DNA from: Bacteroidales bacterium | GTDB lineage: Bacteria; Bacteroidota; Bacteroidia; Bacteroidales; VadinHA17 | Assembly: GCA_049512815.1 (NCBI GenBank) | Contig: JBEKWS010000008.1 | Coordinates: forward strand, 7,013 to 71,012 | DNA: 64,000 bases | Reading direction: 5' to 3' | Position numbers and translations under genes: made by a program | The notes under the pieces: generated by a model | What the model saw: only the letters and a program-made list of their open reading frames with translations | What the model was told of the DNA's origin: nothing | The model's database searches: none | In this document: in pieces, positions 1 through 64,000 of the stretch | How the letters are laid out: each line of letters opens with the position of its first letter | Numbering within the stretch: position 1 is the first letter of the stretch

Positions 1-1226
1 GATGACTGGTAAAATCGGTATCCTTTATATTTGAGGATATTATTCATGAAAATCATAAAAGGTTTTTCAACATTTTCTCTCTTATCAAAAAGAACAACAT
101 CGCTTTTGTAACCTGAAGGGCTCGTAGAACCAGGGTATCTCTCGAGAATGAAATGATTAAGTTTAATAGCAAAAGGAAGCATTATTAACTTTGAGCCATA
201 GCTGATCTCAAATGTGTTCCCATCTAATACACAGAAACCTGAAGCAATTTTTTCACCCTCTCTGTCCCATAAATAAACTATTGCCGATTCTTTGCCGCTA
301 AAAAGATGAAAAATAAAAGCATTCAGCCCTGTATTCTGTTCAGCAGGTTTTACTGCAACTGCTTTAATAACACCGGCAACCGACATCTGTTGAGGTACAA
401 TTTTTATATCATTTATTGTTAAAATCTGCATCTTTCTTAATTCAACCCGTTTGCCTGGCGCTGTTGAAGTTACTGACTGCGTCATCATGCTCATCTCACC
501 AAGGATGAATCTGGAGGTAATAAAAAACCTCCCTGAATCAACTGAAATATTTACATCAGCCGGTTGTGGTGAATCAAACCCGAAAGAAATTCCATTTGAA
601 GTTTTCGTAAAACCCTTTTTAAGAGTAAGAATTTCTTTTGACATCATATTTTTCGTTATAAGCATGGAAACAACAGGTTCTCCTTCAGGGCTATCAGACA
701 AAACTTCAGAGGCATTCGGGATGATCTTTGCTAGTACCAGTTCATAATCCTTATTATTGATTTTAAGTACTTTTTTAAAATTATCGGCTGAAACTGAGGT
801 CATTGAATATTTTTCGGAATGGCTCGTAATGATAGTTCCATTAATATCTTTAACCGAATAGCCAATATATTTTTCATTCGAAAAGCACTCTTTCTGTTCT
901 TCTCCTTCGCGAATATGAATTGAACCTTCCCATCCGAAATACCTTGTTATCCCGGCACCAATAATCATAAGAATGAATGAAAGGTGAAAGAGAGCCACAG
1001 GTAGTTTTGATCTCCTGAAGAGTTTAAATATAACTAACTGCCCTACAAGGTTCACAGAAAGAAGTAACAAGATCAACTCGAACCATTTTGTATTATAGAC
1101 CATACTGTAAGAAGCAAGTGAACCAAAATCATTCTCGATAAATGTGGCCACTGCCATGGCAAAGGCAAATAATACAAAAAGGATCCCCATTAAAACCGGA
1201 GAAAAAAGAAATTTAATATATTTCAT
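1..1226 (-). CDS. Cytochrome c biogenesis protein, ResB/Ccs1 (CcsB) family. The N-terminus is in the window and the C-terminal part runs off the left edge.
   Basis: The minus-strand frame is open from the ATG at 1226-1224 to position 1, so it is absent from the ORF track. My translation begins MKYIKFLFSPVLMGILFVLFAFAMAVATFIENDFGSLASYSMVYNTKWFELILLLL, a ResB-like hydrophobic N-terminus. It sits next to many cytochrome c genes. Confidence 0.6.
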   Translation of the reverse strand, partial: MKYIKFLFSPVLMGILFVLFAFAMAVATFIENDFGSLASYSMVYNTKWFELILLLLSVNLVGQLVIFKLFRRSKLPVALFHLSFILMIIGAGITRYFGWEGSIHIREGEEQKECFSNEKYIGYSVKDINGTIITSHSEKYSMTSVSADNFKKVLKINNKDYELVLAKIIPNASEVLSDSPEGEPVVSMLITKNMMSKEILTLKKGFTKTSNGISFGFDSPQPADVNISVDSGRFFITSRFILGEMSMMTQSVTSTAPGKRVELRKMQILTINDIKIVPQQMSVAGVIKAVAVKPAEQNTGLNAFIFHLFSGKESAIVYLWDREGEKIASGFCVLDGNTFEISYGSKLIMLPFAIKLNHFILERYPGSTSPSGYKSDVVLFDKRENVEKPFMIFMNNILKYKGYRFYQS

Positions 1227-1325
1227 ATTATTATTCTGTTACATATTTAATCTAATAAGTCGGAAGTCCTATGACCGAAGTCCGTGTCGCACTTCTTCAG
1301 ACTTCTGGCTTCTGACTTCTCAACA

Positions 1326-2093
1326 TTAACCCCTTTCTGATATCTGAATAAGCTTTTCCCTGTCCAGTATTTTTATCTTTGACGAATCAGAATAAATAAC
1401 TCCTGAAACCTCAAGTTTCTTCAGTATTCTTACAACACATTCCTTGGCCATATTTGTCATCTCGCCAAGTTCTTGACGTGATAGGATCATTTCATATTCG
1501 TCTTTGTGGAACACCTGATCTGAAAAATACAATAATGCGTCTGCAAGTCTGCCGGACATTTTCTTTTGTGACAGGTTGACCATCCTGTTAAGTGACCCAA
1601 GCGATTTTGCACTGATATCTTCGAGGAGGCCCTCTGCAAATGGTCCGTTCACCCTTACCAGATGTTTGAAAATCTCAAAATTTATAAAACAGGCCTGAAC
1701 AGCAGTTATAGCAGCAACTGTATAGGTATGTCTGGAATTTACGTATGCACCGGGACCCATTATCAACCTTCCGGGTAAAGCAATACTCATTATAAAATTT
1801 TTCCCGTTTAATCCCTCAATATATGTTTTTGCCATTCCGGATGCCAGAAACAAAGCATTAGATGTGGGAGAGCCCTGTTTCATCATAATCTCACCAGGTT
1901 TAAATGTGGCTTCATACCTGTTGTCGTTTACCAGTCGAAGCTCCTCTTTTGTCAGATGCTGAAAGTTTTTCCATCGGCGGGTGCAGGTCTCACAACTACT
2001 TATTAAATTGACCACTGACATATTTCCGTTTTTAAAGGGGTTCAAAAATAGGTTATTAATAACATAAGAATCTACAAAACTAACAAATATCAC
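1326..2093 (-). CDS. Crp/Fnr family transcriptional regulator. The likely true start is M25 at 2021.
   Basis: A cNMP-binding-like beta-roll is followed by a C-terminal HTH (SRQELGEMTNMAKECVVRILKKLEVSGVI). An N-terminal CETC motif is present. Confidence 0.8.
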   Translation of the reverse strand: MIFVSFVDSYVINNLFLNPFKNGNMSVVNLISSCETCTRRWKNFQHLTKEELRLVNDNRYEATFKPGEIMMKQGSPTSNALFLASGMAKTYIEGLNGKNFIMSIALPGRLIMGPGAYVNSRHTYTVAAITAVQACFINFEIFKHLVRVNGPFAEGLLEDISAKSLGSLNRMVNLSQKKMSGRLADALLYFSDQVFHKDEYEMILSRQELGEMTNMAKECVVRILKKLEVSGVIYSDSSKIKILDREKLIQISERG

Positions 2094-2101
2094 CCTATTA
2101 G

Positions 2102-2115
2102 TTGATATATATCAC
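2102..2115. promoter_or_regulatory. FNR/CRP-like imperfect palindrome TTGAT-ATAT-ATCAC
   Basis: Read directly from the sequence. It lies in the divergent intergenic region between the Crp/Fnr gene and the multihaem lipoprotein gene. Confidence 0.35.
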
Positions 2116-2228
2116 TCAGAAACACTATATCTGTCAATTATATATATCGCAAATAGCATATTATCTGCTAATAAAATAACAGAGCTTTTTAGTACATTGC
2201 AAAACGAAATTTCATAAATAAACCATAC

Positions 2229-3536
2229 ATGAAAAACCTTTTCAGATTATTTTCATTTTTATTTTCGGCTGGATTTCTGCTCACAGCTTGTGAAGGTCCT
2301 ATGGGCCCTGCCGGGACTGCCGGAACAGATGGGAAAGATGCGAATGCGACCTGTACCCAATGTCATAATTCAACCGGTGTTGATTCGGTAAAAACCCAAT
2401 TTGCATATTCAAAACATTCCTATGGCGATGCAAATTTCGAGGAAGTCGGTAGTACAGGTTGTTCCCCTTGCCACGAATCAGAGGCCTTTAAATATGTAGT
2501 TGAAAACAATGTATCAACGGTCTTCTCAATTGTACCTCCTGCAACTACTTATTCCAATCCTTATGCTTCATCTCCTGATAAATCCTACGGCCCTATGCAG
2601 TGCAATATGTGCCATAGCAAATTACATACTACATATACCTTTGCTGATTTCATGCCTCTGACAACTACTGCAGCCGTGCCAATGACCTTTTTCGGTGGTG
2701 CAAAAACCATTGACCTTCCACAGGATGATAGCAAAAGCAATTTATGCGCTAAATGCCATCAACCTCGTCCTTTTACAAATTCAAACACAAATAAGAATGT
2801 ATTGAATTACGCCTTATTAGTAAGCAATCCGACTGCTGTATTCTACGATGCAGCTCAATCCAATAGTCTGAATGTTCTTAAACCCAGTTTCAGAACAAGT
2901 ACACATAATGGTACTACCGCAGCAATATTTGCCGGTATTGGTGGTGTGGAATTCGGAACAGGTTACACCAATTCACAGCATACAACTGTTGCATCATGCC
3001 AGGATTGCCATATGGCACCAATGACAGGAAAAGCCGGGGGACACACATTTTCTGCCCAGGGAAACTTTAACGGATGTAATGTTGCAGGTTGCCATTCGGC
3101 CAATCCTATATCTTCAGCAACTACATCAAAATACTGGAAACAGACCAGAGACGGGGTTAAAGCACAACTCGACCAGTTAGCAGCAAAATTACAGATCGGG
3201 GGCATTGATATTCTAAATAGAAATAGTGATGCGACTTCAAACCTATGGGCCGGACTCACAACAAATAACTATGACGGAAATCTGAATATATATGACCCTG
3301 TCAATAATCCTACCGGCATTGTCTATAATACAACTATGTTTCAGAATACAAGCACTACAGGCTTTACTGCTGAGCAGATCGCAGCTAATAATTTATTACC
3401 AAAAATTACCTTGACGAATGCACAAATGGGAGCTGTTATCAACTTCCAGTTATGCCTCAGAGATTTTAGTTTAGGTATTCATAATGCTGCATATACAACA
3501 ACTTTGTTAGCTAACTCAATAGCAGTACTTCCATAA
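2229..3536 (+). CDS. Multihaem c-type cytochrome lipoprotein with a short collagen-like GXY tract
   Basis: Signal peptide plus lipobox (LLTAC). Five CxxCH sites (CTQCH, CSPCH, CNMCH, CAKCH, CQDCH) plus one CX4CH (CNVAGCH). A GPMGPAGTAGTDGKD tract follows the lipid cysteine. Confidence 0.8.
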   Translation: MKNLFRLFSFLFSAGFLLTACEGPMGPAGTAGTDGKDANATCTQCHNSTGVDSVKTQFAYSKHSYGDANFEEVGSTGCSPCHESEAFKYVVENNVSTVFSIVPPATTYSNPYASSPDKSYGPMQCNMCHSKLHTTYTFADFMPLTTTAAVPMTFFGGAKTIDLPQDDSKSNLCAKCHQPRPFTNSNTNKNVLNYALLVSNPTAVFYDAAQSNSLNVLKPSFRTSTHNGTTAAIFAGIGGVEFGTGYTNSQHTTVASCQDCHMAPMTGKAGGHTFSAQGNFNGCNVAGCHSANPISSATTSKYWKQTRDGVKAQLDQLAAKLQIGGIDILNRNSDATSNLWAGLTTNNYDGNLNIYDPVNNPTGIVYNTTMFQNTSTTGFTAEQIAANNLLPKITLTNAQMGAVINFQLCLRDFSLGIHNAAYTTTLLANSIAVLP

Positions 3537-3615
3537 TCTATTTACATTAAATAAAGAATAATTTATTCAATCCTCAGAGTTATGCCTTTGGGGGTTGTTT
3601 TTTTGGAGCCGGCAT

Positions 3616-3642
3616 AAAAAAAGCTGAACAATTCAGTTCAGC
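3616..3642 (-). terminator. Intrinsic terminator for the 3672-4067 cytochrome c gene
   Basis: The minus strand reads gctgaac-tgaatt-gttcagc followed by ttttttt, 30 nt after the stop codon. Confidence 0.55.
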
Positions 3643-3671
3643 CTTTGATTTTGAAGAAATACTATCTTCCT

Positions 3672-4067
3672 TTACTTCTTCAATGTTCTCAAGTAGTTGA
3701 CAACATTCCAGATATCATTATCTGATAATTTGCCTTCATACTTTGGCATTTCGCTTCTTCCGGTTTTTGTTTTATAAAAAAGATCGCCATCAGCAAGATT
3801 CTGGAATTCAGCTTTAGAAAAATCACCCGGGAATGTTTTAAGAGCCCTGGCTTTTACGCCATCGCCAAGACCAGCTTTCCCATGGCAGGATGCGCAATTC
3901 TTTGTATAAAGATCCATCCCGGTTTTGGTACTTGCGGCACTCTGAGCAATAGGGTTCTTCATTGAACTGGAGTTAGCCGGTACAACCCATGGCTTAGGCT
4001 GTGCCATCAATGTTGCGCTTAACATCAAAACCGAAGCGCTGGCAAATAAAAGTTTCAAAGTTTTCAT
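3672..4067 (-). CDS. Monohaem class I cytochrome c, secreted (paralog A)
   Basis: Signal peptide, a single CASCH site and a distal MPKY methionine. About 71 percent identical to the 7411-7806 product by hand alignment. Confidence 0.85.
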   Translation of the reverse strand: MKTLKLLFASASVLMLSATLMAQPKPWVVPANSSSMKNPIAQSAASTKTGMDLYTKNCASCHGKAGLGDGVKARALKTFPGDFSKAEFQNLADGDLFYKTKTGRSEMPKYEGKLSDNDIWNVVNYLRTLKK

Positions 4068-4581
4068 AAATATTATAGTATTAATTAAGGTGATAAATAC
4101 AATTATCGTGCAAAAGTTAGTTTAAATTTCTGAGTTCATCCTTCGCTATTTTTCAGCAAGGATATTTTTCCTTATAAGGCTGATTAAAACAAAGATATTA
4201 TGATCCAAGACAACGGCAAACAAAATTTGCATTAATTATTTCCTCATTTTTAGCGCTATATCTGATAATAGGTAAAGAATAGTTACAATTCTAATGTAAA
4301 AAACCACGGATTCAATTTGTAAATTTTAAACGTCGAATTAATAAATAACTACCAAAAATATTTGGGAGAATAGAAAATTAAAGCTATTATTGCTTTTACA
4401 CTTGTTATTATTCTTTTCTTGGTTATTGCCAATAAATTAGTTCCGAAATCTTTTTTAGAACACAGGCATTTAAGGACAATTAGCAATAATTGAAAACGAA
4501 TCACAAAATCTTCAATTTGATTTAATAAAGAAGGTTCTTTTCTACAACGCTTAAATTTTTTATTTGAAAAGTTAATTTAAT

Positions 4582-5163
4582 ATGAAGTATAAATTTTACG
4601 AAAACATTAAATTACCCCTTATAATAATAACACTTTTTCTTGTTTTGTTGTTTGGCTGTAAAAATAATGAATCAGACAATAATGGAATAAATAAAATAAA
4701 TAATGAAAAAGAAGAAATTAAAAGTACTGAACAATACAATGAATATGCTGTAGAACCACCTCCCTTCAGCGATGGTATATTTCCCTGCACTGATTGTCAT
4801 AAAAATTTAACTCCGAATCCTGTAAGAAGGGTATTAGTAGATTGGCATAACGATATTTCTGCAATGTTTAATCATGATAGTGAAAATCGTTGGTGTCTTG
4901 ATTGCCATGATCTTAAAAACAGAGATTCTTTAAGGCTTGCAAGTGGAAAATTATTAGATTTTAAGGAATCATATAAACTTTGCGGTCAGTGTCATGGGGA
5001 AAAATACAGAGACTGGAAAGTTGGGGTGCATGGAAAGAGAACTGGTGAATGGAACGGGAAAAAAGAATATTTGCTTTGTGTTAGTTGTCATAATCCTCAC
5101 TCACCAAAATTTAAAGAACTAAAGCCCGAACCGCCGCCAGTTATGCAGGAAGATATTAAATAA
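4582..5163 (+). CDS. Tetrahaem cytochrome c (c3-like) lipoprotein
   Basis: Lipobox LFGC. Four CxxCH sites (CTDCH, CLDCH, CGQCH, CVSCH). First gene of a three-gene plus-strand operon. Confidence 0.85.
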   Translation: MKYKFYENIKLPLIIITLFLVLLFGCKNNESDNNGINKINNEKEEIKSTEQYNEYAVEPPPFSDGIFPCTDCHKNLTPNPVRRVLVDWHNDISAMFNHDSENRWCLDCHDLKNRDSLRLASGKLLDFKESYKLCGQCHGEKYRDWKVGVHGKRTGEWNGKKEYLLCVSCHNPHSPKFKELKPEPPPVMQEDIK

Positions 5164-5189
5164 CTAGAATTATTGAATATTCAGCAAAA

Positions 5190-6080
5190 ATGAAAAACAA
5201 GAATTCAAGAAGATCGTTCATAAAAAATATTTCATTAGCAACATTTTCGGCACTTGCACTTTCAGGTTGTAATTCGGTAGTATTTGATGAATTTCTTCAG
5301 CGAAATTTTAAAACATTATCAAAAAAGGAAAAGGATAAAATAATTAAAAATCTGGAAACTAAATACAAAGAAAAGTACGGTAAAGAATTTCATGTGTCTG
5401 ACAAACCTGCGATAGATGGAACCTTATTTGGATATGCCCTCGATTTATCCAGATGTGTTGGATGCAGGAGATGTGTTTATGCATGTGTTAAAGAAAACAA
5501 TCAGTCGCGTGAGCCTCAAATTCATTATATAGAGGTGCTTCAGATGGAAAAAGAGAAAGGGATAGATTTTGCTCATTCCACTGCTCAGTATAATCCGGAA
5601 AAAGTTCCGGAAAAAGGATATTTTTATGTGCCAGTACAATGCCAGCAGTGTCAAAATCCTCCATGTGTAAAAGTTTGCCCGGTGAAAGCCACATGGCAGG
5701 AACCTGATGGTATTACTGTGGTTGATTACAATTGGTGTATCGGATGCAGGTATTGTATGGCAGCCTGCCCCTATGGAGCAAGGCATTTCAATTGGGGCGA
5801 GCCAAATGTGCCTATTGAAGAATTAAATACTGAAGTGCATTATTTAGGTAACAGGCCAAGAATGAAGGGTGTAGTAGAAAAATGTACTTTTTGTGTTCAA
5901 AGAGCCAGAGAAGGTAAATACCCGGCATGTGTTGAAATATGCCCGGTAGGAGCAAGAAAATTCGGAAATCTTTTGGACCCCGAAAGCGAAATCAGATACA
6001 TATTAGAAAACAAACGAGTAATTGTACTGAAACAGGAATTGAACACACAACCTAAATTCTACTATTTCTTTGGTATCTAA
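5190..6080 (+). CDS. Tat-exported 4Fe-4S ferredoxin-type subunit (NrfC/HybA/PsrB-like)
   Basis: Twin-arginine motif SRRSFIK. Four Cys clusters (CVGCRRCVYAC, CQQCQNPPCVKVCP, CIGCRYCMAACP, CTFC...CVEICP). Confidence 0.85.
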   Translation: MKNKNSRRSFIKNISLATFSALALSGCNSVVFDEFLQRNFKTLSKKEKDKIIKNLETKYKEKYGKEFHVSDKPAIDGTLFGYALDLSRCVGCRRCVYACVKENNQSREPQIHYIEVLQMEKEKGIDFAHSTAQYNPEKVPEKGYFYVPVQCQQCQNPPCVKVCPVKATWQEPDGITVVDYNWCIGCRYCMAACPYGARHFNWGEPNVPIEELNTEVHYLGNRPRMKGVVEKCTFCVQRAREGKYPACVEICPVGARKFGNLLDPESEIRYILENKRVIVLKQELNTQPKFYYFFGI

Positions 6081-6138
6081 ATAAAAGTTAATATTAAAGA
6101 AGCATTTAAAGTAGTTAAAAAAATAAATAGAATTTAAT

Positions 6139-7392
6139 ATGAATTTTATTCGTTTTATAACAGGCAGTATAAAAATAATTTTCCGCGGGAGCAAAACATA
6201 TTATACATGGCTGATCTTTTTGTTATTATTAATACTTTGGGGAGGCTTTGGTTATTCGGGTCAGTTAGCTCACGGGTTAATTAAAACCCACATGCGGGAT
6301 TCTGTATCCTGGGCTTTTTATATTGGAAACTTTACCTTTCTTGTCGGAGTCGCTGCAGCGGCTGTTATGTTAGTCATTCCAGCTTATATTTATGATTGGA
6401 AACCAATTAAAGAAATTGTAATTTTTGGTGAATTGCTGGCTGTCTGTTCTGTTATTATGTGTCTTTCATTTATTATGGTAGATATTGGAAATCCACTCAG
6501 ATTCTGGCACATGCTACCTCTGATAGGCACATTGAACTTTCCATCTTCTATGCTCTCCTGGGATTTTTTCGTTCTTAACATCTATTTATTTCTTAATTTA
6601 TTTGTTGTAACCTATTTATTATATTGTATTTTTTATAAAAAAGAATATAATAAATCAATTGTTTTACCGCTTGTTTTAATCAGCATTCCAATGGCTGTTG
6701 CTATCCATACAACGACAGCATTTCTTTATAATGCCTTACCTGGACGTGCATTCTGGAATAGCGCTTTACTTGCTCCAAGATTTTTAGCATCAGCTTTTTG
6801 CTCAGGTCCGGCTATTCTTTTGATTCTGTTTCAAATACTTAGAAAAACTACTAAGTTCGAAATAAAAGATGAAGCTATTTGGAAAATTGCTGAACTTATG
6901 GTCTATGCCATGTTCATTTACCTGTTTTTTACTATTGCTGAACTTTTTAAAGAGTTCTATTCCGGAACTGAGAATATCTTGTATTGGAAATATTTACTTT
7001 TCGGGATAGGGGAGCACAAAGAAATCGTTCCTTACAGCTGGTCGTCAATTATTATGGGATGTATCGCTTTTATACTTTTCTTAATTCCCAAAACCCGAAA
7101 AAATTTTCTGACTCTTAACATTGGGGCAGTTCTTATATATGGAAGCGTTTATGTAGAAAAAGGAATTGCTCTGATTATTCCTGCATTTACCCCGGATGTT
7201 TTAGGACAGATATATGTATATACCCCATCTATGACTGAAATCAGAACTGCGGTGATGATATTTTCAATTGGATTTTTACTTTTTACCTTTTTATCAAAAA
7301 TTGCTATAGCTATTGTATTTGAAAATTACAATATTGAGAGTCTAAGACCAAAAAAAGAGGCTGCCCAAATTAGTACAGCCTCGAATCTTTAA
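6139..7392 (+). CDS. NrfD/PsrC family polytopic membrane quinone-interacting subunit
   Basis: A 417 aa, highly hydrophobic multi-TM protein directly after the NrfC-like gene. This is the typical NrfCD gene order. Confidence 0.75.
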   Translation: MNFIRFITGSIKIIFRGSKTYYTWLIFLLLLILWGGFGYSGQLAHGLIKTHMRDSVSWAFYIGNFTFLVGVAAAAVMLVIPAYIYDWKPIKEIVIFGELLAVCSVIMCLSFIMVDIGNPLRFWHMLPLIGTLNFPSSMLSWDFFVLNIYLFLNLFVVTYLLYCIFYKKEYNKSIVLPLVLISIPMAVAIHTTTAFLYNALPGRAFWNSALLAPRFLASAFCSGPAILLILFQILRKTTKFEIKDEAIWKIAELMVYAMFIYLFFTIAELFKEFYSGTENILYWKYLLFGIGEHKEIVPYSWSSIIMGCIAFILFLIPKTRKNFLTLNIGAVLIYGSVYVEKGIALIIPAFTPDVLGQIYVYTPSMTEIRTAVMIFSIGFLLFTFLSKIAIAIVFENYNIESLRPKKEAAQISTASNL

Positions 7393-7410
7393 GAAAAAAG
7401 ATTTTCTTCT

Positions 7411-7806
7411 TTACTTCTTCAAAGTTCTTACATAGTTAACAACATTCCAGATATCATCATCTGATAATTTTCCTTCATATTTTGGCATGTCACCTCTTCC
7501 TGTTTTGGTTTTGTAGAAATGTTCTCCATCTGTCTGATTCTGTGATTCTGCTTTTGAAAAGTTCGTTGGGACGGTTTTAAGTGATTTTGCTTTCGGTCCA
7601 TCACCAAGACCAGTTTTTCCATGACATGCAGCACAGGTTTTTGCATAGAGAGACTGTCCTGCTATCGTGCTGGCATCGCTCATGGCAATAGGATTCTTCA
7701 TTGTTTTGAAGTTAGCCGGTACAACCCATGGTTTTGGTTGTGCAACCAAAGAAATGCTCAGAAACATAACTGCTGAGCAGATAAAGATCAATTTAAGAGT
7801 TTTCAT
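7411..7806 (-). CDS. Monohaem class I cytochrome c, secreted (paralog B)
   Basis: Signal peptide and a CAACH site. Same length (131 aa) as the 3672-4067 product and collinear with it. Confidence 0.85.
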   Translation of the reverse strand: MKTLKLIFICSAVMFLSISLVAQPKPWVVPANFKTMKNPIAMSDASTIAGQSLYAKTCAACHGKTGLGDGPKAKSLKTVPTNFSKAESQNQTDGEHFYKTKTGRGDMPKYEGKLSDDDIWNVVNYVRTLKK

Positions 7807-7877
7807 AATCCTCGATTTTAATTTATGTATAAAGATAACAATAACCGTGCAAATAATAATTTCAAAATTATTTAAAA

Positions 7878-8495
7878 TTATTCGTCATCCGAAACATTGT
7901 AGCCCGTTATGATTCCCCTGAAAAGAGAAGTCGGCTTAGTTCCAAGTGTGCAGGTATAAACATGGATTATCATAAATATCGTAAGGAAGAAACCCATTGT
8001 GATATGCAGTATGTCGGTAAGAATAAGACCACTAATGCCAAAAAATGTTGTAATGGTTATTTCAGGTAGCAACAGACCGATTCCTGATATAATAAGTAAA
8101 GGAAAAGCCACATACATGGCGAGTACATAAGTTAACTTTTGAAGTGGATTAAATTTGCGTTCTTCAGTTACAGGAAACGGATGTTTTTCACCTTTGAACA
8201 TTCCACTTGAATAATATTTAAATTGCTTCCGCAGATTTAACAAAAAATCTTTTCTGCCAATTCTGTAATACCTTCCATTATTTGTCAGAAGGTTTCCTGT
8301 AACAAATAATATATAGTTTAAAACCAATACCATAGCAGCAAAATTATGCCATCTTACTGCTTTGGCAAACCCGACAACATAAGAGGCATTTTCTTTATCA
8401 GTATACTGCATACTTAAACCAGTAACAATAAGAATAAGAAACATTATTGCGTTTATAACATGCCAGATCCTGATCCATTTTGGGTAGAGATACAT
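7878..8495 (-). CDS. Membrane b-type cytochrome (cytochrome b561 / HydC-FdnI-like family)
   Basis: About 4-5 TM helices with conserved His in the helices (WHVINAIMF, RWHNFAAMV, DILHITMGFF). Lies 12 nt downstream of the heptahaem gene. Confidence 0.7.
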   Translation of the reverse strand: MYLYPKWIRIWHVINAIMFLILIVTGLSMQYTDKENASYVVGFAKAVRWHNFAAMVLVLNYILFVTGNLLTNNGRYYRIGRKDFLLNLRKQFKYYSSGMFKGEKHPFPVTEERKFNPLQKLTYVLAMYVAFPLLIISGIGLLLPEITITTFFGISGLILTDILHITMGFFLTIFMIIHVYTCTLGTKPTSLFRGIITGYNVSDDE

Positions 8496-8506
8496 CTTCG
8501 TTTCCT

Positions 8507-9508
8507 TTAATAATTATTGTCTTTCTTTCTTATCCGTAATATGATGTGAATGATTATGACACCGATTACAAGAACAAAAATAACCAAACTTATAAGGTTC
8601 AGATATTCATTTCTGTTTGCTCCAATAACATATGATGCATTTAAAATTATTCCGTTAAAGAATCCGTCGCGGCGTTGTTTTTTTGATTCAAATTTATAAA
8701 GTGAGGCCATAAGTATTGAGTTTTTCGAATGACATTCATTACAAAGTTTGATAGCTTCTTCTTTGGGTTTAATCAGATGCGATACAGGAACATTATTGTT
8801 GATTTGAGTGTGGCATTCGATGCATCGTACGTTTGCAAAATGTGAAGTCTGATTAGGCAGCCATTCATGCTTTTGAATAATATTTATCTCTTTTTTATCA
8901 CTCAGAAGCTGAAAACGGCTGAAGTCCGAGTGACAATTCAGACAGATAGCGTTGTCATAAGCAATAGTCTCCTTGAGATTATTATTGTTTCGGACCGAGA
9001 TCTTGTAAGTGTGAGGATTATGGCATTTCCAGCATGAGAATCCATCTCCCTCCATTTTAAAGTGAGTGCTCTTCTGATATTCAGCTTTTATCTCTTCAAA
9101 ATGATATTTCGCAAATTTCTCATCACCACTATGACAATCTATACAATTATACTTTTGCTCCATTCTCAGTTCTCCCGAATGAGGAAATTTTACATACTCT
9201 GCTGAATGACAGTCGGTACAACTGAAGCTCCTGTGATTTGATCTGTAAAATTCATTCTTATGTATAATCAATTCCGAACACATTTGGGCTTTGACCTGTC
9301 TTCCAAGAGTTGCATTAGAGTATTCATACTTCTCCTGTCCGTGACATTTAAAACAGCGGTTGTTATCAGCATCAAAAGGAGAGACAAAGGAAGTTGTGTC
9401 CAAAACTTTACCATTATCTGTTTTGAAACGGAAACTTCCGGCAGAAGGGAGAGAAATTAAATTGATAAAAGCATACAGGATAATTATCCGGAACATAAAT
9501 AATTTCAT
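8507..9508 (-). CDS. Heptahaem c-type cytochrome with a C-terminal membrane anchor
   Basis: Seven CxxCH sites (CFKCH, CTDCH, CIDCH, CWKCH, CLNCH, CIECH, CNECH). N-terminal signal and a C-terminal TM segment LISLVIFVLVIGVIIIHIIL. Confidence 0.85.
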   Translation of the reverse strand: MKLFMFRIIILYAFINLISLPSAGSFRFKTDNGKVLDTTSFVSPFDADNNRCFKCHGQEKYEYSNATLGRQVKAQMCSELIIHKNEFYRSNHRSFSCTDCHSAEYVKFPHSGELRMEQKYNCIDCHSGDEKFAKYHFEEIKAEYQKSTHFKMEGDGFSCWKCHNPHTYKISVRNNNNLKETIAYDNAICLNCHSDFSRFQLLSDKKEINIIQKHEWLPNQTSHFANVRCIECHTQINNNVPVSHLIKPKEEAIKLCNECHSKNSILMASLYKFESKKQRRDGFFNGIILNASYVIGANRNEYLNLISLVIFVLVIGVIIIHIILRIRKKDNNY

Positions 9509-9527
9509 TCCTGATTACTTCATTGAA

Positions 9528-10394
9528 TTAGAATCTGACATGAATATTAAACCCTATCAGCCATTGGCTTTTTTTGAAATCATTCGTGTTGAACACGAGA
9601 TTCCGCTGATTAATAATCTGATCATAGTTGGTTACAAATATCTGGAAAGAATGTGTTGCCGTACCAATTTCCCAACCGAGCGAGAGATTTGGTTTTGGCT
9701 GTACAGCAATACTTTGCTTTGTAAGTAGTTGATCATATTCAATTATCAGCGATTGGGAACCGAATAAATTTGCACGTGCTCCTGCTGAAAGTCCTATGTT
9801 AAGATTCTTATAACCTGCTGTAGAATCTATATTTTGAGGTACGGAATTGAAATATGCCAGCGAAGGAGCTATCTGAACCGAAAACATATTGTTTATTTTG
9901 CGGGCCACAATCAGTTGAGTGAAATAAGATAACCTGTGAATTTGCCTGAAGCTTTCGGCTGGTCCGAAATCTCCTGCCTGTTGTAAATTAACTACGATAT
10001 TGCCATAATATGAAAGTGAAACAGGCATTTTATTATCTTCTGTCTGCCGCAGGATAAGATACTTCCACTGAATATCCTGAAGCTGATAATTCTTTGTTGT
10101 CCCGGCGCCGATCATTAACCTGTCGGTGATGCCATAATTAAGACCTATCCGTGTATTTGCCGAACCATAAATGCCAAAAAGATCATGATAATTTTCAATC
10201 GGGCTGAATCTATGACTTATTTCCAGTTCCAGACCGCCTTTATATGGTGTTTCAACTGTATTAATATCAATAAGAGTGGTCGTTCCAAAAGTAAACCGAA
10301 CAGGTTTTGATGTTACCTGTTTCAGAGTATCTTCCTGCGCGAACAAAGGAGAAATGAATAACGATAAAGTTAAAAAGATAAAAAAGTTTTTCAT
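9528..10394 (-). CDS. Putative outer-membrane beta-barrel protein (resembles DUF5777-type barrels)
   Basis: Signal peptide ending LFAQ, an alternating amphipathic strand pattern and a C-terminal aromatic residue (HVRF). Confidence 0.55.
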   Translation of the reverse strand: MKNFFIFLTLSLFISPLFAQEDTLKQVTSKPVRFTFGTTTLIDINTVETPYKGGLELEISHRFSPIENYHDLFGIYGSANTRIGLNYGITDRLMIGAGTTKNYQLQDIQWKYLILRQTEDNKMPVSLSYYGNIVVNLQQAGDFGPAESFRQIHRLSYFTQLIVARKINNMFSVQIAPSLAYFNSVPQNIDSTAGYKNLNIGLSAGARANLFGSQSLIIEYDQLLTKQSIAVQPKPNLSLGWEIGTATHSFQIFVTNYDQIINQRNLVFNTNDFKKSQWLIGFNIHVRF

Positions 10395-10424
10395 GTTATT
10401 TAGTTTTAACAGGTTAAGATATTT

Positions 10425-10808
10425 CTAATTATTATGGGCTCCCTGGTTGATCCAGTAGAGAACTTCAAGTTTGTCTGCTGCGGTTGACCTTGGAATATGG
10501 GCAGAATTAGTGGTCATTTGATGATACAGTATGCTTGTCGCTCCGGGAGGAGTAATATAGCCCCCACTGCTAAGCGATGTATAAGATTTACCACTCCTGA
10601 GGTCAGGGAATTGAGTCTTTCCATTATGACAAGTGATACAAATGGAGTTGAATATTGGCTGAATATCTGTTTGAAAGTGCCAGGTTTGATTCGGGTCAAC
10701 AGAAGGTGGAGAATATGAATACTTTTCACACGAAGAAAATCCTTCTACTGCCGCAATCAGAACTAATGCAGTTAGTATCTGTCTGATCCTGTTTAATTTC
10801 TGATTCAT
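10425..10808 (-). CDS. Small lipoprotein with a PSCyt1-like monohaem cytochrome c domain
   Basis: Lipobox GFSSC. The motif IQPIFNSICITCHNG...PDLRSG...GGYITPG...LYWINQGA matches the planctomycete-type cytochrome C pattern as I remember it. Confidence 0.65.
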   Translation of the reverse strand: MNQKLNRIRQILTALVLIAAVEGFSSCEKYSYSPPSVDPNQTWHFQTDIQPIFNSICITCHNGKTQFPDLRSGKSYTSLSSGGYITPPGATSILYHQMTTNSAHIPRSTAADKLEVLYWINQGAHNN

Positions 10809-11043
10809 GTTTTTGATATTGTTAATTCGTTCACAAAGATATCTGATTATCCTGATTAATAGTTTTTTATCAGCAACAAATTTGATGCTTACACATGCTC
10901 TTTATCATGTCCAAAATTGATCTTTATCACTCACTCTGATGATATTTATTTTGCCTGAATTTACAAAAAGGATGGTGTAATGAGTGTAGAATAAAAAAAG
11001 GCTTCCTAAAAAGCCTTTTCCCCAATCTTCATTAATACATATT

Positions 11044-12822
11044 TCAGAACTTATAAGCATTATCTTCAATAAGTTTATCAGCGATACGGCGCCTTGCATC
11101 TTTAACATTTACACATTCTACCCGTGAAAGATTTTCAATTGCCTTAATAAGTATCGGGCAGTTTTCCGGTGTTGAGAATGAGCCGATTGCATCAAAAGCC
11201 GATTTTCTGATGATGCTGGCTGTGTCAGACACATTAACGTCAAGCATATCTTTATAAAGTGATACATTCCCTTTCAGTGTTGACATTTTTTCAACTCTTA
11301 GAGCAAGTGATTCAGAGACATATGTTTCCATAATCATTTCAGCTATATTGTTGAGAACCTCCTGTTCTTTTATCAGGTCCTTATCAAATCGTTTTGTTGC
11401 ACCGTGAATACAAATCAGGATAGCCTTTTTGAAGTTCTTGATATATCTTGTTTTTTCCTGAAAATAACTTTCACCTGCTTTTTTACTATCGGTAATAATA
11501 CTTATACCTGAGTAGAGTTTCTCGGCTTCTCCGAACAGGTCAAATTCACCTTTCATTGCACGTTTCAAAGCTGTATCAACAACAAGCAGGCGGTTTATTT
11601 CATTTGTACCTTCAAAAATTCTGTTGATCCTGGAATCACGATAACCTCTTTCCACTGCCATTTCAGCTGAGTATCCCATACCGCCGTGTATCTGAACTGC
11701 CTCATCAGAAACATAATCAAGCATCTCAGATCCCACCACTTTCAGAATTGCTGCCTCAACAGCATAGTGACTGATTGCTTCAATTGAAGCCCTGCCATAA
11801 TCACCGCAATCAACTGTCAGTCTCTTCATCAGAATATCGATATCAAAACTTACTCTGTAAACAGCTGATTCTGAGGCAAAAAGACGAATAACCTGTTCAG
11901 CCATTTTGTGCTTTAATGCTCCAAATGTTGAAATTAAAACTCCAAACTGTTTTCTCTCGTTGGCATATTTAACCGAATCATTAATCGCTTTTTTAGCAGC
12001 TCCAATGACATTAGCTCCAAGCTTAAGACGACCCATGTGAAGGATACTAAGAGCAATCCTGAACCCTTCTCCTCTTTTACCAAGCAGGTTTTCTACCGGC
12101 ACTTTAACATCATTAAAGTAGATCTGGGCCGTTGAAGATCCTTTAATTCCCATTTTGTGCTCATCGGGACCCACAACTACACCCGGGTACTTACTTTCTA
12201 CAATAAACGCACTAAGGACCCTGTCGGTATCAATTTTTGCAAATACCACCAGTGTATCTGCAAATCCGGCGTTTGTGATCCACATCTTCTGTCCGTTAAG
12301 GATATAGAATTTGCCGTCTTCACTTAATTTAGCATTAGTTTTCCCTGAGTTTGCATCGCTTCCGGCACCCGGTTCGGTAAGACAGTATGCTCCGATAAAT
12401 TCACCGGAAGCCAGTTTTGTAACGTAACGCTCCCTTTGATCCTTGTTTCCATAGTACATGATTGGTAAGGTACCAATACCACAATGTGCCATATATGCTA
12501 CGGAAAATGAATAGCCGGCACCTGTTGTTTCAGCCACAAGCATCTGTGTAATGAATGATTGTCCGAATCCGCCAAACTCTTCCGGAATTGATATTCCCAT
12601 TAATCCAAGTTCACCTGACTTTTTAAGTATACTTTTCATCAGTTCCCTGTCACTCTTCTCAACTTTTTCCAGATTGGGATATACTTCAGTTTCAAGAAAG
12701 TCGCGGCATGTCTGAGCAATCATTTTTTGTTCTTCATTGAATTCCTCCGGAATGAAAATATCTTTCGATTCAACTTCGTTTACAAGAAATTCACCGCTTT
12801 TCAAAAGTTTATTGTTTTCCAT
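11044..12822 (-). CDS. Long-form acyl-CoA dehydrogenase (592 aa)
   Basis: Hallmarks of the acyl-CoA dehydrogenase family (CLTEPGAGSD, QIHGGMGY, IFEGTNEI). Last gene of the etf operon. Confidence 0.9.
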   Translation of the reverse strand: MENNKLLKSGEFLVNEVESKDIFIPEEFNEEQKMIAQTCRDFLETEVYPNLEKVEKSDRELMKSILKKSGELGLMGISIPEEFGGFGQSFITQMLVAETTGAGYSFSVAYMAHCGIGTLPIMYYGNKDQRERYVTKLASGEFIGAYCLTEPGAGSDANSGKTNAKLSEDGKFYILNGQKMWITNAGFADTLVVFAKIDTDRVLSAFIVESKYPGVVVGPDEHKMGIKGSSTAQIYFNDVKVPVENLLGKRGEGFRIALSILHMGRLKLGANVIGAAKKAINDSVKYANERKQFGVLISTFGALKHKMAEQVIRLFASESAVYRVSFDIDILMKRLTVDCGDYGRASIEAISHYAVEAAILKVVGSEMLDYVSDEAVQIHGGMGYSAEMAVERGYRDSRINRIFEGTNEINRLLVVDTALKRAMKGEFDLFGEAEKLYSGISIITDSKKAGESYFQEKTRYIKNFKKAILICIHGATKRFDKDLIKEQEVLNNIAEMIMETYVSESLALRVEKMSTLKGNVSLYKDMLDVNVSDTASIIRKSAFDAIGSFSTPENCPILIKAIENLSRVECVNVKDARRRIADKLIEDNAYKF

Positions 12823-12849
12823 CGTTTTCAGATAATTATTTGGACTAAT

Positions 12850-13644
12850 CTATAATTCAAGTGATTGTACAATTAGTTCTGCAATGTCAAGATTTTTGAT
12901 CACTTCTTCTCTGTTTTTATACTTAAGACCATCAGTCAGCATTGTCATACAAAACGGACAGGCAGTTGCAATTACCGTAGCATCAGTCTTAAGGGCATCT
13001 TCAGTTCTCTCTATAAAAATTTCCTTGTTGCCTTTTTCTGCCTCCTTAAACATTTGAGCACCACCGCCTCCACAACATAATGCGAAACTTTTGTTTCTGT
13101 GCATCTCAACCAGATTACCAGTCAGCTTTTTAAGTATAATTCGTGGTTCGTCATATATATCATTTGCTCTTCCGAGATAACATGGATCGTGATAAGTAAT
13201 TGATATATTATTTAATGAAACAGAATCAATTTTTAAATTACCTTCTTCGATATTCCTGTTAAGAAACTGAAGGTAGTTAATAACTTCGTATTCACCGCCG
13301 AGATCAGGATATTCGTTCTTAAAGATGTTGAAACAATGCGGGCAAATGGTAATGATCCTTTTCACATCGTACATTCTGAATATCTCAATTAACCGCAGCG
13401 CCTGCATCTGAAAAAGCATTTCGTTGCCGGCACGTCTTGCAGGATCACCGTTGCAAGTCTCTTCTTTCCCAAGAACAGCATAACTGACATTCAGATACAT
13501 GAGGATTTTCGCAAATGCCCTGACAACCTTTTTGTACCTGTCATCAAAAGCTCCTGCACAACCTACCCAGAATAGGTATTCAGGCTTTTCTCCTCGTGCA
13601 AAAAGGTCTGCCATAACAGGGACTTCAATTTTCCGGGTTTCCAT
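12850..13644 (-). CDS. (Fe-S)-binding protein with CCG domains (HdrD/GlpC-like C-terminal half of an ETF-linked oxidoreductase)
   Basis: Two cysteine-rich CCG-type motifs, including ALCCGGGG. Confidence 0.8.
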   Translation of the reverse strand: METRKIEVPVMADLFARGEKPEYLFWVGCAGAFDDRYKKVVRAFAKILMYLNVSYAVLGKEETCNGDPARRAGNEMLFQMQALRLIEIFRMYDVKRIITICPHCFNIFKNEYPDLGGEYEVINYLQFLNRNIEEGNLKIDSVSLNNISITYHDPCYLGRANDIYDEPRIILKKLTGNLVEMHRNKSFALCCGGGGAQMFKEAEKGNKEIFIERTEDALKTDATVIATACPFCMTMLTDGLKYKNREEVIKNLDIAELIVQSLEL

Positions 13645-13712
13645 TTTTTATCTTTTCTTTAAACTTTTAATTACACAGAGAGCCACAGAAGGTTCACAGA
13701 GGTACACAGAGG

Positions 13713-15032
13713 TTAATGAATATTTAGTTCCAGATCTTTTGCCCAAAGCAGCCTGTCCTCAGCTGAGTATTGCCACGGTGCACCGTTATTTTCTATATTA
13801 TTGAAAACTGTTTTAAGTTCGCCCGGAGCAGATGCTTCCTCCATTACAAGATACCTGCGCATGTCTAAAATCAATATGGGATGGTTAATATTAATAGGGC
13901 ACTCTTTTGCACAGGCATTGCATGTTGTGCAAGCCCAGAGCTCTTCCTCAGAAATATAATCCCTTAACAGAGACCGGTTGTCATTGAAATCTCTTCCGTT
14001 TTTAACCATTGCAGGACCCTTCTCTTTCATTCTTGCTCTCAGGTCCATCATGACTTTCCGGGGGGACAATTTCTTACCGGTGATATTTGCCGGACAGACG
14101 GAAGTGCACCTGCCGCATTCCGTACATGCTAATGAATCAAAATAGTTTTTCCATGAAGTATCTTCTGCGTCTTTCACTCCAAACCGTTCAGGAGGAACAT
14201 CAGAAGCGGTTGCAGTGAAGACTGCATTCGCATCAAGCATGAGTTTTACTTCCCTTGTAATACTGTCCATATTCGGAAGCTTACCAAGCGGATCTAACCT
14301 TGATAGAAACACATTCGGTATTGACATGAACACGTGGAAATGCTTTGAATAGGGTAAAATGTTTGCAAATAGAAATATCAGAAGTATATGGGTCCACCAT
14401 GATGCTTCATACATAAGTCTGAAACTTTCTGCATGACCACCCGTAATGAAACCTGCAATCACTGAGCTGACCGGGAAAAGGCCGACTGAAACATCGCCTG
14501 TAAGTGACTTATATTCAATATACCCGGTATTCATTGTAAGCAGCGAAATCATTAATAGCAGGATTATTGATAATGCAATATTTGCATCAATATGAGAAAT
14601 CCTTTTCATTTCAATACCTTCAAATCTCTTTATATGGAAGAAAATTCTGCGGCTCATGAAAATAATTATTGAAATGGCAACCAGAAGCGCAAAGATATCG
14701 CCGGAAGCCATTATTATTTTATATACAGGTCCCAGGAACTGTAAAACCCTCTCTGTACCTGTAAGTCCGTCAATGACCATTCCTAGACTCCCGAAAATTA
14801 TTACACAAAATCCCCAGAAGACCAGCGCATGAAATAATCCGATTATGGGTCTCCGGAAAATTTTTGTCTGACCAAAGGCAACTGTAAGCATGACTTTTAT
14901 TCTCTTTCCGAAGTCCTTTACCTGGAATGCCGGTCTGGTAAATCTGAAAAACCTGATAATCCTGTTAATTGTGTAAGAAAATGTCCCTATTGTTATCAGG
15001 AGAATGGTTGTAAATACTATCTGTTTTGTCAT
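13713..15032 (-). CDS. Membrane-bound 4Fe-4S dicluster protein (N-terminal half of an ETF-linked Fe-S oxidoreductase)
   Basis: About 5-6 N-terminal TM helices, then CTECGRCTSVCP and CTTCNACAKECP. Confidence 0.8.
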   Translation of the reverse strand: MTKQIVFTTILLITIGTFSYTINRIIRFFRFTRPAFQVKDFGKRIKVMLTVAFGQTKIFRRPIIGLFHALVFWGFCVIIFGSLGMVIDGLTGTERVLQFLGPVYKIIMASGDIFALLVAISIIIFMSRRIFFHIKRFEGIEMKRISHIDANIALSIILLLMISLLTMNTGYIEYKSLTGDVSVGLFPVSSVIAGFITGGHAESFRLMYEASWWTHILLIFLFANILPYSKHFHVFMSIPNVFLSRLDPLGKLPNMDSITREVKLMLDANAVFTATASDVPPERFGVKDAEDTSWKNYFDSLACTECGRCTSVCPANITGKKLSPRKVMMDLRARMKEKGPAMVKNGRDFNDNRSLLRDYISEEELWACTTCNACAKECPININHPILILDMRRYLVMEEASAPGELKTVFNNIENNGAPWQYSAEDRLLWAKDLELNIH

Positions 15033-15039
15033 AGTAAAC

Positions 15040-16011
15040 CTATGTCTTTTTAACTTTTTTTATTGCTTCAACAAGTTTTGGAAGAACTTTCATAGCATCG
15101 CCAATTATACCATATTGGGCCACTTCAAAAATAGGAGCATTTTTATCGGTATTGATAGCAACAATATATTTCGATGAACTGATACCTGCAAGATGCTGTG
15201 TTGCACCTGAAATACCTGCAGCAATATAGAGGTTCGGGGCGATGATCTTACCCGTCTGTCCGGTATGTTCTTCGTGAGGTCTCCAACCTTCATCAGACAC
15301 CGGACGTGAACATGCTGTTGCAGCTCCGAGTAAAGCAGCCAGTTCTACAAGCGGAGACCAGTTGTCGGGCGACTTCATACCCCTTCCGCCAGATACAACA
15401 ATATCTGCATCTGTCAGAAGTATTTTACCTGATTGTTTCTGAACCTCCTTTACCACTGTTTTCAGCAATGACACATCCACGGGCGTATTCAGATTCTCAA
15501 TCGTAGCATTATTGGTTGTTTCAATCAGATCGAAAGAATTCTGAGCCAGTGTGAGTATTTTTACATCGGATTTGATAACCAAATGAGCAAATGCATTCCC
15601 GGAATAAATCCTTTTATAAACAGTGAAAGGATTCAGATTCAAAGGAAGTCTGCTTACACCTGAACCGACACCGGCTTTCAGACGCACAGATAACCTGGGA
15701 GCAATTGCTTTCCCTGTATTATTATTCGATATTAAAATAACTGTGGCGTTTTCTTTCCAGGAGAGCTCAGAGATGACACTTGTATAAGCCTGACTATCAA
15801 GGGTTTTAAACTGATCATTATTAACATTAATGATCTTGTTTGCACCATAGTTCCCAAGCTTATTTAATTCGCCCTCATGAACCTTCCCGATTGATATTGC
15901 GGTTACTGTAGTACTTAGCATTTTTGCAACACCAGATGCATAAGAGACCAGTTCAAAAGAAAGTTTTTTAAATTTCCCATCCCAATTCTCGGTATATACT
16001 AATACTGACAT
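15040..16011 (-). CDS. etfA: Electron transfer flavoprotein alpha subunit
   Basis: EtfA C-terminal FAD-binding signature (PNLYIAAGISGATQHLAG) and position after etfB. Confidence 0.9.
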   Translation of the reverse strand: MSVLVYTENWDGKFKKLSFELVSYASGVAKMLSTTVTAISIGKVHEGELNKLGNYGANKIINVNNDQFKTLDSQAYTSVISELSWKENATVILISNNNTGKAIAPRLSVRLKAGVGSGVSRLPLNLNPFTVYKRIYSGNAFAHLVIKSDVKILTLAQNSFDLIETTNNATIENLNTPVDVSLLKTVVKEVQKQSGKILLTDADIVVSGGRGMKSPDNWSPLVELAALLGAATACSRPVSDEGWRPHEEHTGQTGKIIAPNLYIAAGISGATQHLAGISSSKYIVAINTDKNAPIFEVAQYGIIGDAMKVLPKLVEAIKKVKKT

Positions 16012-16042
16012 ATCGTAGTGATTTATTGTTTTTATCTAATTA

Positions 16043-16792
16043 TCATATAACTTTTGCTTCATTCTGTAAAAGATCAATAAGCTGCGCCGGATTATCCGGA
16101 TCAATATATTTACAGGCCGCACGTGCTGTCGGTTTTTCAAATACAACAATCTGGGTCAATGAATCAATTGCGACTGGTTCAACCAGTTTTACAGGTTTTG
16201 ATCTCGCCATCATAATACCACGCATAGCTGCGATTCGGGGTTCTTTGGCAATACCCTTCTGGACAATAGCAACAAATGGAGCTGGTACTGTTACAACTTC
16301 TTTGCCTCCGTCTATTTCCCTGGTCATAACCGGCTGTCCGTTTTCAATTCTAATACCTGAAACAGCTGAAACTGAAGGAATCCCGAGAAATTCAGAGATC
16401 ATCCCTCCTACTAAGGACCCGTTAAAATCGCTTGATTCAATACCGCACATGATGACATCAAACTGTTCTTTTTTAACCACTTTAGCAATCTGGGCTGCAA
16501 CAAACCAGGCATCAGATGATTCTGCATTTACCCTGATTGCATCATCAGCGCCAATAGCCAGGGCTTTACGGATTGTTGGCTCCGATGTTGCGGGACCAAC
16601 ATGGATGACAGTAACAGATTTTATTCCACTTGCCGTATCCTCTTTAAGTTCAAGGGCACGCGTAAGAGACAATTCGTCCCATGGGTTAATAACCCACTGA
16701 ATACCTGTAGTGTCAATTGAGGCATTTCCTTCGGCAAATTTAATCTTTGTCGTTGTGTCGGGAACATTACTGATACAAACCAGAATTTTCAT
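16043..16792 (-). CDS. etfB: Electron transfer flavoprotein beta subunit
   Basis: EtfB-like N-terminus MKILVCISNVPDTTTKI. 249 aa, upstream of etfA. Confidence 0.9.
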   Translation of the reverse strand: MKILVCISNVPDTTTKIKFAEGNASIDTTGIQWVINPWDELSLTRALELKEDTASGIKSVTVIHVGPATSEPTIRKALAIGADDAIRVNAESSDAWFVAAQIAKVVKKEQFDVIMCGIESSDFNGSLVGGMISEFLGIPSVSAVSGIRIENGQPVMTREIDGGKEVVTVPAPFVAIVQKGIAKEPRIAAMRGIMMARSKPVKLVEPVAIDSLTQIVVFEKPTARAACKYIDPDNPAQLIDLLQNEAKVI

Positions 16793-16870
16793 CTAAACAT
16801 TGATATTAGTTAATTAACTTATTCAGAATATTTATAGAATCAATATTGTATTTTTCAACCTTTGAGGCGG

Positions 16871-16878
16871 CAAATATA
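16871..16878 (-). promoter_or_regulatory. Candidate Bacteroidota -7 promoter box TATATTTG for the etf operon
   Basis: Exact TAnnTTTG match on the minus strand, about 80 nt upstream of the etfB ATG. Confidence 0.3.
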
Positions 16879-17093
16879 ATAATTTATGCTTCACAATCAA
16901 ATCACATAAATATCATTTCTTATGTATATTCGAAATAAAACATATTCATAACTGCCTATATTACTTATTATTAGACTGCCCTTCTATCAACGAAATTAAT
17001 TACAGTCGAAAGCGATTTAACTAATAATCTGAAATCATATGACCGCTCCGGTTATTAATTTCTATTGCCAATATTTATTACCGATTTTCTTAA

Positions 17094-17257
17094 CCCTTCC
17101 CCGACCCTTCCCTGCAGGCAGGCTTCGCTAAAATTGCCTGCCAGGCAATTTTTTTAACACTAGGCCCTCTCAAACAATAAGGGAAGGGCGAACATACTAA
17201 TAAATAATTAGTTACTCACCTTCCCTTAGACTTAATGGAAGGGGTTGGGGGATGGGT
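17094..17257. repeat. GC-rich hairpin cluster, including a terminator-like hairpin with a T-run
   Basis: ggcaggc (17117-17123) pairs with gcctgcc (17136-17142), followed by caggcaa and ttttttt. cccttccc (17105-17112) is complementary to gggaaggg (17181-17188). ccttcc pairs with ggaagg at 17219-17242. Confidence 0.5.
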
Positions 17258-17451
17258 TCTTAATATGTAGGAAAGGGTCAGGAAAATGAGAATGGTTCAG
17301 TGTTTTAGTAAAATCAAAGGGGAGGCATATCAGGGAATAAGGCATTGGCTATAATTCTAACCCAAAAATTGTCGGATATATATCAAATTATACCATTTTT
17401 AAATATAAATTCGCAGCGCCGGAAAAACACGACTTCATAAAATTTTTCAAA

Positions 17452-18375
17452 TTGAACAAACAAGTAAAAACATATGTGGCAGTAGTGTTGTCAATGATCT
17501 TCTGGTCCTTTTCATTCATCTGGTTCAAGGTTGCAAACAAAACATTTCATCCCATCACTATTGTCTTTATAAGACTTTTGTTTTCAGCAATTCTCCTGAC
17601 AGTTTATCTGAGTGTTACAAAGAATTATATGAAGATAATAAAAGGCGATTGGAAACTATTCCTTATGCTTTCTTTGTTTGAACCTTTTTTCTATTTTCTC
17701 GGCGAGAGTTTCGGACTAACTTATGTATCGGCAACTGTTTGTTCAGTACTGATTTCCACGATACCTGTTTTTGCTACTATAGCCTCATGGTTGATCTTTA
17801 AAGAGAAGCTGAAGCCAGTAAATTATGCAGGAATAATCTTATCTTTCATAGGAGTTCTTGTGTTTATACTTAACAGCGATGGAACTATTTCATTCAACAT
17901 TAAAGGATTGGGGCTTCTTACTCTTGCAGTCTTTTCAGCTGTCGGTTATAACCTGACTCTTAGTCGTCTGGTTGGAATATATAGTCCGGTTTATATTGTA
18001 AATGCTCAGAATTTAATCGGAGCAGTTTTCTTTCTTCCCCTTTTTTTAATACTCGATTTTAAACATTTTATCAGTACTCCATTCACTTTTAGTATGTTCA
18101 AACCAATAATCGAGCTTTCTTTCTTTGCATCATGTGGCGCTTTCATTCTCTTCGCATACTCTGTCAGAAATATGGGAATTACTAAGGCAAATGTTTTTTC
18201 AAATTGTATTCCTGTTTTCACGGCACTCTTTTCTTTCATTTTAATAGGTGATAAGCTGACTGTTCAGAATATAATTGGGATGGCCATTGTGATTGCCGGT
18301 CTTTTTATGTCACAGATTAATGGATTGAAAAAGAGCATAGGTGAAGCGCTTACACTTACCGGGAAAACTGCCTGA
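17452..18375 (+). CDS. DMT superfamily (EamA-like) transporter
   Basis: Ten predicted TM helices in two EamA-like halves, 307 aa. Confidence 0.8.
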   Translation: MNKQVKTYVAVVLSMIFWSFSFIWFKVANKTFHPITIVFIRLLFSAILLTVYLSVTKNYMKIIKGDWKLFLMLSLFEPFFYFLGESFGLTYVSATVCSVLISTIPVFATIASWLIFKEKLKPVNYAGIILSFIGVLVFILNSDGTISFNIKGLGLLTLAVFSAVGYNLTLSRLVGIYSPVYIVNAQNLIGAVFFLPLFLILDFKHFISTPFTFSMFKPIIELSFFASCGAFILFAYSVRNMGITKANVFSNCIPVFTALFSFILIGDKLTVQNIIGMAIVIAGLFMSQINGLKKSIGEALTLTGKTA

Positions 18376-18470
18376 TCTTCTCCAGATGCATATATCCTAT
18401 TCATTAATACTAATTTACATAACCACTCCGTTTAGATAAATCATACTATATTTGGTGTGTATTGACAGTT

Positions 18471-19505
18471 ATGAAAAAAAAGGTCCTGAGTTTTCTCTTC
18501 TTCATTATTATTTTTTTACCTTCTTTCTCACAAACCGGAGGGGATAATGTTTATGAATTCTTAAACCTCACACATTCCGGACTTGTTGCATCACTTGGCG
18601 GTACAAATGTTTCCTTACAGGGAAACAATCTTAATCTTGCATATCACAATCCGGCTCTTCTTAATTCCGGCATGAATAATAGTCTGGCATTAAATTATGT
18701 AAATTATTTTGCCGGTATCAATTATGGGCTTGCCATTTATTCAAGATCATATCCGGGGACAGGAAACTTTGCTTTAGGTTTAACCTACCTGAATTATGGT
18801 TCTTTTACCGAAACTGATGCTTCCGGAATAATAACAGGCGATTTTACAGCCGCTGAATATGCATTTTCTATGATTTACTCGCGTGAAATTGATTCGCTTT
18901 TCACAGTAGGTGTTAACTTCAAACCCGTATTGTCACATCTTGAGAAATATACTTCATTCGGATTCGCATTTGATTTGGGTGCCTCATGGCACACTAAAAG
19001 CAATCTTTTTTCAGCAGGTATGGTAATTAAAAATGCAGGTTATCAGGTTACTACATATGCCGGCGAACCACATGAAAAATTACCTTTTGAGATACAGGCC
19101 GGTATTTCACAAAGGCTGGCCCATGCTCCTTTTCGTTTCTCATTGACCCTGAGACATCTTGAAAAATTTGATCTTACTTATCAATATAATGATACTGTTT
19201 CAGCAGGAAATAATACTAAGTTATCATCTGACTTTATGGAGAATATCATGAGACATGTCATTCTGGGGGTTGAATTGATCCCTCATAAAAACTTCTATTT
19301 CAGTGCCGGGTACAACTATCAGAGAAGAAGAGAGTTGCAGGTAGATTCAAAAGTTTCAACAGTTGGATTTTCGTGGGGGTTCGGAATAAATACATCAATG
19401 ATGAATATTGAGTTCGGAAGGGCAACATATCATCTGGCAGGATCTTCAAGTAGTATCTCCTTAATTTTAGAACCGGATCTTTTTTATAAAAAGTATCGGA
19501 ATTAA
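18471..19505 (+). CDS. porQ: PorQ-like type IX secretion outer-membrane protein. ATG at 18471; the track starts at a TTG at 18462.
   Basis: Signal peptide, GGDNVYEFLNL...ASLGG N-terminus, beta-barrel-like sequence and synteny with cmk. Recognised from memory and not verified. Confidence 0.5.
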   Translation: MKKKVLSFLFFIIIFLPSFSQTGGDNVYEFLNLTHSGLVASLGGTNVSLQGNNLNLAYHNPALLNSGMNNSLALNYVNYFAGINYGLAIYSRSYPGTGNFALGLTYLNYGSFTETDASGIITGDFTAAEYAFSMIYSREIDSLFTVGVNFKPVLSHLEKYTSFGFAFDLGASWHTKSNLFSAGMVIKNAGYQVTTYAGEPHEKLPFEIQAGISQRLAHAPFRFSLTLRHLEKFDLTYQYNDTVSAGNNTKLSSDFMENIMRHVILGVELIPHKNFYFSAGYNYQRRRELQVDSKVSTVGFSWGFGINTSMMNIEFGRATYHLAGSSSSISLILEPDLFYKKYRN

Positions 19506-19661
19506 ACATTTCTTGTTAAATAATGGTTTATTTATAACCTTTGTGACATCTTTGCACGGAGCGCAGAACACAGGGCACAGAGTAAAGAGCAAGGTGCATA
19601 GAGCACACCCTGAGCCCTGGGCAATGAAAATAGTAAGAAAAACAAGGGTAAGAAGACATGT

Positions 19662-20357
19662 ATGGAGAAAAGACTAATTATAGCAATTGACGGTTATTCT
19701 TCGTGTGGAAAGAGCACATTTGCCAGATTAATTGCTAAAGAACTGAATTACATTTTTATTGATAGCGGAGCGATGTACCGTGCAGTGACACTCTATTGCA
19801 TGAGGAAAAGTTTTATTAGTAATGTGGGGTTGAATACACCGGGAATTCTCTCGGAACTTAAGGATATTCACATAGATTTTGTTTTTAATCCTGACATTAA
19901 CGAATATGAGACTTTCCTAAACTCCGAGAATGTTGAAAAGGAGATAAGAAATATGGTAGTTACAGCTCATGTAAGCAGGATAAGTCAGATACCTGAAGTA
20001 CGGGCCCGATTGGTTGAGTTGCAAAGGCAGATAGGTGTTACCAAAGGAATTGTAATGGATGGCAGGGATATTGGTACAGTTGTTTTTCCGGATGCGGATA
20101 TAAAAATCTTCATGACAGCCTCAGTCGATATCAGGGCTAAAAGAAGATATGATGAGTTGAAAGGGAAAGGTATAGTCATTGATTTTGAAGAGATTAAAAG
20201 AACTATAATAGCTCGCGATATTGCTGATGAAAACAGGGATATAAGTCCGCTCAGAAGAGCTGAAGACGCTGTTATTCTCGATAACAGCAGAATGACAGTA
20301 GAAGAACAGATGTCATGGGTAAAAAAGATCATCGAAAAGAAGAGAGATGGTTGTTGA
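19662..20357 (+). CDS. cmk: Cytidylate kinase
   Basis: P-loop IAIDGYSSCGKST and the DSGAMYR motif. Confidence 0.9.
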   Translation: MEKRLIIAIDGYSSCGKSTFARLIAKELNYIFIDSGAMYRAVTLYCMRKSFISNVGLNTPGILSELKDIHIDFVFNPDINEYETFLNSENVEKEIRNMVVTAHVSRISQIPEVRARLVELQRQIGVTKGIVMDGRDIGTVVFPDADIKIFMTASVDIRAKRRYDELKGKGIVIDFEEIKRTIIARDIADENRDISPLRRAEDAVILDNSRMTVEEQMSWVKKIIEKKRDGC

Positions 20358-21222
20358 AATTGATAAACAGTCGGGGTTCTGTTTTGGTGTTCAAAATGCT
20401 GTTGAGATAACAGAAAAAGCTCTTTCAAAAGGGGAAAAGGTTTTTTCACTTGGCCCGATCGTTCATAATGATAAGGAAGTTGATCGCCTTTCATCTCTTG
20501 GTCTGGTATCAATAGATCACGAAGAGTTCAGAAACCTGAAGGATTGTAAAGTCCTTATCAGGGCTCATGGAGAACCTCCTGAAACATATTTAATTGCTGA
20601 AAAAAACAACATTACAATAATTGAGGCTACATGTCCTATTGTAAAAAAGTTGCAATCAAAAATCAGGGAGACCTGGATTAAAACCAAGGAAGGTGAAGGA
20701 CAAGTCGTAATATTTGGCAAGCCAGGTCATGCTGAAGTGGTCGGATTGCTTGGCCAGATAAATAATGAAGGGATTCTTGTCTCCGGGCCTGATGATTTCG
20801 GGAAGATTGATATTTCTAAGCCAGTATATCTTTTTGCTCAAACAACAATGAGTGTAAAAGAATACAGTAACCTTACAGATACTCTGCGTTCAAAAATGGA
20901 AGAAAACGGGATATTGGATCCGGATAAAAGCCTGATAATAAATAAAACAATCTGTGGTCAGGTCTCAAACCGGGAGCCACATCTTAAGGCGTTTGCTAAA
21001 AAACACGATACCATAATTTTTGTCAGCGGCCGGGAAAGTTCCAATGGTAAAATGCTCTATTCTGTATGTAAAAATGTGAATCCGGATACACATTTTGTTT
21101 CTGCTCATGAAGAACTTGAAAAATCATGGTTCAAAGGTAAAAATTCAGTAGGGATCTGTGGCGCAACTTCCACACCAAAATGGCTCATCGAAAACATACG
21201 GGATATCATTTCAAATATCTGA
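20347..21222 (+). CDS. ispH: 4-hydroxy-3-methylbut-2-enyl diphosphate reductase
   Basis: LytB hallmarks (GFCFGVQNAV, HNDKEV, SSNGKML). Overlaps cmk by 11 nt. Confidence 0.9.
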   Translation: MVVEIDKQSGFCFGVQNAVEITEKALSKGEKVFSLGPIVHNDKEVDRLSSLGLVSIDHEEFRNLKDCKVLIRAHGEPPETYLIAEKNNITIIEATCPIVKKLQSKIRETWIKTKEGEGQVVIFGKPGHAEVVGLLGQINNEGILVSGPDDFGKIDISKPVYLFAQTTMSVKEYSNLTDTLRSKMEENGILDPDKSLIINKTICGQVSNREPHLKAFAKKHDTIIFVSGRESSNGKMLYSVCKNVNPDTHFVSAHEELEKSWFKGKNSVGICGATSTPKWLIENIRDIISNI

Positions 21223-21298
21223 CTATTGGAAAGTTCCTTCATTTGTATGGCTGAAAAAATTGTTTTACCTTTGATGCCTTATTTTACAAATATTATTT

Positions 21299-22279
21299 AT
21301 GGGAAGAATTAAAAGAATCGGGGTGCTGACATCAGGAGGAGATGCCCCGGGAATGAATGCAGCTATCCGTGGTGTAGTAAGGACCGCCGTTTATAATGGA
21401 CTGGATGTAATCGGAATTCGTCAAGGCTACCAGGGTATGATAGATGCAAACTTTATACCTCTTCAGTCTTCTAGTGTAAGCGATATTATACAGAGAGGTG
21501 GAACAATACTGAAAACTGCCAGATGTGAGGAATTCAAATCTCCTGAAGGCAGACTCAAAGCATATAATAACCTGAAGGAAGCTCAGATTGACGGAGTTGT
21601 GGTAATTGGCGGAGACGGATCATTTACCGGCGGTAGAATATTCAATGAAGAGTATGATATACCTTTTGTCGGGATACCAGGAACAATTGATAATGATATT
21701 TATGGTACTGACTATACGATTGGTTACGATACTGCTCTGAATACCGTTGTAGAAGCTGTTGATAAGATAAGGGATACAGCCAGTGCTCATAACAGGATGT
21801 TTTTTGTTGAAGTGATGGGCGCAGAAGCCGGGTTCATAGCTCTTTATAGCGGAATTGCTACGGGGGCTGAAGCAATCATCATACCCGAAATAAAGGGAGC
21901 AGAACAAGACATGAAAGCGATGATAGCAGCAGGCAACACGCGCAAGAAATCAAGCAATATTATTATTGTTGCAGAAGGCCACAAGGAAGGAGGCGCTTTT
22001 GCCATGGCCGAAAAAGTGAAAGATGATTTTAAAGAATATGATGTCAGAGTATCAGTGCTGGGACATCTTCAGCGTGGAGGATCTCCTTCAGCAATTGACA
22101 GGGTCAATGCAAGCCGCCTGGGACATGCTGCAGTTGAAGCCCTTATCGATGACCAGAAAAGTGTAATGGTTGGAATAATGAGTGGCGAGATAACACTTGT
22201 TCCATTCCGCAGAGCAGTAAAACTTCATAAAGATGTTAACCACGACCTTGTGGATTTAGCGAAGATATTGTCGGTATAG
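21299..22279 (+). CDS. pfkA: ATP-dependent 6-phosphofructokinase
   Basis: GVLTSGGDAPGMNAAIR, GGDGS and PGTIDND motifs. Confidence 0.9.
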   Translation: MGRIKRIGVLTSGGDAPGMNAAIRGVVRTAVYNGLDVIGIRQGYQGMIDANFIPLQSSSVSDIIQRGGTILKTARCEEFKSPEGRLKAYNNLKEAQIDGVVVIGGDGSFTGGRIFNEEYDIPFVGIPGTIDNDIYGTDYTIGYDTALNTVVEAVDKIRDTASAHNRMFFVEVMGAEAGFIALYSGIATGAEAIIIPEIKGAEQDMKAMIAAGNTRKKSSNIIIVAEGHKEGGAFAMAEKVKDDFKEYDVRVSVLGHLQRGGSPSAIDRVNASRLGHAAVEALIDDQKSVMVGIMSGEITLVPFRRAVKLHKDVNHDLVDLAKILSV

Positions 22280-22292
22280 AAAAATTCATTGT

Positions 22293-23411
22293 ATGTCTGC
22301 ATCAAAAGTTTATTTCACCAACCTCAGGGCAAAACCATCACAAAACCTCTTAAAAAAGCTTGATACACTTATTGTTAAAGCCGGAATCGATAAAATTGAT
22401 TTCCAAAAAAAAATAGTAGCAATAAAATTGCATTTCGGAGAACCAGGAAACCTGGCCTACCTGAGGCCTAACTATGCTGCCCGGATAGTAAAGTTCTTAA
22501 AAGCGAAAGAGGCTATACCGTTTCTGACTGATTGCAATACCCTTTATTATGGAAGGCGTTCAAATGCTCCCATGCATCTTGAGGCAGCTTTTGAGAATGG
22601 ATATAATCCACTGGTTACCAATTGTCCGGTTATAATCGGTGATGGAATTAAAGGAACAGATTACCGTGAAATTGAATTAAACCTTGAATACTGCGACATC
22701 GCAAAGATTGGAAGTGCAATAGCCGATTCAGATGTAATTATTTCAATGACCCATTTCAAAGGGCATGAATTGACAGGATTTGGCGGAGCTCTGAAGAATC
22801 TTGGAATGGGTTGTGCATCAGTTGGCGGTAAGCTATTTCTCCATTCAGGTTCTTCGCCTGAAATTTTTGAAGAGAATTGTACAGGATGCAGGGTGTGCGA
22901 GAAATATTGTGCCCATGATGCCATTGAAGTTGGTAACGACAAGATAGCACATATTGATTATGTTAAATGCGTTGGTTGTGGACAGTGTGTTGCTGTATGT
23001 CAGTATGATTCTGCAAGAGTTGTCTGGCAAAATTCATCTGAAACAGTCTGTAAAAGAGTTGCTGAATATTCTTTAGCTGTTGTTAAGGATAAACCCTCAT
23101 TCCATATTAATTTTATAATGAATGTCTCACCCAATTGTGATTGTTGGGGTTTTAATGATTATCCATTGGTACCTGACCTTGGAATAGCTGCATCATTCGA
23201 TCCTGTTGCACTTGATCAGGTATGTGCCGATATGGTCAAATCAGCACCTGCACTGCCGGGGAGCAGGATTTGCGATGATCATAAAGAAAACAATATGACT
23301 GGTGAAGATAAATTCAAAAAGGCACATCCGGACACATTCTGGCAAGCCGGTCTTGAGCATGCCGTAAAGATAGGGCTTGGAAATACAGAGTATGAATTGA
23401 TAACCGTTTAA
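22293..23411 (+). CDS. DUF362 domain protein with an inserted 2x[4Fe-4S] ferredoxin domain
   Basis: CTGCRVCEKYC and CVGCGQCVAVC motifs within a DUF362-like scaffold. Confidence 0.7.
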   Translation: MSASKVYFTNLRAKPSQNLLKKLDTLIVKAGIDKIDFQKKIVAIKLHFGEPGNLAYLRPNYAARIVKFLKAKEAIPFLTDCNTLYYGRRSNAPMHLEAAFENGYNPLVTNCPVIIGDGIKGTDYREIELNLEYCDIAKIGSAIADSDVIISMTHFKGHELTGFGGALKNLGMGCASVGGKLFLHSGSSPEIFEENCTGCRVCEKYCAHDAIEVGNDKIAHIDYVKCVGCGQCVAVCQYDSARVVWQNSSETVCKRVAEYSLAVVKDKPSFHINFIMNVSPNCDCWGFNDYPLVPDLGIAASFDPVALDQVCADMVKSAPALPGSRICDDHKENNMTGEDKFKKAHPDTFWQAGLEHAVKIGLGNTEYELITV

Positions 23412-23559
23412 TAATTAAGAAGTTAAACTAATTACCACTAAGACACAATGACTCCAAGGTACGTTAGAGCTTAGCTATAAATATTAATTCTTAGTGAAAC
23501 TTTGTGCCTTATTGCCTTGGTGGCAAAAAAAATACCACCGGAAATAACTTAAAGACTTC

Positions 23560-24408
23560 ATGAATGCTAAAGTAAGTATAGCCCGTCTTTCAATAATATC
23601 CAATACTTTGCTGATTTTAATCAAGTTGGCAGTTGGACTGATCAGCGGGTCGGTAAGTATAATATCTGAAGCAATCCATTCTTCAATGGATCTGATTGCT
23701 GCTATAATTTCTTTCCTGTCGGTCAGGGTTTCGGATAATCCTCCTGATTCGAGACATCCTTACGGACATGGAAAGATTGAAAATATTTCAGGAGTGATTG
23801 AAGCCCTGCTTATTTTTATTGCTGCTGTCTGGATTATTATCGAAGCTGCCAGAAAACTCTTTGGCGGGAAAATTGAACTCGATTCTATCCTCCTGGGTTC
23901 AACAGTAATGCTCATCTCAGCAATTGTCAATACTATTGTTTCAAGAAGACTATATAAGGTAGCACGCTTAACAAACTCAGTGGCGCTGGAAGCTGATGCC
24001 CTTCATCTTAAAACTGACATTTTCACTTCACTGGGAGTTGCAATAGGTCTTGGTCTGATTATGGTTACAGGAATTAACTGGTTAGATCCTGTAATCGCAA
24101 TTCTTGTTGCCATGTTTATAATAAAAGAAGCATATCATCTTCTGAGGAGGGCCTTCACTCCTCTTCTCGATGCAGCATGGAGCGATAGTGAGATTGACGA
24201 GCTTGAGAAAACATTAAGCCGGCTAGGGGTGAGTTATCATAATCTCAGGACGAGAGTTGCCGGAAACTACCGTTTTGTAGATATTCATATTCAGATTCCT
24301 GAAGATGTGTCAGTTGGAAATGCCCACAAATACTGTGACAAAATAGAAAATGAGCTTACCGGCAACTATGAAAATCTGACTGTGACAATTCACGTGGAAC
24401 CAAGCTAA
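23560..24408 (+). CDS. Cation diffusion facilitator (CDF) family metal efflux transporter
   Basis: Six TM helices, HSSMDLIAA / HLKTD metal-site motifs and a cytoplasmic C-terminal domain. Confidence 0.85.
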   Translation: MNAKVSIARLSIISNTLLILIKLAVGLISGSVSIISEAIHSSMDLIAAIISFLSVRVSDNPPDSRHPYGHGKIENISGVIEALLIFIAAVWIIIEAARKLFGGKIELDSILLGSTVMLISAIVNTIVSRRLYKVARLTNSVALEADALHLKTDIFTSLGVAIGLGLIMVTGINWLDPVIAILVAMFIIKEAYHLLRRAFTPLLDAAWSDSEIDELEKTLSRLGVSYHNLRTRVAGNYRFVDIHIQIPEDVSVGNAHKYCDKIENELTGNYENLTVTIHVEPS

Positions 24409-24581
24409 AGAACATCATTTGTTTTCTTCCTGTACATTCCTGCCACAGAATTCCTGTCATTTTCACACTCTTTTATTACTGGTATAAGATCTTTACCATC
24501 CAGCTTGAATTTTTCAGGGATGTATCTTGTATCTTTATATCATAATTTTTTCCAACTGTAGAATATTTTAAAACTTTGATT

Positions 24582-25034
24582 ATGTCACTTACCAAGAAAA
24601 TTTCCAGCGATCTTATAACGGCAATGAAAGCAAAGGATAAAGTTGTCCTTGAAGCAATAAGGGCTGCAAAAACAGCATTTACCCTTGCCCGTACCGAGAA
24701 AAGCGGGGATACTGTGCTGAGCGCTGAAGAGGAATTGAAAATCATTCAGAAGTTGGTTAAGCAAAGAAGGGAATCGGCGGCCATTTATAAGGAGCAAAAC
24801 AGACCGGATTTATATGAGAAAGAGATTACTGAAGCAGAGGTTCTTGAGAAATATCTGCCTGCTAAAATGGGTGATGAAGAGCTATTGAATATTATTAAAG
24901 GGATTATTGCCCGAGTAGGTTCGAAATCCCAGGCGGATATGGGCAAAGTTATGGGTGTTGCTGCAAAAGAGCTGGCAGGAAAGGCCGATGGAAAAGAGAT
25001 ATCAGATAAAGTGAAACAATTGCTCGGTTCATAG
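24582..25034 (+). CDS. GatB/YqeY domain protein. ATG at 24582; the track starts at a TTG at 24576.
   Basis: MSLTKKISSDLITAMKAKDK...EAEVLEKYLP is typical of the YqeY family. Confidence 0.8.
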   Translation: MSLTKKISSDLITAMKAKDKVVLEAIRAAKTAFTLARTEKSGDTVLSAEEELKIIQKLVKQRRESAAIYKEQNRPDLYEKEITEAEVLEKYLPAKMGDEELLNIIKGIIARVGSKSQADMGKVMGVAAKELAGKADGKEISDKVKQLLGS

Positions 25035-25119
25035 AGCATCTCTCGATATACCGCTTTGTCTGTGCAAGGTAGCTTCTAACGAAAGCAGGTAAGGAGTAAA
25101 TGACATTCAGGCAGCCAGG

Positions 25120-25455
25120 TTATATAGTCAATATTTTTTCTCCGGATTTAATATAATCAGTCAATGGTTCACCCATATATCTCACACTAATTCCAAGTTT
25201 TGTTAATTTATCTGTAACTTCAAAATTGTCGGAGCATTCTTTACAGGCTTCAATCCGAACACCTTGATTAATCATTTCGATTATCTCGGTTTGTACCTGG
25301 GCATCAGATGCAACTAATTTTGCAGAGGCTCCCCATATAATCACATTAACATTTTGCCACCAATTATTGATTTTAGAGTTAATAGCGTACATCGCTAACA
25401 TATTAATTACGGTATCTTTATTGTCAGTTGTCCAAAGAATATTTAATTTATCCAT
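25120..25455 (-). CDS. DsrE/DsrF-like family protein
   Basis: Size and overall pattern only (111 aa, conserved Cys in EACKEC). Confidence 0.45.
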   Translation of the reverse strand: MDKLNILWTTDNKDTVINMLAMYAINSKINNWWQNVNVIIWGASAKLVASDAQVQTEIIEMINQGVRIEACKECSDNFEVTDKLTKLGISVRYMGEPLTDYIKSGEKILTI

Positions 25456-25472
25456 AGTCTGGTTCTATTATA

Positions 25473-25892
25473 TTATTCTATTGAAATTTTATGCCCTTTG
25501 TCTTCGAGTGCTTTTATTGCATTATTTAATTCTTTTTGTTTAACTAATATATAGTCAGTATCGTAAGTCGATATTGTAAAAATAGAAATTTTTTTCTCTT
25601 TGAGAATTTCAGATATATCAGCTATTATCCCAATGAAAGAAAGATCCAAAGGTCCAACAGTTTTAAAAATTCTCCAGTCTTTACTACAGATAATATCTTC
25701 TGCAATAAAATCAGTTTGGGTAGTAATTACAGATAACTCATCTTTTGTTTTAGTTATTGAGTAAAAATCAGACAAATAAATCCAGTCAGGCAAAACACAA
25801 TCAATCTGAAATTTATAAATTGAATATTTCTTTGCTAATACTATTAAATTCATTGTCATCGATATATTTTTGGCTAAGTTACTATTTCCCAA
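25473..25892 (-). CDS. ACT-domain-like small protein. The true start may be M12 or M14.
   Basis: Weak resemblance to ACT_7-type proteins. No strong motif. Confidence 0.35.
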   Translation of the reverse strand: MGNSNLAKNISMTMNLIVLAKKYSIYKFQIDCVLPDWIYLSDFYSITKTKDELSVITTQTDFIAEDIICSKDWRIFKTVGPLDLSFIGIIADISEILKEKKISIFTISTYDTDYILVKQKELNNAIKALEDKGHKISIE

Positions 25893-25977
25893 TTATTTCA
25901 AGCGCATACCTTATTTCTGCATTGGGGTCAAATTTATATTCTAACAACTTACGGTAAGTGATTAAATAATCCGGGAT

Positions 25978-26997
25978 TTAAACTCCATTTTTAATTTTAT
26001 CGGAAAATGAAGTATAGTATTTGCATGCAACCCATCCGTTTAACCCGGTATTATCTAACTTATAATTTAATATCCAGCCTGCATTGTTTCCCGCCTGACT
26101 TGAAGGTGTCCCGATTAATACTGCCCCCATCTCATGCAGCATTTTCATCATTGTAAAAAATTTTGCCCCATTTAGCTGATACTCATTTTCAAGTCCAACC
26201 AATTCAAAGTTTTCACGGAAACCGCCCATACCGTCAACTTTTAAAATCGCAATTTTAGGATTGTTTTCTAAAAAGCCATAATTAAATTCGCATTTTTCTG
26301 TAGAGGGTAAATTAATTTTTGTCTTGGTTGATATCAGAGGATTGTTCATTTGAAGAATAGTACTTAGCCCAATTTCTTTTTCTTCACCAGATGGTAATTT
26401 CAATTTAACAGTGATGCTATCATTATTTTGCCATTCCGGTATCAAATCCTGTAATTGTTCTTTATACCATAAATAGTCTTTCCCTTCCAAAAGTGTCAAT
26501 CCTCCGTATTCGTTATCGACACCTCTTAAACTGATTACCCGTGTATAAATATCCTGAAATGAAATGTTTTAAACTGATAATAATATTGAGCCAATCAAAT
26601 ATTCATTTTTTGGATCTGTTACACCAGCTACATAAAGAGAATGCTCAATTATTTTAAATAGAAGAGGGATTCCCCCGGGTTGTTTATCATTCCTTTCATA
26701 AGAGACATGAATTCTTGTATGTCCATCACCTACAGATGCTACGAAAGGGAGTAATAATTTTTGAAATTTGCTCTTTGTCATTCCGGAATCAGGAATAGAA
26801 ATCATAAGTTTATGAAGTCTCTCATGGAAAGCTATCTTTCCTCCGCCTCTAATGTATGGATCTGGATGAGATGTTTCTAAAATATCCGACAACTGCCTTA
26901 TATCTTGAATAAGTAAGTCTTTGCTAATTCTTTGTGAATAAATAACACCAATAAAACTGCAAAATAGTAGTGTTATTAAAAAGCTTTTGGGTTTCAT
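25978..26997 (-). pseudogene. Split or degraded secreted peptidase-like gene (S41-like N-terminus), now two ORFs
   Basis: ORFs 26569-26997 (signal peptide, tail-specific-protease-like N-domain) and 25978-26499 are collinear but interrupted. No complete catalytic domain is visible. Confidence 0.35.
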
Positions 26998-27030
26998 ATT
27001 TCCCCTTTTTAAATAATGGACAACCTTTTT

Positions 27031-27297
27031 TTATTTCATTAGTTTGTGTTTTATCAAAAATTCATCAACAAAAGTGAATATATCATCATTGTACATTCTT
27101 GCATGTTTCTTGCATGTTTCATCGAAGAAGTGGCCTTTTCCTTCAAATCTTATCAAGTCCATATGATTTCCGGCTTTTTTTGTATTATAAAGAAATTGTT
27201 CATCTGTCCAGTAAGGAACAATATCATCCTCCGTTCCATGAAATACTAACATAGGCGGCAGCCCTCCTTTAATGTTGTGAAACGGGTCAATGTTCAA
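27031..27297 (-). pseudogene. C-terminal fragment of an alpha/beta hydrolase
   Basis: Only the last 88 aa remain (PPMLVFHGTEDDIVPY ... GKGHFF, a catalytic His region). Upstream sequence reads as an out-of-frame continuation. Confidence 0.5.
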
Positions 27298-27403
27298 TAT
27301 TTCAGATCTGCGATGAATAATTAGCTATTGAACCAGGAATCTTCTGTAACATTATAACATGCAGACCACAAAATAATTGCGTTGGGTTTTGAAGAAATAT
27401 TAA

Positions 27404-27446
27404 AAATGCCGTTCAGATTATGTAGTCATGAATTTCCAAACGGCAT
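27404..27446 (-). terminator. Possible intrinsic terminator after the DUF4097 operon
   Basis: aatgccgtt (27404-27412) pairs with aacggcatt (27438-27446), followed by a T-run on the minus strand. The loop is long (25 nt). Confidence 0.4.
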
Positions 27447-27461
27447 TGGTCAACTAAAACC

Positions 27462-28289
27462 CTATTTTCCGGCTTTTTTCACATAAATATTCCCCTGCAT
27501 GTTTTTCATAAGCATCTCAGGGCCACCGCCATTGATCTTCCCATAAACCCAGTCATCTTTTTTGATTTTATACAATCCGGGTTCAGTAGTCTTATCTATT
27601 TTGGCCGGAGTTTTATCAATATCTACATCGAAATCGCTGAATACATCTCCATTATCTGACTTTAATTTCAGATTGGCTTTTGTATCTGCCGGAAGAGTAA
27701 CATTGACGTCGCCATTAAGAGTTGAGAATGCCATCGGGGCTTTCGGATCAACAGTTTTAAAAGTCACATTTACATCTCCGTTCACTGTATTGGCAACTAC
27801 TGATCCTGAAATATTGGTAAGGGTGATCTTGTCATTCACATTATTCACTTCCAGTTCACCACGTACATTTTCAACTGCTACCTCACCATCGTTTACCGTA
27901 CCTAATTTAAGCTTCACATCCTGTGGAATTTTAAGGTCAAGATCAACAGCCCTGTTGGGATTGCCTGTATTCACTGTGACAGTATTATCGGCCTCCTTCG
28001 CAGTGATTTCAAAGCCGCCGGGTGTCGAAATACGTTTCATACCGTTTTCAGATGTTTTCGATCCTTCCTCGTTGTCGCCCGTCCTGGGAGAAGCATTGAT
28101 TACGATGTCTTTCCCGTCATAGCCGGTAACCTTAATTGATCCTGTTACCAGATGCACTTTTAAGGAGTATGGTTTCCCGGGGCTGCTTAATGGCACAGTT
28201 AATGTTTCAGTTGAACCCGATTGTGCTAGAGATTTTGTTGCGATCATAAGGCTTAGTAATACCAGGCCCGCAATTTTCATGTTTTTCAT
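27462..28289 (-). CDS. DUF4097-like beta-strand repeat protein (putative adhesin fold), secreted
   Basis: Signal peptide and repeated GD/GS-V-x-V strand motifs (NGDVNVT, GSIKVTG). Confidence 0.65.
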   Translation of the reverse strand: MKNMKIAGLVLLSLMIATKSLAQSGSTETLTVPLSSPGKPYSLKVHLVTGSIKVTGYDGKDIVINASPRTGDNEEGSKTSENGMKRISTPGGFEITAKEADNTVTVNTGNPNRAVDLDLKIPQDVKLKLGTVNDGEVAVENVRGELEVNNVNDKITLTNISGSVVANTVNGDVNVTFKTVDPKAPMAFSTLNGDVNVTLPADTKANLKLKSDNGDVFSDFDVDIDKTPAKIDKTTEPGLYKIKKDDWVYGKINGGGPEMLMKNMQGNIYVKKAGK

Positions 28290-28300
28290 AATTGTATGGA

Positions 28301-29167
28301 TTAAGATTGTTTTTTAATATAGACGTTCCCGTTAAGCGTTTCGAATTTAAATATCTTACCTCCCTTGCCAAAACGGACGGAAGTAATTGCGTTGAGTTTG
28401 TAGACTATCCCATCACCTTTCTTTTCCTGGACTTTCGTAACCGTAGCCGGCAATCGTTCCACCTCTTGAAAATCAGTATAGAAATCCCCGTTCATGCTTT
28501 TAAACTGAAGATCTGCTGAAAGACCTGGCTGATAGCTTACACGGATATTACCGTTAATTGTGTAGTAAGATGATTCTTCAGGAGGATTAGTCAGATAATT
28601 GACAGATACATCTCCATTTATGGTATGAGCATAAGTTGTTCCTTTTGCATTTTTAACTGATATTTCTTCGTTCACATTATTTATATTCAGTGTTCCGCTG
28701 ACATTATTTACCGTGATAATCCCATCATTTACAGTTGAGATATGAAGGTTCATGCCGAATGGCACTTTAACCGTAAAATCAACATTATAATCATAATCGA
28801 TTTCACGACGGTCATCATTATATTGCCAACGTCTGCGCGGACGCGAATCATATGGCTCTGCTATATAGGCCATTATGGTATCTGTTCTTTCGTCGAAAGC
28901 AAGTCTGAATTCCTTCTTACCCGTTTCCAGAGTTTTATCATCATCTGCAGTAATGGTCTTATCCATTTCAAGCAAGACCTTATTTCCGGCATAACCTTCC
29001 ACCTTTATAAAACCTGAAATATTATAAATGAACAGTGTACTTCCGGTAGCATCTTTGGAAAGATTAAATTCTTTTCTGATATGCTCTTTAAATTCCCGGG
29101 CATTTGCCTTCTGAATGGCGCATATGATTCCCAATCCCATTAAAAGGGTGATTATTTCTTTTTTCAT
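28301..29167 (-). CDS. DUF4097-like beta-strand repeat protein, second paralog
   Basis: Same repeated NG-D/I-I-x-V motifs and a signal peptide. Confidence 0.65.
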   Translation of the reverse strand: MKKEIITLLMGLGIICAIQKANAREFKEHIRKEFNLSKDATGSTLFIYNISGFIKVEGYAGNKVLLEMDKTITADDDKTLETGKKEFRLAFDERTDTIMAYIAEPYDSRPRRRWQYNDDRREIDYDYNVDFTVKVPFGMNLHISTVNDGIITVNNVSGTLNINNVNEEISVKNAKGTTYAHTINGDVSVNYLTNPPEESSYYTINGNIRVSYQPGLSADLQFKSMNGDFYTDFQEVERLPATVTKVQEKKGDGIVYKLNAITSVRFGKGGKIFKFETLNGNVYIKKQS

Positions 29168-29190
29168 AATCGGTTATGTAATAATTGTTT

Positions 29191-30033
29191 TTAGATCAAT
29201 TTCTGAATGCTTTTTTCGATATTGAGTTTAACCATTTGATTAAGATCTTTTTTATTGAGCAGTTTCTGCAGGGATTGTACTGAGCTTTTTTCCCGTAATT
29301 TTACCATGACGTCTGCTATGGCTGATTGCATTAGTGGTGATTCCTGCAGACTTATACTCCGGACGAGGCCTTCACGAACCTGTGGTTTATCAGATAATTT
29401 AACAAGAGCTTCAAGGGCTGCCAATCTTACATTTACATTCGGGTCCACATTTAATGTTGTAAATAAAGCATCAATTACCTTTAGGTCAACATTGCTCATT
29501 TCATCGGTATAAGAAACAGCGCGTATACGCTCTGAGGCTGAAGGGTCCTGAAGGAGAGAAAACATCATTACTTGTTTCATTTCCAAAACCTGTGAAGCGA
29601 GCGAAGCAATCTGCCTGTTGTACGAAATTGTTGTTTGTGCCGGCTGATGCAATAAATATCCCATAATGAGCCCGATTACAATCAATACAAGACTAAATGC
29701 AAAACGAGGCTTTGCCTGCATGGACCAATGCTCGCGAAGCTTAATTATCAATTCGCCAATCGGATTTTTATTTACAATCAATCCTTCTTTGTAATTTGAG
29801 ATTATAATAGCATTAAAGCCCGACCGCATTGCCTCTGAAGGCTCCGGCTGAGGGATTTCTCCCATGAGATCCCAAATTTTTTTAGTTGCCTCAAATTCTG
29901 TCCGGCAATCTGTGCAACGTGCCAGATGACTTTCGATCTCACTGCGTTGTACCTGATCAAGGGCATCAGTAAGAAGTAAGCCAAATTGTTCTCTGTAATC
30001 TTTGCATTCCATATTAATTTCTTTAATTCTCAA
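29191..30033 (-). CDS. Anti-sigma factor (zf-HC2) with a TM segment and a HEAT-like periplasmic domain. The start may be M8 at 30012.
   Basis: HLARCTDCRTEF zinc-finger motif, a central TM helix, and position directly after the ECF sigma gene. Confidence 0.7.
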   Translation of the reverse strand: MRIKEINMECKDYREQFGLLLTDALDQVQRSEIESHLARCTDCRTEFEATKKIWDLMGEIPQPEPSEAMRSGFNAIIISNYKEGLIVNKNPIGELIIKLREHWSMQAKPRFAFSLVLIVIGLIMGYLLHQPAQTTISYNRQIASLASQVLEMKQVMMFSLLQDPSASERIRAVSYTDEMSNVDLKVIDALFTTLNVDPNVNVRLAALEALVKLSDKPQVREGLVRSISLQESPLMQSAIADVMVKLREKSSVQSLQKLLNKKDLNQMVKLNIEKSIQKLI

Positions 30034-30574
30034 TTTTTAAATAATTGCTTTTCAACTGGTTCAACGCACGATGTACTCTCACTTTTACTGCTCCTTCGGT
30101 TGTATTAAGTATCTGTGCTATTTCATTATACTTTAGCTCCTGGAAGCGACATAAGATCAGTAATTCCCGGTTTTCATCGCTTAAATTCCCCATAGCTGTT
30201 TGAAGGGTTTTTAATTCCTGTTCCTTTTCTAAATGTGCATCTGCATACTGCTCCCCTTCTGTTCTTTCTTCGAAATTCTTCAGGTCGGAATGAGAAGGGG
30301 TTCTTTTAACTTTTCTAAAATGATCATACATAGCATTTCTTGCTATATGATACATCCAGGTCTTAAATTCACCAAAGCCCATAAAGCCTTCAGGATACTT
30401 CAACATTCTTAAAAAAATATTCTGAACCATATCTTCACTTAACTCTTTCTGTCTGGTCATATTAAAAAGGAATCTGTATAACTGACGATGGTATCGTTCA
30501 TAAAGCAGGCCCATTTTATCAATGTCACCATTTTTTACTTTCAGCATTAGCGCATTATCCGAGAGCGTATCCAA
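30023..30574 (-). CDS. ECF-type RNA polymerase sigma-70 factor
   Basis: Region 2 (DMVQNIFLRMLKY) and region 4 HTH (LKYNEIAQILNTTEGAVKVRVHRAL). Confidence 0.85.
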   Translation of the reverse strand: MDTLSDNALMLKVKNGDIDKMGLLYERYHRQLYRFLFNMTRQKELSEDMVQNIFLRMLKYPEGFMGFGEFKTWMYHIARNAMYDHFRKVKRTPSHSDLKNFEERTEGEQYADAHLEKEQELKTLQTAMGNLSDENRELLILCRFQELKYNEIAQILNTTEGAVKVRVHRALNQLKSNYLKIEN

Positions 30575-30774
30575 ACTTTGATGTATTAATTTGATGCAAT
30601 TTATACTGAAAACCGCTATAAAAGGAAAAGGTTACAGGGAATCGGTCAATTTTTAATAAAGATACTTTCTTAATGGCAACTCTGAGGAATCACGGAGGGT
30701 GTTGGAAAGTCGTTAAGTCTTGCTGTCTTGCTGTCTTATTTTCGTAGTGTTGATTTGCCTTTTATCTTTTACCT

Positions 30775-31473
30775 CTATTTCTTAACGGGATATCCGACTG
30801 TCTGGCCAAAAAGGACCCGTTGATCAGCGCTCAAATTTAATTTTGCCCTGAGACCGGGTTTATTGCAATTATGAAACCATGATGCCAGACCCTGGGAAGC
30901 AGCAAATAAATATACATTTGCAGCGATGAGTCCTGTATCGACAAAATAATATGACTTTTGAATTTCCGGGTCGAGCAAACCAGGTTCCTGGTAACCGGAA
31001 GTATTGGAAAGTTTATGCAAATCTGCAACGTAGATGAGACGAACAGGAGCCTTATTTCCAAAGTTCGCCTGACCCTTACCAATTGCCAGAGTACGCAGGT
31101 CGCCGGCAACAACCGGAATCAGCCGGTGATTAAATGCGTCATAAGAATAAGTACCTTCCTGAAAGGAAACATAGAGATCAATTTCCTGCGAATTGCTTGC
31201 GGTAGCTGCAGTTCTTCCCGGAATTCCAAATGGACCTTTTTTACGATTTACCCCACATGCTGCCCAGAGGAGATTTGAAAGCATCTGCAAAGGCAGCTTT
31301 TTATCACTTATCTCACGGATAGTCTTACGCTGTTTTAATGCTTTTAATACTGATCTTCTATTATCAATTTCAGGTTTCAAGAGTACAATCGGTTTCAAAT
31401 TCTGTAAAGAAGCATTATCTTTAGATTCAGAAGCTTGCGCCGATACTTTTTTTATTCTTTTCTTAAGCATCAA
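30775..31473 (-). CDS. SagB-type / nitroreductase family protein
   Basis: LLWAACGVNR...GRTAATASNSQEIDLYV is typical of SagB-like nitroreductase domains. Confidence 0.65.
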   Translation of the reverse strand: MMLKKRIKKVSAQASESKDNASLQNLKPIVLLKPEIDNRRSVLKALKQRKTIREISDKKLPLQMLSNLLWAACGVNRKKGPFGIPGRTAATASNSQEIDLYVSFQEGTYSYDAFNHRLIPVVAGDLRTLAIGKGQANFGNKAPVRLIYVADLHKLSNTSGYQEPGLLDPEIQKSYYFVDTGLIAANVYLFAASQGLASWFHNCNKPGLRAKLNLSADQRVLFGQTVGYPVKK

Positions 31474-31540
31474 ATCCTTCTTTCTTTTTCAGGAATTGTT
31501 TATTAATAGAATTCTCATGCTAAAATATCCTTGAAGCCGG

Positions 31541-32695
31541 CTATTTATCAAAATTAATCCTTTTGAAATCAGCTAGTTTCATGGCCTCTTTCCTGTATAT
31601 TTTACGGGTTTGTTTTTCGCCGTTGGCTTCACTAATGCGGCTCAGACCAAAATAAGCATAGGCAGCATATTCATTCCCATACTTACCAAATATTGAAATG
31701 TCACTGATCCCTTTATTATAATATTGTTGAGCCAGTTTATTATCATGATACTTCTTTTCCTGTACTATTCCCTTTAAAATTATAAACTGTGCCTGAAAAT
31801 ATTTATTTCCTTCTTCCTCTGGTGAAGCTGATATCAGTTTTTCAGCTTCGTCATATTTCTTCATGAGCAGAAGATTTCTTATATATGTGATAAGATAAAG
31901 TACATTACCAGGGTACTTTTCATTAAGAGTTTTGCAGTAATATGAACTCTCAGAGAGCTTATTCTCAAAATTTAAATAAATCAATGCAAGCAAAGAACAT
32001 GATTCAGCTCTTAACACAACAGAATTTATGGCGGCTGTCTGCAATTCTTTTAATCCTGTTTCCATATCTCCATGTGGAAATAGAAGGGCCAGAGGTTTAT
32101 ACACCGGATATATTTTGGGATAGGCCTCACGGTAATATTTGTAAACTCCGGTAAAATAGTATAAATCCGTACAGACTGCGGCAAAATCAAAGGCACGCCT
32201 CAAATGTTTATAAGTACTTGTTGTAAGAGGAATAACCTCCATAATAAGATCATTATCATCATAAAACGTCAAAAGCATTCCCCTTGCACACAAATCAGCC
32301 AGCAAATATTCTGCCTTATAATCCGGATTATCATTCGTTTCCGATAGTCTGATGCATTGACGCATATCTTCTTCAAAGGAAACATGAGAAGAAGATGTAT
32401 GAAGCATAGGATAATTCTCCCAGTACGTCATAATTCCTCTCAGAAGGAATACAATCGGATGTCCGGGATATGACCGGATGATCTTTGTGTAAACCTCACG
32501 GGCATTATTAAACTGCAGATTATAAATGTAATCAATATCATTCTTAACCAGGTTAAAAGCAGTCGTATCCTGAAGTAATTGAGCATTTACCGGGACTGAG
32601 CTTAGAAATAATGAAAGCCCCATCCATTTCATGATTATTTTGAACCTTCCGGTCATTGTTAAAGAAAATTTCTGGTATAAATTTATTAAAATCAA
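31541..32695 (-). CDS. Secreted helical-repeat (TPR-like) hypothetical protein. The likely start is further in, at MKWMGLSLFL.
   Basis: Signal peptide ending VNAQ and a helical-repeat-like composition. No catalytic motif. Confidence 0.4.
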   Translation of the reverse strand: MILINLYQKFSLTMTGRFKIIMKWMGLSLFLSSVPVNAQLLQDTTAFNLVKNDIDYIYNLQFNNAREVYTKIIRSYPGHPIVFLLRGIMTYWENYPMLHTSSSHVSFEEDMRQCIRLSETNDNPDYKAEYLLADLCARGMLLTFYDDNDLIMEVIPLTTSTYKHLRRAFDFAAVCTDLYYFTGVYKYYREAYPKIYPVYKPLALLFPHGDMETGLKELQTAAINSVVLRAESCSLLALIYLNFENKLSESSYYCKTLNEKYPGNVLYLITYIRNLLLMKKYDEAEKLISASPEEEGNKYFQAQFIILKGIVQEKKYHDNKLAQQYYNKGISDISIFGKYGNEYAAYAYFGLSRISEANGEKQTRKIYRKEAMKLADFKRINFDK

Positions 32696-32925
32696 ATCTA
32701 AATCGCAAGATCAGGGATCTGCGGTACTGCGGTCTCGCAGTCTTGCGGTCGTTTTGACTTTTGTATTTTGACTTTTTTTACAACGGCGTTATATGGATTC
32801 AAATCTCCCCTTCCCCCATTCTCCTCTGCGCCCACTCTTCCTCTCAAGCTTTTGTGCCTTTGTACTATTACACCATTGCACCTATGTACCATTCTTCCTA
32901 TCTTTGTTTTCCTATTTCCCATGAT

Positions 32926-33348
32926 ATGTATCAGAAAGATTACATCCTCCGTATGATTGAGATGCTAGGTGACCTTATTGCCGGTATCCTGGGACTGATC
33001 AAAAAAGGTGAGTTTGAACATGCTGAAGAAAAACTTGAGAACCTCTATAACAAAATGCTTAAAGAGGATTCTGCCTTCTTCAGGGATATCCCTGAGAACG
33101 ACCTGACAGACAGGCTGCTTCATCAGCATAATTATACCAATGGCCATCTGGAGGTATTGGCAGAGCTCTTCAATGCTGAGGCTGAGCTGTGCCTGGCACA
33201 GGGTAATAAACCCGGAAGTCTTGAGTATTCACACAGGTCATTGAGGCTGTTTGAGTTTATCGATGCGGAATACAGGGTCTTCTCCCGGGAGCGTATTTAC
33301 AAGATGGAGGCAATACGGGAAAGAATAAGAACACTGGAAACCGTTTAG
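32926..33348 (+). CDS. Hypothetical protein (about 140 aa, helical)
   Basis: The track ORF 32761-33348 has an N-terminus that translates the repeat island. The first plausible start is the ATG at 32926 (MYQKDYILRM). Confidence 0.45.
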   Translation: MYQKDYILRMIEMLGDLIAGILGLIKKGEFEHAEEKLENLYNKMLKEDSAFFRDIPENDLTDRLLHQHNYTNGHLEVLAELFNAEAELCLAQGNKPGSLEYSHRSLRLFEFIDAEYRVFSRERIYKMEAIRERIRTLETV

Positions 33349-33423
33349 AGCTGAGCGTTCTGTGTTCAATAAGTCGCATCTTCATAAGTTTCTTTGTTGA
33401 AAAAGATTTTCTTCAGACTTAAC

Positions 33424-34908
33424 TTAATCTTTAGAATTTAATTTTAACATTATCTCTCTAAAGCTTTCTAATCCCGCTTCCATGTTTTCAATAATTTCAG
33501 CTGCCAGAATATCAGGATCAGGCAGGTTGTCGAGATCGGCCAGTGATTTATCTTTTATCCAGGTTATATCAAGACTGGTTTTATCCCGACTGATAATTTC
33601 CTCATAAGTGAATTTTCTCCATTGCCCTTCCGGATTAGTATCTGAATTAAATGTCTCTTTTCGAAGTTGCCTGTTGACCGGATTATAAATTTTGATGAAA
33701 TCTTTAAGGTCATCCATCTTAAGTGGATTTTTCTTAAGGGTGTGGTGAATATTTGTCCGGTAATCATAAATCCAGACTTCTCTGGTCCATGGCTCCCTGG
33801 AAGCCGGTTTGGCATCAAAAAATATGACATTCGCTTTCACACCCTGGGCATAAAATATTCCGGTCGGTAACCTCAGAATAGTATGCAGATCTGTGGTTTC
33901 CAGTATTTTTTTTCTTACGGTTTCTCCGGCGCCTCCCTCAAACAGAACATTATCAGGTACAACAACTGCTGCCTTCCCAGTAGTTTTCAGCATGGTACGT
34001 ATATGTTGTACAAAATTTAATTGCTTGTTACTTGTTGTTGCCCAGAAATCCTGACGATTGTAAGTCAGGTCTTCTTTCTCTTGTTCCCCTTCCTCATTTG
34101 TGAATGTCATGCTGCTTTTCTTTCCGAAAGGGGGATTAGTAAGTACATAATCAAACCTCATCCCGTTATCGGCAACGAGGGAATCGTTTGGAGATATTAC
34201 ATTTTCACTTTCAATATCTCCAATGTTATGAAGAAAGAGGTTCATAAGACACAGTCTTCTTGTGTTGGCAACTATCTCGTTGCCGAAGAAGGTCTTGTAT
34301 TTTAGGGATTGCTTTTGCTCAATGTTAAGTGAATGATTGGCGATCAGATTATCATATGATGCAAGGAAAAAGCCACCGGTTCCACAGGCAGGATCAGCAA
34401 TGGTTTTTTCGGGTTGAAGGTTTAAACATTCTACCATCACTTTTATAAGTGCTCGCGGAGTAAAATATTGCCCGGCCCCGCTCTTGGTATCCTCGGCATT
34501 CTTCTCGAGAAGCCCCTCATAAATCTGACCCTTGATATCTGTTCCCATCGTGCTCCACCTCTCTTTATCTATCAGATCGATCAGTTTGAACAACTTGGCC
34601 GGATCCTGAATTTTATTCTGGCTCTTGGTAAAAACCTGACCAAGAATTCCTTTTTGCTGTGATAATTCCCTGAGTAATACTGAATAATGTAGCTCAAGAG
34701 CTGCACCCGTTTTTGAAGTCAAGCTTTCCCAGTTGTATTCTTTAGGAATAGGAAGTTTACGGTTATAAGGCGGCTTGCTGAATTCATCAGCAAGCTTAAG
34801 GAACAGCAGATAAGTCAGTTGTTCAAGATAATCGCCATAGCTTACACCATCATCGCGAAGGGTGTTGCAGAAATTCCAGACTTTGCTGATTATTGTGGAT
34901 GTATTCAT
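33424..34908 (-). CDS. hsdM: Type I restriction-modification system methyltransferase subunit
   Basis: HsdM N-terminal domain (WNFCNTLRDDG), motif I DPACGTGGF and catalytic NPPFG. Confidence 0.9.
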   Translation of the reverse strand: MNTSTIISKVWNFCNTLRDDGVSYGDYLEQLTYLLFLKLADEFSKPPYNRKLPIPKEYNWESLTSKTGAALELHYSVLLRELSQQKGILGQVFTKSQNKIQDPAKLFKLIDLIDKERWSTMGTDIKGQIYEGLLEKNAEDTKSGAGQYFTPRALIKVMVECLNLQPEKTIADPACGTGGFFLASYDNLIANHSLNIEQKQSLKYKTFFGNEIVANTRRLCLMNLFLHNIGDIESENVISPNDSLVADNGMRFDYVLTNPPFGKKSSMTFTNEEGEQEKEDLTYNRQDFWATTSNKQLNFVQHIRTMLKTTGKAAVVVPDNVLFEGGAGETVRKKILETTDLHTILRLPTGIFYAQGVKANVIFFDAKPASREPWTREVWIYDYRTNIHHTLKKNPLKMDDLKDFIKIYNPVNRQLRKETFNSDTNPEGQWRKFTYEEIISRDKTSLDITWIKDKSLADLDNLPDPDILAAEIIENMEAGLESFREIMLKLNSKD

Positions 34909-34953
34909 TTTATAATTTTTATTTTCTTTCGGAAGAATTTTTCAAACTTTTCC

Positions 34954-35607
34954 AGCTCCGGAGGAGCGGTACATTAATAGTAAATTTAGTTATAAAAATA
35001 CCGAGCTCCGAAGGAGCGGGAAATTAATAGAAGAATTAATCATATCAATGTTGAGCTCCGGAGGAGCGATATCTTTAAATATCATCAAACAGATATTCGG
35101 TTTTATAGACTATATTATTATAATTAAGCAAATTAACATATTCCTCCTTGAAACTCTTCATCTTATGATGTTCTTCCTGGTTTTTAATATAATTGATTAT
35201 TGTATCCAATTCGGCAGGATTACACGTGAAGGCTCCGAATCCATGTTGCCATTCAAAACGTCCTTGAACCCATCTCTGTTCGTTGATAAAACGGGATGAG
35301 TTGGCTTTTATATCTCTGATCAGATCAGATAAAGCTATAGCGGGTTTAATGCTCAACAGAAGGTGAATATGATCGGGCATGCCATTGATTATCATTAGTT
35401 TCTGATCATTATTAGTAACGATACCTGTTATATATCTGTATAGATCATCTTTCCATCGCAGGGAGATGATGTTTTCTCTGCCTCTGACGGCAAAGACTGT
35501 ATGAATGAATAATTTTGTATATGTATCGGCCATGAGGTGTCGCTCCTCCGGAGCTCATAATATTTTATATATCAATAGTTCTATTAATATTTCGCTCCTC
35601 CGGAGCT
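34954..35607 (-). mobile_element. REPtron: a RAYT transposase gene flanked by inverted REP hairpin units
   Basis: Three forward units, (g)agctccg(g/a)aggagcg, at 34954-34968, 35003-35018 and 35053-35068. Two inverted units, cgctcctccggagct, at 35541-35556 and 35593-35607. Three of the five units carry the attaatag tail. Confidence 0.7.
35075..35533 (-). CDS. REP-associated tyrosine transposase (IS200/IS605 Y1 family, RAYT)
   Basis: MADTYTKLFIHTVFAVRGRE ... HIHLLLS (HUH motif) ... a C-terminal Tyr region. 152 aa. Confidence 0.8.
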   Translation of the reverse strand: MADTYTKLFIHTVFAVRGRENIISLRWKDDLYRYITGIVTNNDQKLMIINGMPDHIHLLLSIKPAIALSDLIRDIKANSSRFINEQRWVQGRFEWQHGFGAFTCNPAELDTIINYIKNQEEHHKMKSFKEEYVNLLNYNNIVYKTEYLFDDI

Positions 35608-36955
35608 AATTATAGTTCTCATCCGGTTTAACTAGTTTCCCTTCAAACGCCTGTTTAAGAATCGATTGCCGTAGCGATTCGGATTGTTGCAGGCAGTTTT
35701 CAATTGTCTCCTCCATCTTATCGCAGACTGAAAAACGGGTTTCGATCTCAGAAATAATATGTTGTTGTTCTTCAATTGAAGGAATCAACATTTCAATTTC
35801 CTTGAAATCTTTGATCCCGACTAAATTTGGCATTGCAGTTCCTTGTGATTGATCAAAGATTTTCTTTTGAAAAAAAGCTGTCCTAAAGTGCTGGATAAAG
35901 TATTTGTTTAGGATAATATTATTTCTTAGGCGAATTCTTAGCAACGCCTGATTAATAATGCCTGCTTTCGCATCTTTTGGGATTTCACATATTCTCCCCA
36001 GGGTTACTCCAGAGCAACTTATAATTAAATCATTAGGAATTACTTTGAAATTTTTTAATTCATTGTATTTATCCTCATTAATAAAATACTTTCCTCTGTA
36101 AGGATCATTATTTATTGCATTTCCCTGTTCATAAACCTTATAACCAACCGGTACAAAAAAATCTTTCTTGATAGCGCTCCCAAAGGGTCCTCGTCTTAAT
36201 CCCTCTTTATCGAGTGTGATGTCTTTCAATTTATAAGATTTCCATCCTACTGGCAATTCTTTTCCAGACAGGTCGTGGCCTTTCGTTAAAGTGAATCTAC
36301 CCTCAAAAGCCCACTTTAAAACTGACTGTCGATAGGTTTTCAATTGCAGCTTTACCATTCCGAGTTGCTGTTTACCTTTACCCAACTCGCTGAATAACTC
36401 TTCGATCTTGGATACTATTTGTTGTTGCTCCAAGAGAGGGGGAAGTGGAACATTTATCTTTATGTAGTCAGGGAATTTGAGATTTCTAAGATTATTACTT
36501 CCTCCCTGGTATTTAATTATTTCTCCTGTAGAGTAGAAAAATCGTAAATAATAGTTTAAAAACTTTGAATCATTTTCTTTTAAAGGTCTAATAACTCGTA
36601 AAAAATTGGTGCAAATCTTGGGTATATCTTTCTCAAAACTCAAAGTTGCTTTATCAATTAAGACAGTTCTACCAACAGGCTGCTCTGGACCGCCTCCAGA
36701 AATCTCAACAAGAATATCTCCAACTTCGAGTTGTCTGGTAATGATTGATGATTTTTTAATTTTCCGAAGAGAAGCTGTCATACCTTTTGATATTTCCCAG
36801 TTCCGTATTTCGGAACCTCTTATGCAATAAGCCAATTCATATCCAGGGTCAGAGTAAGTTATTTCTTTTCCCCAATCACCACCAATAGCTAGTTGAATCA
36901 ACTCCCTAAGACTTTTTATTTCCCAATGCTTTGGAATTGTATCTTTATCAATCAT
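35606..36955 (-). CDS. hsdS: Type I R-M specificity subunit. Start taken at the ATG at 36955, 4 nt after the upstream stop.
   Basis: Two target-recognition domains separated by conserved helices (LPPLLEQQQIVSKIEELF and IPSIEEQQHIISEIETRF; ...LKWAFEGRF and ...LKQAFEGKL). Confidence 0.85.
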   Translation of the reverse strand: MIDKDTIPKHWEIKSLRELIQLAIGGDWGKEITYSDPGYELAYCIRGSEIRNWEISKGMTASLRKIKKSSIITRQLEVGDILVEISGGGPEQPVGRTVLIDKATLSFEKDIPKICTNFLRVIRPLKENDSKFLNYYLRFFYSTGEIIKYQGGSNNLRNLKFPDYIKINVPLPPLLEQQQIVSKIEELFSELGKGKQQLGMVKLQLKTYRQSVLKWAFEGRFTLTKGHDLSGKELPVGWKSYKLKDITLDKEGLRRGPFGSAIKKDFFVPVGYKVYEQGNAINNDPYRGKYFINEDKYNELKNFKVIPNDLIISCSGVTLGRICEIPKDAKAGIINQALLRIRLRNNIILNKYFIQHFRTAFFQKKIFDQSQGTAMPNLVGIKDFKEIEMLIPSIEEQQHIISEIETRFSVCDKMEETIENCLQQSESLRQSILKQAFEGKLVKPDENYN

Positions 36956-36959
36956 TATA

Positions 36960-37685
36960 TTAAATTGAACTAACCTTTTGAGGTATTTCTGTGTATTGTT
37001 TCCCTTGAAGTAATTTTCCGTTTTTCTTTTTATTTGTGCCACCCCATTGTTTAAAATAAAAGGTAACATTTGCATTCCGACATTGATCTTTAATATCCAG
37101 GACCCATTCTTCTTTTACAGGGCGCGGTGTCCTGCCGCTTTCTCCACCAACAATAACCCAGTCAATATCTGCAAGATTCATACCGGAGATCTCAGTTAGT
37201 AATGGTTCGCAACTTAGGAATTTGATTTTTGCTCCGGTTTGTCTCAGTAAATCAATGCGTTTTGTAACGGTATTATCTTCAACCGTAACTCCCATCCAGA
37301 TATTATGTGTCCATTCAAGATAACCTTCTTTATCATAATATAAGAGCAGATCAGCTCGCTTTGTAAGTATTTGAAAAACATGGTGAGGGTTCTCCTTCAT
37401 TATCTTAAAGACATCTATTATATATTGTACAGGTATATCTTTATGGAAAAGATCGCTCATTGAGTTAACAAAGATCACTCTCGGTTTCTTCCATGTATAA
37501 GGTTCCTTTAGTGTTTCAGGATGCAAAGTCAGATTGAAACCATTCAGGTATTTCTCCTGTCCCATCGCCTGTAGCCTGCGGGTCATAACTTCGGCATAAC
37601 AGTTCTTACAACCGGCAGAAATCTTTGTACAACCTGTTATCGGATTCCAGGTCGATTCGGTCCATTCTATTTTGGTTTTAGCCAT
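36960..37685 (-). CDS. DUF5131 / phage Gp37-Gp68 family three-Cys-motif protein
   Basis: N-terminus MAKTKIEWTESTWNPITGCTKISAGCKNCYAE (a CX6CX2C triad) and C-terminal WVIVGGESG...FYFKQWGG. Family recognised from memory (PF07505). Confidence 0.75.
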   Translation of the reverse strand: MAKTKIEWTESTWNPITGCTKISAGCKNCYAEVMTRRLQAMGQEKYLNGFNLTLHPETLKEPYTWKKPRVIFVNSMSDLFHKDIPVQYIIDVFKIMKENPHHVFQILTKRADLLLYYDKEGYLEWTHNIWMGVTVEDNTVTKRIDLLRQTGAKIKFLSCEPLLTEISGMNLADIDWVIVGGESGRTPRPVKEEWVLDIKDQCRNANVTFYFKQWGGTNKKKNGKLLQGKQYTEIPQKVSSI

Positions 37686-37687
37686 AT

Positions 37688-38560
37688 TTAAAAATCTAAA
37701 GATAGTTGTTGTTTAACTCTCTGCTGAACCTTAGTAAAGTAATCCTCCCCTCTGGTATGCTTTGAATAGAAAGAAAGATAATATAACGGAAGATTTTTTT
37801 CATTTGACCTTATCTGGTGCATATGTTTTTCAGGCTTGTATCCAAGTTTACACATTTGCGACTGATACTGATCTGCGAGAAATTTTACGAAATCTTTTCT
37901 ATAAATACAACCATTCTGTTCAAATACCTCGCGCCAGCTTTCAAGCCCAAGATAATTTGCTATCCGCTGGTTTTCATCTTTCATATATTTCTCAAAATTC
38001 CTGTTAGCGTCCATGTGTAAAGCCTGTAGTATAAGAAAATCCATAAGGTTTTTACCGAGCTTTGCTATTGTAGAAAAACTTAGATCTAAAGAGAAAGGGT
38101 CAACGAAACAGAAAGGTAAAAGTGTGTTGCCTTTTTTGAAACCTGGAATTGATTTAAGAACAGCTTCTATGCTTTGATTGCTATCACCTAATAGTAGATC
38201 AAAGTTCAGATGATTATAATCTCTTTCAACTCTCTTTTTAAGAGCTTCAAAACGCACAGGGTCCTGTTCACATAAAATATATTTTGTGAAGGGATTAGGA
38301 ACTGACATTGCAATAAGAGCCGAAGATTTATAGACTATCTTAGTTTCCTTTATCCTTGAATATCCGGCTCCGGCAAAAAGATCAATATAAATAAGTTGAT
38401 CCCATTTTCTTTTCATACCTGAAGTAAAAATATCGCAATAACTTCCTGCAAGTTTGTATTTTTCAAGCGACCACGATCTTACTTCCGGAGTAAAAAGACC
38501 ATCATCAGGTACTTTCATCAATGGGTCAAAATGGATAATATTTTGACTGGGTATCCTCAT
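37688..38560 (-). CDS. tcmP: Three-Cys-motif partner protein TcmP-like (Rossmann / methyltransferase-like fold)
   Basis: EVRSWSLEKYKL..., then IDLFAGAG (SAM motif-I-like), ILCEQD and FCFVDPF. Always-adjacent partner of PF07505 as I recall TIGR04474. Confidence 0.65.
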   Translation of the reverse strand: MRIPSQNIIHFDPLMKVPDDGLFTPEVRSWSLEKYKLAGSYCDIFTSGMKRKWDQLIYIDLFAGAGYSRIKETKIVYKSSALIAMSVPNPFTKYILCEQDPVRFEALKKRVERDYNHLNFDLLLGDSNQSIEAVLKSIPGFKKGNTLLPFCFVDPFSLDLSFSTIAKLGKNLMDFLILQALHMDANRNFEKYMKDENQRIANYLGLESWREVFEQNGCIYRKDFVKFLADQYQSQMCKLGYKPEKHMHQIRSNEKNLPLYYLSFYSKHTRGEDYFTKVQQRVKQQLSLDF

Positions 38561-38561
38561 T

Positions 38562-39671
38562 TTAGTTTTTATATAAGTCGGAAATTATCTCCAGTACATT
38601 TTTATTATAAAGAGGTTGGTTTCCATAAGAGACCTTACCATCGTGAGCAAGCTTTCCCACAATAATAGCCGGATGAACTTCATATTTTTCAGCACACTCT
38701 TCAACCTTTGAAGTTGTCAGATAACCGATATAAGGTTCGAGAAACGAAATGATTTCATTGTGATTCAGATGCTTTGATGCAAGTTCATTTGCTTCATTCT
38801 CAAGTTTGTCGATTTGCCCGTTTTTCAGATCGTCAAGAATGAAAGGGGTTTTTTCATTCAGATGTTTTAAGATATGTGCTATTTCATGTGCAACCGTAAA
38901 CCAGAAATTATCGATCCTGTGATACCTGCCGGTATAGACAATTACAGGATTTTCACCAGAATAAAATGCTGCGCCATCGAGATATGTTTTTAACAGGTGA
39001 GGGAGAACGAAGAAGATTACCCCGACCATGTTTAGTTCCTTAATAAAGATGTTTATACCATCAGGTTTAATTGTATACGAATGAAGATCGTCATATAATG
39101 CTATAAGTTTTTCAAGATTATATTTGCTAACCTTTTTTTCGGCAGCAACAATGCAGGCTTTCTGATACCAGGTTAGAGCATAAGAGGCATTGAATTGATT
39201 AAATGCCTCTGACTTTCTGGTAAGGCATGGTAACTGTTTATCCAAAACTGAAAAATCAAGCTTTTTCCAACCCCAAAATTCTAAAACCTGATTTTTTAAG
39301 TCATCTAAATCTCTAAAAGGATTCAACCACCCCTTTTTTACCATATCATTAACAGGCATCCTTTCATAAATAGTGCCTTTTAAATCTGCTGCAATTTCTT
39401 TTTCCGATCTTTCCTGTTCAAGCCATAACCTGTAGCCGGTATCGATGTTAATCCAGTATTGTGCCGATGTATCAAAAACCTCACCCAGTAATCTTGCAAT
39501 TTCGAGAGTTATGGCCTGCTTGTTTTTGAGTATCTTGTTTAAATGTTTTTCTGATACTCCAATAACATCAGCCAGATCTTCCTGTATCCAATGACGTAAG
39601 TCCATCTGTTCCTGAATAAAATATCCCGCACCAAATTTCTTTGCTGCTCTTAGTTGTGTCGTCTGTACCAT
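38562..39671 (-). CDS. XRE-family HTH protein fused to an ImmA/IrrE (M78) metallopeptidase domain (HigA-like antitoxin or regulator)
   Basis: N-terminal HTH (LADVIGVSEKHLNKILKNKQ) and C-terminal HEIAH zinc motif. Confidence 0.8.
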   Translation of the reverse strand: MVQTTQLRAAKKFGAGYFIQEQMDLRHWIQEDLADVIGVSEKHLNKILKNKQAITLEIARLLGEVFDTSAQYWINIDTGYRLWLEQERSEKEIAADLKGTIYERMPVNDMVKKGWLNPFRDLDDLKNQVLEFWGWKKLDFSVLDKQLPCLTRKSEAFNQFNASYALTWYQKACIVAAEKKVSKYNLEKLIALYDDLHSYTIKPDGINIFIKELNMVGVIFFVLPHLLKTYLDGAAFYSGENPVIVYTGRYHRIDNFWFTVAHEIAHILKHLNEKTPFILDDLKNGQIDKLENEANELASKHLNHNEIISFLEPYIGYLTTSKVEECAEKYEVHPAIIVGKLAHDGKVSYGNQPLYNKNVLEIISDLYKN

Positions 39672-39683
39672 AATTCCTGATTG

Positions 39684-39995
39684 TTAATCTCCATAATGAG
39701 ATGAGATCACTACAATGATGAATTCTCCAACTGTATTATCGATGTTTTTCCATTCAATTTCCATTTCGAGTCTGTACTTTCCTGTAAGCCTCATTGAATA
39801 ACGCTTCTTAAATCCTCTTAGTTTTTCAAATTTGAGTCCACTGTCTTTCCAAAAATCATGGATACTGGTTGCTGATTCAATCTTCTGAACTGTTGCAAAG
39901 AATTTGTCAATTACGGTTTCAGGAAGCCTGAGTTTTTTTGAACTCCCTGTTTCGTAAAGTTTAATTAACTCTTTATCATTTATTTGGACATTCAA
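39684..39995 (-). CDS. HigB-like (RelE/ParE superfamily) toxin with a TTG start
   Basis: 103 aa with the pattern ...FEKLRGFKKRYSMRLTGKYRLEMEI...SSHYGD, typical of killer-protein HigB. Directly upstream of the HTH gene. Confidence 0.65.
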   Translation of the reverse strand: MNVQINDKELIKLYETGSSKKLRLPETVIDKFFATVQKIESATSIHDFWKDSGLKFEKLRGFKKRYSMRLTGKYRLEMEIEWKNIDNTVGEFIIVVISSHYGD

Positions 39996-40010
39996 TGATT
40001 AAATGTTTTA

Positions 40011-40045
40011 CAAATATACACCTAATTGGTTAAAATGCAAATATA
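40011..40045 (-). promoter_or_regulatory. Two exact TATATTTG (TAnnTTTG) -7 boxes upstream of the HigB-like gene
   Basis: Plus-strand caaatata at 40011-40018 and 40038-40045. Confidence 0.4.
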
Positions 40046-40048
40046 TAT

Positions 40049-40065
40049 TTTACCTGTCAGGTAAA
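40049..40065. promoter_or_regulatory. Perfect 8+1+8 palindrome tttacctg-t-caggtaaa, a candidate operator for the HTH protein
   Basis: Read directly. It lies just upstream of the -7 boxes in the 90-nt gap between hsdR and the toxin gene. Confidence 0.45.
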
Positions 40066-40085
40066 TATGTGATATAATATTCGAA

Positions 40086-42863
40086 TTATGCAGCTAGCAC
40101 CTCATTAAGTTCGGCTATGATTAATTCACAATCTTCTCCAAACAACTGCCACATCTTACCTTTTCCCCCGAATGCATTGAAAGGAGTATAATCGAGATCA
40201 TCATACTCAATATGAATGCTTGTGGCAATATGATCTTTTATCATTCTCAGCCAACTCATTTGTGATTCACTGAATTTAAGTGTCCCGGCTTGTTTTTTAA
40301 ATACCCACTCCCGGAAATTTTTATCAACTGTTTTGTCATAACTGGTAAGATCCTTGTCAATACCTGTTATTTTCCTGAGTAACGAGATAAGTGCGATCAT
40401 TTCATTTTTTGGTGATCCTGTTACTTTTTCAATCTGGCTGTATGCCTGCCAGATATTCATAGGAGCCAGAAGAGGTTTATCTGAAATCAGATGATCAACA
40501 AGTTCCTTCATCATTTTGAAAGTAATCTCACGTCTTCTGAGCGGTTGATTATAAAATATCTGCAACGCAACAATTTCATTCTTATGAGTTTCGATCCAGC
40601 TTTTGAAACTTTCTACCAGCTCCGCAGCATTTGATTTATTGTCCTTATCCCATCCTGCAAAAATGATCTTGTCGCGGTTAATGTCATCGATTACCTGTTC
40701 ATGTGCTTTTCTGACATTTTCAATGTAAGTATTGAGTTCACCAGTAAAGATCGAAGCGGCAGTTTCAATTAATTCATTATGTCTGCGGGTTAATTCATTC
40801 TCTTTATCAACTGGAGGAGAGGTGGCAAATTCCGATTCAACTTTTAACCTTACCCCTTCAATAATATCAGGATCATAAGCATTCAGAAGTTCTTTTATAG
40901 TCTGATTTATGGTTTTACCTTTGGCTTTCTCTGCAAAAAGATTTTTTTCTTTTTCTGTAATTTGTTTTTCAAGTCTTATTAGTCTGTTAGCAATCGATGA
41001 AAAAAGATCATCATCACGCACCCCCACTGCAATTGCGCCCAGCAAATCCTTCAGCGGAATTCCTGGTTTCTTTTCAAGAGGACGACTGTCGGTCTTCAGG
41101 CTTTTGGTAACACCAACAGAATCAACAATTACAAAATGGTCTTTCGTATATTTAGCTGAAGGGCTGACTTTCCTCAGATCATCTAGCGAGATTGTCCGGG
41201 TTCCCCGACCTTTCATCTGTTCAAAATAATTCCGGCTTTTCACATCTCGCATAAACAGAAGACATTCGAGAGGTTTCACATCGGTACCGGTAGCAATCAT
41301 ATCTACTGTAACTGCTATCCTCGGATGATAGGCGTTTCGAAATTGTGCAAGAACAGATTTGGTATCTTCTTCAGATTTATAAGTCAGCTTTTTACAAAAC
41401 CTGTTCTCTTCGGCAAACTCCTCCCTGACTATTTGAATAATGTCATCCGCGTGTGAATCAGTCTTTGCAAAAATCAGAGTTTTAGGCACTTCAAATTCGC
41501 CATTTTCTGAGAATCTCTCAGGAAACATGTCGGGAAGATGATCTTTAAAGTTTTTGATAATTGTTCTGATCTGATTAGGATTAACAACTTCATCGTCAAG
41601 TTTCTTATTTGAATAGACCAGATCCTCATCCAGCTGATCCCAACGCTTTTTTCGGGTCAGTTTTTCACGATGGTCAACAAATTCTCCTTTCCAGATTTTT
41701 GAGCCCTTCTTAGTAATATCAGTTTCAATGAGGAAAATATTATAGCCGACATTAACCCCATCGACAACAGCCTGCTGGTGAGTGTATTCACTTACAATAT
41801 TTTGTCTGAAATATCCGAATGTCCTGTTATCGGGTGTTGCAGTCAGTCCGACCTGGAAAGAATCGAAATATTCGAGAACCTGTTTCCAGAGGTTATAAAT
41901 ACTTCGGTGGCATTCATCAATAACCACAAAATCAAAAAACTCTACCGGCAGTTTTGCATTATAGACAACAGGAACCGGTTCGCGTTTTTGCCAACTAATT
42001 TCTCCCGGATTTGTTTCTTCAGCTTCTTCAGGAAGTTCCTCTCCTTTTAATATAGAGTATAATCGTTGTATAGTACTGATACAAACCTGGCTGTCAGAAG
42101 CTACGTAACTGCTTCTTAACCTCTGTACATTATAGAGTTCCGTGAACTTACGGTTGTCGTCTGTTGGCGTATAAGCCATAAATTCCTGTTCTGCCTGTTC
42201 ACCCAGGTTACGTGTGTCGACAAGGAACAGTATCCGCCTGGCGCCACTGAATTTAAGTAGCCTGTAAATTGAGGTTATGGCTGTATATGTCTTGCCTGAT
42301 CCGGTAGCCATCTGGATCAGAGCGCGAGGTCTGCTCTCTTTAAAAGATTTTTCCAGATTCCGGATCGCAACAATCTGGCAGTCTCTTAATCCTGTTGTTG
42401 TTAGTAACGGTAAGTCCAATAATCTTTTTCTGAGAGTCTTCTCTTTTTTATTCCACTCACGGAATGTTTCCGGTTTGTGAAAAGTAAAGGTTGGTCTCGA
42501 TCGCGGTTTTGGATCGCGGTAATCTGTAAAACGAGTTAGTTCACCTGTACTTTCATATACAAAAGGTAGAGGATCATTATTCAGATATTTGAGTTTGCTT
42601 TCCGCGTAATCCCTGGATTGTTCTTCATAATCTGTAAGACGGAAACCTTCCTCTACTTTTTTTGCTTCAATTATTCCTACAGGTTGTTTATCGACGAAAA
42701 GTAAATAGTCAGCAGGTCCGGTATCCGTTTGGTATTCCCTTATAGCTATACCGATCCCGGCATTCAGATTAATCTCTTTCTTATTCTGAATTGTCCAACC
42801 ACAGGCAATCAATTGCTTGTCAATATTATCACGAGCTATTTGTTCGGGGTTTTGGTTGGGCAT
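40086..42863 (-). CDS. hsdR: Type I restriction endonuclease subunit R (EcoEI-like, 925 aa)
   Basis: N-terminal nuclease domain, helicase motif I MATGSGKT, motif II DECHR, and a long C-terminal helical domain. Confidence 0.9.
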   Translation of the reverse strand: MPNQNPEQIARDNIDKQLIACGWTIQNKKEINLNAGIGIAIREYQTDTGPADYLLFVDKQPVGIIEAKKVEEGFRLTDYEEQSRDYAESKLKYLNNDPLPFVYESTGELTRFTDYRDPKPRSRPTFTFHKPETFREWNKKEKTLRKRLLDLPLLTTTGLRDCQIVAIRNLEKSFKESRPRALIQMATGSGKTYTAITSIYRLLKFSGARRILFLVDTRNLGEQAEQEFMAYTPTDDNRKFTELYNVQRLRSSYVASDSQVCISTIQRLYSILKGEELPEEAEETNPGEISWQKREPVPVVYNAKLPVEFFDFVVIDECHRSIYNLWKQVLEYFDSFQVGLTATPDNRTFGYFRQNIVSEYTHQQAVVDGVNVGYNIFLIETDITKKGSKIWKGEFVDHREKLTRKKRWDQLDEDLVYSNKKLDDEVVNPNQIRTIIKNFKDHLPDMFPERFSENGEFEVPKTLIFAKTDSHADDIIQIVREEFAEENRFCKKLTYKSEEDTKSVLAQFRNAYHPRIAVTVDMIATGTDVKPLECLLFMRDVKSRNYFEQMKGRGTRTISLDDLRKVSPSAKYTKDHFVIVDSVGVTKSLKTDSRPLEKKPGIPLKDLLGAIAVGVRDDDLFSSIANRLIRLEKQITEKEKNLFAEKAKGKTINQTIKELLNAYDPDIIEGVRLKVESEFATSPPVDKENELTRRHNELIETAASIFTGELNTYIENVRKAHEQVIDDINRDKIIFAGWDKDNKSNAAELVESFKSWIETHKNEIVALQIFYNQPLRRREITFKMMKELVDHLISDKPLLAPMNIWQAYSQIEKVTGSPKNEMIALISLLRKITGIDKDLTSYDKTVDKNFREWVFKKQAGTLKFSESQMSWLRMIKDHIATSIHIEYDDLDYTPFNAFGGKGKMWQLFGEDCELIIAELNEVLAA

Positions 42864-43014
42864 TGTTTAATTCAGGTCTGTATTAATCCGTTAAATTAAG
42901 CAAAATCATTTATATTTTTAAACCTTTCCAATGTTATCTACCTGGGCATACTCCTGCTACGAAGGTTATATGATTTAATACGGAAAGTAAAGTGTTTGTT
43001 ACCCGGGGATGGTT

Positions 43015-43235
43015 GGTTTACAGTTTGCGGTAGGCGTCTCACGACACACGACGCACGATGCAGGGTCTTGCGCTGCGTGCTGTCCTGCTCTCTTCTGTCG
43101 CTTGTCTTGAAGTCTTGGAGTCGTACAGTCTTATGATTATTTTGACTTTTGTATTTTGCATTTTATTACCCCGGAGTTAACTGAGCATCATGGAGTCAGA
43201 TCACCTCTTCTCCTAATTTCCTCTTCGTCCTCGAA
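43015..43235. repeat. GC-rich degenerate tandem-motif island (gtcttg / acgac motifs)
   Basis: It shares a 19-mer with 32752-32770 and a 17-mer with 59163-59179. Confidence 0.7.
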
Positions 43236-43239
43236 ATAG

Positions 43240-44490
43240 TTACATTTTATTTTTAAGCGATAGCTTCCTGAGCGGTTTATTTACCTTAATAGTGGTAAAA
43301 ACAACTGCAAGTGTCATAATACCACCGAAAACTACCGAAGGCACCAGACCCATTAATTTAGCAGTAACCCCCGATTCGAATGCACCTAACTCGTTCGATG
43401 ATCCTATAAATATGCTGTTTACAGATGCAACCCGGCCGCGCATATCATCGGGTGTAAATAGCTGGAGAATGGTTCCTCTGATCACAACACTTATATTATC
43501 GAAAGCGCCACTTAGAATTAACAGCAAACCCGATAAAATGAAACTTGTAGAGAGTCCGAAACCAATCATACAAAGACCGAAACCAAGAACACAAATGAAA
43601 AGTATCTTCCCTGTTTCTCTCATAGGCGGACGGAACATTAGAACGAATGCCATAAGTGTAGCTCCTATGGCTGGACAGGCCCTGAGCAAACCCAGACCCT
43701 GGGGACCGACATGTAATATATCGGATGCAAATACAGGAAGCATCGCAACTGCTCCGCCAAACAGCACAGCAAACATATCGAGTGTAAAAGCTCCAAGCAA
43801 TTCCGGTGTTTTAAAAACAAAACTGATGCCGCTTCGTATCCTGGTAAATACACCTTCGGTTGTTTCAACAACTTTGTGCCTGCCGACTTTTATAAGCATT
43901 ATCATAAAGAACGACAAAGTATATAAACCTAATACCAGTGAATAGGCCGGCACTATTCCCCAAAAACCATAGACCAGTCCTCCGATTGCCGGTCCCATAA
44001 CAGCTGCCACCTGCCAGTTAGCACTGTTCCAGGTAGCCGCATTTGCATATAAATTCCTCGGAACAAGCTGGCCCAATAGTGCAACCTGGGCAGGGCCTAA
44101 TATTCCTCGTGCCAGTCCTGTTAAAAAGATAGTGACGAAAATTGGAATGATGCCGAATTTTTCGGAGAAATAAGTTGCATTTGCACTATAAATCAACAGA
44201 ATCACCGAACCCAGAATAAGTAAAAGAGTGGTATAATTAATAATCTTACGCCGGTTCCATAAATCGATATAATGCCCGGCAAAGAGAGATATACTTACCT
44301 GCGGAATCACCTCAGTCAGGCCAATAAACCCCAGCCAGAGCACATTGTTGGATAAAGCGTATATCTGCCATCCTACAATAACCGACTGCATAAGGGTGGC
44401 CATTGTCATAAAAATTCGATAGAACAGATAAAAACGGAAATTTTTAACGCGTACTGCTGCAAAAGCTTCACCGGAAAACCAGTACTTCAT
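43240..44490 (-). CDS. MFS transporter
   Basis: 12 predicted TM helices, 416 aa, and an MFS-like loop 2-3 motif (GHYIDLWNRRK). Confidence 0.8.
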   Translation of the reverse strand: MKYWFSGEAFAAVRVKNFRFYLFYRIFMTMATLMQSVIVGWQIYALSNNVLWLGFIGLTEVIPQVSISLFAGHYIDLWNRRKIINYTTLLLILGSVILLIYSANATYFSEKFGIIPIFVTIFLTGLARGILGPAQVALLGQLVPRNLYANAATWNSANWQVAAVMGPAIGGLVYGFWGIVPAYSLVLGLYTLSFFMIMLIKVGRHKVVETTEGVFTRIRSGISFVFKTPELLGAFTLDMFAVLFGGAVAMLPVFASDILHVGPQGLGLLRACPAIGATLMAFVLMFRPPMRETGKILFICVLGFGLCMIGFGLSTSFILSGLLLILSGAFDNISVVIRGTILQLFTPDDMRGRVASVNSIFIGSSNELGAFESGVTAKLMGLVPSVVFGGIMTLAVVFTTIKVNKPLRKLSLKNKM

Positions 44491-44704
44491 ATCAATTTAT
44501 TTTCACAGGCAAAAGTAGCTATTTGATACAGAATTACGACTTAGAAATTATGAATTTGAGTGACGACCGGGTAGGAAGCGAAAGATTAGAAATTGACCCT
44601 TTGTCTGATTTCAGGAAGGAGTCTGAATAAGCACTTGTCCGCAGGAGCAACATTTACTTAACCACCACAACTTTTACACCTTTTTTTATACCATTTTCGT
44701 TAGT

Positions 44705-44960
44705 AGTATTTACGTTTATATTTTGTCATCCAATCACCCTCTATCCATGGATCTTCAGCTGGTTATTGTAATCACCGGTTTGTTCCCATCCGTAATCTTT
44801 TTTATTACTATTAAAACACTCTGTCGGAGTTCCTATAGGATTAAAACTCCTGGAGTCGAGTTCAATACCGTAAATTGGTTTACTATTCGAACATTCGTAA
44901 TAAAGGTAAAGACGGCCATCTTCATCGAGAAATAAACAGGGATCGGTAAGCCCTCGTTAC
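44705..44960 (-). pseudogene. Relic of a GH43 glycoside hydrolase
   Basis: The minus strand reads GLTDPCLFLDEDGRLYLYYECSNSKPIYGIELD...GWEQTG, then a stop, then an out-of-frame PWIEGDWMTKYK. No start codon and no remainder of the gene. Confidence 0.5.
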
Positions 44961-45021
44961 TTTGTGTGGCTCACTTGCCTGTTAAGATCTGGTTGCGCGT
45001 TTATAGGAGGCAGAAGATATT

Positions 45022-45585
45022 CTACTTCTGATGCGTTAACAGGATTGCCCTGCTGAATAATACCTTTGGTCTGCCGACAATTTCAAATCCTGCTTTTTTT
45101 ATTCTGGCAGTCATCTCTTTAAATGCTGCTCCTGTAACATGTATCTTCGGTTCTATGATGTAAATTTTCCCGTCCGGTTTCAAAATTGCCTTCAATTCTT
45201 CAAAAAGTCTGTCATGATCCGGCACTTCATGAACCATCCAGAAAGCCAGAATGAAATCCGCTTTTTCAGTAAGGCCAATACTATTGATCTGGCATTTATG
45301 CAGCTCAACCAGTTGCTCTGACTCTGTACCTTTTATTTTGCGGTCTACTATATCAAGCATTCCCTCTTGTACATCTGCTGCAAAAACCTTCCCTGATTCA
45401 TGAAGCAATTTTGCTATTTCAACAGTGAAAACACCAGGACCACAACCCAGATCAAGAACTGTCATTCCCTTGTTAATGTATGGCTTAAGTATTTTCTGAG
45501 GATTTTGTAACCATCTCCTGAAAAAATTATCAAGACTTCCGGCTAATCCTGCAGGACAAACGTATGGGTTCTTTTTGTTATTCAT
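45022..45585 (-). CDS. Class I SAM-dependent methyltransferase
   Basis: Motif I VLDLGCGPG. Confidence 0.8.
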   Translation of the reverse strand: MNNKKNPYVCPAGLAGSLDNFFRRWLQNPQKILKPYINKGMTVLDLGCGPGVFTVEIAKLLHESGKVFAADVQEGMLDIVDRKIKGTESEQLVELHKCQINSIGLTEKADFILAFWMVHEVPDHDRLFEELKAILKPDGKIYIIEPKIHVTGAAFKEMTARIKKAGFEIVGRPKVLFSRAILLTHQK

Positions 45586-45736
45586 AATCGCTAATTAATT
45601 TGATATTATTCACAATAATTGTGTTGCTTGGTGCTTATTGTTTGTTGCTTTATTAAAGATAAGAAAACAATTAAAATTCCACTAAATAAACCAGATCTCC
45701 CCTCAAACAAAAAACCGGACAAAGCCGGTTCTTTCT

Positions 45737-46036
45737 CTAAGCCTGCTCAGGAGTTGCTATCTTTTCATCCTCACTGCAGGAATGTCTGTATTTATTATTA
45801 AATTTTCTTTTCCAACCTCTCCTGCCACGGTCATGTGAACCCGGGGCTACCCCGGTAAGAAGAATTTTCGAAAGAAGAAACAGCCCTGCTGTCTGCCAGA
45901 AGGTGAGTACCGGTCCGTGGAACAATAAGGGAATAAGCGAGTTCCATAGACACATTACGATATAAATTGTCAGGGTGATGAAACCTAATCCGAGTATACC
46001 AAATCCTACATACTTTAAAATTCTTAATGTTTTCAT
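45737..46036 (-). CDS. Small two-TM membrane protein with a basic tail (possible partner of the ECF sigma)
   Basis: Its start is 1 nt after the sigma gene stop. Two hydrophobic helices. Confidence 0.45.
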   Translation of the reverse strand: MKTLRILKYVGFGILGLGFITLTIYIVMCLWNSLIPLLFHGPVLTFWQTAGLFLLSKILLTGVAPGSHDRGRRGWKRKFNNKYRHSCSEDEKIATPEQA

Positions 46037-46037
46037 A

Positions 46038-46598
46038 CTAGATATTTTTTAAAAGTTTATATAAATCAATTAATCTCCCCCTTAAGGCAAGGACAGCATA
46101 TCGTTTCCGCGAGATGAGGGTATTGACTCCAATACCGGTTTTTTCAGATATATCTTTGAAACTCATATCCTCAAACTCGTTTGCCACGAATACATAACTT
46201 TGCTCTTCGGGTAGTTCTGAAAGAGTCTCTTCAATGGCTTCCCATATCATCTCCTTTATCTCATCATCTTCGTGTGTCGATCCAAGCGAAGGGAGTATCT
46301 CTTCGAGTGTTAATGGGCCTTCGTCATCATCATTTGCGTTTTCTTTGTAGTTGATGCTGATTGGTTTCTTTTTACGGAAGAGGTCGGTGATACGGTTATC
46401 GGCCACTTTATAGAGCCATGCTGTCAGGTTTTCAATCCTCCTGATGTCCCTGAAGCCGACGGTAAGCTGGTAGAAGACATCCTGCAGAATATCTTCAGCC
46501 TCTACCCTGTCGGAAATTCTGTTTCTTATATAGCCGAGCAGACGTTTCCGCTCGTCTTTATAGACAGCTCCAATTTTTTCTGACTCTTTAGGACTCAT
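46038..46598 (-). CDS. ECF-type RNA polymerase sigma factor
   Basis: Region 2 (EDILQDVFYQL) and region 4 HTH (MSFKDISEKTGIGVNTLISRKRYAV). Confidence 0.85.
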   Translation of the reverse strand: MSPKESEKIGAVYKDERKRLLGYIRNRISDRVEAEDILQDVFYQLTVGFRDIRRIENLTAWLYKVADNRITDLFRKKKPISINYKENANDDDEGPLTLEEILPSLGSTHEDDEIKEMIWEAIEETLSELPEEQSYVFVANEFEDMSFKDISEKTGIGVNTLISRKRYAVLALRGRLIDLYKLLKNI

Positions 46599-46921
46599 TT
46601 AAGAGGTTGTTTAGTTCCATAGACGAAAGAGGTGAGCAAATATTTTAAATATTTAACTTATTTTTTGAATTCGTTTATTAAAAGTTAAAAATAAAGATTA
46701 ATAGTTAAAAGAGGTTGGCTTGTGATAAGCTGGGCGTAGTCCAAAAGTATTTTGCCTACGGACCGCTGATTATAGAACTTTTGCAAGTGGTATATAACCC
46801 CCTCTGTCCCGCCGAAGTGTTTGAAAAAATTTGTACAACCGGACTCTTTTATTTACTTTGCACGAATTAATCTACAATCTCAAATTAGATTTTTACTTTA
46901 ATCATCCTTAATAATGTGCTG

Positions 46922-48151
46922 ATGACAAACTTTTCACTCGATAAAAGCAAGATCAAAGTTCTACTGCTGGAAGGGATCCATGAGAATGCTATGCATTTCT
47001 TCAGGGAAAAAGGCTATACCGATGTTGAATGCCTGAATGGAGCTCTATCAGGTGATGAGCTGGAAAAAAAATTACAGAATATCCACATAATCGGGACCAG
47101 AAGCCGTACGGAACTTCGTAAAAGCCTGCTTTTCAATACTCCTAAACTGTTTGCTATAGGATGTTTCAGTATAGGTACAAATCAGGTGGATATCCATGAT
47201 GCCAAAATGCTTGGCATACCTGTATTTAATGCCCCTTTCTCAAATACACGCTCAGTAGCGGAACTGGTTATAGCCGAGTGTATTATGCTTATGCGGGGTA
47301 TTCCTGAAAAAAATGCCCTGGCTCACAGGAAAATATGGATGAAATCATTTAATAACTCGGTGGAAATAAGAGGTAAAACCCTTGGGATCATAGGTTACGG
47401 ACATATAGGTTCACAGGTTTCCATCCTTGCCGAAAGCCTTGGTATGAGAATTATCTATTATGATATTGAAAAGAAACTCAGTCTGGGTAATTCGAAACAT
47501 GTAGCAAGTTTGAATGACCTGTTAAAGATCTCTGATACAATAACTATTCATGTTCCTCTAACAGAATTAACAAAGAATATGATCTCAAAGGACCAGATTG
47601 CTATCATGAAAAAGGGAGCATGCCTGATCAATGCATCTCGCGGAGATGTTGTTGATTATAAGGCTGTTGCTGATGGACTCAGGTCGAAACACCTGGCCGG
47701 AGTAGCCGCTGATGTTTTTCCGGTGGAACCGGCCTCAAATGATAAACCATTCGAAAATGATCTCCAGGATTTTAATAATGTAATACTTACACCTCACATT
47801 GCCGGCAGTACTCAGGAAGCACTGGCCAATATCGGACTTGAAGTAGCTGAAAAACTCGTAAGATACAGTGATACAGGTTCAACAATCGGGGCTGTAAACT
47901 TCGTTGAGATTGCTCTTCAGCCTAACGCCGCCAAACAACGCTTTTTACATATTCATAAGAATGTTCCTGGTGTTCTGCGCGAATTAAACCAGTATTTTTC
48001 GTCAAGGGGTATCAATATTTCAGCCGAATACCTGCAGACTGACCCTGACATAGGTTATGTTATTATGGAAACTGACAGTGACCTTGATCCTTCAGTTCTT
48101 AAGGACCTGAAGAATATCCCATACACAATACGGGTAAGGATTTTATATTAG
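46922..48151 (+). CDS. serA: D-3-phosphoglycerate dehydrogenase with a C-terminal ACT domain. ATG at 46922.
   Basis: Collinear with E. coli-type SerA (SLDKSKIKVLLLEGIH; GIIGYGHIGSQ NAD motif; C-terminal HIHKNVPGVL ACT domain). Confidence 0.9.
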   Translation: MTNFSLDKSKIKVLLLEGIHENAMHFFREKGYTDVECLNGALSGDELEKKLQNIHIIGTRSRTELRKSLLFNTPKLFAIGCFSIGTNQVDIHDAKMLGIPVFNAPFSNTRSVAELVIAECIMLMRGIPEKNALAHRKIWMKSFNNSVEIRGKTLGIIGYGHIGSQVSILAESLGMRIIYYDIEKKLSLGNSKHVASLNDLLKISDTITIHVPLTELTKNMISKDQIAIMKKGACLINASRGDVVDYKAVADGLRSKHLAGVAADVFPVEPASNDKPFENDLQDFNNVILTPHIAGSTQEALANIGLEVAEKLVRYSDTGSTIGAVNFVEIALQPNAAKQRFLHIHKNVPGVLRELNQYFSSRGINISAEYLQTDPDIGYVIMETDSDLDPSVLKDLKNIPYTIRVRILY

Positions 48152-48235
48152 AGTATTTGTTCATTTGACTTCGTCGAGCTCGTCCCCCTAAAGCGTTCCT
48201 CGGTTCTTTGTATCAAGACAAAGAAAGTAACATGA

Positions 48236-48751
48236 TTATCTTCCCCCATGTGGGCAATACATTCTTAAATAATATGTATAAAGTGTTCTCAAATTTTCTG
48301 TAGGATATTTTTTCAGAGGGTTAAAATTTATAGGTTTTACCATCCAACCTGATGTGGTACAAATATTTCTGTGTGGCATTATCAGGAGAAGCCATAAAAT
48401 AGACATGCCTTTTTTGCTGTCGATATATTTCAGGTCTATTATATCAAAATTACCTTTAGTTACCAGTTTTTCCGGCTTCCCTTCCAGAAAAACCTGGTAA
48501 TAATGTAACCAGCCATCTTTATCAGATGCCCACAGAATGCTCCTGGTTTCATTTAGCCATATAAAACTATTGATAAAGTCTATAGTATAAGGGTTTCCTG
48601 CCTGATAGATATCAATCCAGGTATTGTCAGATTCTTCCTTAATTACCCTAGAACTACCCGCAACAACTCCACAAATAAAAAGTTTGCTTTGATTCTGTTT
48701 ACGGTTTAACTGCTGAATAAGCAAATTGTCAGAAGAAGGAATAAACTCCAT
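48236..48751 (-). pseudogene. Fragment resembling the beta-propeller N-domain of a DPP-IV / S9 peptidase
   Basis: ILWASDKDGWLHYYQVFLEGKPEKLVTKGNFDI is propeller-blade-like. No catalytic domain follows. Confidence 0.35.
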
Positions 48752-49109
48752 CCTGACAAGATAGTTTTGGGTAGGATCACCAGGAATATTAAAGCTTTCT
48801 GCAGGTCGTTTGTGAAAGCGTAATAACTGAGCTCAAGAGGAGTTGTGCTTCCTTGTGGGGTAAGTTGTTGTTTGGATATGATTACTCTCTATTTATTCTC
48901 AGGCAGGGTGTACTGAAAACTAATGAGCATAGAAGGAAATTTTTAAAAAAGATTATTGATAAAAAGAATCTTTACGAAACAAAAACGGAATGTGATTGTT
49001 TGTTAATTACAAAGTGTAAGAACTGATTTTATTTGAAAATCAAAAAGTTGAAATGGGGAAAGTTCCCCGGAATATTTGTATTAGTAATAAACATTTAAAA
49101 ACTTTAATT

Positions 49110-49388
49110 ATGATCTCGGGAAAAGTAGTTTTAGGCGCATTGGCTGGCATTGCTGCCGGTGCGTTGATCGGGGTCTTATTTGCTCCCGATAAAGGTTCTG
49201 AAAGCCGGAGTAAAATAGTTAAAAAAGGAGAAGACTATTTGGATTCCATAAAGGGAAAATTCAATTCGCTTCTTGACAGTATCTCCGGAAAATTTGATGG
49301 GGGAAGAGTAGAAGTCTCTGACATTGGCGAAAATGGAAAAACCAAATCAAAAGAAGCTAAAAGAGATATGCAACCTTCCGCAGGTTAA
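49110..49388 (+). CDS. YtxH domain protein. Start at MISGKVVLGALAG.
   Basis: GALAGIAAGALIGVLFAPDKGSESR is the YtxH signature. Confidence 0.7.
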   Translation: MISGKVVLGALAGIAAGALIGVLFAPDKGSESRSKIVKKGEDYLDSIKGKFNSLLDSISGKFDGGRVEVSDIGENGKTKSKEAKRDMQPSAG

Positions 49389-49452
49389 AATATTCATCAA
49401 AGTATTTTAGCAGTGATTCATTCGCAATAACACAACGTTCTTTTAAAACAAT

Positions 49453-49569
49453 AGGGTGTCTCAAAAGGGCACCCTCCTAAACGCTCGGCCCTCCTAAAGG
49501 GCTCTGTTTTGGGACCAGAGCCCCTCTGTCATCCGCCAAATGGCGGATGACATCTCCCCTAAAGGGGAG
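49453..49569. other. Five consecutive GC-rich hairpins between convergent genes
   Basis: Stems: agggtg / caccct (49453-49475), gccct / agggc (49488-49502), gggctctg / cagagccc (49499-49523), gtcatccgcc / ggcggatgac (49528-49551), ctcccc / ggggag (49554-49569). Confidence 0.7.
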
Positions 49570-49613
49570 CTAATTCTGTGGTATTTAGGTAAATTGCTCT
49601 TGGGTGTAGAGTA

Positions 49614-50054
49614 TTATGATTTTGCCGAGTAGTTTACCATCCAATGAATGCCAAATTTGTCAGTAAGTGAGCCATAATAGTCTCCCCAGAACATATCCTG
49701 CATAGCCATTTCTATTACACCAGCTTCCGAGAGCCTGCTGAAAAGGCTGTCTGCCTCCTTCCTGGAATCAGGATGAAGTGAGATATAGACGTTATTGCCA
49801 TTGTTTACTTTGAATCCCATCGATTCAGGAGCATCTGTTCCCATAAGAAGGTGACCTCCAAGTATCGGAAGGCTAACATGCATTACCAGTTTTTTGTCCT
49901 CCTCCGCGAGGGGCGGTATCCCCTCCTGTGCAGGCATATCGCCGAAACGGTTGATTTTTCCATCAACAAAATCACCACCGAAAACCGATTTGTAAAAGTT
50001 AAAAGCTTCCTCGGTATTTCTCTGAAAATTAAGATACGTACTAGTCTTTGACAT
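49614..50054 (-). CDS. VOC (glyoxalase / PhnB-like) family protein
   Basis: 146 aa with the PhnB-like ending FGIHWMVNY. Confidence 0.75.
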   Translation of the reverse strand: MSKTSTYLNFQRNTEEAFNFYKSVFGGDFVDGKINRFGDMPAQEGIPPLAEEDKKLVMHVSLPILGGHLLMGTDAPESMGFKVNNGNNVYISLHPDSRKEADSLFSRLSEAGVIEMAMQDMFWGDYYGSLTDKFGIHWMVNYSAKS

Positions 50055-50538
50055 ATTTGTAAGTATTATTTATTTTTTGAAACATTTCATCAGTTCGTCT
50101 TTGCATTTCTGTATATGAGACATCCTCTAAATGGGTCATTATTGTCCATTTATGTCCAAAAGGATCGGTAAGGGTGCCTGTCCGGTCGCCATAAAACTGA
50201 TCCTTAACTGCCATTTCTCCCATCACTTTTGCTCCTTCCTGAAGGGCCCGGGCAAATACTGCATCAACATTCTCAACATACAAACAAAGGTGAACAGGAG
50301 AGCCTCCAAGTGTTTCAGGACTAAGATTGCCCCATTGTTTATTCTCTTCAGCTATCATAATTTTTGAACTGCCAATATCCATTTCACAGTGACCTACGGT
50401 GCCACTGGGCATAGTAATCCGCCCGGTTTCTTTTGCACCAAATGCTTTTTTGTAGAACTCTATTGCTTTATCTGCATCTATTACAGTGATATAGGGAGTA
50501 AGTGTATTATATCCTTCCGGAATTGGTCTTGTTTTCAT
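50041..50538 (-). CDS. VOC (glyoxalase / bleomycin-resistance) family protein
   Basis: 165 aa with YGDRTGTLTDPFGHKWTI, typical of this family. Confidence 0.75.
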   Translation of the reverse strand: MKTRPIPEGYNTLTPYITVIDADKAIEFYKKAFGAKETGRITMPSGTVGHCEMDIGSSKIMIAEENKQWGNLSPETLGGSPVHLCLYVENVDAVFARALQEGAKVMGEMAVKDQFYGDRTGTLTDPFGHKWTIMTHLEDVSYTEMQRRTDEMFQKINNTYKYVKD

Positions 50539-50755
50539 TGAATTTTCTATTTTGAGTTTAACATTTTATGAGAAATAAAGTTCATCTAAAAAAATATTAA
50601 ACCCAGAGAGATTCGCGTAAATCTGCGTGATCTCCGGGAATAGGATTTCACCATGCACCTTGCAACCAGCAACCTGCAACCAGCACCAAAGAATACCGTA
50701 AACATTCGTATCTTTCTCTCGTATTTTAAAAATAACCCAAGCGGAACAGATTATT

Positions 50756-51499
50756 ATGAGTACTGCTTATTTCCGGTTTTATGAGGAGCTGAATGATTTC
50801 CTGCCTCAGGAGAAGAGAAAAAAACTGTTTCCCTATGAATTCAACGGCACTCCTTCAATTAAAGATGCTGTTGAAGCGATTGGGGTACCGCATGTTGAAG
50901 TTGACCTGATCCTGGTGAACAGTCTGTCGGTCGACTTTTCTTACAAACTAAAGAATGCAGATTCCGTATCCGTTTATCCTGTTTTTGAAAGCTTTGACAT
51001 TGCTCCCGTAACGCATTTAAGGAAAAAACCTTTAAGGGATTTGAAGTTTGTCGCTGATGTACACCTGGGAAAGCTCACAAAATACCTTCGATTATGCGGC
51101 TTTGATACATATTACCGTACTGATCTTAACGATGAGGAAATAATTGATCTCTCACTATCGGATAAAAGAGTTATCCTGACAAGGGACAAAGGATTGCTTA
51201 AGAATAAAAAAGTGACACATGGTTACTATATAAGATCGCGGTACCCCCGTTATCAATTAAAAGAAGTTTTCCTCCGTTTTGATTTAAAGAACCTGATCGC
51301 TTCATTCACACGTTGTATGGAATGCAACGGGCTGCTGAGGAATGTAACAAAAAAGGAAATTCTGGACCGTTTATTACCCAAAACCCGGCAATACTACCGG
51401 AAATTTAAAATGTGTAATGATTGTAACCGTATCTACTGGAATGGCTCGCATTGGCAGAATATGAAAAGAGATATTAAAACATTAATGCTGGCAACCTAA
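50756..51499 (+). CDS. Mut7-C RNase domain protein (ubiquitin-like N-domain + PIN-like domain + Zn ribbon)
   Basis: FVADVHLGKLTKYLRLCGFDT, then CMECNG...CNDCNRIYW cysteine pairs. Confidence 0.75.
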   Translation: MSTAYFRFYEELNDFLPQEKRKKLFPYEFNGTPSIKDAVEAIGVPHVEVDLILVNSLSVDFSYKLKNADSVSVYPVFESFDIAPVTHLRKKPLRDLKFVADVHLGKLTKYLRLCGFDTYYRTDLNDEEIIDLSLSDKRVILTRDKGLLKNKKVTHGYYIRSRYPRYQLKEVFLRFDLKNLIASFTRCMECNGLLRNVTKKEILDRLLPKTRQYYRKFKMCNDCNRIYWNGSHWQNMKRDIKTLMLAT

Positions 51500-51500
51500 C

Positions 51501-51623
51501 GGCGCAATGGCTCAATGGCGCAATGGCGGCTTGAGGTTGAGGTTGAGGTACAGGTTGAGGTTGAGGAGTGATAAACGAAAAACGCGAAACGATTAATCCT
51601 GCACCATGCACCCTGCAACTTGA
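51501..51623. repeat. Composite GC-rich repeat: c(g/t)caatgg x3, then ggcggc, then a gaggtt-type hexamer run, then caccatgcaccctgcaac
   Basis: Read directly. Its junction is a 23/24 nt match to 59573-59596. Confidence 0.8.
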
Positions 51624-51765
51624 AGATGAGATATTAAAATTCCTGATCAGCCTGGCAGATATAAGAAAACATACTGAAGCGGTATTTCCTCTTGCAAGGA
51701 AATTTGTACGACCCGGATTTGATCAATAACCTGAAATATAAAAATTTGTCTTAAGGTCAATATCA

Positions 51766-52572
51766 TCAGTCTTGGTTAGTCTTCTTTATAAGTATTTGAT
51801 CAACCATTTTTGGTGCTATTAATCTTAGCCATAATCCCAACTTTCCTTCAAATGTCATTACGACTTCGCGCTTACGTTTTGCGACCGCTTTTACAATTAT
51901 TTTGGCGCAAGTTTCTGCTGACATTGCACCTTTCTCATGGATTGAGATTTCTCCCGTAGGCATGCCATCTGCTTTAATTGCCCGGCTGGTAATACCAGTA
52001 CTTACCCAACCAGGGTAAATAATTGTCACACTGACCTTACTATCAGCCAGCTCATTTCGAAGAGAAGAGAAAAATTCAGTCATTGCGTGCTTACTGGCAC
52101 CATAACCATCTGCGGTTGCTGATGGCAATTTACCACGGATACTGGAAATTGCCACTAAACGCCCATTGGTTTTTTTAAGATAGGGTAGTGCATAATGGGT
52201 GCAATATACACTTCCGAAAAAGTTCACCTGAATAATCCTCTCAAATAATGTCAGATCATTCAATGCATCAAATTTGGATGCTACAGCAAAACCTGCATTA
52301 TTGATCAGGGCATCAATCTTCCCATATTTCTCAATAGTACGCTTAATCAGGTTTTGACATTGAGATTTTTCAGCAACATCTGTGGGTATAACGATAACTT
52401 TACCACCCAGTTGCTGACATTTTTTTGAAACTTCTTCCAAATGCTCAACATTGCGGGCTGCCAAAACGAGCCATGCACCTTGTTCCGCAAGACGCAACGC
52501 CAGGTGCTGGCCAATACCTGATGATGCACCTGTTATAATAATAACATTTTCAAAAAACGCCTGTTTATTCAT
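51766..52572 (-). CDS. Short-chain dehydrogenase/reductase (SDR)
   Basis: TGASSGIG cofactor motif and the YGASK catalytic motif. Confidence 0.9.
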   Translation of the reverse strand: MNKQAFFENVIIITGASSGIGQHLALRLAEQGAWLVLAARNVEHLEEVSKKCQQLGGKVIVIPTDVAEKSQCQNLIKRTIEKYGKIDALINNAGFAVASKFDALNDLTLFERIIQVNFFGSVYCTHYALPYLKKTNGRLVAISSIRGKLPSATADGYGASKHAMTEFFSSLRNELADSKVSVTIIYPGWVSTGITSRAIKADGMPTGEISIHEKGAMSAETCAKIIVKAVAKRKREVVMTFEGKLGLWLRLIAPKMVDQILIKKTNQD

Positions 52573-53025
52573 CTAATAAATCTTTCTTAAGATGTTTCTT
52601 AACTAAATTAACTTCGAATTTGCAATCTGCCTATACCAGATCTTCGATATAATTTCGAAATCATAATCTACTAAAATACTAATCTGTTTATTGAATATCA
52701 AATAAATAAAAAAAGATTAAGAGGTTATAAACGTTTTTGAAAAGGCAACCTGGTAAATAAATGAGTGATGTGTAAACTGAATATCAAATAGAATCGATGG
52801 CACAACATTCTGATATCGTAAATTCCGTAATAACAATGTTCTATAGGGTTTTGTGTGTTAGGGGTTGACGGAAACTGTGACGGATTTTGTAACGTACACA
52901 TAATCAGGTTAGTACAAAATATATTTCAAGCTTGTTTTTTTCTATTTATTTTGTACTAAAACTCTTTCAGAATAATAAACTTATCTTTTTTTACAATGAG
53001 GTGGTCATAGTATGTTTAAAATATT

Positions 53026-53358
53026 CTAATTCAGGAGTGTCCATAATATCTTCTCTACCTTCTCCTTTGATGGTTGGATTTCAGCTTGATTATTTTCTGA
53101 TTTTAACAAATCATATTTAGACTTTTTAAATTTTTTTGATGAACCATAAATGTCTTCTTTTAAATCCTTTAAGGGCTTTTTCTTTGTATTCAATTCCTTA
53201 AAAGGTTGAACTTCCCAGTGACTGAGAATCTGCGATTTTAATAGATAATGGTATTCTTCATCACTTAACACACCCGACTTATGCAATCTAATTAATTCCT
53301 TAATTTTCGATGAGTCTGATTTTGAATCGTTCTTCATAATATTAAATATTAACGACAC
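53026..53358 (-). CDS. Hypothetical protein with a SHOCT-like segment
   Basis: IKELIRLHKSGVLSDEEYHYLLKSQIL resembles SHOCT. The rest is a Lys-rich tail. Confidence 0.3.
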   Translation of the reverse strand: MSLIFNIMKNDSKSDSSKIKELIRLHKSGVLSDEEYHYLLKSQILSHWEVQPFKELNTKKKPLKDLKEDIYGSSKKFKKSKYDLLKSENNQAEIQPSKEKVEKILWTLLN

Positions 53359-53811
53359 GATTTTTGATAATGTTGTTTAATAGCATATTGATAATTCATA
53401 GCAATTTAAAATAAAAACTTCAAAAATACAAACTTGCAGCATTAATATCATTAAATCTTCTTGTAAAAACCTATATATTTATTATATTATTAAATTAAGA
53501 TGATTATTGAAACCAGTTAACAGTTTGGAGAGTATATTTTAATCATAGCCTGATTCTATAGATGAATGAATGCTGTTTTCATCAATCAACACTTTCCAGT
53601 TATCGGCTTCCCTTAGGATTTTAGATGTTTTTACTAAAAACATTTAAATGGTGTCACACAACTAAACTGAATTCACAGAACTATTAATTATAAACAAAGT
53701 CGACAGAGGAATGCATATACCCCAGATTTAACAGAATGCCGTAAATCGCTTTAAAATGAATAATTTTGCCATTTATGATAAAAGAAGGTAAACCAAATAG
53801 ACTTTAACATT

Positions 53812-54078
53812 ATGAATATGGAAATTTTAATAAGTGAGATGATTCCTATCAGTCAGATTGGTGGTTCATTTGTTATAACAACTAAGAATAAAATAAATGG
53901 TAGAATTATTTTCACCAATATCGAAGGACAATTAAAATCATATTCATTAACAAAATATAATCGTTGCGAATTTAATATTTCTGAAATGATTGAAAATAAA
54001 TTCATGACATTCTATCCTGATTTTGGTGAATTTAGGTCAGATGATGATTTAAAGTCAATAGTAATTGACAATTATTAG
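53812..54078 (+). CDS. Hypothetical small protein
   Basis: ORF only. It lies 85 nt upstream of the nuclease-like gene on the same strand. Confidence 0.3.
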   Translation: MNMEILISEMIPISQIGGSFVITTKNKINGRIIFTNIEGQLKSYSLTKYNRCEFNISEMIENKFMTFYPDFGEFRSDDDLKSIVIDNY

Positions 54079-54162
54079 AACCTTCTGGGAACCAGAAGTT
54101 AGTTTGAGTATTATAGAGATAACAAATGAAAAATCTGGGTCAATCAACTGAAAACAAAGAAA

Positions 54163-55035
54163 ATGGAACAAATTAAACTTTGGAAAATTGAATCAGATGG
54201 CGTAATAAAAATAAGTAAAGTACATCTTGATTACGAACATCGACTTGAAAAATGGCTAATTGAAGATATCGCTATACTGTCTCAAAATTTAGCCATAATT
54301 GGATGTCAGGTAGTTTCACCATACGGCAAAAAGATAGATATTTTGGCTATCAATTCAAGTGGTGATTTAGTAATTATTGAACTTAAACGTGATAAACCTG
54401 ATCATGAAGTTATTGCCCACGTTCTTGATTCGGCTACATGGATAAAAGAATTGTGCTATGATGAATTGACCAATATTTTAAATACATACGGGAAATCAGA
54501 GTACAAAGATATTGAAGAATTTTTTTCTGCAACTTTTCACAAAAATTCGAAAGAGATAGAACTAAATTCTGACCACCAGATGATTATTGTTGGTTCAGAA
54601 ATTGATGAATCGACTATCAGGATAATTAATTATTTAGCAAAAGGACCATATTATCTAAACATCAATGCTGTAAATTTCATTTATTATAAAGATTCTGATG
54701 GGAATGAGTTTTTAGCACAATCATTTGTTCTGCCTGAGAATAATGTTATAGGAGGTGGTGCAACTAAAAGGAAACCTGCAAAATCAATAATAGCGACTTT
54801 ATTCGAATTAGGTAAACTTAAAGTTGGTCAAAAAGTATACTTAAAACCAGCGATAGATAAGGGACATTCAAAGGATAAGGTCAGTGCGACAATAGTAAAT
54901 ACAAAACAAAAATGTCTTCAAAGAGGTAGTGATGATAATTTATACACGTTCAATGGACTTAGATTTATTTTAGCTGAAGAATTAGGATTAAAAAATGTAC
55001 AAAAGTATTGGGAATTTGGAGTCAGATATGATTGA
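54163..55035 (+). CDS. NucS/DUF91-like PD-(D/E)xK nuclease-fold protein with an extra C-terminal domain
   Basis: YEHRLEKWLIEDI...GKKIDILAINSSGDLVIIELKRD matches the D...E-x-K core of NucS-type nucleases. Confidence 0.5.
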   Translation: MEQIKLWKIESDGVIKISKVHLDYEHRLEKWLIEDIAILSQNLAIIGCQVVSPYGKKIDILAINSSGDLVIIELKRDKPDHEVIAHVLDSATWIKELCYDELTNILNTYGKSEYKDIEEFFSATFHKNSKEIELNSDHQMIIVGSEIDESTIRIINYLAKGPYYLNINAVNFIYYKDSDGNEFLAQSFVLPENNVIGGGATKRKPAKSIIATLFELGKLKVGQKVYLKPAIDKGHSKDKVSATIVNTKQKCLQRGSDDNLYTFNGLRFILAEELGLKNVQKYWEFGVRYD

Positions 55036-55280
55036 GTGGTTGAAAACATGAAAAATCTGTCAGAATTACTTGATGAATAGAGTATAAACTTTTGAAAATC
55101 CTGTCAAATAGAGCACCTAAAACCGGAGAAACTGGATAATGTGATTCCGGATGTAACTGAGCATCTTAATTTGAGATTTAAACATCATAATATCAAGGTA
55201 AAAGGGGAAATGAAATTTATCTATGAACTGACTGATTATTTAAGCTGAACAAGGGTGCTCAATAATACTTGAATTTCCAT

Positions 55281-55718
55281 TCAAGTGCTCAACTTAGTTA
55301 ACATTGAGATAATAATTCCGGCTATTATAGCAACCATAGCATAAAGAGACCCTTTCCAGGGTGTACCTACTTTTGTTTTCCTGTAGAGTAAATAATTAAT
55401 CACAAAAAGTCCTGTGCAAAAAATTAATGCTATAACAGGGATTGAATATTTGTAGAACTTATTTTGAATAAAATAATTGATTATAGGAGTGACTAATAAC
55501 AAAATAGATATAATAAGAAATCCAAGACCGGCAAGCCTCAAAAGTGTCAAGATTACAAGTTTTAAAGGATTATCAATCTCATCCCATGTTTTACTGGCTA
55601 CCTTTTCATGAAAAAGCAAAAACTTATTGGAAAATAAACTTTTTATAGCCATAACCATACTGATTACGCCAACAATCATATATAGCATAATTGGCATTAT
55701 TTTAAGTATTCCATTCAT
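55281..55718 (-). CDS. Four-TM membrane protein, unknown function
   Basis: Hydrophobicity pattern only. Confidence 0.4.
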   Translation of the reverse strand: MNGILKIMPIMLYMIVGVISMVMAIKSLFSNKFLLFHEKVASKTWDEIDNPLKLVILTLLRLAGLGFLIISILLLVTPIINYFIQNKFYKYSIPVIALIFCTGLFVINYLLYRKTKVGTPWKGSLYAMVAIIAGIIISMLTKLST

Positions 55719-55807
55719 TTGAAACCTAATGGAAATTGTTTATAATTATCTATATTTCAATGCACTGCTTCCAAACCGTCAGGCCTGTTGCTAATTTGAA
55801 CTAATTT

Positions 55808-56383
55808 TTAATATATTTTTGGAATCAATCTCTTTGTACGCTTTTGATAACCTATATATTTTTCTCCCATTTGTTCAATCATAAATCTTTCCTCTACTTT
55901 TATCCGATAAATAAATCCCAATAAAACCGGAATAATCATAAATAAAACAGATAGCCAATTTGATAATGATATTGATGTTCCTATAAAAATAATCAGTTGT
56001 CCCAAATATCCCGGATGTCTGATACTTTTATATAATCCGGCTTCAATTAACTCATGATTCTCAATCTTAGTAACAGTATAGGTGAAATGTTGTTTAAGTG
56101 TCATTATTGAGGTAATTCTAATTATTAATCCAACAATTATCACAATTGCTCCAATTGCAAAAAATGCATTCCAATGATAAATTCTACCTAATCTTGTTGC
56201 AGCAATACTGAAAGAAAGAGCATAACCAACCGCTATGAGAATAAATAGTAACCAAAAACTCCCTTTATCCCCTGAGTTAACAATATTCCGTTTCCATTTT
56301 CGTCCTTGCCTTACACCCAGGATAATCTCAAAGATTCCGTATAAATATGCAAAAACAATAATTATTATCAATTTTATATCCAT
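55808..56383 (-). CDS. Isoprenylcysteine carboxyl methyltransferase (ICMT/PEMT) family membrane methyltransferase
   Basis: GLYKSIRHPGYLGQLIIFIG...EERFM motif. Confidence 0.7.
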   Translation of the reverse strand: MDIKLIIIIVFAYLYGIFEIILGVRQGRKWKRNIVNSGDKGSFWLLFILIAVGYALSFSIAATRLGRIYHWNAFFAIGAIVIIVGLIIRITSIMTLKQHFTYTVTKIENHELIEAGLYKSIRHPGYLGQLIIFIGTSISLSNWLSVLFMIIPVLLGFIYRIKVEERFMIEQMGEKYIGYQKRTKRLIPKIY

Positions 56384-56764
56384 TTAAGCGACCTTTCTTT
56401 TAATTGTTAACCCGGTGATGTAAGTAGACAAAAATATCAATGAAAAAGGAATCCATGTTCCCAAAATACTTTTAAACAATCCATAACTTTTTTCAAATGC
56501 CGGGGCAACTAATCCTGCATCCATTGCAATTACAAAGAATAAAAAGATAAATGCAGTGCTAATAGGAGATGTATAATTAAATTTCTTATAATAAACCATG
56601 GAAACTAAACAAGCAAAAATCGGAGCACCAATTACATGAATTATTAATGTTAATTCAATTGTTGTGAGAGAACGCCCAACCGCTATTGTCGCTCCACAAA
56701 GTGCCCACACTATAAATGTGTGGCTTAAAATAATAATGATTTTTTTGAAGTTTAATTTGTTCAT
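56384..56764 (-). CDS. Four-TM membrane protein, unknown function
   Basis: Hydrophobic. Its stop abuts the start of the ICMT-like gene. Confidence 0.4.
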   Translation of the reverse strand: MNKLNFKKIIIILSHTFIVWALCGATIAVGRSLTTIELTLIIHVIGAPIFACLVSMVYYKKFNYTSPISTAFIFLFFVIAMDAGLVAPAFEKSYGLFKSILGTWIPFSLIFLSTYITGLTIKRKVA

Positions 56765-56886
56765 GTTTTTATCTCCTTAAAATGGCTACGTTTATGTCAC
56801 TCATTACAAAACTTACTTGCATTAGCTTCCAAGCGAATACTTCTAAAACCTGCATGGTATGAGCCATTGTTGGGCATTCATACATT

Positions 56887-57711
56887 TTATTCACATTTCC
56901 AAGTCATGATATATTGCAAGTCATCAATTGAGTTAATACTCTCTTTTATATGTTTAAGCCAGCTACCTGATAATCCATTTTGCAGTGACGTTAACTCGAA
57001 ATGAGACAAAGCAATGCCCATGTCAATATCATGTAATCCTCGTAACTCGTACCTATTGCTTATCACTTTTTTATAAAAATGAAATTCATTCAAAGTTTCA
57101 TTAAAAAACACTCTCCAGGGTTGAGTATTTCCGGATGATGGTGCTAATCTTACCATCTCTAAAGAATCAGAATATTTCTTTACATAATCAGATGTCAGTG
57201 GTGTTTTCAATTTGTAATTGAAAAACAACTTGTCCCAACTGTTCCTTTTCGGAGCATTAATAGTTAATCTTACAAATTTATTTTGTAATGTTTGTCTTTC
57301 CTCAGAATATCCAACAATTACTATACTTGGTATATCAAAACCATCTTCAATGGATATTTCATTGAAATAATTATAGTCAAAATATCCCACCCAGCAAGTT
57401 GACACGTTCATTTCAGTGGCTTTTAAAACTATTTTTTCCATAAGGTATCCATAGTTTACCCTTGATACTAATGTAGATTTTGCTGTCCCCAGAATATAAG
57501 TATTGTGCCCTTTAATCATTCCTAAGTCAAGTTTCATTTGATTGTCAGTAAATTTTTTTTCAATGATTTTAAAATTAACTGTCTCATTTTCTAAGCCTTT
57601 ACTATTTTCAACAATAAAATTTTCGAGGTTTCCCTTATCAGCAGGTGCTAAAGCAACTTGTTTATATGTTCTGCTTGATTTCCGTTTATTTATAGCCTCA
57701 ATTATGTTCAT
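56887..57711 (-). CDS. Nitroreductase family protein
   Basis: RKSSRTY near the N-terminus and APSSGNTQPWRVFF. Confidence 0.65.
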   Translation of the reverse strand: MNIIEAINKRKSSRTYKQVALAPADKGNLENFIVENSKGLENETVNFKIIEKKFTDNQMKLDLGMIKGHNTYILGTAKSTLVSRVNYGYLMEKIVLKATEMNVSTCWVGYFDYNYFNEISIEDGFDIPSIVIVGYSEERQTLQNKFVRLTINAPKRNSWDKLFFNYKLKTPLTSDYVKKYSDSLEMVRLAPSSGNTQPWRVFFNETLNEFHFYKKVISNRYELRGLHDIDMGIALSHFELTSLQNGLSGSWLKHIKESINSIDDLQYIMTWKCE

Positions 57712-57811
57712 ATTTAGTCATTATAAAATGATACTTTACATTTCAACTATTGCGCCAGGTTTCGTTTAATTGAGTCTGAGACGAAATCAATGTAAGATGT
57801 AAGACCCAATT

Positions 57812-58441
57812 TCATTTCTGTCCGATGTGGACTTTTTGGCTGATTCTGATTATTTTGCGACCTTCATAATTTAAACCTGAATCAACTATTAATTCTTTAA
57901 ACTCTTTTGTACTATACATCTTCACATGTCCATTTTCAAAAAAATGGATTAGTTTATGAATAATTTTAATAGCCCAAATATCAGCAGTCGGGTCGAGTAT
58001 ATAGACTTTCCCTCCTGTTTTGATCAGTCGATACATTTCTTTCAATGCTTTATCAGGATGTAAATAATGATGAAAAGAATTAGTACAAATGATGGCATCA
58101 AATAAATTGTCATCGAGAGGGATTGATTCTGCATTTGACTTTATAAAATGAAAATTCTCTTTTGCTTTAAAATTCTCTTTCGCTCTTTCAATCATTTTTG
58201 CGGATAAATCAACACCGTAAAAAGAACCTTTGTTGTCAATTAATCTTGCAGTTTGTCCTAATGCCCAGCCTGTCCCGCATCCAATGTCAAGAATGCTCAT
58301 GTTTTCTTTGAGTTGCAATAAAGAAATTACATCACTTTGTCCACGTCTTAAGTAATAGTTCCTCCAATTATTATTATCCAGTGAATTTGCCCATTTATCC
58401 CATTTTGCTTCATTTAGTTCAATGTGTTTTGATTCATTCAT
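57812..58441 (-). CDS. Class I SAM-dependent methyltransferase
   Basis: Motif I ILDIGCGTG and a post-I acidic residue (GVDLS). Confidence 0.8.
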   Translation of the reverse strand: MNESKHIELNEAKWDKWANSLDNNNWRNYYLRRGQSDVISLLQLKENMSILDIGCGTGWALGQTARLIDNKGSFYGVDLSAKMIERAKENFKAKENFHFIKSNAESIPLDDNLFDAIICTNSFHHYLHPDKALKEMYRLIKTGGKVYILDPTADIWAIKIIHKLIHFFENGHVKMYSTKEFKELIVDSGLNYEGRKIIRISQKVHIGQK

Positions 58442-59039
58442 GATTAGTTTCTTTATTTAATAAAACTTACAGAAAATGATTACGTTAGACAGTATTATAA
58501 AATATAAAGTGAATTACTACAAGTCAAAACTAATTTGCTTTTGGTCTTTCTTTGGGTGATTCTAAAAACTTAAAATTACGAAAAAGGCGTTACAATGTAA
58601 TTCGCTGCATATCTTATTCTTTTATATGAACGGAGTAAAACAAGTTACTTTAAAGTGGATCCAACAGATTAAATAAAAAGTAAATTGGTATTGGATAATA
58701 AGTAACATATAAAATTTTACCTGCCAAAGAGGATAAAAAGAAGAAAACCATTCATTTAGAAGAAAAAATGCTCAATACTTCGATGTAATTATATAGGCAA
58801 TTTGCACAATGTAATTAAATATGCAGGTAAATGGAAAAGCTTACATCTGTGATAGATCAATAATGAATTTAGTTCAAATAGCACTCGAACTCAATATTCT
58901 AAGATGCATATTTACAATATTATACGAAGTGATAAAAAACCCAGGGTGACGAATCTGCTGATATTTCCAATTTCTAATCCCAAAAAAAGCCTTACATACG
59001 TCTTGGCGAGAAGATTGTTCGTCATGTTGGCGCATGACT

Positions 59040-59180
59040 CCAACCTCCGCTAAAGCTACGGTTGGCAAAGTACAACGTAGGGTCTTGCTCGCGACGCTCG
59101 ATGTCTTGTCGGCTGTGGCCTCCTTTTTTAGCTCTTCGCGCCAGTCTGGTTCGCTTCGCTCCCTTGTCTTGAAGTCTTGA
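59040..59180. repeat. GC-rich degenerate island related to 43015-43235
   Basis: Shares agggtcttgc and the 17-mer cttgtcttgaagtcttg (59163-59179 versus 43101-43117). Confidence 0.7.
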
Positions 59181-59541
59181 AATCTTTTATATTAAAAAAT
59201 ACAGAACATACCAACGCTGCAATGAAAGCATACAGTGTCACATTATCAACAAGAGAAGCATTAAGGTCCAGCCCTGAAAGTCTATCTACGAGATATTTGA
59301 TATATGAGTTAGGCAAATCTGTTTTCCCAAGTTTTTCAAGAATGCTGAAATGCCAGTCTGTCAGCGGACAATAACCTAATGTTCCGACTATCAGTCCAAG
59401 GAATAACCACGATGCGCCTGTTATTATCAGGGTAAACAGGTTGAGGATCCTTGTTCTTTTCCATATCCAGCCGAAAAGATTAAAGAATATCAGGAAGGTG
59501 TGGAACACTACAAAAAATATGTCGAGGAGGCGCCAGATCAT
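59128..59541 (-). CDS. DUF2784-like membrane protein. Start at MIWRLLDIFF.
   Basis: GYCPLTDWHFSILEKLG motif. The track's longer N-terminus (LTSTSTLTSTS...) is a translation of the hexamer array. Confidence 0.6.
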   Translation of the reverse strand: MIWRLLDIFFVVFHTFLIFFNLFGWIWKRTRILNLFTLIITGASWLFLGLIVGTLGYCPLTDWHFSILEKLGKTDLPNSYIKYLVDRLSGLDLNASLVDNVTLYAFIAALVCSVFFNIKDFKTSRQGSEANQTGAKS

Positions 59542-59572
59542 TTTCGAGAGTGTTTTTGTAAAGATCGGAAAA

Positions 59573-59700
59573 ATGGCGCAAAGGCGGCTTGAGGTTAAGG
59601 TTAAGGTTGAGGTTGAGGTTAAGGTTGAGGTTGAGGTTAAGGTTGAGGTTGAGGTATGAGGGAAAGACAAAAGACAAAAGGAAAAAGACAAAAGGCAGAA
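59573..59700. repeat. Composite repeat: atggcgcaaaggcggc, then 11 x (g/a)aggtt hexamers (59591-59656), then agacaaaag repeats
   Basis: Read directly. Confidence 0.85.
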
Positions 59701-59785
59701 ATGTATTATAGGCGATGGGTGTAAGGGCTCAACAGCACAACGACTCAAGGGTGTAATAGTTTGAACGGTTCATTTCAAACCACTG

Positions 59786-60013
59786 CTATAGGAATATCTT
59801 TCTGATAATGTATATCAGTAATGAGAGCAAAAGGCTCAGCAGGATCATAGTAGTTACAGGGAAATAAAACCTTAAATTAGCTCTCTTTATCCGTATATCT
59901 CCGGGTAGATGACCTATCCAGTGCAGCTTATCATGAAAAAAGTAGACTACAATACCGATAACGACAATACAAATTCCGATAAGAATTATCCATTTCCCAG
60001 TGTCACTGTTCAT
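59786..60013 (-). CDS. DUF2905 family small membrane protein
   Basis: GHLPGDIRIKRANLRFYFPVTTMILLSLLLSLL is the family signature. Confidence 0.7.
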   Translation of the reverse strand: MNSDTGKWIILIGICIVVIGIVVYFFHDKLHWIGHLPGDIRIKRANLRFYFPVTTMILLSLLLSLLIYIIRKIFL

Positions 60014-60440
60014 AGGGCAAAAATACTATATAAAATGATATTTGATACAGGCAAAGGTGCGAGGCGTGAGGCGTGAGGTGTACGGTTGTGCGGTTTATTA
60101 AATTCTTCCATGTATTAGAGCCTGAAAAAAATCGATATGATACCACATCTTTGCATAGAAATAGGAAAGAACCAGCAGTGCTGCCAGGAATGTAAATAAT
60201 AATCCAAAGTATTTGCCGGCGACAGACTTTCCCGATTTGATTGCTTAAAATTATCCTTTTATACGGGAATAGCAACTTCCATCGAATGATCACAGGTAAT
60301 GAGAAGAATACGTATATCCTTTAGGTTGCCATTTGATATGAAAACCAAGTCCAATTTAAAAGTGGATCTGAAGTATATTATCTGAATGATGACCTGATAA
60401 GAATCTTATCAAGGTAAATCAGAGGTATTTGGAATATCAT

Positions 60441-60779
60441 TTACAATTTGCTCCAGGAAATAATAGCCTCTCTTACTTCTGCCTGAAAATCTTTAAGGTC
60501 ACTTATAGAAATTACTCCATCAGCAAGCTGGCCAGCCATTACCTCTACCCATCGTGATCCTCCCTTGTCGTTGTATAACCAGGCTATATGCTTGTCATTT
60601 TTTTCTATGCATTTATACAACTCCATATAGGCTTCCTTGTGGTTAGAAAATGCCCCGTTTTGCCAATTCAAAATAATTGACCCAGCTTCTTTGAGCCCTT
60701 TTAAATAATGGTTTTCCAATCCTTTATCCATTACAGTACGGGCAATTTTCTTTTGGGATTTTGAAAGTTCGTAATACAT
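60441..60779 (-). CDS. Hypothetical protein (112 aa)
   Basis: ORF only. Confidence 0.35.
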   Translation of the reverse strand: MYYELSKSQKKIARTVMDKGLENHYLKGLKEAGSIILNWQNGAFSNHKEAYMELYKCIEKNDKHIAWLYNDKGGSRWVEVMAGQLADGVISISDLKDFQAEVREAIISWSKL

Positions 60780-60948
60780 AAAGTATAATGTTTAAGCATT
60801 CGCTAAAATATGAATATTTCTGCTTAAAACCTACCAATCCAGGAGAAGATGCAATTATCATGTCAGAAGCGCAGGATGATGACAAACTTGAAGTTTATAG
60901 GAATTTTAATCGCTTTTGAAGGAACAGATTAAGGAAAGAATAGCCTGA

Positions 60949-61632
60949 TTATATTTTCTCAAGGTAAATTCTGTTCAGAATAAAGCTTCCTTTCCCGGCT
61001 TCTTCAGGATTCTCTTTCAGCACAACCGTTATTGTATTTGTCCCTTCTCTTATGAATAACGAACCAATGTATTCTTTCGCGACAAATGTATTTTCTCCTG
61101 CAAAGGCATCAATTTTACGGTTAATCGGGACTTGCCTCTGGTTAACGGCAAAAGAGCCACAATCCGGCCCCTTAAAATTAGAGAAGTACAATTTATATTC
61201 CCCCTCTCCCGGCACTTCCAGTTCAAACTTCACATAATCGTTCCTGCCAGCTTCCAGTCTGAGTACGGAGTAACTTTTACCACTCTTTGTATCTGTTCTT
61301 GTCTCCTTCGATAGAACCGCCCCGTCACTCATAGCTCTTACAGAAAGCAGTTGAAGAGCATCTTTCTCTTTCTGTGTGAACTGCTCCCGGAAGGAAGATA
61401 TTGACGATCCGTCTTTCATCTTGCAGTATTGAATCTGAATAAATTGCATTGTGCTGCCTCTGTAAATGATTTTACAGGAACTCTTATAAGGTATTGGCAG
61501 ATAAAAATAGTAACCTCCGACCTCATTCCCTGATATTGGCCTAATGAAGGGATAATTGTTTCCCGAAAAGTGGTAAAGAAAAAGCCTTTTATTTGCTATA
61601 ATGTGAGAAGACTGTTCGTCATGCCGGCGCAT
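60949..61632 (-). CDS. Hypothetical beta-sandwich protein, possibly an N-terminally truncated DUF2961-like glycan enzyme
   Basis: GGYYFYLPIPYKSSCKIIY resembles a DUF2961 segment. The annotated N-terminus (MRRHDEQSS) is read from a repeat element. Confidence 0.3.
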   Translation of the reverse strand: MRRHDEQSSHIIANKRLFLYHFSGNNYPFIRPISGNEVGGYYFYLPIPYKSSCKIIYRGSTMQFIQIQYCKMKDGSSISSFREQFTQKEKDALQLLSVRAMSDGAVLSKETRTDTKSGKSYSVLRLEAGRNDYVKFELEVPGEGEYKLYFSNFKGPDCGSFAVNQRQVPINRKIDAFAGENTFVAKEYIGSLFIREGTNTITVVLKENPEEAGKGSFILNRIYLEKI

Positions 61633-61793
61633 GACTCACGGACATTCTGGGGGTGACTTATTGATTATCAAATTTAATTTTTCTACTACTTTTTTTGAAA
61701 CTTAAACTTTTTGTGCTAGTTTTATAACTGAATTGTCCTTCTTATGTGCGTTGTCAGATCTCTTGCCACCTATTAAAAATTAATTTTAGAAAA

Positions 61794-63497
61794 ATGAAAA
61801 TGATTCTTGTGCTATTCCTTTTTATAATTTCTTATTCGTCACAAAATCCTGAAAAAGAAAAGACTTATTGCAATCCAGTGAATCTAAACTACCGTTTTCA
61901 ATTCACCGATGGTAACTCATACAGGGAAGCTGCTGATCCGTCGATGATAAGGTATAAGGATAAATATATTCTGTTTGCCTCTCATAGTGGTGGGTACTGG
62001 TATTCTGACGATATGCTCACCTGGAATTTCCTTCGAATAAAATCACTGCCAATAGAAGACTATGCACCTGACGTGATAACAGTAAATGATACAACATATT
62101 ATGCTGCGTCTGCAGGAGTAAGAAAGCCTCTTTATTATACCATCAACCCCCTGGAAGACAATTGGAAACCAAAAAGTGACACACTTCCCTTTGCGATATG
62201 GGATCCGAATTTTTTCCGGGATGATGACGGAAAAGTTTATCTATACTGGGGATGCTCAAATATTCTTCCTATTTATGGAGTCCGGCTTAATTCAAAAATG
62301 CAGCCGGTAACTGAACCGGCGATCTTTATAAATCATAATCAAAATCGTTATGGGTGGGAAGCTCCGGGAGAATTCAATGAGATTCCCAGGAATGGCTATA
62401 ACGAAGGAGCCTGGATGACCAGACATAACAACCGATATTACCTGCAATACGCTGCTCCGGGAACAGAATTTAAGACTTATGCCGATGGTGTTTATACTTC
62501 CGACTCACCGCTGGGACCATTTAAATATGAGGCTTACAGCCCATATTCTTATAAACCTGGAGGCTTTGCCGGTGGGGCCGGACATAGCTCGACATTTCAG
62601 GATAAGTATGGCAATTACTGGCATATCTCCACAATGTCAATATCCGTTCGTCATATGTTTGAACGCCGTCTGGGATTGTTTCCTGCAGCCTTCGACAAGG
62701 ATGGTGTACTGAGGACCTTCACAACTTTTGGCGATTATCCGACTATTATGCCTGACCATAAAATCAATTTTGAAAAAGAGAGTCTTTTCAGAGGATGGAT
62801 GCTGCTCTCCTATAAAAATAAGGCAGAAGCATCATCCTCAATGGAAAAATATCCGGTTATAAATGCCTTAGATGAAGATATCAGAACCTGGTGGTCTGCC
62901 AGTACCGGGAATGCAGGGGAATGGCTTAATGTTGAACTGGAGGACAAAGTGACTGTGAATGCAATCCAGGTAAATTTTGCGGATAACGAGTCAAATCTTA
63001 AGCCAGACAGTAAAAACATTTATTATTGTTATCGTATTCTTGCCTCCAATGACAAAAAAACATGGAATGTTATTGTTGATAAAAGCCATAATAATGAGGA
63101 TGCCTGTCATGACTATATAGAACTGGAAAAGCCTGTTAATACAAAATATATCAAAATTGAAAATGTAAAGGTGCCTGATGGAAAATTTTCAATTTATGAT
63201 TTAAGGATTTTTGGAATAAAGAAAGGTAAAATCCCCGGGAATATTAAAGATTTTACGGTAGTACGCAATGAGACGGATACGAGAAAAGTTACGATAGAAT
63301 GGCCAAAAGACAATCTTGCCACCGGGTATGTAGTAAACTATGGGACTGACATAAATAAACTATATACTTCTGTAATGGTGTATAATACCAATTCGCTAAT
63401 GCTCACGGGTTTGAATAAAGATGTGACATACTATTTCAGTATCGATGCTTTTAATGAATCAGGAATTGCCAAGGGTACCAAGATCATAAAAAAGTAG
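61794..63497 (+). CDS. GH43 glycoside hydrolase with an F5/8 type C (discoidin) domain and a C-terminal Fn3-like domain. ATG at 61794.
   Basis: ADPSMIRYKDKYILFAS, FFRDDDGKVYLYWG and EGAWMTRHNNRYYLQY beta-propeller blades. WWSA...GEWLNVEL discoidin motif. Confidence 0.8.
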   Translation: MKMILVLFLFIISYSSQNPEKEKTYCNPVNLNYRFQFTDGNSYREAADPSMIRYKDKYILFASHSGGYWYSDDMLTWNFLRIKSLPIEDYAPDVITVNDTTYYAASAGVRKPLYYTINPLEDNWKPKSDTLPFAIWDPNFFRDDDGKVYLYWGCSNILPIYGVRLNSKMQPVTEPAIFINHNQNRYGWEAPGEFNEIPRNGYNEGAWMTRHNNRYYLQYAAPGTEFKTYADGVYTSDSPLGPFKYEAYSPYSYKPGGFAGGAGHSSTFQDKYGNYWHISTMSISVRHMFERRLGLFPAAFDKDGVLRTFTTFGDYPTIMPDHKINFEKESLFRGWMLLSYKNKAEASSSMEKYPVINALDEDIRTWWSASTGNAGEWLNVELEDKVTVNAIQVNFADNESNLKPDSKNIYYCYRILASNDKKTWNVIVDKSHNNEDACHDYIELEKPVNTKYIKIENVKVPDGKFSIYDLRIFGIKKGKIPGNIKDFTVVRNETDTRKVTIEWPKDNLATGYVVNYGTDINKLYTSVMVYNTNSLMLTGLNKDVTYYFSIDAFNESGIAKGTKIIKK

Positions 63498-63610
63498 CTA
63501 ACCTTACCTATTTGAGAGATCTAACAAACCCTTATCATCTGAATAGACAAAGGGCAAGATTCTTGGGCAATTATTTTCTCAGTATGTATTAAAACCTTTA
63601 GTTTACCATA

Positions 63611-64000
63611 TCAACAGAGTTCGCTTGTTCTGAAAGGAGATGCAGGTAACCCTTCTTTGTTGTATAAACTAGCTCCAACAGGATTATTCGCCCATGCATA
63701 TCTTATGGCAACAGGATTAATAACGTTTTCACTCCACACAATAATTTTATCATTCACAATTTTTGCCTTAGCCGGAACATATGCGTTATCACTACCGCAT
63801 ATTTCAAAACACTTTAACTCTTCTCCATTTTTAGAAGTTAAACCACTTCCCACGTCAGTGAAAGATAAGATTACTTCCTTACCTTTTATTTTCATTGATT
63901 TAAAAACAGGACCTGAATATACAATCTGTTTTTCGCCATAAGTTGTTCTCTGAGCTGCAAGGGCAAGACGATAGCCAACATCCTTTTTATTCACCGGATG
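63611..64000 (-). CDS. Sialate O-acetylesterase-like protein. The C-terminal part is in the window and the N-terminus lies beyond the right edge.
   Basis: The ending IRYAWANNPVGASLYNKEGLPASPFRTSE is typical of this family. The frame is open to the window end. Confidence 0.65.
   Translation of the reverse strand, partial: HPVNKKDVGYRLALAAQRTTYGEKQIVYSGPVFKSMKIKGKEVILSFTDVGSGLTSKNGEELKCFEICGSDNAYVPAKAKIVNDKIIVWSENVINPVAIRYAWANNPVGASLYNKEGLPASPFRTSELC

Follow-up and report, generated by a model that had tools for sequence, protein, structure and literature searches.

We find that at least some of the short-repeat islands in this 64,000-nucleotide stretch of DNA (the window) are the residual ends of a tiny, widespread selfish cassette carrying a GxxExxY gene. 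The broader reading, that the islands at large are gene-less derivatives of very small cassettes with short-tandem-repeat ends, is in our judgement moderately probable.

All thirteen islands reported by the first-pass annotation of the window, whose source organism is an uncultured peat Bacteroidales, are present with the positions and motifs assigned to them. They lie, as it had also reported, after stop codons, before start codons and in the gaps between convergent genes, and seven of them terminate 29-41 nt 5' of a start codon. Its description of them as GC-rich holds for the pooled islands, with a GC content of 0.48 (window, 0.37; most intergenic spacers, roughly 0.25-0.35), but not for the islands at 23431-23530 (0.35) and 45616-45650 (0.34). 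The individual features are as follows.

1261-1323: hairpin with arms (GAAGTC)x2 ... (GACTTCT)x4, flanked by a Crp-like gene that stops at 1326 (minus strand) and by the next minus-strand gene, which starts at 1226; fold z = -3.0 (plus strand) and -3.2 (minus strand) against dinucleotide shuffles.
13674-13711, plus strand: solo four-core module CACAGAG agc CACAGAA ggtt CACAGAG gta CACAGAG, core spacing 10-11-10, preceded by an A/T-rich leader; intercistronic in an ETF/Fer4/CCG operon, 1 nt past the Fer4 stop, with the CCG start 29 nt further on; no fold in comparison with shuffles.
19551-19626, plus strand: segmented hairpin of heptamers, with a (GCACAGA)-type left arm (cores 19555-19582, spacing 7-7-7), a (YCTGAGC)-type right arm and one mismatch per heptamer, preceded by a conserved promoter-like block (about 19515-19545) and followed by the cmk start (19662); fold z -1.5 and -2.8 on the two strands, folding without strand bias.
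23429-23460, plus strand: left module of a gene-less GxxExxY-type inverted-repeat pair, TTAC CACTAAG a CACAATG a CTCCAAG, spacing 8-8.
23498-23531, minus strand: the pair's right module, TTTTTTGC CACCAAG g CAATAAG g CACAAAG ttt CACTAAG, spacing 8-8-10; the island (23431-23530) lies 19 nt past a DUF362 stop and 29 nt before the next start, and together the two modules form a hairpin (z=-2.5 on the plus strand, -1.5 on the other).
30676-30742: degenerate module-like stretch GCAA CTCTGAG gaat CACGGAG, then a (GTCTTGCT)x2.6 array that reads (AGCAAGAC)n on the minus strand, between a nitroreductase stop and an ECF sigma-factor start; no stable fold.
32699-32920, plus strand: composite of (CTGCGGT/GTCTTGCG) units, a (TTTTGAC)n array, a unique block and polypyrimidine repeats, occupying the whole intergenic region between two divergent genes; fold not significant (z=-0.8).
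43015-43235, plus strand: composite of (CACGACA)x3, a GC-rich spacer, (GTCTTGAA)x4, (TTTTGAC)n, a unique block and a polypyrimidine tail, directly past an MFS gene stop; the CACGAC and GTCTTG arrays form a local stem, but overall z is +1.1.
45616-45650: short degenerate array, CAATAAG c ACCAAG c AACACAA on the minus strand, 30 nt 5' of a methyltransferase start; no fold.
50649-50690, plus strand: (TGCAACC)-type heptamer array 5' of a Mut7-C gene; no fold.
51501-51623, plus strand: composite of TAAC + (GGCGCAAT)x3.5 (period 8), (TTGAGG)x6, a spacer and CACCATGCACCCTGCAAC, between convergent genes; no fold.
59040-59186: composite of a small hairpin CCAACCTCCGCTAAAGCTACGGTTGG, a GC-rich stretch with GTCTTG units and (GTCTTGAA)x2.6, overlapping the final ~19 codons of the DUF2784 ORF; overall fold not significant.
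59573-59700, plus strand: composite of ATGGCGCAAAGGCGGC, (TTGAGG/TTAAGG)x12 and (AAAGACA)x4.6, 30 nt 5' of the DUF2784 start (minus strand); minus-strand RNA essentially unstructured (-2 kcal/mol over 136 nt).
60056-60093, plus strand: (GCGTGAG)-type heptamer array, 41 nt 5' of the DUF2905 start (minus strand).

Counting TRF arrays of period 5-12, GC≥0.35 and score≥30, we observe 8 in the non-coding DNA of the window (10.9 kb), where 100 block-wise dinucleotide shuffles yield 0.42 +/- 0.64 and never more than 3; intergenic short-period arrays are thus about 19-fold above shuffles, while coding DNA holds 6 versus 3.05 expected. Across the window and the loci of 34 relatives (686 kb), the array periods are 7, 8 and 10 in non-coding DNA, and 9 and 12 in coding DNA. 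The islands also mislead gene finding, as had been suspected: public gene calls put DUF2784 at 59129-59542 rather than 59128-59748, and the gene past island 32699-32920 at 32926-33348 rather than 32761-33348, and they include spurious island-internal ORFs of 74 aa (spanning 32699-32920) and 53 aa.

Part of this repeat material has a definite architecture. A module consists of a T-rich leader followed by three or four 7-nt cores (CACNAAG/CACAGAG) spaced 7-10 nt apart, and the same 686 kb contain 38 of them, 23 with four cores and 14 with three. Core positions carry 0.9-1.85 bits of information and spacer positions 0.1-0.3 bits, and the spacing follows regular patterns (10-12-10, 8-8 and 7-7-7). 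In the window, this strict definition describes islands 13674, 19551 and 23431 only; four-core modules with loosened cores number 3 there, compared with 0.36 expected, a modest excess that 7 of 300 shuffles reach.

The gene enclosed by inverted modules in L025 and L042 is identified as GxxExxY by its scores (TIGR04256, 3.6e-23; PF13366, 1.1e-38). Of the 80 top metagenomic loci encoding relatives of its product, 69 show one or more three-core modules within 130 nt of the GxxExxY gene (~0.4 kb), usually as inverted repeats on both sides, and a significant upstream/downstream inverted repeat (z≥4) is found in 49 of 76 metagenomic loci. Cassette modules are spaced 8-8 (64 modules) or 8-8-10 (35), and the inner core is usually found 2-9 nt 5' of the ATG and 1-2 nt past the stop. 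The gaps between modules paired with leaders outward peak at 0-60 nt (31 pairs) and at 350-450 nt (42 pairs, with the gene inside), and pairs in the opposite orientation show no 350-450 nt peak. Furthermore, the repeat unit co-varies with divergent GxxExxY subfamilies (CACTTAG, TTTAACCACTGAG, CACAGAT, CGCWGAT, GGTTCATCC), and in the CACAGAT class the start codon lies inside the unit itself (ATGAACACAGAT encodes MNTD). Our data contain no gene-bearing counterpart of the 7-7-7 and 10-12-10 forms; 10-12-10 modules are rare near GxxExxY genes (4 in 394 kb) and mostly point their leaders inward, the reverse of the cassette orientation. No GxxExxY gene is present in the window, nor in the loci of 32 of the 34 relatives.

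The 80 metagenomic loci represent at least 54 distinct flanking contexts, and six protein pairs at least 90% identical differ in context on both sides, a distribution which suggests that the cassette is mobile. No target-site duplication was detected; the contigs bearing these genes are mostly shorter than 2.5 kb. Across 20 sequences, with identities as low as 29%, the GxxExxY residues D73, E83 and K85 never vary, and the best PDB neighbours of the predicted model (pLDDT 92) are Cas4 and lambda exonuclease. The GxxExxY protein (PF13366) has a minimal PD-(D/E)XK nuclease fold with an invariant D...ExK motif, and the encoded nuclease may act on the repeats.

The link between island and cassette is provided by a 36-position TIR profile, built from the ends of 69 metagenomic GxxExxY loci only and searched against the window with nhmmer. 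It matches both arms of island 23431-23530, at 23498-23531 (E=7.5e-8, profile positions 2-35) and at 23429-23460 (E=1.5e-4, positions 4-35), and these two modules stand tail to tail with leaders outward, which is the cassette layout minus the gene. This is the sole island tied to cassette ends at a significant E-value. Among 21 profile matches at E≤100, 7 fall within islands, which occupy 2% of the window (binomial 1e-7, an enrichment that low-complexity bias may inflate). Weak matches lie at 30719-30738 (non-significant), 43104-43122 and 51505-51523, and 13674-13711 is the top window match of a CACAGAT-type TIR profile, at E=0.066 only.

When relatives are compared at orthologous junctions, the class of element varies by species, and the ETF-alpha/Fer4 junction presents a decay series. 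The junction is empty in the window (a 10-nt gap), and it holds a full cassette in L025, L042 and L046-L049; an inverted repeat, 18 codons, a C-terminal stub and an inverted repeat, 179 nt in all, in L017; a gene-less 4+4 pair in L026; a solo module in L031 and L030; and remnants in L010, L019 and L038. The internally deleted cassette of L017 shows directly that a gene-less pair can derive from a cassette. At the CCG/Fer4 junction (the 13674 site), solo four-core modules occur in L024 and L018, full (CTTTGTG)4-loop-(CACAAAG)4 hairpins in L020, L022, L026 and L028, and other elements in further relatives. The decay series and the both-arm profile match of 23431-23530 are direct evidence for an origin that the first-pass annotation had listed among several, namely that the islands are relics of a non-autonomous element.

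We propose the following history. An intact cassette, known from relatives and metagenomes rather than from the window, is about 0.5 kb long with one GxxExxY gene of ~130 aa, and inverted repeats enclose this gene at a distance of a few nucleotides from its start and stop codons. Each repeat comprises a T-rich leader ending in GC and then three or four degenerate 7-nt cores whose spacing is fixed; the best-sampled subfamily has CACNAAG at 8-8-10, and other protein subfamilies have other units. Cassettes occupy intergenic spacers, often within operons, about 25-40 nt 5' of the next start codon. Loss of the gene by internal deletion would leave two tail-to-tail modules, a segmented hairpin; further loss would yield solo modules and degenerate remnants; and replication slippage could add or remove whole units, or expand a unit into a long array. 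Island 23429-23531 is such a gene-less pair, and 13674-13711 and 19551-19626 are modules that have cores of this kind in a different spacing; the other islands would be products, further decayed or expanded, of this subfamily or of its sisters.

Islands built from units other than CACNAAG (TTGAGG, GTCTTGA, TGCAACC and similar) may also be of cassette origin; for nine islands, these and GACTTCT, GCGTGAG and others included, similarity to cassette ends is weak or by eye, and 45616-45650 resembles CACNAAG cores by eye only. The long junctions said to be shared between loci are real: 51514-51566 and 59572-59624 are 89% identical over 53 nt, and the junction GGCGGCTTGAGGTT is common to island 51501-51623 and 59583. 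Island 43015-43235 has blocks in common with 32738-32791 (matching 43126-43179, 54 nt, 80% identity, 19 nt exact, with homology continuing beyond) and with 59144-59184 (matching 43082-43122, 78% identity, CTTGTCTTGAAGTCTTG exact). The sequence CACCATGCACC(T/C)TGCAAC is present at both 50649 and 51602, CACCATGCACCTTGCAAC of 50649-50690 is found again at 51602-51619, 3' of the same Mut7-C gene, and similar GGTTGCA/CAGCAAC arrays occur in L036, L037 and L038. The small hairpin of 59040-59186 is also found in L038, with a compensatory change there.

The view that the islands are a dispersed element family, not random slippage, is correct insofar as several of them belong to families of structured modules with members at many loci and in many species. 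One common family is not borne out, with three islands only under the strict definition and the remainder heterogeneous in unit and period and only weakly similar. The islands had also been called not hairpin-dominated. Most window islands do fold no better than shuffles, but 4 of the 13 form hairpins, the other nine being one-sided or composite, and for the phenomenon as a whole the description is wrong: of 86 non-coding arrays in relatives, 31 are paired with an array in inverted orientation.

It is conceivable, though unlikely, that replication slippage and template switching generated the islands on their own, as simple repeats of STRR/LSSR type, with no mobile element. Short GC-rich seeds in AT-rich spacers would duplicate, diverge and sometimes turn quasi-palindromic, and the likeness to cassette ends would arise because GxxExxY genes preferentially land in such arrays. 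Strains do differ by exact unit lengths, as this explanation expects: L008 has a 14-nt insertion (two units, 2x7) at 19606, and L131, 99.75% identical, is without exactly one 8-nt unit at 30730-30737. Also in its favour are the diversity of units and periods inside one window, the 12-copy TTGAGG array of 59573-59700 with its 18-nt super-period at 97% identity, the drift of units along an array (for example GTCTTGAA to TTTTGAC over 43104-43164), the whole hairpins found on each flank of some cassettes, and the missing target-site duplication. However, modules prefer four cores at fixed, non-uniform spacing (10-12-10, 8-8-10), and neutral decay of a slipped array does not predict conserved cores with free spacers. 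Recurrence of composite junctions at separate loci, co-variation of the unit with protein subfamily, a class whose start codon lies within the unit, and the direct route to a gene-less pair seen in L017 likewise count against slippage alone. Since the indels between strains are of exact unit length, we take slippage to act on top of an element origin, not as an alternative to it. It is also conceivable in principle that the gene targets modules preferentially and that they are not parts of the element.

Less likely still is that the islands are RNA or DNA regulatory elements selected by the host, either stem-loops for mRNA stability or partial termination, or arrays of protein-binding sites. 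This would parallel proposals for REPs and for the cyanobacterial STRR hairpins between hupS and hupL; transcript stabilisation has been suggested for STRR hairpins (PMC2670836). It would fit the cmk 5'UTR hairpin 19551-19626, which keeps a constant position past its promoter-like block in at least 10 species (orthologs, with variable unit numbers, in at least 10 species or strains), as well as the structured element of some kind in the CCG/Fer4 intercistronic spacer of almost every relative, the seven islands that end shortly before a start codon, and the conservation of cores amid variable spacers. Yet the class of element at a junction differs between species, and more distant relatives are without any spacer; the hairpins fold about as well on one strand as on the other, and G-U pairs do not favour the transcribed strand; the majority of window islands are not better folded than shuffles, and none has a GC stem and U-tract like the canonical terminator at 45706-45736. 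The association with the GxxExxY gene would be left unexplained. Regulation is nevertheless compatible with secondary co-option of element remnants.

Dispersal of REP/REPIN-like sequences by the IS200/IS605-family (RAYT-like) tyrosine transposase of the window (35075-35533) is highly improbable: the Y1 transposase gene is present (NF033573, 3e-20; RAYT model, 1e-7, below cutoff) and flanked by inverted copies of a short palindromic repeat, as in RAYT, but such dispersal is contradicted by that repeat, AGCTCCGGAGGAGCG, whose five copies in the 64 kb all lie at the transposase flanks and which is unrelated to every island motif, and by the islands themselves, which are tandem arrays rather than 20-40 nt palindromes and are without a conserved GTAG/CGTC-type head.

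If the islands derive from cassette ends, as we favour, their effects on the host (stem-loops in 5'UTRs and intercistronic spacers, unit-number polymorphism, false ORFs) are probably by-products. The closest known kinds of element are cyanobacterial STRRs, MITEs and REPIN-RAYT systems; we found no published description of the association between repeat modules and GxxExxY, and a GxxExxY cassette with repeat ends is apparently undescribed. An origin in cassette ends suggests a source for a puzzling class of bacterial short tandem repeats.

All 13 of the islands of short tandem repeats that the first-pass annotation placed between genes are present, with the motifs it named, in a window that is identical to part of the 217.5-kb metagenome contig k141_519343 (ENA ERZ27250059) and has a GC content of 37%. 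The islands are 35-222 nt long and without coding capacity. They had been described as GC-rich, and this is true of the pooled islands (GC 0.48) but not of 23431-23530 or 45616-45650. In the 10.9 kb of non-coding DNA of the window, TRF finds 8 short-period arrays that are not AT-rich, compared with 0.42 +/- 0.64 in 100 block-wise dinucleotide shuffles, none of which yielded more than 3; the coding DNA holds 6 such arrays, where 3.05 are expected. The relatives to which we compare the window are 34 loci from uncultured Bacteroidales MAGs of fens, permafrost and peat soils, obtained by a scan with the window's IspH protein (65-91% amino-acid identity). Together with the window they amount to 686 kb, with 86 non-coding arrays of periods 7, 8 and 10 and 64 coding arrays of periods 9 and 12. 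In phase variation, expression is switched by the copy number of nearly perfect (contingency) repeats located in an ORF or promoter spacer; the window arrays are degenerate, lie outside ORFs and vary in copy number between strains. In two arrays the length polymorphism is one of whole units, with a 14-nt (2x7) indel at 19606 relative to a strain of 98.5% identity, and an 8-nt indel of one unit at 30730-30737 relative to a strain of 99.75% identity. Sequence comparison confirms that several islands have junctions in common, and public gene calls exhibit the false N-termini that the islands were said to cause, along with spurious small ORFs called within them. Searches of the window for Rfam families (at the gathering score), tRNA and tmRNA gave no matches.

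Several of the arrays are not plain microsatellites but are organized into modules, each consisting of a T-rich leader followed by three or four copies of a 7-nt core (CACNAAG or CACAGAG). Chaining the core C-R-C-N-R-A-G identifies 38 modules in the 686 kb, 23 with exactly 4 cores and 14 with 3. Core positions carry 0.9-1.85 bits of information and the positions between cores 0.1-0.3 bits. The first core is preceded by the leader TTAAC/TTTAC or TTTGC, and the core-to-core spacing, in nucleotides, is patterned as 10-(11..13)-10, as 8-8 or as 7-7-7. A module may stand alone or be paired head to head or tail to tail; at the CCG/Fer4 junction of the relatives, for example, we find solo modules, half hairpins, full 4+4 hairpins or unrelated hairpin elements. 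Core chaining identifies the following modules in the window, where a count of three 4-core modules, with loose cores, is only modestly above that of shuffles.

Modules identified in the window by core chaining.
13674-13711: solo module, spacing 10-11-10
19555-19582: 7-7-7 module with partner arm
23436-23522: pair of modules, 8-8 / 8-8-10

In one metagenomic locus (L084, 2781-3385) a 41-nt module of spacing 8-8-12-13 is itself tandemly repeated about five times beside a GxxExxY gene; therefore, arrays of modules exist besides arrays of units.

In two relatives (L025 and L042), two inverted 8-8 modules enclose a gene of about 130 amino acids between the ETF-alpha and Fer4 genes. Its product is a GxxExxY protein (TIGR04256, 3.6e-23; PF13366 PDDEXK_3, 1.1e-38). 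This unit of about 0.5 kb, which we call the cassette, is the interesting part of the finding, and we characterized it in the best 80 of 520 relatives from a metagenome scan with the GxxExxY protein (65-92% identity). At least one module of three or more cores lies within 130 nt of the GxxExxY gene in 69 of the 80 loci, and a significant inverted repeat joins the upstream and downstream sides in 49 of 76. The cassette ends have the consensus AATTTTTTGCCACAAAGACACAAAGACACAAAG, with 64 modules spaced 8-8 and 35 spaced 8-8-10. The inner core mostly sits 2-9 nt 5' of the ATG and 1-2 nt 3' of the stop, and the outer boundary falls between T-Y-W-G-C and CAC. Among 25 well-bounded cassettes no direct repeat indicative of a target-site duplication is evident outside the leaders, where A/T-rich flanks would mask one of 1-2 nt. 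Pairs with leaders outward are separated by 0-60 nt or, where they enclose the gene, by 350-450 nt; pairs in the opposite orientation have no 350-450-nt peak. Where public protein calls extend into the repeat, they start with LPRRRKDAKK, the translation of TTGCCACGAAGGCGCAAAGACGCTAAG. When inverted pairs 150-1200 nt apart hold a recognisable gene, it is always GxxExxY between modules of the 8-8 type; no gene-bearing form of 10-12-10/TTAAC or 7-7-7 modules was found among such pairs, and the 10-12-10 class is mostly arranged leaders-inward and is rare near GxxExxY genes.

No GxxExxY gene is found in the window by tblastn, the family HMM or NCBIfam, and the window contains gene-less derivatives only. 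Across the window and the relatives' loci the family HMM detects no paralogues beyond the genes of L025 and L042. Across species, the states of the ETF-alpha/Fer4 junction form a decay series, running from the full cassette to degenerate remnants.

States of the ETF-alpha/Fer4 junction in the window and in compared loci (L-numbers).
Empty, 10-nt gap: window
Full cassette: L025, L042, L046-L049
Internally deleted, 179 nt, with 18 codons and a C-terminal stub between repeats: L017
Gene-less 4+4 pair: L026
Solo module: L031, L030
Degenerate remnants: L010, L019, L038

The 3' repeat of the cassette lies 25-40 nt before the ATG of the next gene, and the empty site in the window consists of the 10-nt gap only. 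Seven islands end 29-41 nt from a downstream start (1261 to 1226, 13674 to 13644, 19626 to 19662, 23530 to 23560, 45616 to 45585, 59573 to 59542 and 60056 to 60014), and an A-rich spacer ahead of the start codon may come with the element itself.

We compared the window with the cassette ends by means of an nhmmer profile built solely from 114 modules of metagenomic loci, that is, from other genomes. Two matches are significant, at 23498-23531 on the minus strand (E=7.5e-8) and at 23429-23460 on the plus strand (E=1.5e-4); they are the two arms of island 23431-23530, at full length and with leaders outward. This island is thus identical in kind to a pair of cassette ends, and among the roles proposed in the first-pass annotation the relic of a non-autonomous element is the one for which there is evidence. 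No other island is matched significantly. Five of the 19 non-significant matches fall within listed islands (43104, 30719, 51505, 59573 and 32851), which occupy 2% of the window (binomial 3e-5); since the profile and the islands are both periodic, we regard this enrichment as only suggestive of a connection with other islands. A profile of the CACAGAT type, described below, has island 13674 as its top match in the window, at a borderline E=0.066. The proposal that the islands are a single family must be qualified; the match to cassette ends is significant for 23431-23530 only, and nine islands have other units.

The repeat unit co-varies with the protein subfamily. GxxExxY genes that are more divergent, some of them neighbours of the primary ones and others from viral contigs, are flanked by tandem repeats of other units, namely CACTTAG, TTTAACCACTGAG (13-nt period), CACAGAT (period 10), CGCWGAT and GGTTCATCC; on viral contigs, a scan yielded 5 divergent loci, of which 3 have tandem repeats at their flanks. 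In the CACAGAT class, for which an identical protein occurs on 23 contigs, the start codon is part of the repeat unit (ATGAACACAGAT encodes MNTD), and gene and repeat are therefore physically fused.

Cassettes also occupy multiple genomic contexts. The 80 loci represent at least 54 distinct flanking contexts, and six pairs of proteins that are at least 90% identical differ in context on both sides. Contigs with GxxExxY genes are mostly shorter than 2.5 kb, as expected of a multi-copy repeat that breaks assemblies. An annotated GxxExxY copy of 76% identity occurs on a contig of the Planktothrix sp. UBA8402 MAG (L150, DMPJ01000252.1). A Bacteroidales-type ETF locus (L151) encodes the identical protein, and its downstream flank is identical to that of the Planktothrix contig over more than 110 nt. 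The two diverge at the exact outer edge of the 5' repeat. Either the Planktothrix contig is a chimera that assembly or binning produced at the repeat, or recombination had its breakpoint where the element ends.

We infer from these patterns that the cassettes transpose or home. The relation between cassettes and arrays could also run in the other direction, since some cassettes are flanked by whole hairpins, and GxxExxY cassettes may therefore target repeat arrays that already exist.

The GxxExxY protein is predicted to be a PD-(D/E)XK nuclease. Residues D73, E83 and K85, corresponding to the D...ExK of these nucleases, are invariant together with the GxxExxY motif across 20 sequences down to 29% identity. 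The AlphaFold model is a confident one (pLDDT 92, pTM 0.85), and its nearest neighbours in the PDB are Cas4 SSO0001 and lambda-type exonucleases, with weak scores (E 7e-3, TM 0.49); a sequence search found no solved structure for the protein. Our literature searches on GxxExxY, PDDEXK_3 and TIGR04256 found no functional study, and the sole functional statement they turned up describes the function as 'unknown' and notes 'multiple transfers' (PMC3424549).

The cassettes resemble REPIN-RAYT systems (PMC3116915; PMC3733652) in that a small gene lies between inverted repeats that in the same genomes are also scattered intergenically, singly and as hairpin pairs, and in placing hairpins in transcribed spacers. 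They differ in that the protein has a PD-(D/E)XK fold and is not an HUH/Y1 transposase, in that the repeats are tandem-core modules and not 20-40-nt palindromes with a GTAG or CGTC head, and in that the GxxExxY gene is multi-copy in many contexts, whereas RAYTs are typically single-copy. The window does contain a gene for an IS200/IS605-family Y1 transposase (35075-35533, minus; NF033573 3e-20; RAYT model 1e-7, under its cutoff), which has inserted into a type I restriction-modification operon, separating hsdM from hsdS (hsdR, 40086-42863). Within 34937-35622 the transposase gene lies between 3+2 inverted copies of AGCTCCGGAGGAGCG, a repeat that occurs nowhere else in the window. We reject a REP/RAYT origin of the islands: this repeat is private to the transposase and absent from every island, and the islands are tandem arrays.

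The islands had also been characterized as not dominated by hairpins. This holds for most of them, which fold no better than shuffles, but three do fold: 1261-1323 on both strands (z about -3), 19551-19626 (z -2.8 on one strand and -1.5 on the other) and 23431-23530 (z -2.5 and -1.5). The minus strand of 59573-59700 is nearly free of structure. Over the relatives and the window, moreover, 31 of 86 non-coding arrays, versus 2 of 64 coding arrays, are significantly paired with an inverted array no more than 150 nt away. The pattern is clearest upstream of cmk, where a strongly conserved block ccttgtcttataNNggtttatttatcacctttgtg precedes the repeat element. The block's resemblance to the TAnnTTTG -7 motif makes it a probable Bacteroidetes promoter. 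After it, at least 10 species carry a (GCACAGA)n array, a loop and a (YCTGAGC)n array, with unit numbers that vary; other species have a different hairpin family here, or no spacer at all. The hairpins at the cmk junction have one mismatch per heptamer and fold equally well on either strand. When 14 heptamer hairpins, orthologous or paralogous, were compared at the RNA level, the two strands folded about equally, with no sign of selection on the transcribed strand. On direct reading of the sequence, the hairpin islands 1261, 19551 and 23431 do not look like intrinsic terminators, because no T-run follows the hairpin on the sense strand.

An ordinary terminator, unlike the islands, is present at 45706-45736 on the minus strand, where the canonical AACCGGCTTTGTCCGGTT with its T-run directly follows the stop of gene 45737-46036. 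Hairpins of another, GC-rich family (TACCCCC...GGGGGTA, CCCCTAAAGGGG, CCCTTCCC/GGGAAGGG) occur at 49455-49575 and 17085-17275, with fold z of -6.0 and -3.6; in relatives (L010-L042), members of this family stand where the tandem-repeat modules would be at the cmk, CCG/Fer4 and ETF-alpha/Fer4 junctions. A small hairpin CCAACCTCCGCTAAAGCTACGGTTGG at 59042-59067 has a counterpart CCAGCCTTCGCTAAAGCTACGGCTGG in one relative (L038, 8053-8078), with a compensatory change from A-T to G-C, and that copy has GGTTGCA heptamer arrays on either side. A direct repeat, CACCATGCACC(T/C)TGCAAC (50649-50666 and 51602-51619, 17/18 identical), encloses the Mut7-C/Ub-Mut7C gene (50756-51499) together with the arrays that follow the gene, and could mark an insertion into a TGCAACC array. 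Finally, two paralogous genes for 131-aa c-type cytochromes (3670-3969 and 7409-7708) lie 3.7 kb apart with 74% nucleotide identity.

Among known repeats, the islands are closest in form to the STRRs (short tandemly repeated repetitive sequences), which have been catalogued in cyanobacteria since 1990, reportedly in studies that include Mazel 1990 and Mrazek 2007. The classic STRR units of heterocystous cyanobacteria are CCCCAGT, TTGGTCA and CAACAGT. Like the islands, STRRs and TAACTGA repeats are intergenic arrays of 2-12 degenerate copies of 6-10-nt units, mostly 7 nt; STRRs, too, comprise several unit families per genome, lie just 5' of starts, after stops and between cistrons, and can form hairpins when an array is followed by its complement, as between hupS and hupL. 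The islands share with STRRs the occurrence of short (about 7 nt) intergenic tandem arrays above chance (8 versus 0.42) and the slippage in unit number (2x7 and 1x8 indels between strains more than 98% identical), but their host is an uncultured peat Bacteroidales and their unit sequences differ. The island modules differ further in having a leader, a preferred number of four cores and fixed spacing, and in that the repeats of one island class are the same as the inverted ends of a protein-coding cassette. To our knowledge, no link to a cassette has been reported for STRRs. STRRs are known from cyanobacteria, and TAACTGA heptamer repeats from Beggiatoaceae, cyanobacteria and some Bacteroidetes; both are described as being of unknown function and origin, and of their spread it is said that 'no mechanism is evident' (PMC2670836; PMC4679880).

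The likeness to MITEs lies in small non-coding elements that are dispersed intergenically and have the same inverted repeats as a gene-bearing partner. Such terminal repeats are identified for 23429-23531 only, 13674 being borderline (E=0.066) and the other islands not significant; intermediates of internal deletion are also present, one with 18 codons and a stub (L017) and one with no codons (L026). The differences are that the inverted repeats are themselves tandem arrays of 7-nt cores, that no target-site duplication was found in 25 cassettes, and that the partner gene encodes a predicted PD-(D/E)XK protein of 130 amino acids and no recognised transposase. BrickBuilt, a MITE of Porphyromonas gingivalis, combines inverted repeats with internal tandem repeats of 22-23 bp bricks (PMC4596501). 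It resembles the islands in having both inverted and tandem repeats in a Bacteroidetes genome, but its bricks are internal, whereas the heptamers of the islands are terminal.

Repeat arrays are bound cooperatively by small DNA-binding proteins in several systems, such as the omega/ParG heptads, the 8-bp boxes of MetJ, and the ends of Tn7 and Mu with their multiple subterminal transposase sites. The modules are similar to these in consisting of 3-10 contiguous units of 7-10 bp, direct and inverted, with conserved cores and tolerance of variation. By analogy, recognition of the cores by the GxxExxY protein, or by a partner, is plausible. We propose that the cassettes are selfish elements: the encoded nuclease or a partner would recognise the cores of the ends one by one, and the cassette repeats would be the substrate of the enzyme; internal deletion would give rise to MITE-like pairs and solo modules, and slippage would remodel these gene-less forms. 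The nine islands with other units would also be of cassette origin. By eye, the 8-nt island units NNNAAGAC and GGCGCAAT look like the cassette units ACTCCAAG and CGCAAAG, resemblances that are individually non-significant, and we speculate that TTGAGG/TTAAGG represent runaway 6-nt slippage of a CTAAGG half-core.

We tentatively propose, at somewhat less than even confidence, that PF13366 GxxExxY genes are the protein part of a very large, undescribed class of mobile or selfish cassettes of about 0.5 kb with subfamily-specific terminal inverted repeats of 3-4 repeats, and that the heptamer and octamer islands of Bacteroidota, STRR-like in form, are footprints left by these cassettes without their gene and reshaped by slippage. 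The same might extend to cyanobacterial STRRs and to the TAACTGA-type repeats of Beggiatoaceae, where GxxExxY genes abound. The islands have practical consequences: they break assemblies, lead to falsely extended N-termini (LPRRRKDAKK and MNTD are examples) and to small ORFs that are spurious, put variable stem-loops into 5'UTRs and operons, and differ by whole units between near-identical strains. If the arrays are the ends and remains of nuclease mini-cassettes, the origin of intergenic short tandem repeats becomes directly testable, and a role would be assigned to a protein family for which each search scores more than 8000 relatives and the literature describes no function.

What the first reader, a model, noticed from the sequence alone, without database searches (positions are those of the whole stretch)
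2229..3536. Multihaem lipoprotein with a collagen-like GXY tether and a possible CX4CH haem site
- Directly after the lipobox cysteine the protein reads E-GPM-GPA-GTA-GTD-GKD (nt 2292-2342), which is five consecutive Gly-X-Y triplets.
- After five canonical CxxCH sites there is CNVAGCH (Cys 3075-3077, Cys-His 3090-3095). This is a CX4CH arrangement, known in a few multihaem proteins to bind haem with specialised or standard lyases.
- An acidic residue at position +2 after the lipid Cys fits surface-export signals described for Bacteroidota lipoproteins.
- A surface-tethered multihaem protein on a flexible stalk would be a candidate terminal reductase.
Basis: partly seen in the sequence, partly recalled or inferred. 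Interest (0 to 1): 0.5.

Follow-up and report, generated by a model that had tools for sequence, protein, structure and literature searches.

The report
Collagen-stalked six-haem lipoprotein cytochrome
This gene encodes a lipid-anchored protein carrying six haem groups on a short collagen-like stalk, built from the core of a nitrite-reducing enzyme without its catalytic residues. It sits in a conserved, co-regulated gene cluster that looks like a route for passing respiratory electrons to the cell envelope or beyond in wetland Bacteroidales.

Summary
Both observations are real and conserved. ORF 2229-3536 encodes a 435-aa lipoprotein: lipobox Cys21, five uninterrupted Gly-X-Y triplets, five CxxCH motifs and one CX4CH motif.

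- **GXY tract:** In about 235 full-length relatives it follows the lipid Cys and varies from 3 to 45 triplets. Long versions hit Pfam Collagen.
- **CX4CH site:** Its Cys and His are invariant. It aligns with CxxCH or CX3CH in relatives and with haem 5 of NrfA, so it is a true sixth haem site.
- **Relation to NrfA:** Haems II-VI correspond to NrfA haems 1-5 (hhalign probability 92%). The NrfA active site is not kept: CxxCK becomes CxxCH, Tyr becomes Arg180 and His becomes Gly238. The "nitrite reductase" label on some homologs is probably wrong.
- **Context:** In 27-32 of 39 fully flanked loci the gene lies beside a Crp/Fnr regulator, a CbcBA-like cytochrome b plus seven-haem cytochrome, monohaem cytochromes c, a DUF5777 outer-membrane barrel and a small monohaem lipoprotein. 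An FNR-type box precedes both transcription units.

Best reading (about 0.5): the distal electron-transfer module, or terminal reductase, of a Bacteroidales envelope electron conduit. Surface exposure is unproven, because the tested export-signal consensus is not met. I found no description of this family.

The parts
2229..3536 (+). Gene for the 435-aa hexahaem lipoprotein cytochrome (stop codon included)
   Evidence: There are 1321 homologs and 829 clusters at 50% identity. The AF2 model has pLDDT 92.6.
2229..2291 (+). Lipoprotein signal peptide ending in the lipobox L-T-A-C (Cys21 at 2289-2291)
   Evidence: Read directly from the sequence. Cys21 is conserved in at least 90% of 148 relatives.
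2295..2339 (+). Collagen-like tract of five Gly-X-Y triplets (GPM GPA GTA GTD GKD)
   Evidence: The tract is present in essentially all full-length relatives, at 3-45 triplets. Long versions hit Pfam Collagen PF01391. In the monomer AF2 model residues 30-36 have pLDDT below 50.
2352..2366 (+). Haem I site, CTQCH. This haem is extra relative to NrfA.
   Evidence: Invariant C42, C45 and H46. It lies N-terminal of the region aligned to NrfA.
2460..2474 (+). Haem II site, CSPCH. It aligns with NrfA catalytic haem 1 (CWSCK).
   Evidence: hhalign. In the relative P0145 the Pfam PF02335 alignment starts at this motif.
2601..2615 (+). Haem III site, CNMCH (corresponds to NrfA haem 2)
2745..2774 (+). 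Haem IV site, CAKCH (corresponds to NrfA haem 3), followed by the conserved QPRPF. Arg180 takes the place of the NrfA active-site Tyr.
   Evidence: Q178 and R180 are conserved in at least 90% of 148 sequences.
2997..3011 (+). Haem V site, CQDCH (corresponds to NrfA haem 4)
3075..3095 (+). Haem VI site, CNVAGCH (CX4CH). It corresponds to NrfA haem 5.
   Evidence: C283, C288 and H289 are invariant. The site aligns with CxxCH or CX3CH in relatives and with the NrfA haem 5 motif CxxCH.
2102..2115 (.). FNR/CRP-type palindrome TTGATATATATCAC in the divergent crp-hexahaem intergenic region, 114-127 nt upstream of the ATG
   Evidence: A box is found at fixed distances upstream of the orthologous gene in 67 of 77 loci. 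It is not enriched within the window alone.
3568..3607 (+). Terminator-like hairpin plus T-run after the stop codon
   Evidence: a consensus match only.
1326..2093 (-). Crp/Fnr-family regulator. The likely true start is the ATG at 2021, which gives 231 aa as in homologs.
   Evidence: Pfam cNMP_binding plus HTH_Crp_2. It is adjacent in 32 of 39 fully flanked loci. Cys10, Cys13 and Cys111 are conserved.
1..1226 (-). 5' part of a ResB/CcsB (System II cytochrome c synthase, CcsBA fusion) gene that runs off the window start
   Evidence: Homologous loci encode a 1015-1029 aa ResB plus Cytochrom_C_asm fusion. It lies within 10 kb in 23 of 39 loci.
3672..4067 (-). Monohaem class I cytochrome c (131 aa)
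   Evidence: Pfam Cytochrome_CBB3 and Cytochrom_C. A monohaem cytochrome c is present in 29 of 39 loci.
4582..7392 (+). Three genes: a tetrahaem lipoprotein cytochrome, a DsrO/NrfC-like 4Fe-4S protein and a DsrP/NrfD-like membrane quinol-interacting subunit
   Evidence: DsrO/P-like genes lie near the hexahaem gene in 14 of 39 loci, so this is an accessory module rather than a core one.
7411..7806 (-). Second monohaem cytochrome c, a paralog of 3672-4067
7878..8495 (-). Dihaem cytochrome b (Ni_hydr_CYTB, 'thiosulfate reductase cytochrome b'-like), CbcB-like
   Evidence: Present in 32 of 39 loci. The architecture matches the CbcB description in bioRxiv 10.1101/2021.04.15.440034.
8507..9508 (-). 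Seven-CxxCH cytochrome c with a C-terminal transmembrane helix, CbcA-like
   Evidence: Sequence (7 CxxCH motifs and a hydrophobic C-terminus). Pfam hits. Present in 32 of 39 loci. It is fused to the cytochrome b in L004.
9528..10394 (-). DUF5777 outer-membrane beta-barrel protein (288 aa, signal peptide, C-terminal Phe)
   Evidence: PF19089 at 230 bits. Present in 30 of 39 loci.
10425..10808 (-). 127-aa lipoprotein with a single CxxCH motif, the first gene of the barrel/CbcBA-like operon
   Evidence: Present in 29 of 39 loci.
10917..10930 (.). Second FNR/CRP-type box (TTGATCTTTATCAC), about 110-122 nt upstream of the small-lipoprotein gene
   Evidence: The box sits at -122/-123 in 18 of 41 loci, which are nearly all the loci where this gene heads its own transcription unit. 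The control was 17 of 400 random segments.

Best explanation
**What the protein is**
- The gene encodes a lipid-anchored c-type cytochrome with six covalently bound haems.
- Haems II-VI are the five-haem core of the NrfA / octahaem nitrite reductase superfamily. Haem I is an N-terminal addition. Haem VI is attached through CX4CH instead of CxxCH.
- The NrfA catalytic apparatus has been lost. Twelve (near-)invariant histidines are enough to make all six haems bis-His. The protein is therefore most likely an electron-transfer module or broad-specificity reductase, not a nitrite reductase.
- Between the lipid anchor and the haem domain lies a collagen-like Gly-X-Y stalk. Its length changes freely in evolution. 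It acts as a spacer and probably brings three chains together.

**How it most likely works**
- The gene belongs to a conserved regulon controlled by a Crp/Fnr-type regulator.
- Electrons leave the menaquinol pool through a CbcBA-like cytochrome b plus seven-haem cytochrome. In this window a DsrOP/NrfCD-like module offers a second route.
- They then pass through periplasmic monohaem cytochromes c to an outer-membrane module made of a DUF5777 barrel and a monohaem lipoprotein.
- The stalked hexahaem lipoprotein is the distal member. It passes electrons to extracellular or bulky acceptors such as Fe(III) or Mn(IV) minerals, humic substances or partner cells.

**Shown versus inferred**
- Shown here: the motifs and their conservation, NrfA-core homology, loss of the NrfA active-site residues, gene clustering and the shared regulator box.
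- Inferred: actual haem occupancy, bis-His ligation of haem II, trimerisation, location on the cell surface, the direction of electron flow and the acceptor.
For: **Motifs and conservation**
- The motifs and lipobox are in the sequence.
- The GXY tract and sixth site are conserved in the 120 close homologs, and in 148 aligned sequences reaching about 30% identity.
- Long relatives carry 8-45 triplets; three of the five tested reach Pfam's Collagen threshold (P0139: 113 bits).

**NrfA homology**
- PF02335 scores 28.0 bits against a cut-off of 24.1.
- The family profile hits the G. lovleyi NrfA structure 6v0a at E=0.0095 and an octahaem nitrite reductase at E=0.024.
- hhalign against E. coli NrfA gives probability 91.8% and E=7.5e-7, and puts haems II-VI onto NrfA haems 1-5.
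- The only Foldseek hits of the high-confidence model (pLDDT 92.6) belong to this superfamily. They include the surface cytochrome OmhA.

**Loss of the active site**
- CxxCK is CxxCH.
- The catalytic Tyr aligns with the near-invariant Arg180.
- The catalytic His is an insertion absent from the target in one alignment and aligns with Gly238 in the other.
- The defining features of NrfA are taken from PMC12285233.

**Histidine count**
- H63, H226 and H272 are invariant. H133, H251 and H418 are conserved in at least 90% of sequences.

**Gene context (39 loci with at least 8 kb on both sides)**

| Neighbour | Loci |
|---|---|
| Crp/Fnr regulator | 32 |
| Cytochrome b | 32 |
| Seven-haem cytochrome | 32 |
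| DUF5777 barrel | 30 |
| Small lipoprotein cytochrome | 29 |
| All four redox partners together | 27 |

- In L055, L080, L084 and L062 the gene is co-directional with the cluster, as in an operon.
- FNR-type boxes sit at fixed distances upstream of both transcription units across loci.

**Links to extracellular electron transfer**
- CbcBA is a dihaem cytochrome b annotated as 'thiosulfate reductase-like' plus a seven-haem cytochrome with a C-terminal membrane anchor. It is required by Geobacter for low-potential extracellular acceptors. Homologs were noted in Bacteroidetes and proposed as a marker of extracellular electron transfer (bioRxiv 10.1101/2021.04.15.440034).
- The relative P0237 fuses the hexahaem domain to an Ig-like domain and to MtrC/MtrF-type domains (PF22113, 57 bits).

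**Hosts**
- The hosts are Bacteroidales, Prolixibacteraceae and Lentimicrobiaceae MAGs from fen, peat, lake and groundwater samples.
Against: - **Localisation is untested.** C-E-G-P-M has one acidic residue and does not meet the minimal Bacteroidota lipoprotein export signal. The small lipoprotein (C-E-K-Y-S) does not meet it either.
- **No secretion tag in long relatives.** Those with a plain signal peptide carry no obvious T9SS C-terminal domain.
- **The barrel is small.** A roughly 270-aa barrel cannot enclose a multihaem cytochrome as MtrB does, so how electrons would cross the outer membrane is unexplained.
- **Conserved residues in the former active-site pocket.** Near-invariant Q178 and R180 and invariant H226 lie in the region that forms the NrfA distal pocket. 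This is also compatible with a retained but altered catalytic site.
- **Haem II ligation could not be checked.** The tools do not expose model coordinates.
- **The stalk is short.** Five triplets are too few to form a stable triple helix unaided.
- **Structural similarity is weak.** Foldseek gives E of 0.6 or higher and TM about 0.3.
- **One alignment rests on memory.** The same register for haems 2-5 and the Tyr-to-Arg change was obtained independently with the PDB sequence 6v0a.
Confidence: 0.5

Rival explanations
1. The protein is a periplasm-facing electron carrier tethered to the inner leaflet of the outer membrane. The stalk lets the hexahaem domain reach into the periplasm. There it relays electrons between the inner-membrane CbcBA-like or DsrOP-like quinol oxidases and the outer-membrane barrel/monohaem lipoprotein module, or another periplasmic reductase. 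On this reading it is not itself the terminal, surface-exposed reductase.
For: - The export signal defined experimentally in Bacteroidota is not met.
- Long relatives have ordinary signal peptides and no evident secretion tag.
- All its clustered partners are periplasmic or membrane proteins.
- A short stalk of about 4 nm fits within the periplasm.
Against: - Soluble monohaem cytochromes c are already encoded in the cluster for that job.
- Stalks of up to 45 triplets would be about 38 nm long if triple-helical, which exceeds the width of the periplasm.
- A relative is fused to MtrC-type domains, which are typical of cell-surface cytochromes.
- C-E-G-P after the lipid Cys is strongly conserved (152 of 235). 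This suggests a sorting or recognition function of its own.
Confidence: 0.2
2. The protein is a catalytic reductase descended from NrfA with a remodelled active site at haem II. That site would have a His proximal ligand and Arg180, Gln178 and His226 in the distal pocket. It would reduce a soluble N-, S- or other oxyanion, or a small molecule. The lipid anchor would hold it at a membrane, and the quinol-oxidising modules encoded nearby would feed it.
For: - Haem II aligns with the NrfA catalytic haem.
- Q178 and R180 are near-invariant and H226 invariant, and all lie in segments homologous to the NrfA distal pocket.
- Some genuine NrfAs use CxxCH at haem 1 (PMC12285233).
- Related surface cytochromes such as OcwA also turn over nitrite and hydroxylamine (PMC6703420, listed; the activity detail is recalled from memory).
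- A NrfCD/DsrOP-like module is adjacent in this window and in 14 of 39 loci.
Against: - The NrfA Tyr and His are replaced by Arg and Gly.
- Six conserved non-motif histidines are enough to close all six haems.
- A soluble-substrate enzyme would not need the conserved partnership with an outer-membrane barrel and an outer-membrane lipoprotein cytochrome.
- No substrate-specific accessory genes are conserved nearby.
Confidence: 0.17
3. The protein is a bona fide ammonia-forming cytochrome c nitrite reductase (NrfA), as some MAG annotations name its homologs.
For: - PGAP names several homologs this way.
- PF02335 scores just above its gathering threshold, 28.0 against 24.1.
Against: - It has six haem sites rather than five.
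- Only about 150 of the 438 profile positions match.
- CxxCK is absent from the whole family.
- The catalytic Tyr and His are replaced.
- No NrfH is encoded nearby.
- No NCBIfam NrfA model matches.
Confidence: 0.03
4. The architecture is the same but the direction is reversed. The cluster would take up electrons from extracellular donors such as Fe(II), reduced humics, a cathode or a syntrophic partner. The barrel plus monohaem lipoprotein would act like a split Cyc2-type cytochrome-porin.
For: - A small barrel with a single-haem partner resembles the fused cytochrome-porin Cyc2 more than it resembles MtrAB. This resemblance is recalled from memory and was not tested.
- Monohaem class I cytochromes c are typical periplasmic partners in iron oxidisers.
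- In L004 the cluster lies beside cytochrome c oxidase genes.
Against: - CbcBA-type complexes are known as quinol oxidases for electron export.
- In several genomes the cluster lies next to acyl-CoA dehydrogenase, ETF and Fe-S oxidoreductase genes, which feed the quinone pool.
- An FNR-type box is consistent with induction under anoxia, although this regulator's signal is unknown.
Confidence: 0.08

Closest known systems
NrfA, the pentahaem cytochrome c nitrite reductase (Pfam PF02335), and the related octahaem nitrite reductases (TvNiR)
   Same: - The five-haem core has the same order and spacing. Target haems II-VI align with NrfA haems 1-5, including the distal histidines H251 and H272, which correspond to E. 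coli H275 and H301.
- The C-terminal helical motif 'SLGIHN' resembles the 'GIHMHAPEE' motif of NrfA. This is an observation from the sequence and was not covered by the alignment.
   Different: - It has an extra N-terminal haem.
- It has a lipid anchor and a collagen-like stalk.
- CxxCK is CxxCH, the active-site Tyr is Arg, and the active-site His is Gly or deleted.
- Haem 5 is attached through CX4CH.
- No NrfH partner is encoded nearby.
- Overall fold similarity is only marginal (TM about 0.3).
OcwA (Thermincola potens) and OmhA (Carboxydothermus ferrireducens, PDB 6qvm), which are NrfA-related cell-surface terminal reductases of Gram-positive bacteria
   Same: - They are multihaem cytochromes derived from the NrfA/Otr-type haem core and used for extracellular electron transfer rather than dedicated nitrite reduction (PMC6703420 and PMC9250108).
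- OmhA is the second-best Foldseek hit and has the highest probability, 0.47.
   Different: - They have nine or eleven haems rather than six.
- Their hosts are Gram-positive, with anchoring in an S-layer or cell wall.
- They have no lipobox and no collagen-like stalk.
- The Foldseek match is not significant (E=0.7).
Outer-membrane lipoprotein cytochromes of porin-cytochrome conduits (MtrC/OmcA of Shewanella; OmcB/ExtD-type of Geobacter)
   Same: - They are lipid-anchored multihaem cytochromes encoded next to an outer-membrane barrel and periplasmic cytochromes.
- The proposed role, as the outermost electron-transfer component, is the same.
- One relative (P0237) is fused to MtrC-type domains.
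   Different: - There is no significant homology. PF22113 scores 22 bits against a cut-off of 30.
- The barrel here is about 270 aa (DUF5777) rather than a 26-28-strand MtrB-type porin.
- The periplasmic partners are monohaem.
CbcBA of Geobacter sulfurreducens (a neighbour, not the finding itself)
   Same: - It pairs a dihaem cytochrome b annotated as 'thiosulfate reductase-like' with a seven-haem cytochrome c that has a C-terminal membrane anchor.
- Homologous clusters have been reported in Bacteroidetes.
- The window pair 7878-8495 and 8507-9508 has exactly this architecture.
   Different: - Sequence homology to GSU0593/GSU0594 was not tested here.
- The regulator here is of the Crp/Fnr type, not the sigma54-dependent BccR.
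CX4CH (and CX3CH) haem sites of class III tetrahaem cytochromes c3
   Same: A haem-attachment motif with four residues between the cysteines, sitting in an otherwise CxxCH multihaem protein. This comparison is from established knowledge and from the motif list in PMC9250108.
   Different: - The fold and family are unrelated.
- Here the site is homologous to a CxxCH site (NrfA haem 5).
- It toggles between CX2, CX3 and CX4 among relatives.
Bacterial collagen-like proteins (Pfam PF01391), such as Scl of Streptococcus, BclA of Bacillus and phage tail fibres
   Same: - It has uninterrupted Gly-X-Y repeats with Pro enriched at X (34%) and a variable repeat number.
- Long family members reach the Pfam Collagen threshold.
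- The tract is placed as a stalk between an anchor and a globular head.
   Different: - The target has only 5 triplets, which is below the Pfam detection limit and below the length expected for an autonomous triple helix.
- The head is a multihaem cytochrome. I found no precedent for this in the literature searched.

Membership tests
NrfA (pentahaem cytochrome c nitrite reductase) | A homologous five-haem core with conserved motif order and spacing | tested here: met
   - hhalign gives probability 91.8% and E=7.5e-7, with all five motifs in register.
- The family profile hits PDB 6v0a at E=0.0095.
- PF02335 scores 28.0 bits against a cut-off of 24.1, but over only about 150 of 438 positions.
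NrfA (pentahaem cytochrome c nitrite reductase) | Exactly five haems, with a catalytic haem 1 on CxxCK (Lys proximal ligand). A few NrfAs use CxxCH. | tested here: not met
   - There are six sites.
- The site aligned to haem 1 is CSPCH.
- No CxxCK occurs in any of 270 relatives.
- The feature is defined in PMC12285233.
NrfA (pentahaem cytochrome c nitrite reductase) | The conserved second-sphere catalytic residues Arg, Tyr and His | tested here: not met
   - Tyr216 aligns with Arg180.
- His264 aligns with Gly238, or falls in an insertion absent from the target.
- The catalytic Arg lies outside the alignable region.
- The feature is defined in PMC12285233.
NrfA (pentahaem cytochrome c nitrite reductase) | A dedicated redox partner, NrfH or NrfBCD, encoded alongside | tested here: inconclusive
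   - No NrfH is present.
- A tetrahaem plus NrfC/DsrO-like plus NrfD/DsrP-like trio is adjacent in the window, but in only 14 of 39 loci.
Six-haem c-type cytochrome (haem actually attached at all six sites) | Covalent haem at each CxnCH motif, including CX4CH | not testable with these tools
   Only indirect evidence is available.
- All 12 Cys and 6 His of the motifs are (near-)invariant.
- The CX4CH site is positionally equivalent to CxxCH in relatives and in NrfA.
Bacteroidota surface-exposed lipoproteins (carrying the lipoprotein export signal) | A lipobox with an invariant Cys after a signal peptide | tested here: met
   The lipobox is L-T-A-C21. Cys21 is conserved in at least 90% of sequences.
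Bacteroidota surface-exposed lipoproteins (carrying the lipoprotein export signal) | The minimal export signal: a polar or positive residue followed by at least two acidic residues at about +3 to +6, as in C-X-K-(D/E)2 or SDDDD/SDDFE | tested here: not met
   - The target is C-E-G-P-M-G.
- The family consensus is C-E-G-P (152 of 235) or C-[TV]-K-E-G-P (about 50 of 235). Both have only one acidic residue.
- The definition is from PMC5080379.
Collagen-like triple-helix proteins (PF01391) | Uninterrupted Gly-X-Y repeats | tested here: met
   - The target has five triplets.
- Relatives have 3-45 triplets with strict period-3 Gly.
- Of the five long relatives tested, three reach Pfam's PF01391 threshold (up to 113 bits); one scores below it and one has no hit.
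Collagen-like triple-helix proteins (PF01391) | Formation of a trimeric triple helix | not testable with these tools
   - Only a monomer prediction was possible, and the tract there has low confidence.
- Five triplets are short for an autonomous helix.
- PF01391 does not hit the target itself.
MtrC/OmcA family of outer-membrane decahaem cytochromes (PF22113) | Sequence membership in the family | tested here: not met
   PF22113 scores 22.1 bits against a cut-off of 30, over a single CxxCH-containing stretch.
CbcBA-type envelope electron-export systems (membership of the system, by context) | Encoded and regulated together with a dihaem cytochrome b plus a seven-haem, membrane-anchored cytochrome c | tested here: met
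   - Cytochrome b and the seven-haem cytochrome are present in 32 of 39 loci.
- Both transcription units share an FNR-type box.
- The architecture matches the published description.
- Direct sequence comparison with the Geobacter proteins was not done.

The most novel reading that the evidence does not exclude
The hexahaem lipoprotein would be the head of a previously unrecognised, Bacteroidota-specific outer-membrane electron conduit.
- Three chains are zipped together by the collagen-like stalk into an 18-haem trimer.
- The trimer sits on, or is threaded through, the small DUF5777 barrel, which is plugged by the monohaem lipoprotein.
- It is fed by CbcBA.
- The stalk length, about 4 nm for five triplets, sets the distance of the haem head from the membrane.

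This would make abundant fen, peat and sediment 'fermenter' Bacteroidales capable of respiring minerals, humics or partner cells. It would also add a collagen-stalked cytochrome as a new structural solution for extracellular electron transfer.
Probability: 0.25. Interest if true: 0.8.

Novelty: new variant of a known kind. Interest (0 to 1): 0.6.

Why it matters
- Bacteroidales are major carbon degraders in peatlands, fens and sediments and are usually modelled as fermenters. A conserved, anoxia-type-regulated conduit ending in a stalked hexahaem cytochrome would give them access to Fe(III), humic substances or syntrophic partners. That would change those budgets.
- **Evolution and structure.** The family shows the NrfA haem core being repurposed in Gram-negative bacteria into an electron-transfer module, in parallel with OcwA and OmhA in Gram-positives. 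It also joins a collagen-like stalk to a multihaem cytochrome, a combination I found no description of.
- **Annotation.** The family is currently unannotated, or mis-annotated as nitrite reductase. This inflates DNRA (dissimilatory nitrate reduction to ammonium) gene counts in metagenome surveys.
- **Haem attachment.** The free switching between CxxCH, CX3CH and CX4CH at one site is a natural experiment on the tolerance of System II haem attachment.

Tried and rejected
- **First AF2 run (43 close homologs).** It gave pLDDT 63.6, with the haem-rich N-terminal half below 50. Its Foldseek search was meaningless. A 148-sequence alignment fixed the model.
- **Foldseek on the good model.** It still gave only non-significant matches, so fold-level assignment rests on profile comparisons.
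- **Model coordinates.** They are not exposed. I could not measure which histidines face which haem, and so could not decide whether haem II is five- or six-coordinate.
- **Dedicated CX4CH lyase.** I considered this because a CcsBA gene is adjacent and W. succinogenes has motif-specific CcsBA isoenzymes. I rejected it as unsupported:
  - adjacency occurs in 18 of 30 CX4CH loci and 2 of 5 CxxCH loci;
  - the motif toggles among close relatives;
  - whether genomes carry a second CcsBA could not be checked.
- **Barrel and small lipoprotein.** The homolog search with the DUF5777 barrel returned only unnamed close orthologs with no fusions. PDB sequence searches found nothing for the barrel and only a weak match to the haem domain of hydrazine synthase alpha for the small lipoprotein.
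- **Cluster look-up of distant relatives.** It gave no names or taxa.
- **Literature.** There were no papers for 'DUF5777' and none combining 'collagen-like' with 'multiheme cytochrome'. General searches on Bacteroidetes extracellular electron transfer were uninformative.
- **FNR box within the window.** It is not enriched there. Its significance comes only from positional conservation across loci.
- **Split Cyc2 idea.** I considered the barrel plus monohaem lipoprotein as a split Cyc2, but I had no Cyc2 sequence in hand to test it.

Full report
**1. The observation**

ORF 2229-3536 (+) encodes a 435-aa protein.
- Residues 1-21 form a lipoprotein signal peptide that ends in the lipobox L-T-A-C21.
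- Directly after it come E22 and then GPM-GPA-GTA-GTD-GKD, five uninterrupted Gly-X-Y triplets at nt 2295-2339.
- Five CxxCH motifs follow, at C42, C78, C125, C173 and C257.
- One CX4CH motif follows them: C283-NVAG-C288-H289, at nt 3075-3095.
- In shuffles of the protein, a run of at least 5 period-3 glycines arose in 163 of 200,000 trials. C....CH arose in 241 of 20,000 trials.

**2. Conservation**

The protein has 1321 homologs in the 90%-clustered database. It matches 829 clusters at 50% identity.

The GXY tract:
- Almost all full-length sequences among the 120 closest (at least 58% identity) have the tract immediately after the lipid Cys, at 2-9 triplets; the low counts are mostly N-truncated entries.
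- Across 235 full-length relatives the tract has 3-45 triplets. The median is 5 in close relatives and 8 in distant ones.
- Pro occupies 34% of X positions. Asp occupies 33% and Ala 24% of Y positions.
- The residues after the lipid Cys are almost always C-E-G-P or C-[TV]-K-E-G-P.
- A few relatives replace the lipid anchor with a plain signal peptide and an N-terminal domain of about 120 aa. These carry 8-45 triplets that hit Pfam Collagen. P0139 scores 113 bits.
- The tract is therefore a family-wide collagen-like stalk of variable length, not a chance run.

The sixth haem site:
- It is CN[VT]xxCH in about 110 of the 120 close homologs.
- It is a canonical CxxCH in the same alignment column in about 10 of them.
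- In distant relatives it is CxxCH, CX3CH or CX4CH.
- C283, C288 and H289 are invariant in a 148-sequence alignment.

**3. What the haem domain is**

Sequence evidence:
- Pfam gives a marginal but above-threshold match to NrfA (PF02335, 28.0 bits against 24.1) over part of the profile.
- No NCBIfam NrfA model matches.
- A profile of the family finds the G. lovleyi NrfA structure 6v0a (E=0.0095) and an octahaem nitrite reductase (E=0.024) among PDB sequences.
- hhalign of the 148-sequence profile against E. coli NrfA gives probability 91.8% and E=7.5e-7.

The alignment register:
- Target haems II, III, IV, V and VI align with NrfA haems 1 to 5.
- The CX4CH site is the counterpart of NrfA haem 5.
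- H251 and H272 align with the NrfA distal histidines H275 and H301.
- The register for haems 2-5 is the same in the independent alignment with 6v0a.

Structure:
- AF2 with the deep alignment gives a confident model (pLDDT 92.6, pTM 0.88). Only the GXY tract has low confidence.
- Foldseek finds only weak matches with E of 0.6 or higher and TM about 0.3. All are from this superfamily: TvNiR, the S-layer undecahaem OmhA and NrfA.
- The protein is thus a strongly diverged derivative of the NrfA five-haem core with one extra N-terminal haem.

**4. It is not a nitrite reductase**

NrfA is defined by a five-coordinate haem 1 on CxxCK and by three second-sphere residues, Arg, Tyr and His (PMC12285233). 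Here:
- The haem 1 equivalent is CSPCH, and no relative has CxxCK.
- The Tyr position is the near-invariant Arg180, within the motif CHQPRPF.
- The catalytic His is absent. It aligns with Gly238 in one alignment and falls in an NrfA-specific insertion in the other.

The family also has six (near-)invariant histidines outside the motifs: H63, H133, H226, H251, H272 and H418.
- Three or four of them correspond to NrfA distal ligands.
- Two, H133 and H226, are new.
- Only one haem has been added, so there is one more histidine than the added haem needs.
- The parsimonious reading is that all six haems are bis-His, and that the former catalytic haem has been closed.
- I could not verify this, because model coordinates are not exposed.
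- The conserved Q178, R180 and H226 in the former pocket keep an 'altered enzyme' reading alive.

**5. Genomic context**

I fetched the 80 best loci of 254 matching species genomes. All are Bacteroidales, Prolixibacteraceae, Lentimicrobiaceae or Mariniphaga MAGs from fen, peat, lake and groundwater samples. The closest, at 87% identity, are 'fen_'-labelled Bacteroidales MAGs, which I take to be from Stordalen Mire.

In the 39 loci with at least 8 kb on both sides, the neighbours occur as follows:

| Neighbour | Loci of 39 |
|---|---|
| Crp/Fnr regulator | 32 |
| Dihaem cytochrome b | 32 |
| Seven-haem cytochrome c with C-terminal membrane anchor | 32 |
| DUF5777 beta-barrel | 30 |
| ~125-aa lipoprotein with one CxxCH | 29 |
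| Monohaem cytochrome c | 29 |
| Barrel, small lipoprotein, cytochrome b and seven-haem cytochrome all together | 27 |

- In L055, L080, L084 and L062 the hexahaem gene is co-directional with the others, as in an operon.
- In L004 the cytochrome b and the multihaem cytochrome are fused.
- The cytochrome b plus seven-haem pair has the architecture of Geobacter CbcBA. CbcBA is a quinol oxidase required for low-potential extracellular acceptors. The authors noted homologs in Bacteroidetes and proposed them as a marker of extracellular electron transfer (bioRxiv 10.1101/2021.04.15.440034).
- The DsrJOP/NrfCD-like trio at 4582-7392 is accessory, present in 14 of 39 loci.
- The acyl-CoA dehydrogenase, ETF and Fe-S cluster next door is shared only by closer relatives (7-12 of 39).

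**6. Co-regulation**

- An FNR/CRP-type palindrome (TTGATATATATCAC, 2102-2115) lies 114-127 nt upstream of the hexahaem ATG.
- A box allowing up to 2 mismatches (most hits exact or one mismatch) occurs at fixed distances upstream of the orthologous gene in 67 of 77 loci.
- A second box (10917-10930) lies about 110-122 nt upstream of the small-lipoprotein gene, which heads the barrel/CbcBA-like operon.
- That box is at -122/-123 in 18 of 41 loci. These are nearly all the loci where the gene starts its own transcription unit. It is missing where the gene directly follows the hexahaem gene.
- Only 17 of 400 random segments have a box.
- Within the window alone the motif is not enriched.
- The adjacent regulator keeps Cys10, Cys13 and Cys111. 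This is reminiscent of Fe-S-sensing FNR proteins, but I did not test it.
- The hexahaem gene and the conduit-like operon therefore appear to form one regulon.

**7. Localisation and the stalk**

- The tested export signal needs K, Q or S followed by at least two acidic residues, as in C-X-K-(D/E)2, SDDDD or SDDFE (PMC5080379).
- C-E-G-P-M has only one acidic residue.
- The extreme conservation of C-E-G-P may mean a different sorting or docking signal, but that is speculation.
- The association with an outer-membrane barrel and the fusion of relative P0237 to Ig-like and MtrC-type domains favour an outward-facing role. So do stalks of up to 45 triplets, about 38 nm if triple-helical.
- The missing export signal, and the absence of an obvious secretion tag in the long relatives, favour a periplasmic location.
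- Five triplets span about 4.3 nm if helical. That is too short for an autonomous triple helix, so trimerisation would need help from the head domain or the membrane.

**8. The CX4CH site and biogenesis**

- A ResB/CcsA fusion gene (System II) lies just upstream. It is cut by the window start and is complete in L001 and L002.
- Motif-specific CcsBA isoenzymes exist in W. succinogenes, so I tested for a link.
- Adjacency does not track the motif: 18 of 30 CX4CH loci and 2 of 5 CxxCH loci have the gene nearby.
- The motif also toggles between close relatives.
- A general synthase that tolerates CX2-4CH is the simplest reading.

**9. Verdict**

- The sequence observations are confirmed, and they define a large family.
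- I found no description of that family: it has no dedicated Pfam or NCBIfam model, no source gives it a name other than 'hypothetical' or a mistaken 'nitrite reductase', and the literature searches found nothing.
- The most likely function is the distal electron-transfer or terminal-reductase module of a conserved, Crp/Fnr-controlled envelope electron conduit (confidence about 0.5).
- The rivals are a periplasm-facing tethered carrier (0.2), a remodelled catalytic reductase (0.17), reversed electron uptake (0.08) and a true NrfA (0.03).
- Novelty: a new variant of a known kind. The haem core and the system logic are known, but the collagen-stalked lipoprotein architecture and the small-barrel partnership are new.

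Noticed in passing
window 2102-2115 and 10917-10930: FNR/CRP-type palindromes (TTGAT-N4-ATCAA, one mismatch each) lie about 110-127 nt upstream of both the hexahaem gene and the small-lipoprotein/DUF5777/CbcBA-like operon. They are positionally conserved across dozens of MAG loci, which suggests a single regulon.
   Followed up: yes
window 1326-2093 (-): The Crp/Fnr-family regulator probably starts at the ATG at 2021, giving 231 aa as in homologs, rather than at the listed GTG. It has three conserved cysteines (C10, C13, C111 in the 231-aa numbering; 40-43 of 43 homologs). This hints at an Fe-S or redox sensor like FNR.
   Followed up: partly
window 7878-9508 (-): A dihaem cytochrome b ('thiosulfate reductase cytochrome b'-like, 166 bits, below its cut-off) sits beside a seven-CxxCH cytochrome with a C-terminal transmembrane helix. 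This is the architecture of Geobacter CbcBA. The two are fused into one 927-aa protein in L004.
   Followed up: partly
window 9528-10808 (-): A DUF5777 outer-membrane barrel (288 aa) always travels with a ~125-aa lipoprotein carrying one CxxCH motif. That motif shows weak similarity to the haem domain of hydrazine synthase alpha. The pair could be a split cytochrome-porin, but nothing is known about either protein and no paper mentions DUF5777.
   Followed up: partly
window 3672-4067 (-), 4582-7392 (+), 7411-7806 (-): A tetrahaem lipoprotein, a DsrO/NrfC-like Fe-S protein and a DsrP/NrfD-like membrane protein are bracketed by two paralogous 131-aa monohaem cytochrome c genes. The trio looks like an inserted accessory quinol-oxidising module, and it is present in only 14 of 39 related loci.
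   Followed up: partly
window 1-1226 (-): This is the N-terminal part of a ResB/CcsB (System II CcsBA fusion) cytochrome c synthase gene, cut by the window edge. It lies next to the cytochrome cluster in 23 of 39 loci, but it does not correlate with CX4CH versus CxxCH at the sixth haem site.
   Followed up: yes
window 11044-16792 (-): These genes encode an acyl-CoA dehydrogenase, a CCG-domain protein, an Fe-S oxidoreductase and EtfA/EtfB, directly beside the cytochrome cluster. The arrangement is syntenic in the closer relatives (L001, L002, L006, L007, L015-L018 and others). It could feed beta-oxidation electrons into the quinone pool that the cytochromes drain.
   Followed up: no
relatives P0127, P0133, P0139, P0145, P0148 (not in the window): These long family members swap the lipid anchor for a plain signal peptide and a ~120-aa N-terminal domain beginning 'AQAPxxMSYQAV(I/V)R'. 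They carry 8-45 collagen triplets before the hexahaem domain. P0237 instead adds an Ig-like domain and MtrC-type multihaem domains C-terminally, for 14 haem sites in total.
   Followed up: partly
loci L035, L048, L052, L056, L059, L063, L082: Some genomes carry two tandem or nearby paralogs of the hexahaem gene.
   Followed up: no
homologs P0035, P0044, P0049, P0096, P0120 (public annotations): PGAP names these orthologs 'ammonia-forming cytochrome c nitrite reductase subunit c552'. The active-site comparison indicates this is probably a mis-annotation, and it could inflate nrfA/DNRA counts in metagenome surveys.
   Followed up: yes

Follow-up and report, generated by a model that had tools for sequence, protein, structure and literature searches.

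The locus at 4582-7392 of the window, the 64 kb stretch of Bacteroidales DNA that was analysed as a whole, raised the question of what a multihaem cytochrome, a ferredoxin and an NrfD-family membrane protein do together, and in which direction electrons would pass through them. An initial annotation had described three tightly spaced plus-strand genes and had read them as a stand-alone quinol:cytochrome c (or reverse) oxidoreductase following the logic of ActABC or Qrc, and the open reading frames were found exactly where it had placed them. They are termed here T (4582-5163, 193 aa), O (5190-6080, 296 aa) and P (6139-7392, 417 aa), and are separated by gaps of 26 nt (T-O) and 58 nt (O-P). They are real genes rather than chance open reading frames, since there are thousands of homologues at 85-100% identity and relatives in 353 species-level genomes.

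The three products correspond to the lipobox tetrahaem cytochrome, Tat-signal four-cluster ferredoxin and polytopic NrfD-like protein that had been annotated. T is a lipoprotein-anchored tetrahaem cytochrome c with a hydrophobic N-terminus up to the lipobox LLFGC, in which Cys26 was invariant among 30 homologues. The anchor (residues 1-26) is followed by a variable linker (27-55) and a four-haem domain (56-193) with CxxCH motifs at residues 69, 105, 134 and 166. These motifs and the additional His residues 89, 98, 150 and 173 were 100% conserved in 62 homologues of 25-66% identity, in which there was no conserved Met and no extra conserved Cys, and all four haems are therefore taken as bis-His. 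Pfam matches were to Cytochrome_C7 and Paired_CXXCH_1, a PDB sequence search with T returned no relative, and the AlphaFold2 model was of low confidence (pLDDT 41).

O is a predicted periplasmic, DsrO-like ferredoxin with the twin-arginine motif RRSFIK, followed by LALSGC, and sixteen Cys arranged as four ferredoxin-type [4Fe-4S] cluster motifs. It matched Pfam Fer4_11 (1.4e-19), and its best NCBIfam family was DsrO (NF045797) at 193 bits against a cut-off of 200, with 160 bits for QrcC. PDB sequence relatives were NrfC/PsrB, ArrB and the FeS domain of ActB. The lipobox after the Tat motif was present in 75 of 79 Bacteroidia homologues and in only 10 of 77 others, and O is probably lipid-modified after Tat export.

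P matched Pfam NrfD (6e-32), has ten hydrophobic segments and is of the DsrP type, scoring 401.9 bits with the DsrP profile (NF045798; cut-off 350), 40 with QrcD and 25 with NrfD. It retains a membrane-embedded Glu-Lys pair (E340-K341) where other NrfD proteins have a conserved Arg (PMC8076601). Lys341 aligns with Arg395 of R. marinus ActC, and the column held Lys in 46 of 57 aligned sequences and Arg in both outgroups, which were taken from the 'b' module described below. A Foldseek search with the AlphaFold2 model of P (pLDDT 74, pTM 0.78) gave ActC chains as the best PDB folds (TM-score 0.73-0.76, E-value 1e-8 to 2e-10) at a sequence similarity of only about 19-20%. P, which has no cofactors, presumably houses the menaquinol site.

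The 353 genomes were matched by peptide patterns drawn from one protein of the module, and the best 80 loci were kept, nearly all of them labelled Bacteroidia, with P identities of 73-97% across the Bacteroidia loci. Cultured Prolixibacteraceae with the module include Draconibacterium, Maribellus and Mangrovibacterium, and clear relatives were present in metagenome-assembled genomes (MAGs) labelled Desulfobulbaceae/Desulfobulbales, Nitrospirota, Thermodesulfovibrionales and Magnetococcales, as well as in many unassigned metagenome contigs. Where enough upstream sequence was available, the order T-O-P on one strand was kept in all 75 Bacteroidia loci and all 54 diverse metagenome contigs; a Desulfobulbaceae MAG had the same order with T 52%, O 65% and P 55% identical to the window. 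Judged from these comparisons T, O and P co-vary and behave as one unit, and the synteny suggests that T would assemble with O and P.

The trio was fixed while its neighbours differed between lineages, as would suit a stand-alone oxidoreductase, although elsewhere the same module shares a gene string with catalytic enzymes. Among relatives about 40% identical, the trio directly followed napA and a NapB-like tetrahaem gene in 12 of the 27 loci with at least 4.8 kb of upstream sequence, this napA scoring 957 bits with the NCBIfam NapA profile (cut-off 904). Of the 51 loci that extended far enough downstream, 9 had HAO-like octahaem cytochromes (PF13447) next to the trio, and two di-haem peroxidase-family genes adjoined it in locus L093. 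In Prolixibacteraceae the neighbours were a second cytochrome-FeS-NrfD module, a 550-aa membrane protein and methylmalonyl-CoA mutase, and tell little about the acceptor. The 'b' module, with an anchored tetrahaem cytochrome of 152-170 aa and a TtrB/NrfC-like FeS protein, adjoined T-O-P in Maribellus, the Desulfobulbaceae MAG and BMS3Abin14.

NapA/NapB, octahaem or peroxidase genes in the same string as the trio argue for a general menaquinol dehydrogenase, and the quinol-oxidation direction is favoured because periplasmic nitrate reductase and peroxidases need a quinol-oxidising donor. We consider it probable that T, O and P form one membrane complex working as a menaquinol dehydrogenase, whose most likely task is to pass electrons out of the membrane quinone pool to cytochromes of the periplasm. 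The module itself lacks a substrate-converting subunit, and we propose that it is a general connector of quinone pool and periplasm. Menaquinol would be oxidised in the cofactor-less ten-helix P close to the periplasmic face, the four [4Fe-4S] clusters of the Tat-exported O would relay the electrons, and these would then cross the four bis-His haems of T, held by its lipid anchor through some 30 residues of flexible linker, before leaving to periplasmic acceptors. The fold of P points the same way, in that its nearest predicted relative, ActC, oxidises quinol in alternative complex III (ACIII), the Glu-Lys pair retained in P is counted in favour as well, and the same role was proposed earlier for related loci (PMC11976967, PMC13047784).

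The immediate acceptors in this genome are most likely two paralogous soluble monohaem cytochromes c that flank the trio, as the initial annotation had suggested. The first (3672-4067, minus strand, 131 aa) is a class I cytochrome with a signal peptide and a CASCH motif that matched Pfam Cytochrome_CBB3 and Cytochrom_C; it is divergent from T-O-P and its position is kept in close relatives. The second (7411-7806, minus strand, 131 aa) is convergent with P and 71% identical to the first. A monohaem cytochrome c homologue lay within -6/+5 kb of P in 28 of the 80 Bacteroidia loci from several lineages, and three MAGs labelled Flavobacteriaceae (L066, L069, L071) had it immediately downstream of the trio in the same orientation. 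This recurrence favours the menaquinol dehydrogenase reading; that no more than roughly one in three Bacteroidia loci keeps these neighbours counts against it. Both cytochromes would supply whichever terminal oxidase or reductase is expressed, and neighbouring multihaem proteins are further candidate acceptors. On the input side, a cluster of ETF, acyl-CoA dehydrogenase and membrane FeS/CCG genes located 4-9 kb from T-O-P, which includes the only CCG protein of the window (12850-13644), would supply the quinone pool and is counted in favour of the same reading.

The view that no catalytic gene lies at the locus held among the ORFs scanned, with one caveat. The scan against protein-family libraries took in every ORF of at least 120 aa up to about 15 kb from the trio and most larger ORFs beyond, and no molybdopterin, sirohaem, Dsr or clear NrfA gene was identified among them. 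The initial annotation had left unmentioned a six-haem lipoprotein located 1 kb upstream on the same strand (2229-3536, plus strand; five CxxCH and one CxxxxCH) with a weak match to Pfam Cytochrom_C552, the NrfA family (28 bits, above the cut-off of 24.1). No PDB relative of this protein was found, its position in several close relatives was matched only by a multihaem protein of 25-30% identity, and it is a possible periplasmic or surface partner, or reductase, for T-O-P.

Several points count against a menaquinol dehydrogenase. Bis-His tetrahaems are usually of low potential. The HAO-like octahaem neighbours (the nine loci above) might catalyse oxidations. The one analogue with a measured potential, Geobacter CbcS, belongs to another family and has an apparent midpoint of -139 mV (bioRxiv 10.1101/2025.04.14.648717); a similar potential in T would lie near or below that of menaquinone, so the reaction could be reversible. 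Organisms that oxidise sulfur and iron also have related loci (PMC13047784, Table S3), and there the quinone pool could conceivably receive electrons.

These same observations suit a complex running the other way, a cytochrome c:menaquinone reductase of the Qrc type that feeds the quinone pool from periplasmic oxidations (H2, formate, reduced sulfur, Fe(II) or hydroxylamine-like substrates) and is possibly electrogenic, and the initial annotation, made from sequence, had left the direction open. T-O-P shares with QrcABCD a ten-helix NrfD subunit, a periplasmic multihaem cytochrome and the QrcC-profile score of O, and Qrc runs opposite to the direction proposed here. Identity with Qrc was rejected, with QrcD far below its cut-off of 570 bits, QrcC below its cut-off of 400 and no QrcB-like gene. 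A reversed direction is unlikely in our estimate, as the NapA/NapB-T-O-P strings and peroxidase-family neighbours require quinol oxidation, the nearest predicted fold is that of a quinol oxidiser, and no gene for a periplasmic hydrogenase, a formate dehydrogenase or sulfur oxidation was detected in the scanned window ORFs or the scanned Bacteroidia loci. The cultured hosts, Draconibacterium and Maribellus among them, are organotrophs, which also counts against it.

A special case of the menaquinol dehydrogenase reading would tie the trio, as a dedicated quinol dehydrogenase of the inner membrane, to an extracellular or outer-membrane electron-transfer route built from the six-haem lipoprotein and a minus-strand cluster (7878-10808) that encodes a PhsC-like cytochrome b, a seven-haem anchored cytochrome, a DUF5777 beta-barrel and a small cytochrome. 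Both lie together with T-O-P in the window and in its closest relatives, as does a Crp/Fnr-family gene (1326-2093, minus strand; Pfam cNMP_binding and HTH_Crp_2), a candidate regulator at the edge of this cytochrome island that is syntenic in close relatives. Close relatives come from MAGs with the labels fen, SPRUCE and Chersky, which we take to denote peat and permafrost soils; humics and Fe(III) would be plausible acceptors there. A 706-aa MtrC-like cytochrome follows the module in the Desulfobulbaceae MAG. This dedicated role is nonetheless doubtful. The association is confined to close relatives, with Prolixibacteraceae and most other lineages lacking the genes nearby; the minus-strand cluster already encodes a quinone-interacting cytochrome b of its own, joined in many relatives by an FeS-NrfD pair; and DUF5777 has no known function.

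The T-O-P operon and the cytochrome c gene divergent from it have in common an intergenic region of about 515 nt (4068-4581), a candidate promoter, leader or operator. An alignment of 15 upstream regions identified a block at about 4345-4470 kept among close relatives, within which the perfect palindrome TTATTGCCAATAA (4423-4435) has its sole perfect match in the 64 kb window. A target site for the Crp/Fnr regulator was sought in the region upstream of T-O-P and no Fnr/Crp consensus site was found. No conserved small ORF was detected in 4068-4581, the hydrophobic frame of the conserved block being without a start codon and interrupted in relatives.

In function the putative menaquinol dehydrogenase is proposed, by analogy, to resemble NrfBCD, NetBCD, NapC/CymA or the ActABC core. 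ACIII (ActABCDEF) likewise joins a multihaem cytochrome c and a periplasmic FeS subunit to a cofactor-less NrfD-type quinol site, and O matches the FeS domain of ActB as P matches ActC. However, O has the FeS domain only whereas ActB, at about 1000 aa, has molybdopterin-like and FeS domains, T-O-P has one NrfD subunit where ACIII has two (ActC, ActF), T has four haems where ActA is a pentahaem cytochrome, and ActD, ActF and the monohaem ActE are lacking. It is conceivable, if rather unlikely, that T-O-P stands beside bc1/b6f and ACIII as a third type of quinol:cytochrome c oxidoreductase, and a widespread one. In many Bacteroidia and in cable bacteria it would then be the chief or sole connection from menaquinol to periplasmic cytochromes, those serving high-affinity oxidases among them, and any proton translocation would conserve energy via the Glu-Lys pair of P.

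NetBCD of Aeromonas is a quinol dehydrogenase of cytochrome, NrfC-type and NrfD-type proteins. It resembles E. coli NrfBCD and Geobacter Cbc4/CbcSTU, and in turn T-O-P, as a stand-alone three-gene set passing electrons from quinol to periplasmic partners, but all three systems use other NrfD and NrfC clades. Identity with NrfBCD was rejected on the profile scores of NrfD (cut-off 348 bits), NrfC (115, cut-off 378) and NrfB (22-27, cut-offs 167-184) and the lack of NrfA, and the NetB profile gave no match to T. CbcS is a 160-aa helix-anchored tetrahaem cytochrome with a NapC/NirT-like haem core, and it shares with T the layout of an anchor, about 30 linker residues and four bis-His haems (bioRxiv 10.1101/2025.04.14.648717). 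Its size and primer-derived peptides (DFGVHE, RTKAYC) fit the 'b'-module cytochromes (SDFGVEEGG and GKQYCQECH in L081) rather than T, which suggests that Cbc4 corresponds to the 'b' module and not to T-O-P.

By descent, as its sequences indicate, T-O-P is the sister of the DsrOP part of DsrMKJOP. Homologues of O and P were placed near but outside canonical DsrOP and are not linked to dsrMK, a placement that is approximate because the neighbour-joining tree carries no support values. One haem of DsrJ has a Cys axial ligand, and T was ruled out as DsrJ by its four CxxCH motifs, four conserved distal His and lack of a conserved Cys or Met in the 62 homologues. DsrP and DsrO are the profiles nearest to P and O, and the two systems also share the ten helices of P, which has Lys for Arg at the membrane-embedded position as reported for DsrP1, but T-O-P lacks a DsrM (dihaem b) or DsrK (CCG/HdrD-like) partner, T has four bis-His haems where DsrJ has three (PMC8076601, Table 1), and the operon partners in other lineages are Nap and octahaem cytochromes. 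The condition named for refuting the initial annotation's reading, a firm place inside a known catalytic family with its catalytic subunit encoded elsewhere, did not overturn it, P lying beside DsrP with no DsrK-type neighbour in the loci scanned, and the reading is supported. That the trio is the DsrJOP half of a genuine DsrMKJOP, or of another sulfur-metabolism complex with partners encoded elsewhere in the genome, is very improbable, for although P passes the DsrP cut-off and O nearly passes that of DsrO, PGAP calls the homologue P0110 'DsrMKJOP subunit DsrP' and P shares 42% identity with the representative protein P0258, in whose cluster at 90% identity there are Archaeoglobales proteins named 'menaquinol oxidoreductase', no DsrK-type (CCG-domain) gene was found within -6/+5 kb of P in 160 related loci (L001-L080, L085-L164) or called in four loci read directly (L081-L084), T is unlike DsrJ, the module is found beside nap and octahaem genes, related loci occur in genomes without the Dsr pathway (PMC13047784) and the scanned window ORFs include no dsr gene.

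The idea of a stand-alone oxidoreductase is not new for this family. The 'DsrOhPh-tetrahaem' locus (PMC13047784, 2026), which is the 'pACIII' or candidate alternative complex III (PMC11976967, 2025), has been described, by bioinformatics only, in cable bacteria, some Desulfobulbales and Beta- and Gammaproteobacteria. Likened through these published descriptions, both loci combine a DsrO-like Tat-exported FeS protein, a DsrP-like ten-helix NrfD protein and an all-His-His tetrahaem cytochrome, away from dsrMK, and the published loci occur in genomes without the Dsr pathway. The order there is O-P-tetrahaem, as the accession order in Table S3 suggests (PMC13047784), in contrast to T-O-P here; TMH1, a small single-helix gene said to be peculiar to cable bacteria, is absent from 4068-4581; and in Bacteroidia both T and O carry lipoboxes. 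The two papers make no mention of Bacteroidota, and within the searchable literature a single figure legend gives at most a hint of the Bacteroidia clade.

The module is common, in hundreds of species, and highly conserved, yet is known from sequence alone. Pipelines label P as 'DsrP', 'polysulfide reductase NrfD' or 'HybB-like', and such labels wrongly imply that Bacteroidales MAGs from peat, permafrost and sediments belong to organisms that metabolise sulfate, sulfur or hydrogen. Experimental access is offered by the cultured Prolixibacteraceae that carry it. The link of the trio to NapAB, HAO-like octahaem and peroxidase-family genes is, to our knowledge, the first comparative argument for the direction of electron flow, and this clue bears on how cable bacteria, which are without a complete complex III, pass electrons from quinol to the periplasm.

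Three adjacent plus-strand genes encode a tetrahaem lipoprotein cytochrome c (T; 4582-5163, 193 aa), a DsrO-like FeS protein (O; 5190-6080, 296 aa) and a DsrP-type NrfD protein (P; 6139-7392, 417 aa), and the coordinates reported for these ORFs in the initial annotation were exact. The genes are separated by 26 nt (T-O) and 58 nt (O-P), with an AT-rich region of 515 nt located 5' of T and a convergent gene beginning 18 nt after the 3' end of P. Homologues at 85-100% identity numbered in the thousands in public data and a relative was encoded by 353 species-level genomes, which indicates that T, O and P are real genes. The names attached to the homologue matches were Bacteroidales, Marinilabiliales and Prolixibacteraceae, which places the window in an uncultured member of the Bacteroidales, and the nearest genome matches of the window were MAGs labelled fen, SPRUCE and Chersky, labels that were read as peat, fen and permafrost origin.

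T consists of an N-terminal hydrophobic segment ending in a lipobox (LLFGC), a variable linker and a domain with four CxxCH motifs. In 62 homologues that were 25-66% identical to the window protein all four CxxCH motifs were invariant, as were precisely four other histidines (89, 98, 150 and 173), with no conserved methionine or additional cysteine, so all four haems should be bis-His ligated. Judged from its sequence, T is unlike DsrJ. A PDB sequence search with T returned only trivial haem-motif matches, and an AlphaFold2 model built from a 30-homologue alignment had a pLDDT of 41. O starts with a twin-arginine motif (RRSFIK) followed by LALSGC, contains sixteen cysteines in four ferredoxin-type motifs and matched Pfam Fer4_11 (1.4e-19). 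A lipobox was present in 75 of 79 O homologues from Bacteroidia but in only 10 of 77 from elsewhere, and in the Bacteroidia both peripheral subunits, T and O, carry one. P belongs to the NrfD family (Pfam, 6e-32) and has ten hydrophobic segments.

Comparison with NCBIfam models placed P with DsrP (401.9 bits, cut-off 350) ahead of QrcD (40) and NrfD (25), and O scored 193 bits against DsrO (cut-off 200) and 160 against QrcC; the Maribellus orthologue gave the same values. A search of 1.84 billion representative proteins returned only 255 at E < 1e-30. One of these (P0258), 42% identical to P, has a 90%-identity cluster that includes Archaeoglobales proteins named 'menaquinol oxidoreductase', which we take to be archaeal DsrP. 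In a phmmer alignment Lys341 of P (motif YVEK) was opposite the conserved Arg395 of Rhodothermus ActC; this column was Lys in 46 of 57 aligned sequences and Arg in both outgroup NrfD proteins, and the Glu340-Lys341 pair of P was conserved. The replacement of Arg by Lys has been described as a peculiarity of DsrP1 (Calisto and Pereira, PMC8076601). The AlphaFold2 model of P (pLDDT 74, pTM 0.78) was closest among PDB folds to ActC of four ACIII structures (TM-scores 0.73-0.76), followed by ActF. The tree of P was a neighbour-joining tree that carries no support values and is read as a rough grouping only.

Related arrangements have been described outside the Bacteroidota. In cable bacteria a tetrahaem cytochrome without a structurally characterised homologue is located beside transmembrane, FeS and small proteins, and the set was named a candidate alternative complex III, 'pACIII' (Digel et al., EMBO Rep 2025, PMC11976967). 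A 2026 comparative study described a 'dsrOhPh-tetrahaem' locus in cable bacteria, some Desulfobulbales and sixteen Beta- and Gammaproteobacteria, five of whose sixteen genomes lacked sulfur metabolism; its four haems are all His-His and DsrPh falls beside but outside canonical DsrP (PMC13047784). Electron transfer from quinol to periplasmic cytochromes was offered there as speculation from genomes alone (PMC13047784). Bacteroidota are mentioned in neither paper (PMC11976967, PMC13047784). The accession order in Table S3 of the comparative study suggests O-P-tetrahaem (PMC13047784), whereas the family sampled here has the order T-O-P. A figure legend in a Prolixibacteraceae MAG paper lists 'NrfD, 4Fe-4S, MHC' without discussion (PMC10504345). 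The trio is a member of a widespread, recently noticed family of DsrOP-related, putative modules for quinol:periplasm electron transfer, of which the Bacteroidia branch is common and strongly conserved, and a description of this branch was not found in the papers searched.

The order of the three genes was fixed across the Bacteroidia. T and O preceded P on the same strand at all 75 loci with sufficient upstream sequence (of 80), with identities to the window proteins of 53-94% for T, 71-96% for O and 73-97% for P. The genes flanking the trio in the window were present only in its closest relatives. A DUF2339-like membrane protein homologue was found near P at 42 of the 80 loci. A second, different cytochrome-FeS-NrfD module is here called the 'b' module, and relatives of its FeS or NrfD protein were found near P at 25-37 of the 80. 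In Maribellus (L034) a 'b' module consisting of a 152-aa helix-anchored tetrahaem cytochrome, a TtrB/NrfC-like FeS protein and an NrfD of a different clade is located upstream, followed by a 550-aa DUF2339-like membrane protein, T-O-P and methylmalonyl-CoA mutase, and the Draconibacterium locus (L041) has the DUF2339-like protein and the mutase in common with it. No homologue of the 550-aa protein or of the 'b' module was found in the window.

The nearest relatives examined outside the Bacteroidia, a Desulfobulbaceae MAG and 'bacterium BMS3Abin14', also have the order T-O-P, with identities to the window of 48-52% (T), 60-65% (O) and 55-56% (P). Both have a 'b' module close to the trio and lack dsrMK at the locus, and in the Desulfobulbaceae MAG the trio also adjoins a Rieske/cytochrome b pair and an MtrC-like cytochrome. 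The three-part logic of T-O-P is also that of Geobacter Cbc4 (CbcSTU). CbcS comprises an anchor, a linker and four bis-His haems; it is able to reduce PpcA, and its apparent midpoint potential is -139 mV (bioRxiv 10.1101/2025.04.14.648717). In size (160 aa) and in the peptides deduced from its cloning primers, CbcS agrees with the 'b'-module cytochromes and not with T. Cbc4-like second modules beside T-O-P were located at 4262-8379 in L034, at 4384-6156 and 10058-12621 in L083 and at 1289-3812 in L081, the latter two being further loci read directly, and in L034 and L083 the second module was accompanied by the DUF2339-like polytopic membrane protein (550-590 aa).

In many close relatives an extra, divergent FeS (320 aa) and NrfD pair separates the second monohaem cytochrome c from cytochrome b (L002, L003, L007 and L009, at about 11.7-14.9 kb; the equivalent window site is 7806-7878), the NrfD being approximately 24% identical to P. 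The pair was absent from the window, L006, L010 and L011, which indicates that a complete quinone module has been gained or lost inside a single lineage.

The trio is set within a cytochrome-rich island. Upstream are a Crp/Fnr-family regulator (1326-2093, minus strand), a six-haem lipoprotein (2229-3536, plus strand) and the first of two monohaem cytochromes c (3672-4067, minus strand). The six-haem lipoprotein has five CxxCH motifs and one CNVAGCH, matches the Pfam NrfA family weakly and carries, behind its lipobox, a collagen-like stretch rich in glycine (GPMGPAGTAGTDGKD); a sequence search found no relative in the PDB, and several close relatives have at this position a multihaem protein match of only 25-30% identity. 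Downstream on the minus strand is the second monohaem cytochrome c (7411-7806), which shares 71% identity with the first. Beyond it are a PhsC-like cytochrome b (7878-8495), a C-terminally anchored seven-haem cytochrome with only weak PDB matches (8507-9508, best E 5e-5), a beta-barrel protein of the DUF5777 family (9528-10394) and a 127-aa CxxCH protein (10425-10808). The genes at 7878-10808 could form a porin-cytochrome-like route.

A further minus-strand cluster (11044-16792) encodes an acyl-CoA dehydrogenase, a CCG protein (264 aa, two CCG domains), a membrane FeS protein (439 aa, about five N-terminal membrane helices and a 2x[4Fe-4S] domain), EtfA and EtfB, and its synteny is kept in close relatives, L010 among them. 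The cluster has the appearance of an ETF:menaquinone oxidoreductase of a split, membrane-bound and HdrD/DsrK-like type, and resembles the membrane-bound enzymes of this kind in syntrophic fatty-acid oxidisers. It would pass electrons into the quinone pool from which T-O-P is proposed to draw them.

The other window ORFs scanned comprised housekeeping genes plus a type I restriction-modification system and included no further respiratory genes, and no tRNA or Rfam family was found in the window. The initial annotation had described the trio as lacking a catalytic subunit gene, and no molybdopterin, sirohaem or dsr gene was found among the window ORFs scanned. The HsdM, HsdS and HsdR genes are at 33424-42863 (minus strand), where an HTH/IrrE-like peptidase pair separates HsdS from HsdR. 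A 171-aa ORF (48236-48751, minus strand) matched just the central part of the N-terminal domain of DPP IV and is therefore probably a gene fragment. The region 52000-58000 has a G+C content of 0.30-0.32, below the rest of the window, and several of its ORFs had no family match.

A non-coding block upstream of T (approximately 4345-4470) was conserved in close relatives and contains a perfect 6-1-6 palindrome, TTATTGCCAATAA (4423-4435), which is unique in the window, does not recur within the cytochrome island and has the variant TTGTTCCCAATAA in relatives. The palindrome or block may serve the nearby Crp/Fnr-type regulator as its operator, or may be a leader element. Nothing consistent with the Fnr (TTGAT-N4-ATCAA) or Crp consensus was found in 22 upstream regions. 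Scans for sigma-70 promoters, a type that is not the main one in Bacteroidota, and for terminators yielded no more hits than shuffled sequence did. Within the conserved block, a small hydrophobic ORF was considered as a possible equivalent of cable-bacterial TMH1 and rejected, since it lacks a canonical start codon and is interrupted by an in-frame stop in relatives.

The sequences describe a ten-helix NrfD-type subunit without cofactors, a Tat-exported subunit with four FeS clusters and a tethered four-haem subunit. T, O and P would assemble as one complex in which P would oxidise menaquinol close to the periplasmic side, with electrons passing through O and T to soluble acceptors. The best candidate acceptors in the window would be the two flanking monohaem cytochromes c. 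Of the 80 Bacteroidia loci, 28 had a monohaem cytochrome c homologue within -6/+5 kb of P; three MAGs labelled Flavobacteriaceae have one immediately downstream on the same strand. The family placement, the fixed trio and the changing neighbours support the earlier proposal of a stand-alone quinol:cytochrome c (or reverse) oxidoreductase.

Metagenome contigs were scanned with a profile of P relatives approximately 40% identical to window P, T being recognised by an HMM built from the window's T family, and 80 loci were returned. T and O preceded P in all 54 with sufficient upstream sequence, and a CCG/DsrK-type neighbour was found in none of the 80. Candidates for the order O-P-tetrahaem such as L086 were rejected, as they end at contig ends and their downstream cytochromes fail the T profile. 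An octahaem cytochrome of the HAO/multihaem family (PF13447) adjoined the trio at 9 of 51 loci with sufficient downstream sequence, and at L093 P was followed by two genes of the di-haem cytochrome c peroxidase family. Of the 27 loci whose upstream sequence reached 4.8 kb or more, twelve (L108, L110, L111, L115, L118, L128, L139, L141, L142, L148, L154 and L160) encoded a Tat-exported molybdoenzyme, a NapB-like tetrahaem cytochrome, T, O and P in that order, the molybdoenzyme passing the NCBIfam NapA equivalog (957 bits, cut-off 904). Periplasmic nitrate reductase requires a quinol dehydrogenase, a role normally filled by NapC or NapGH, and in these gene strings their place is apparently taken by T-O-P; we know of no published description of this arrangement. 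The position of the trio where NapC or NapGH would be expected is the strongest argument available for a direction from menaquinol to the periplasm, and the neighbourhood survey provides a testable argument on the function of T-O-P.
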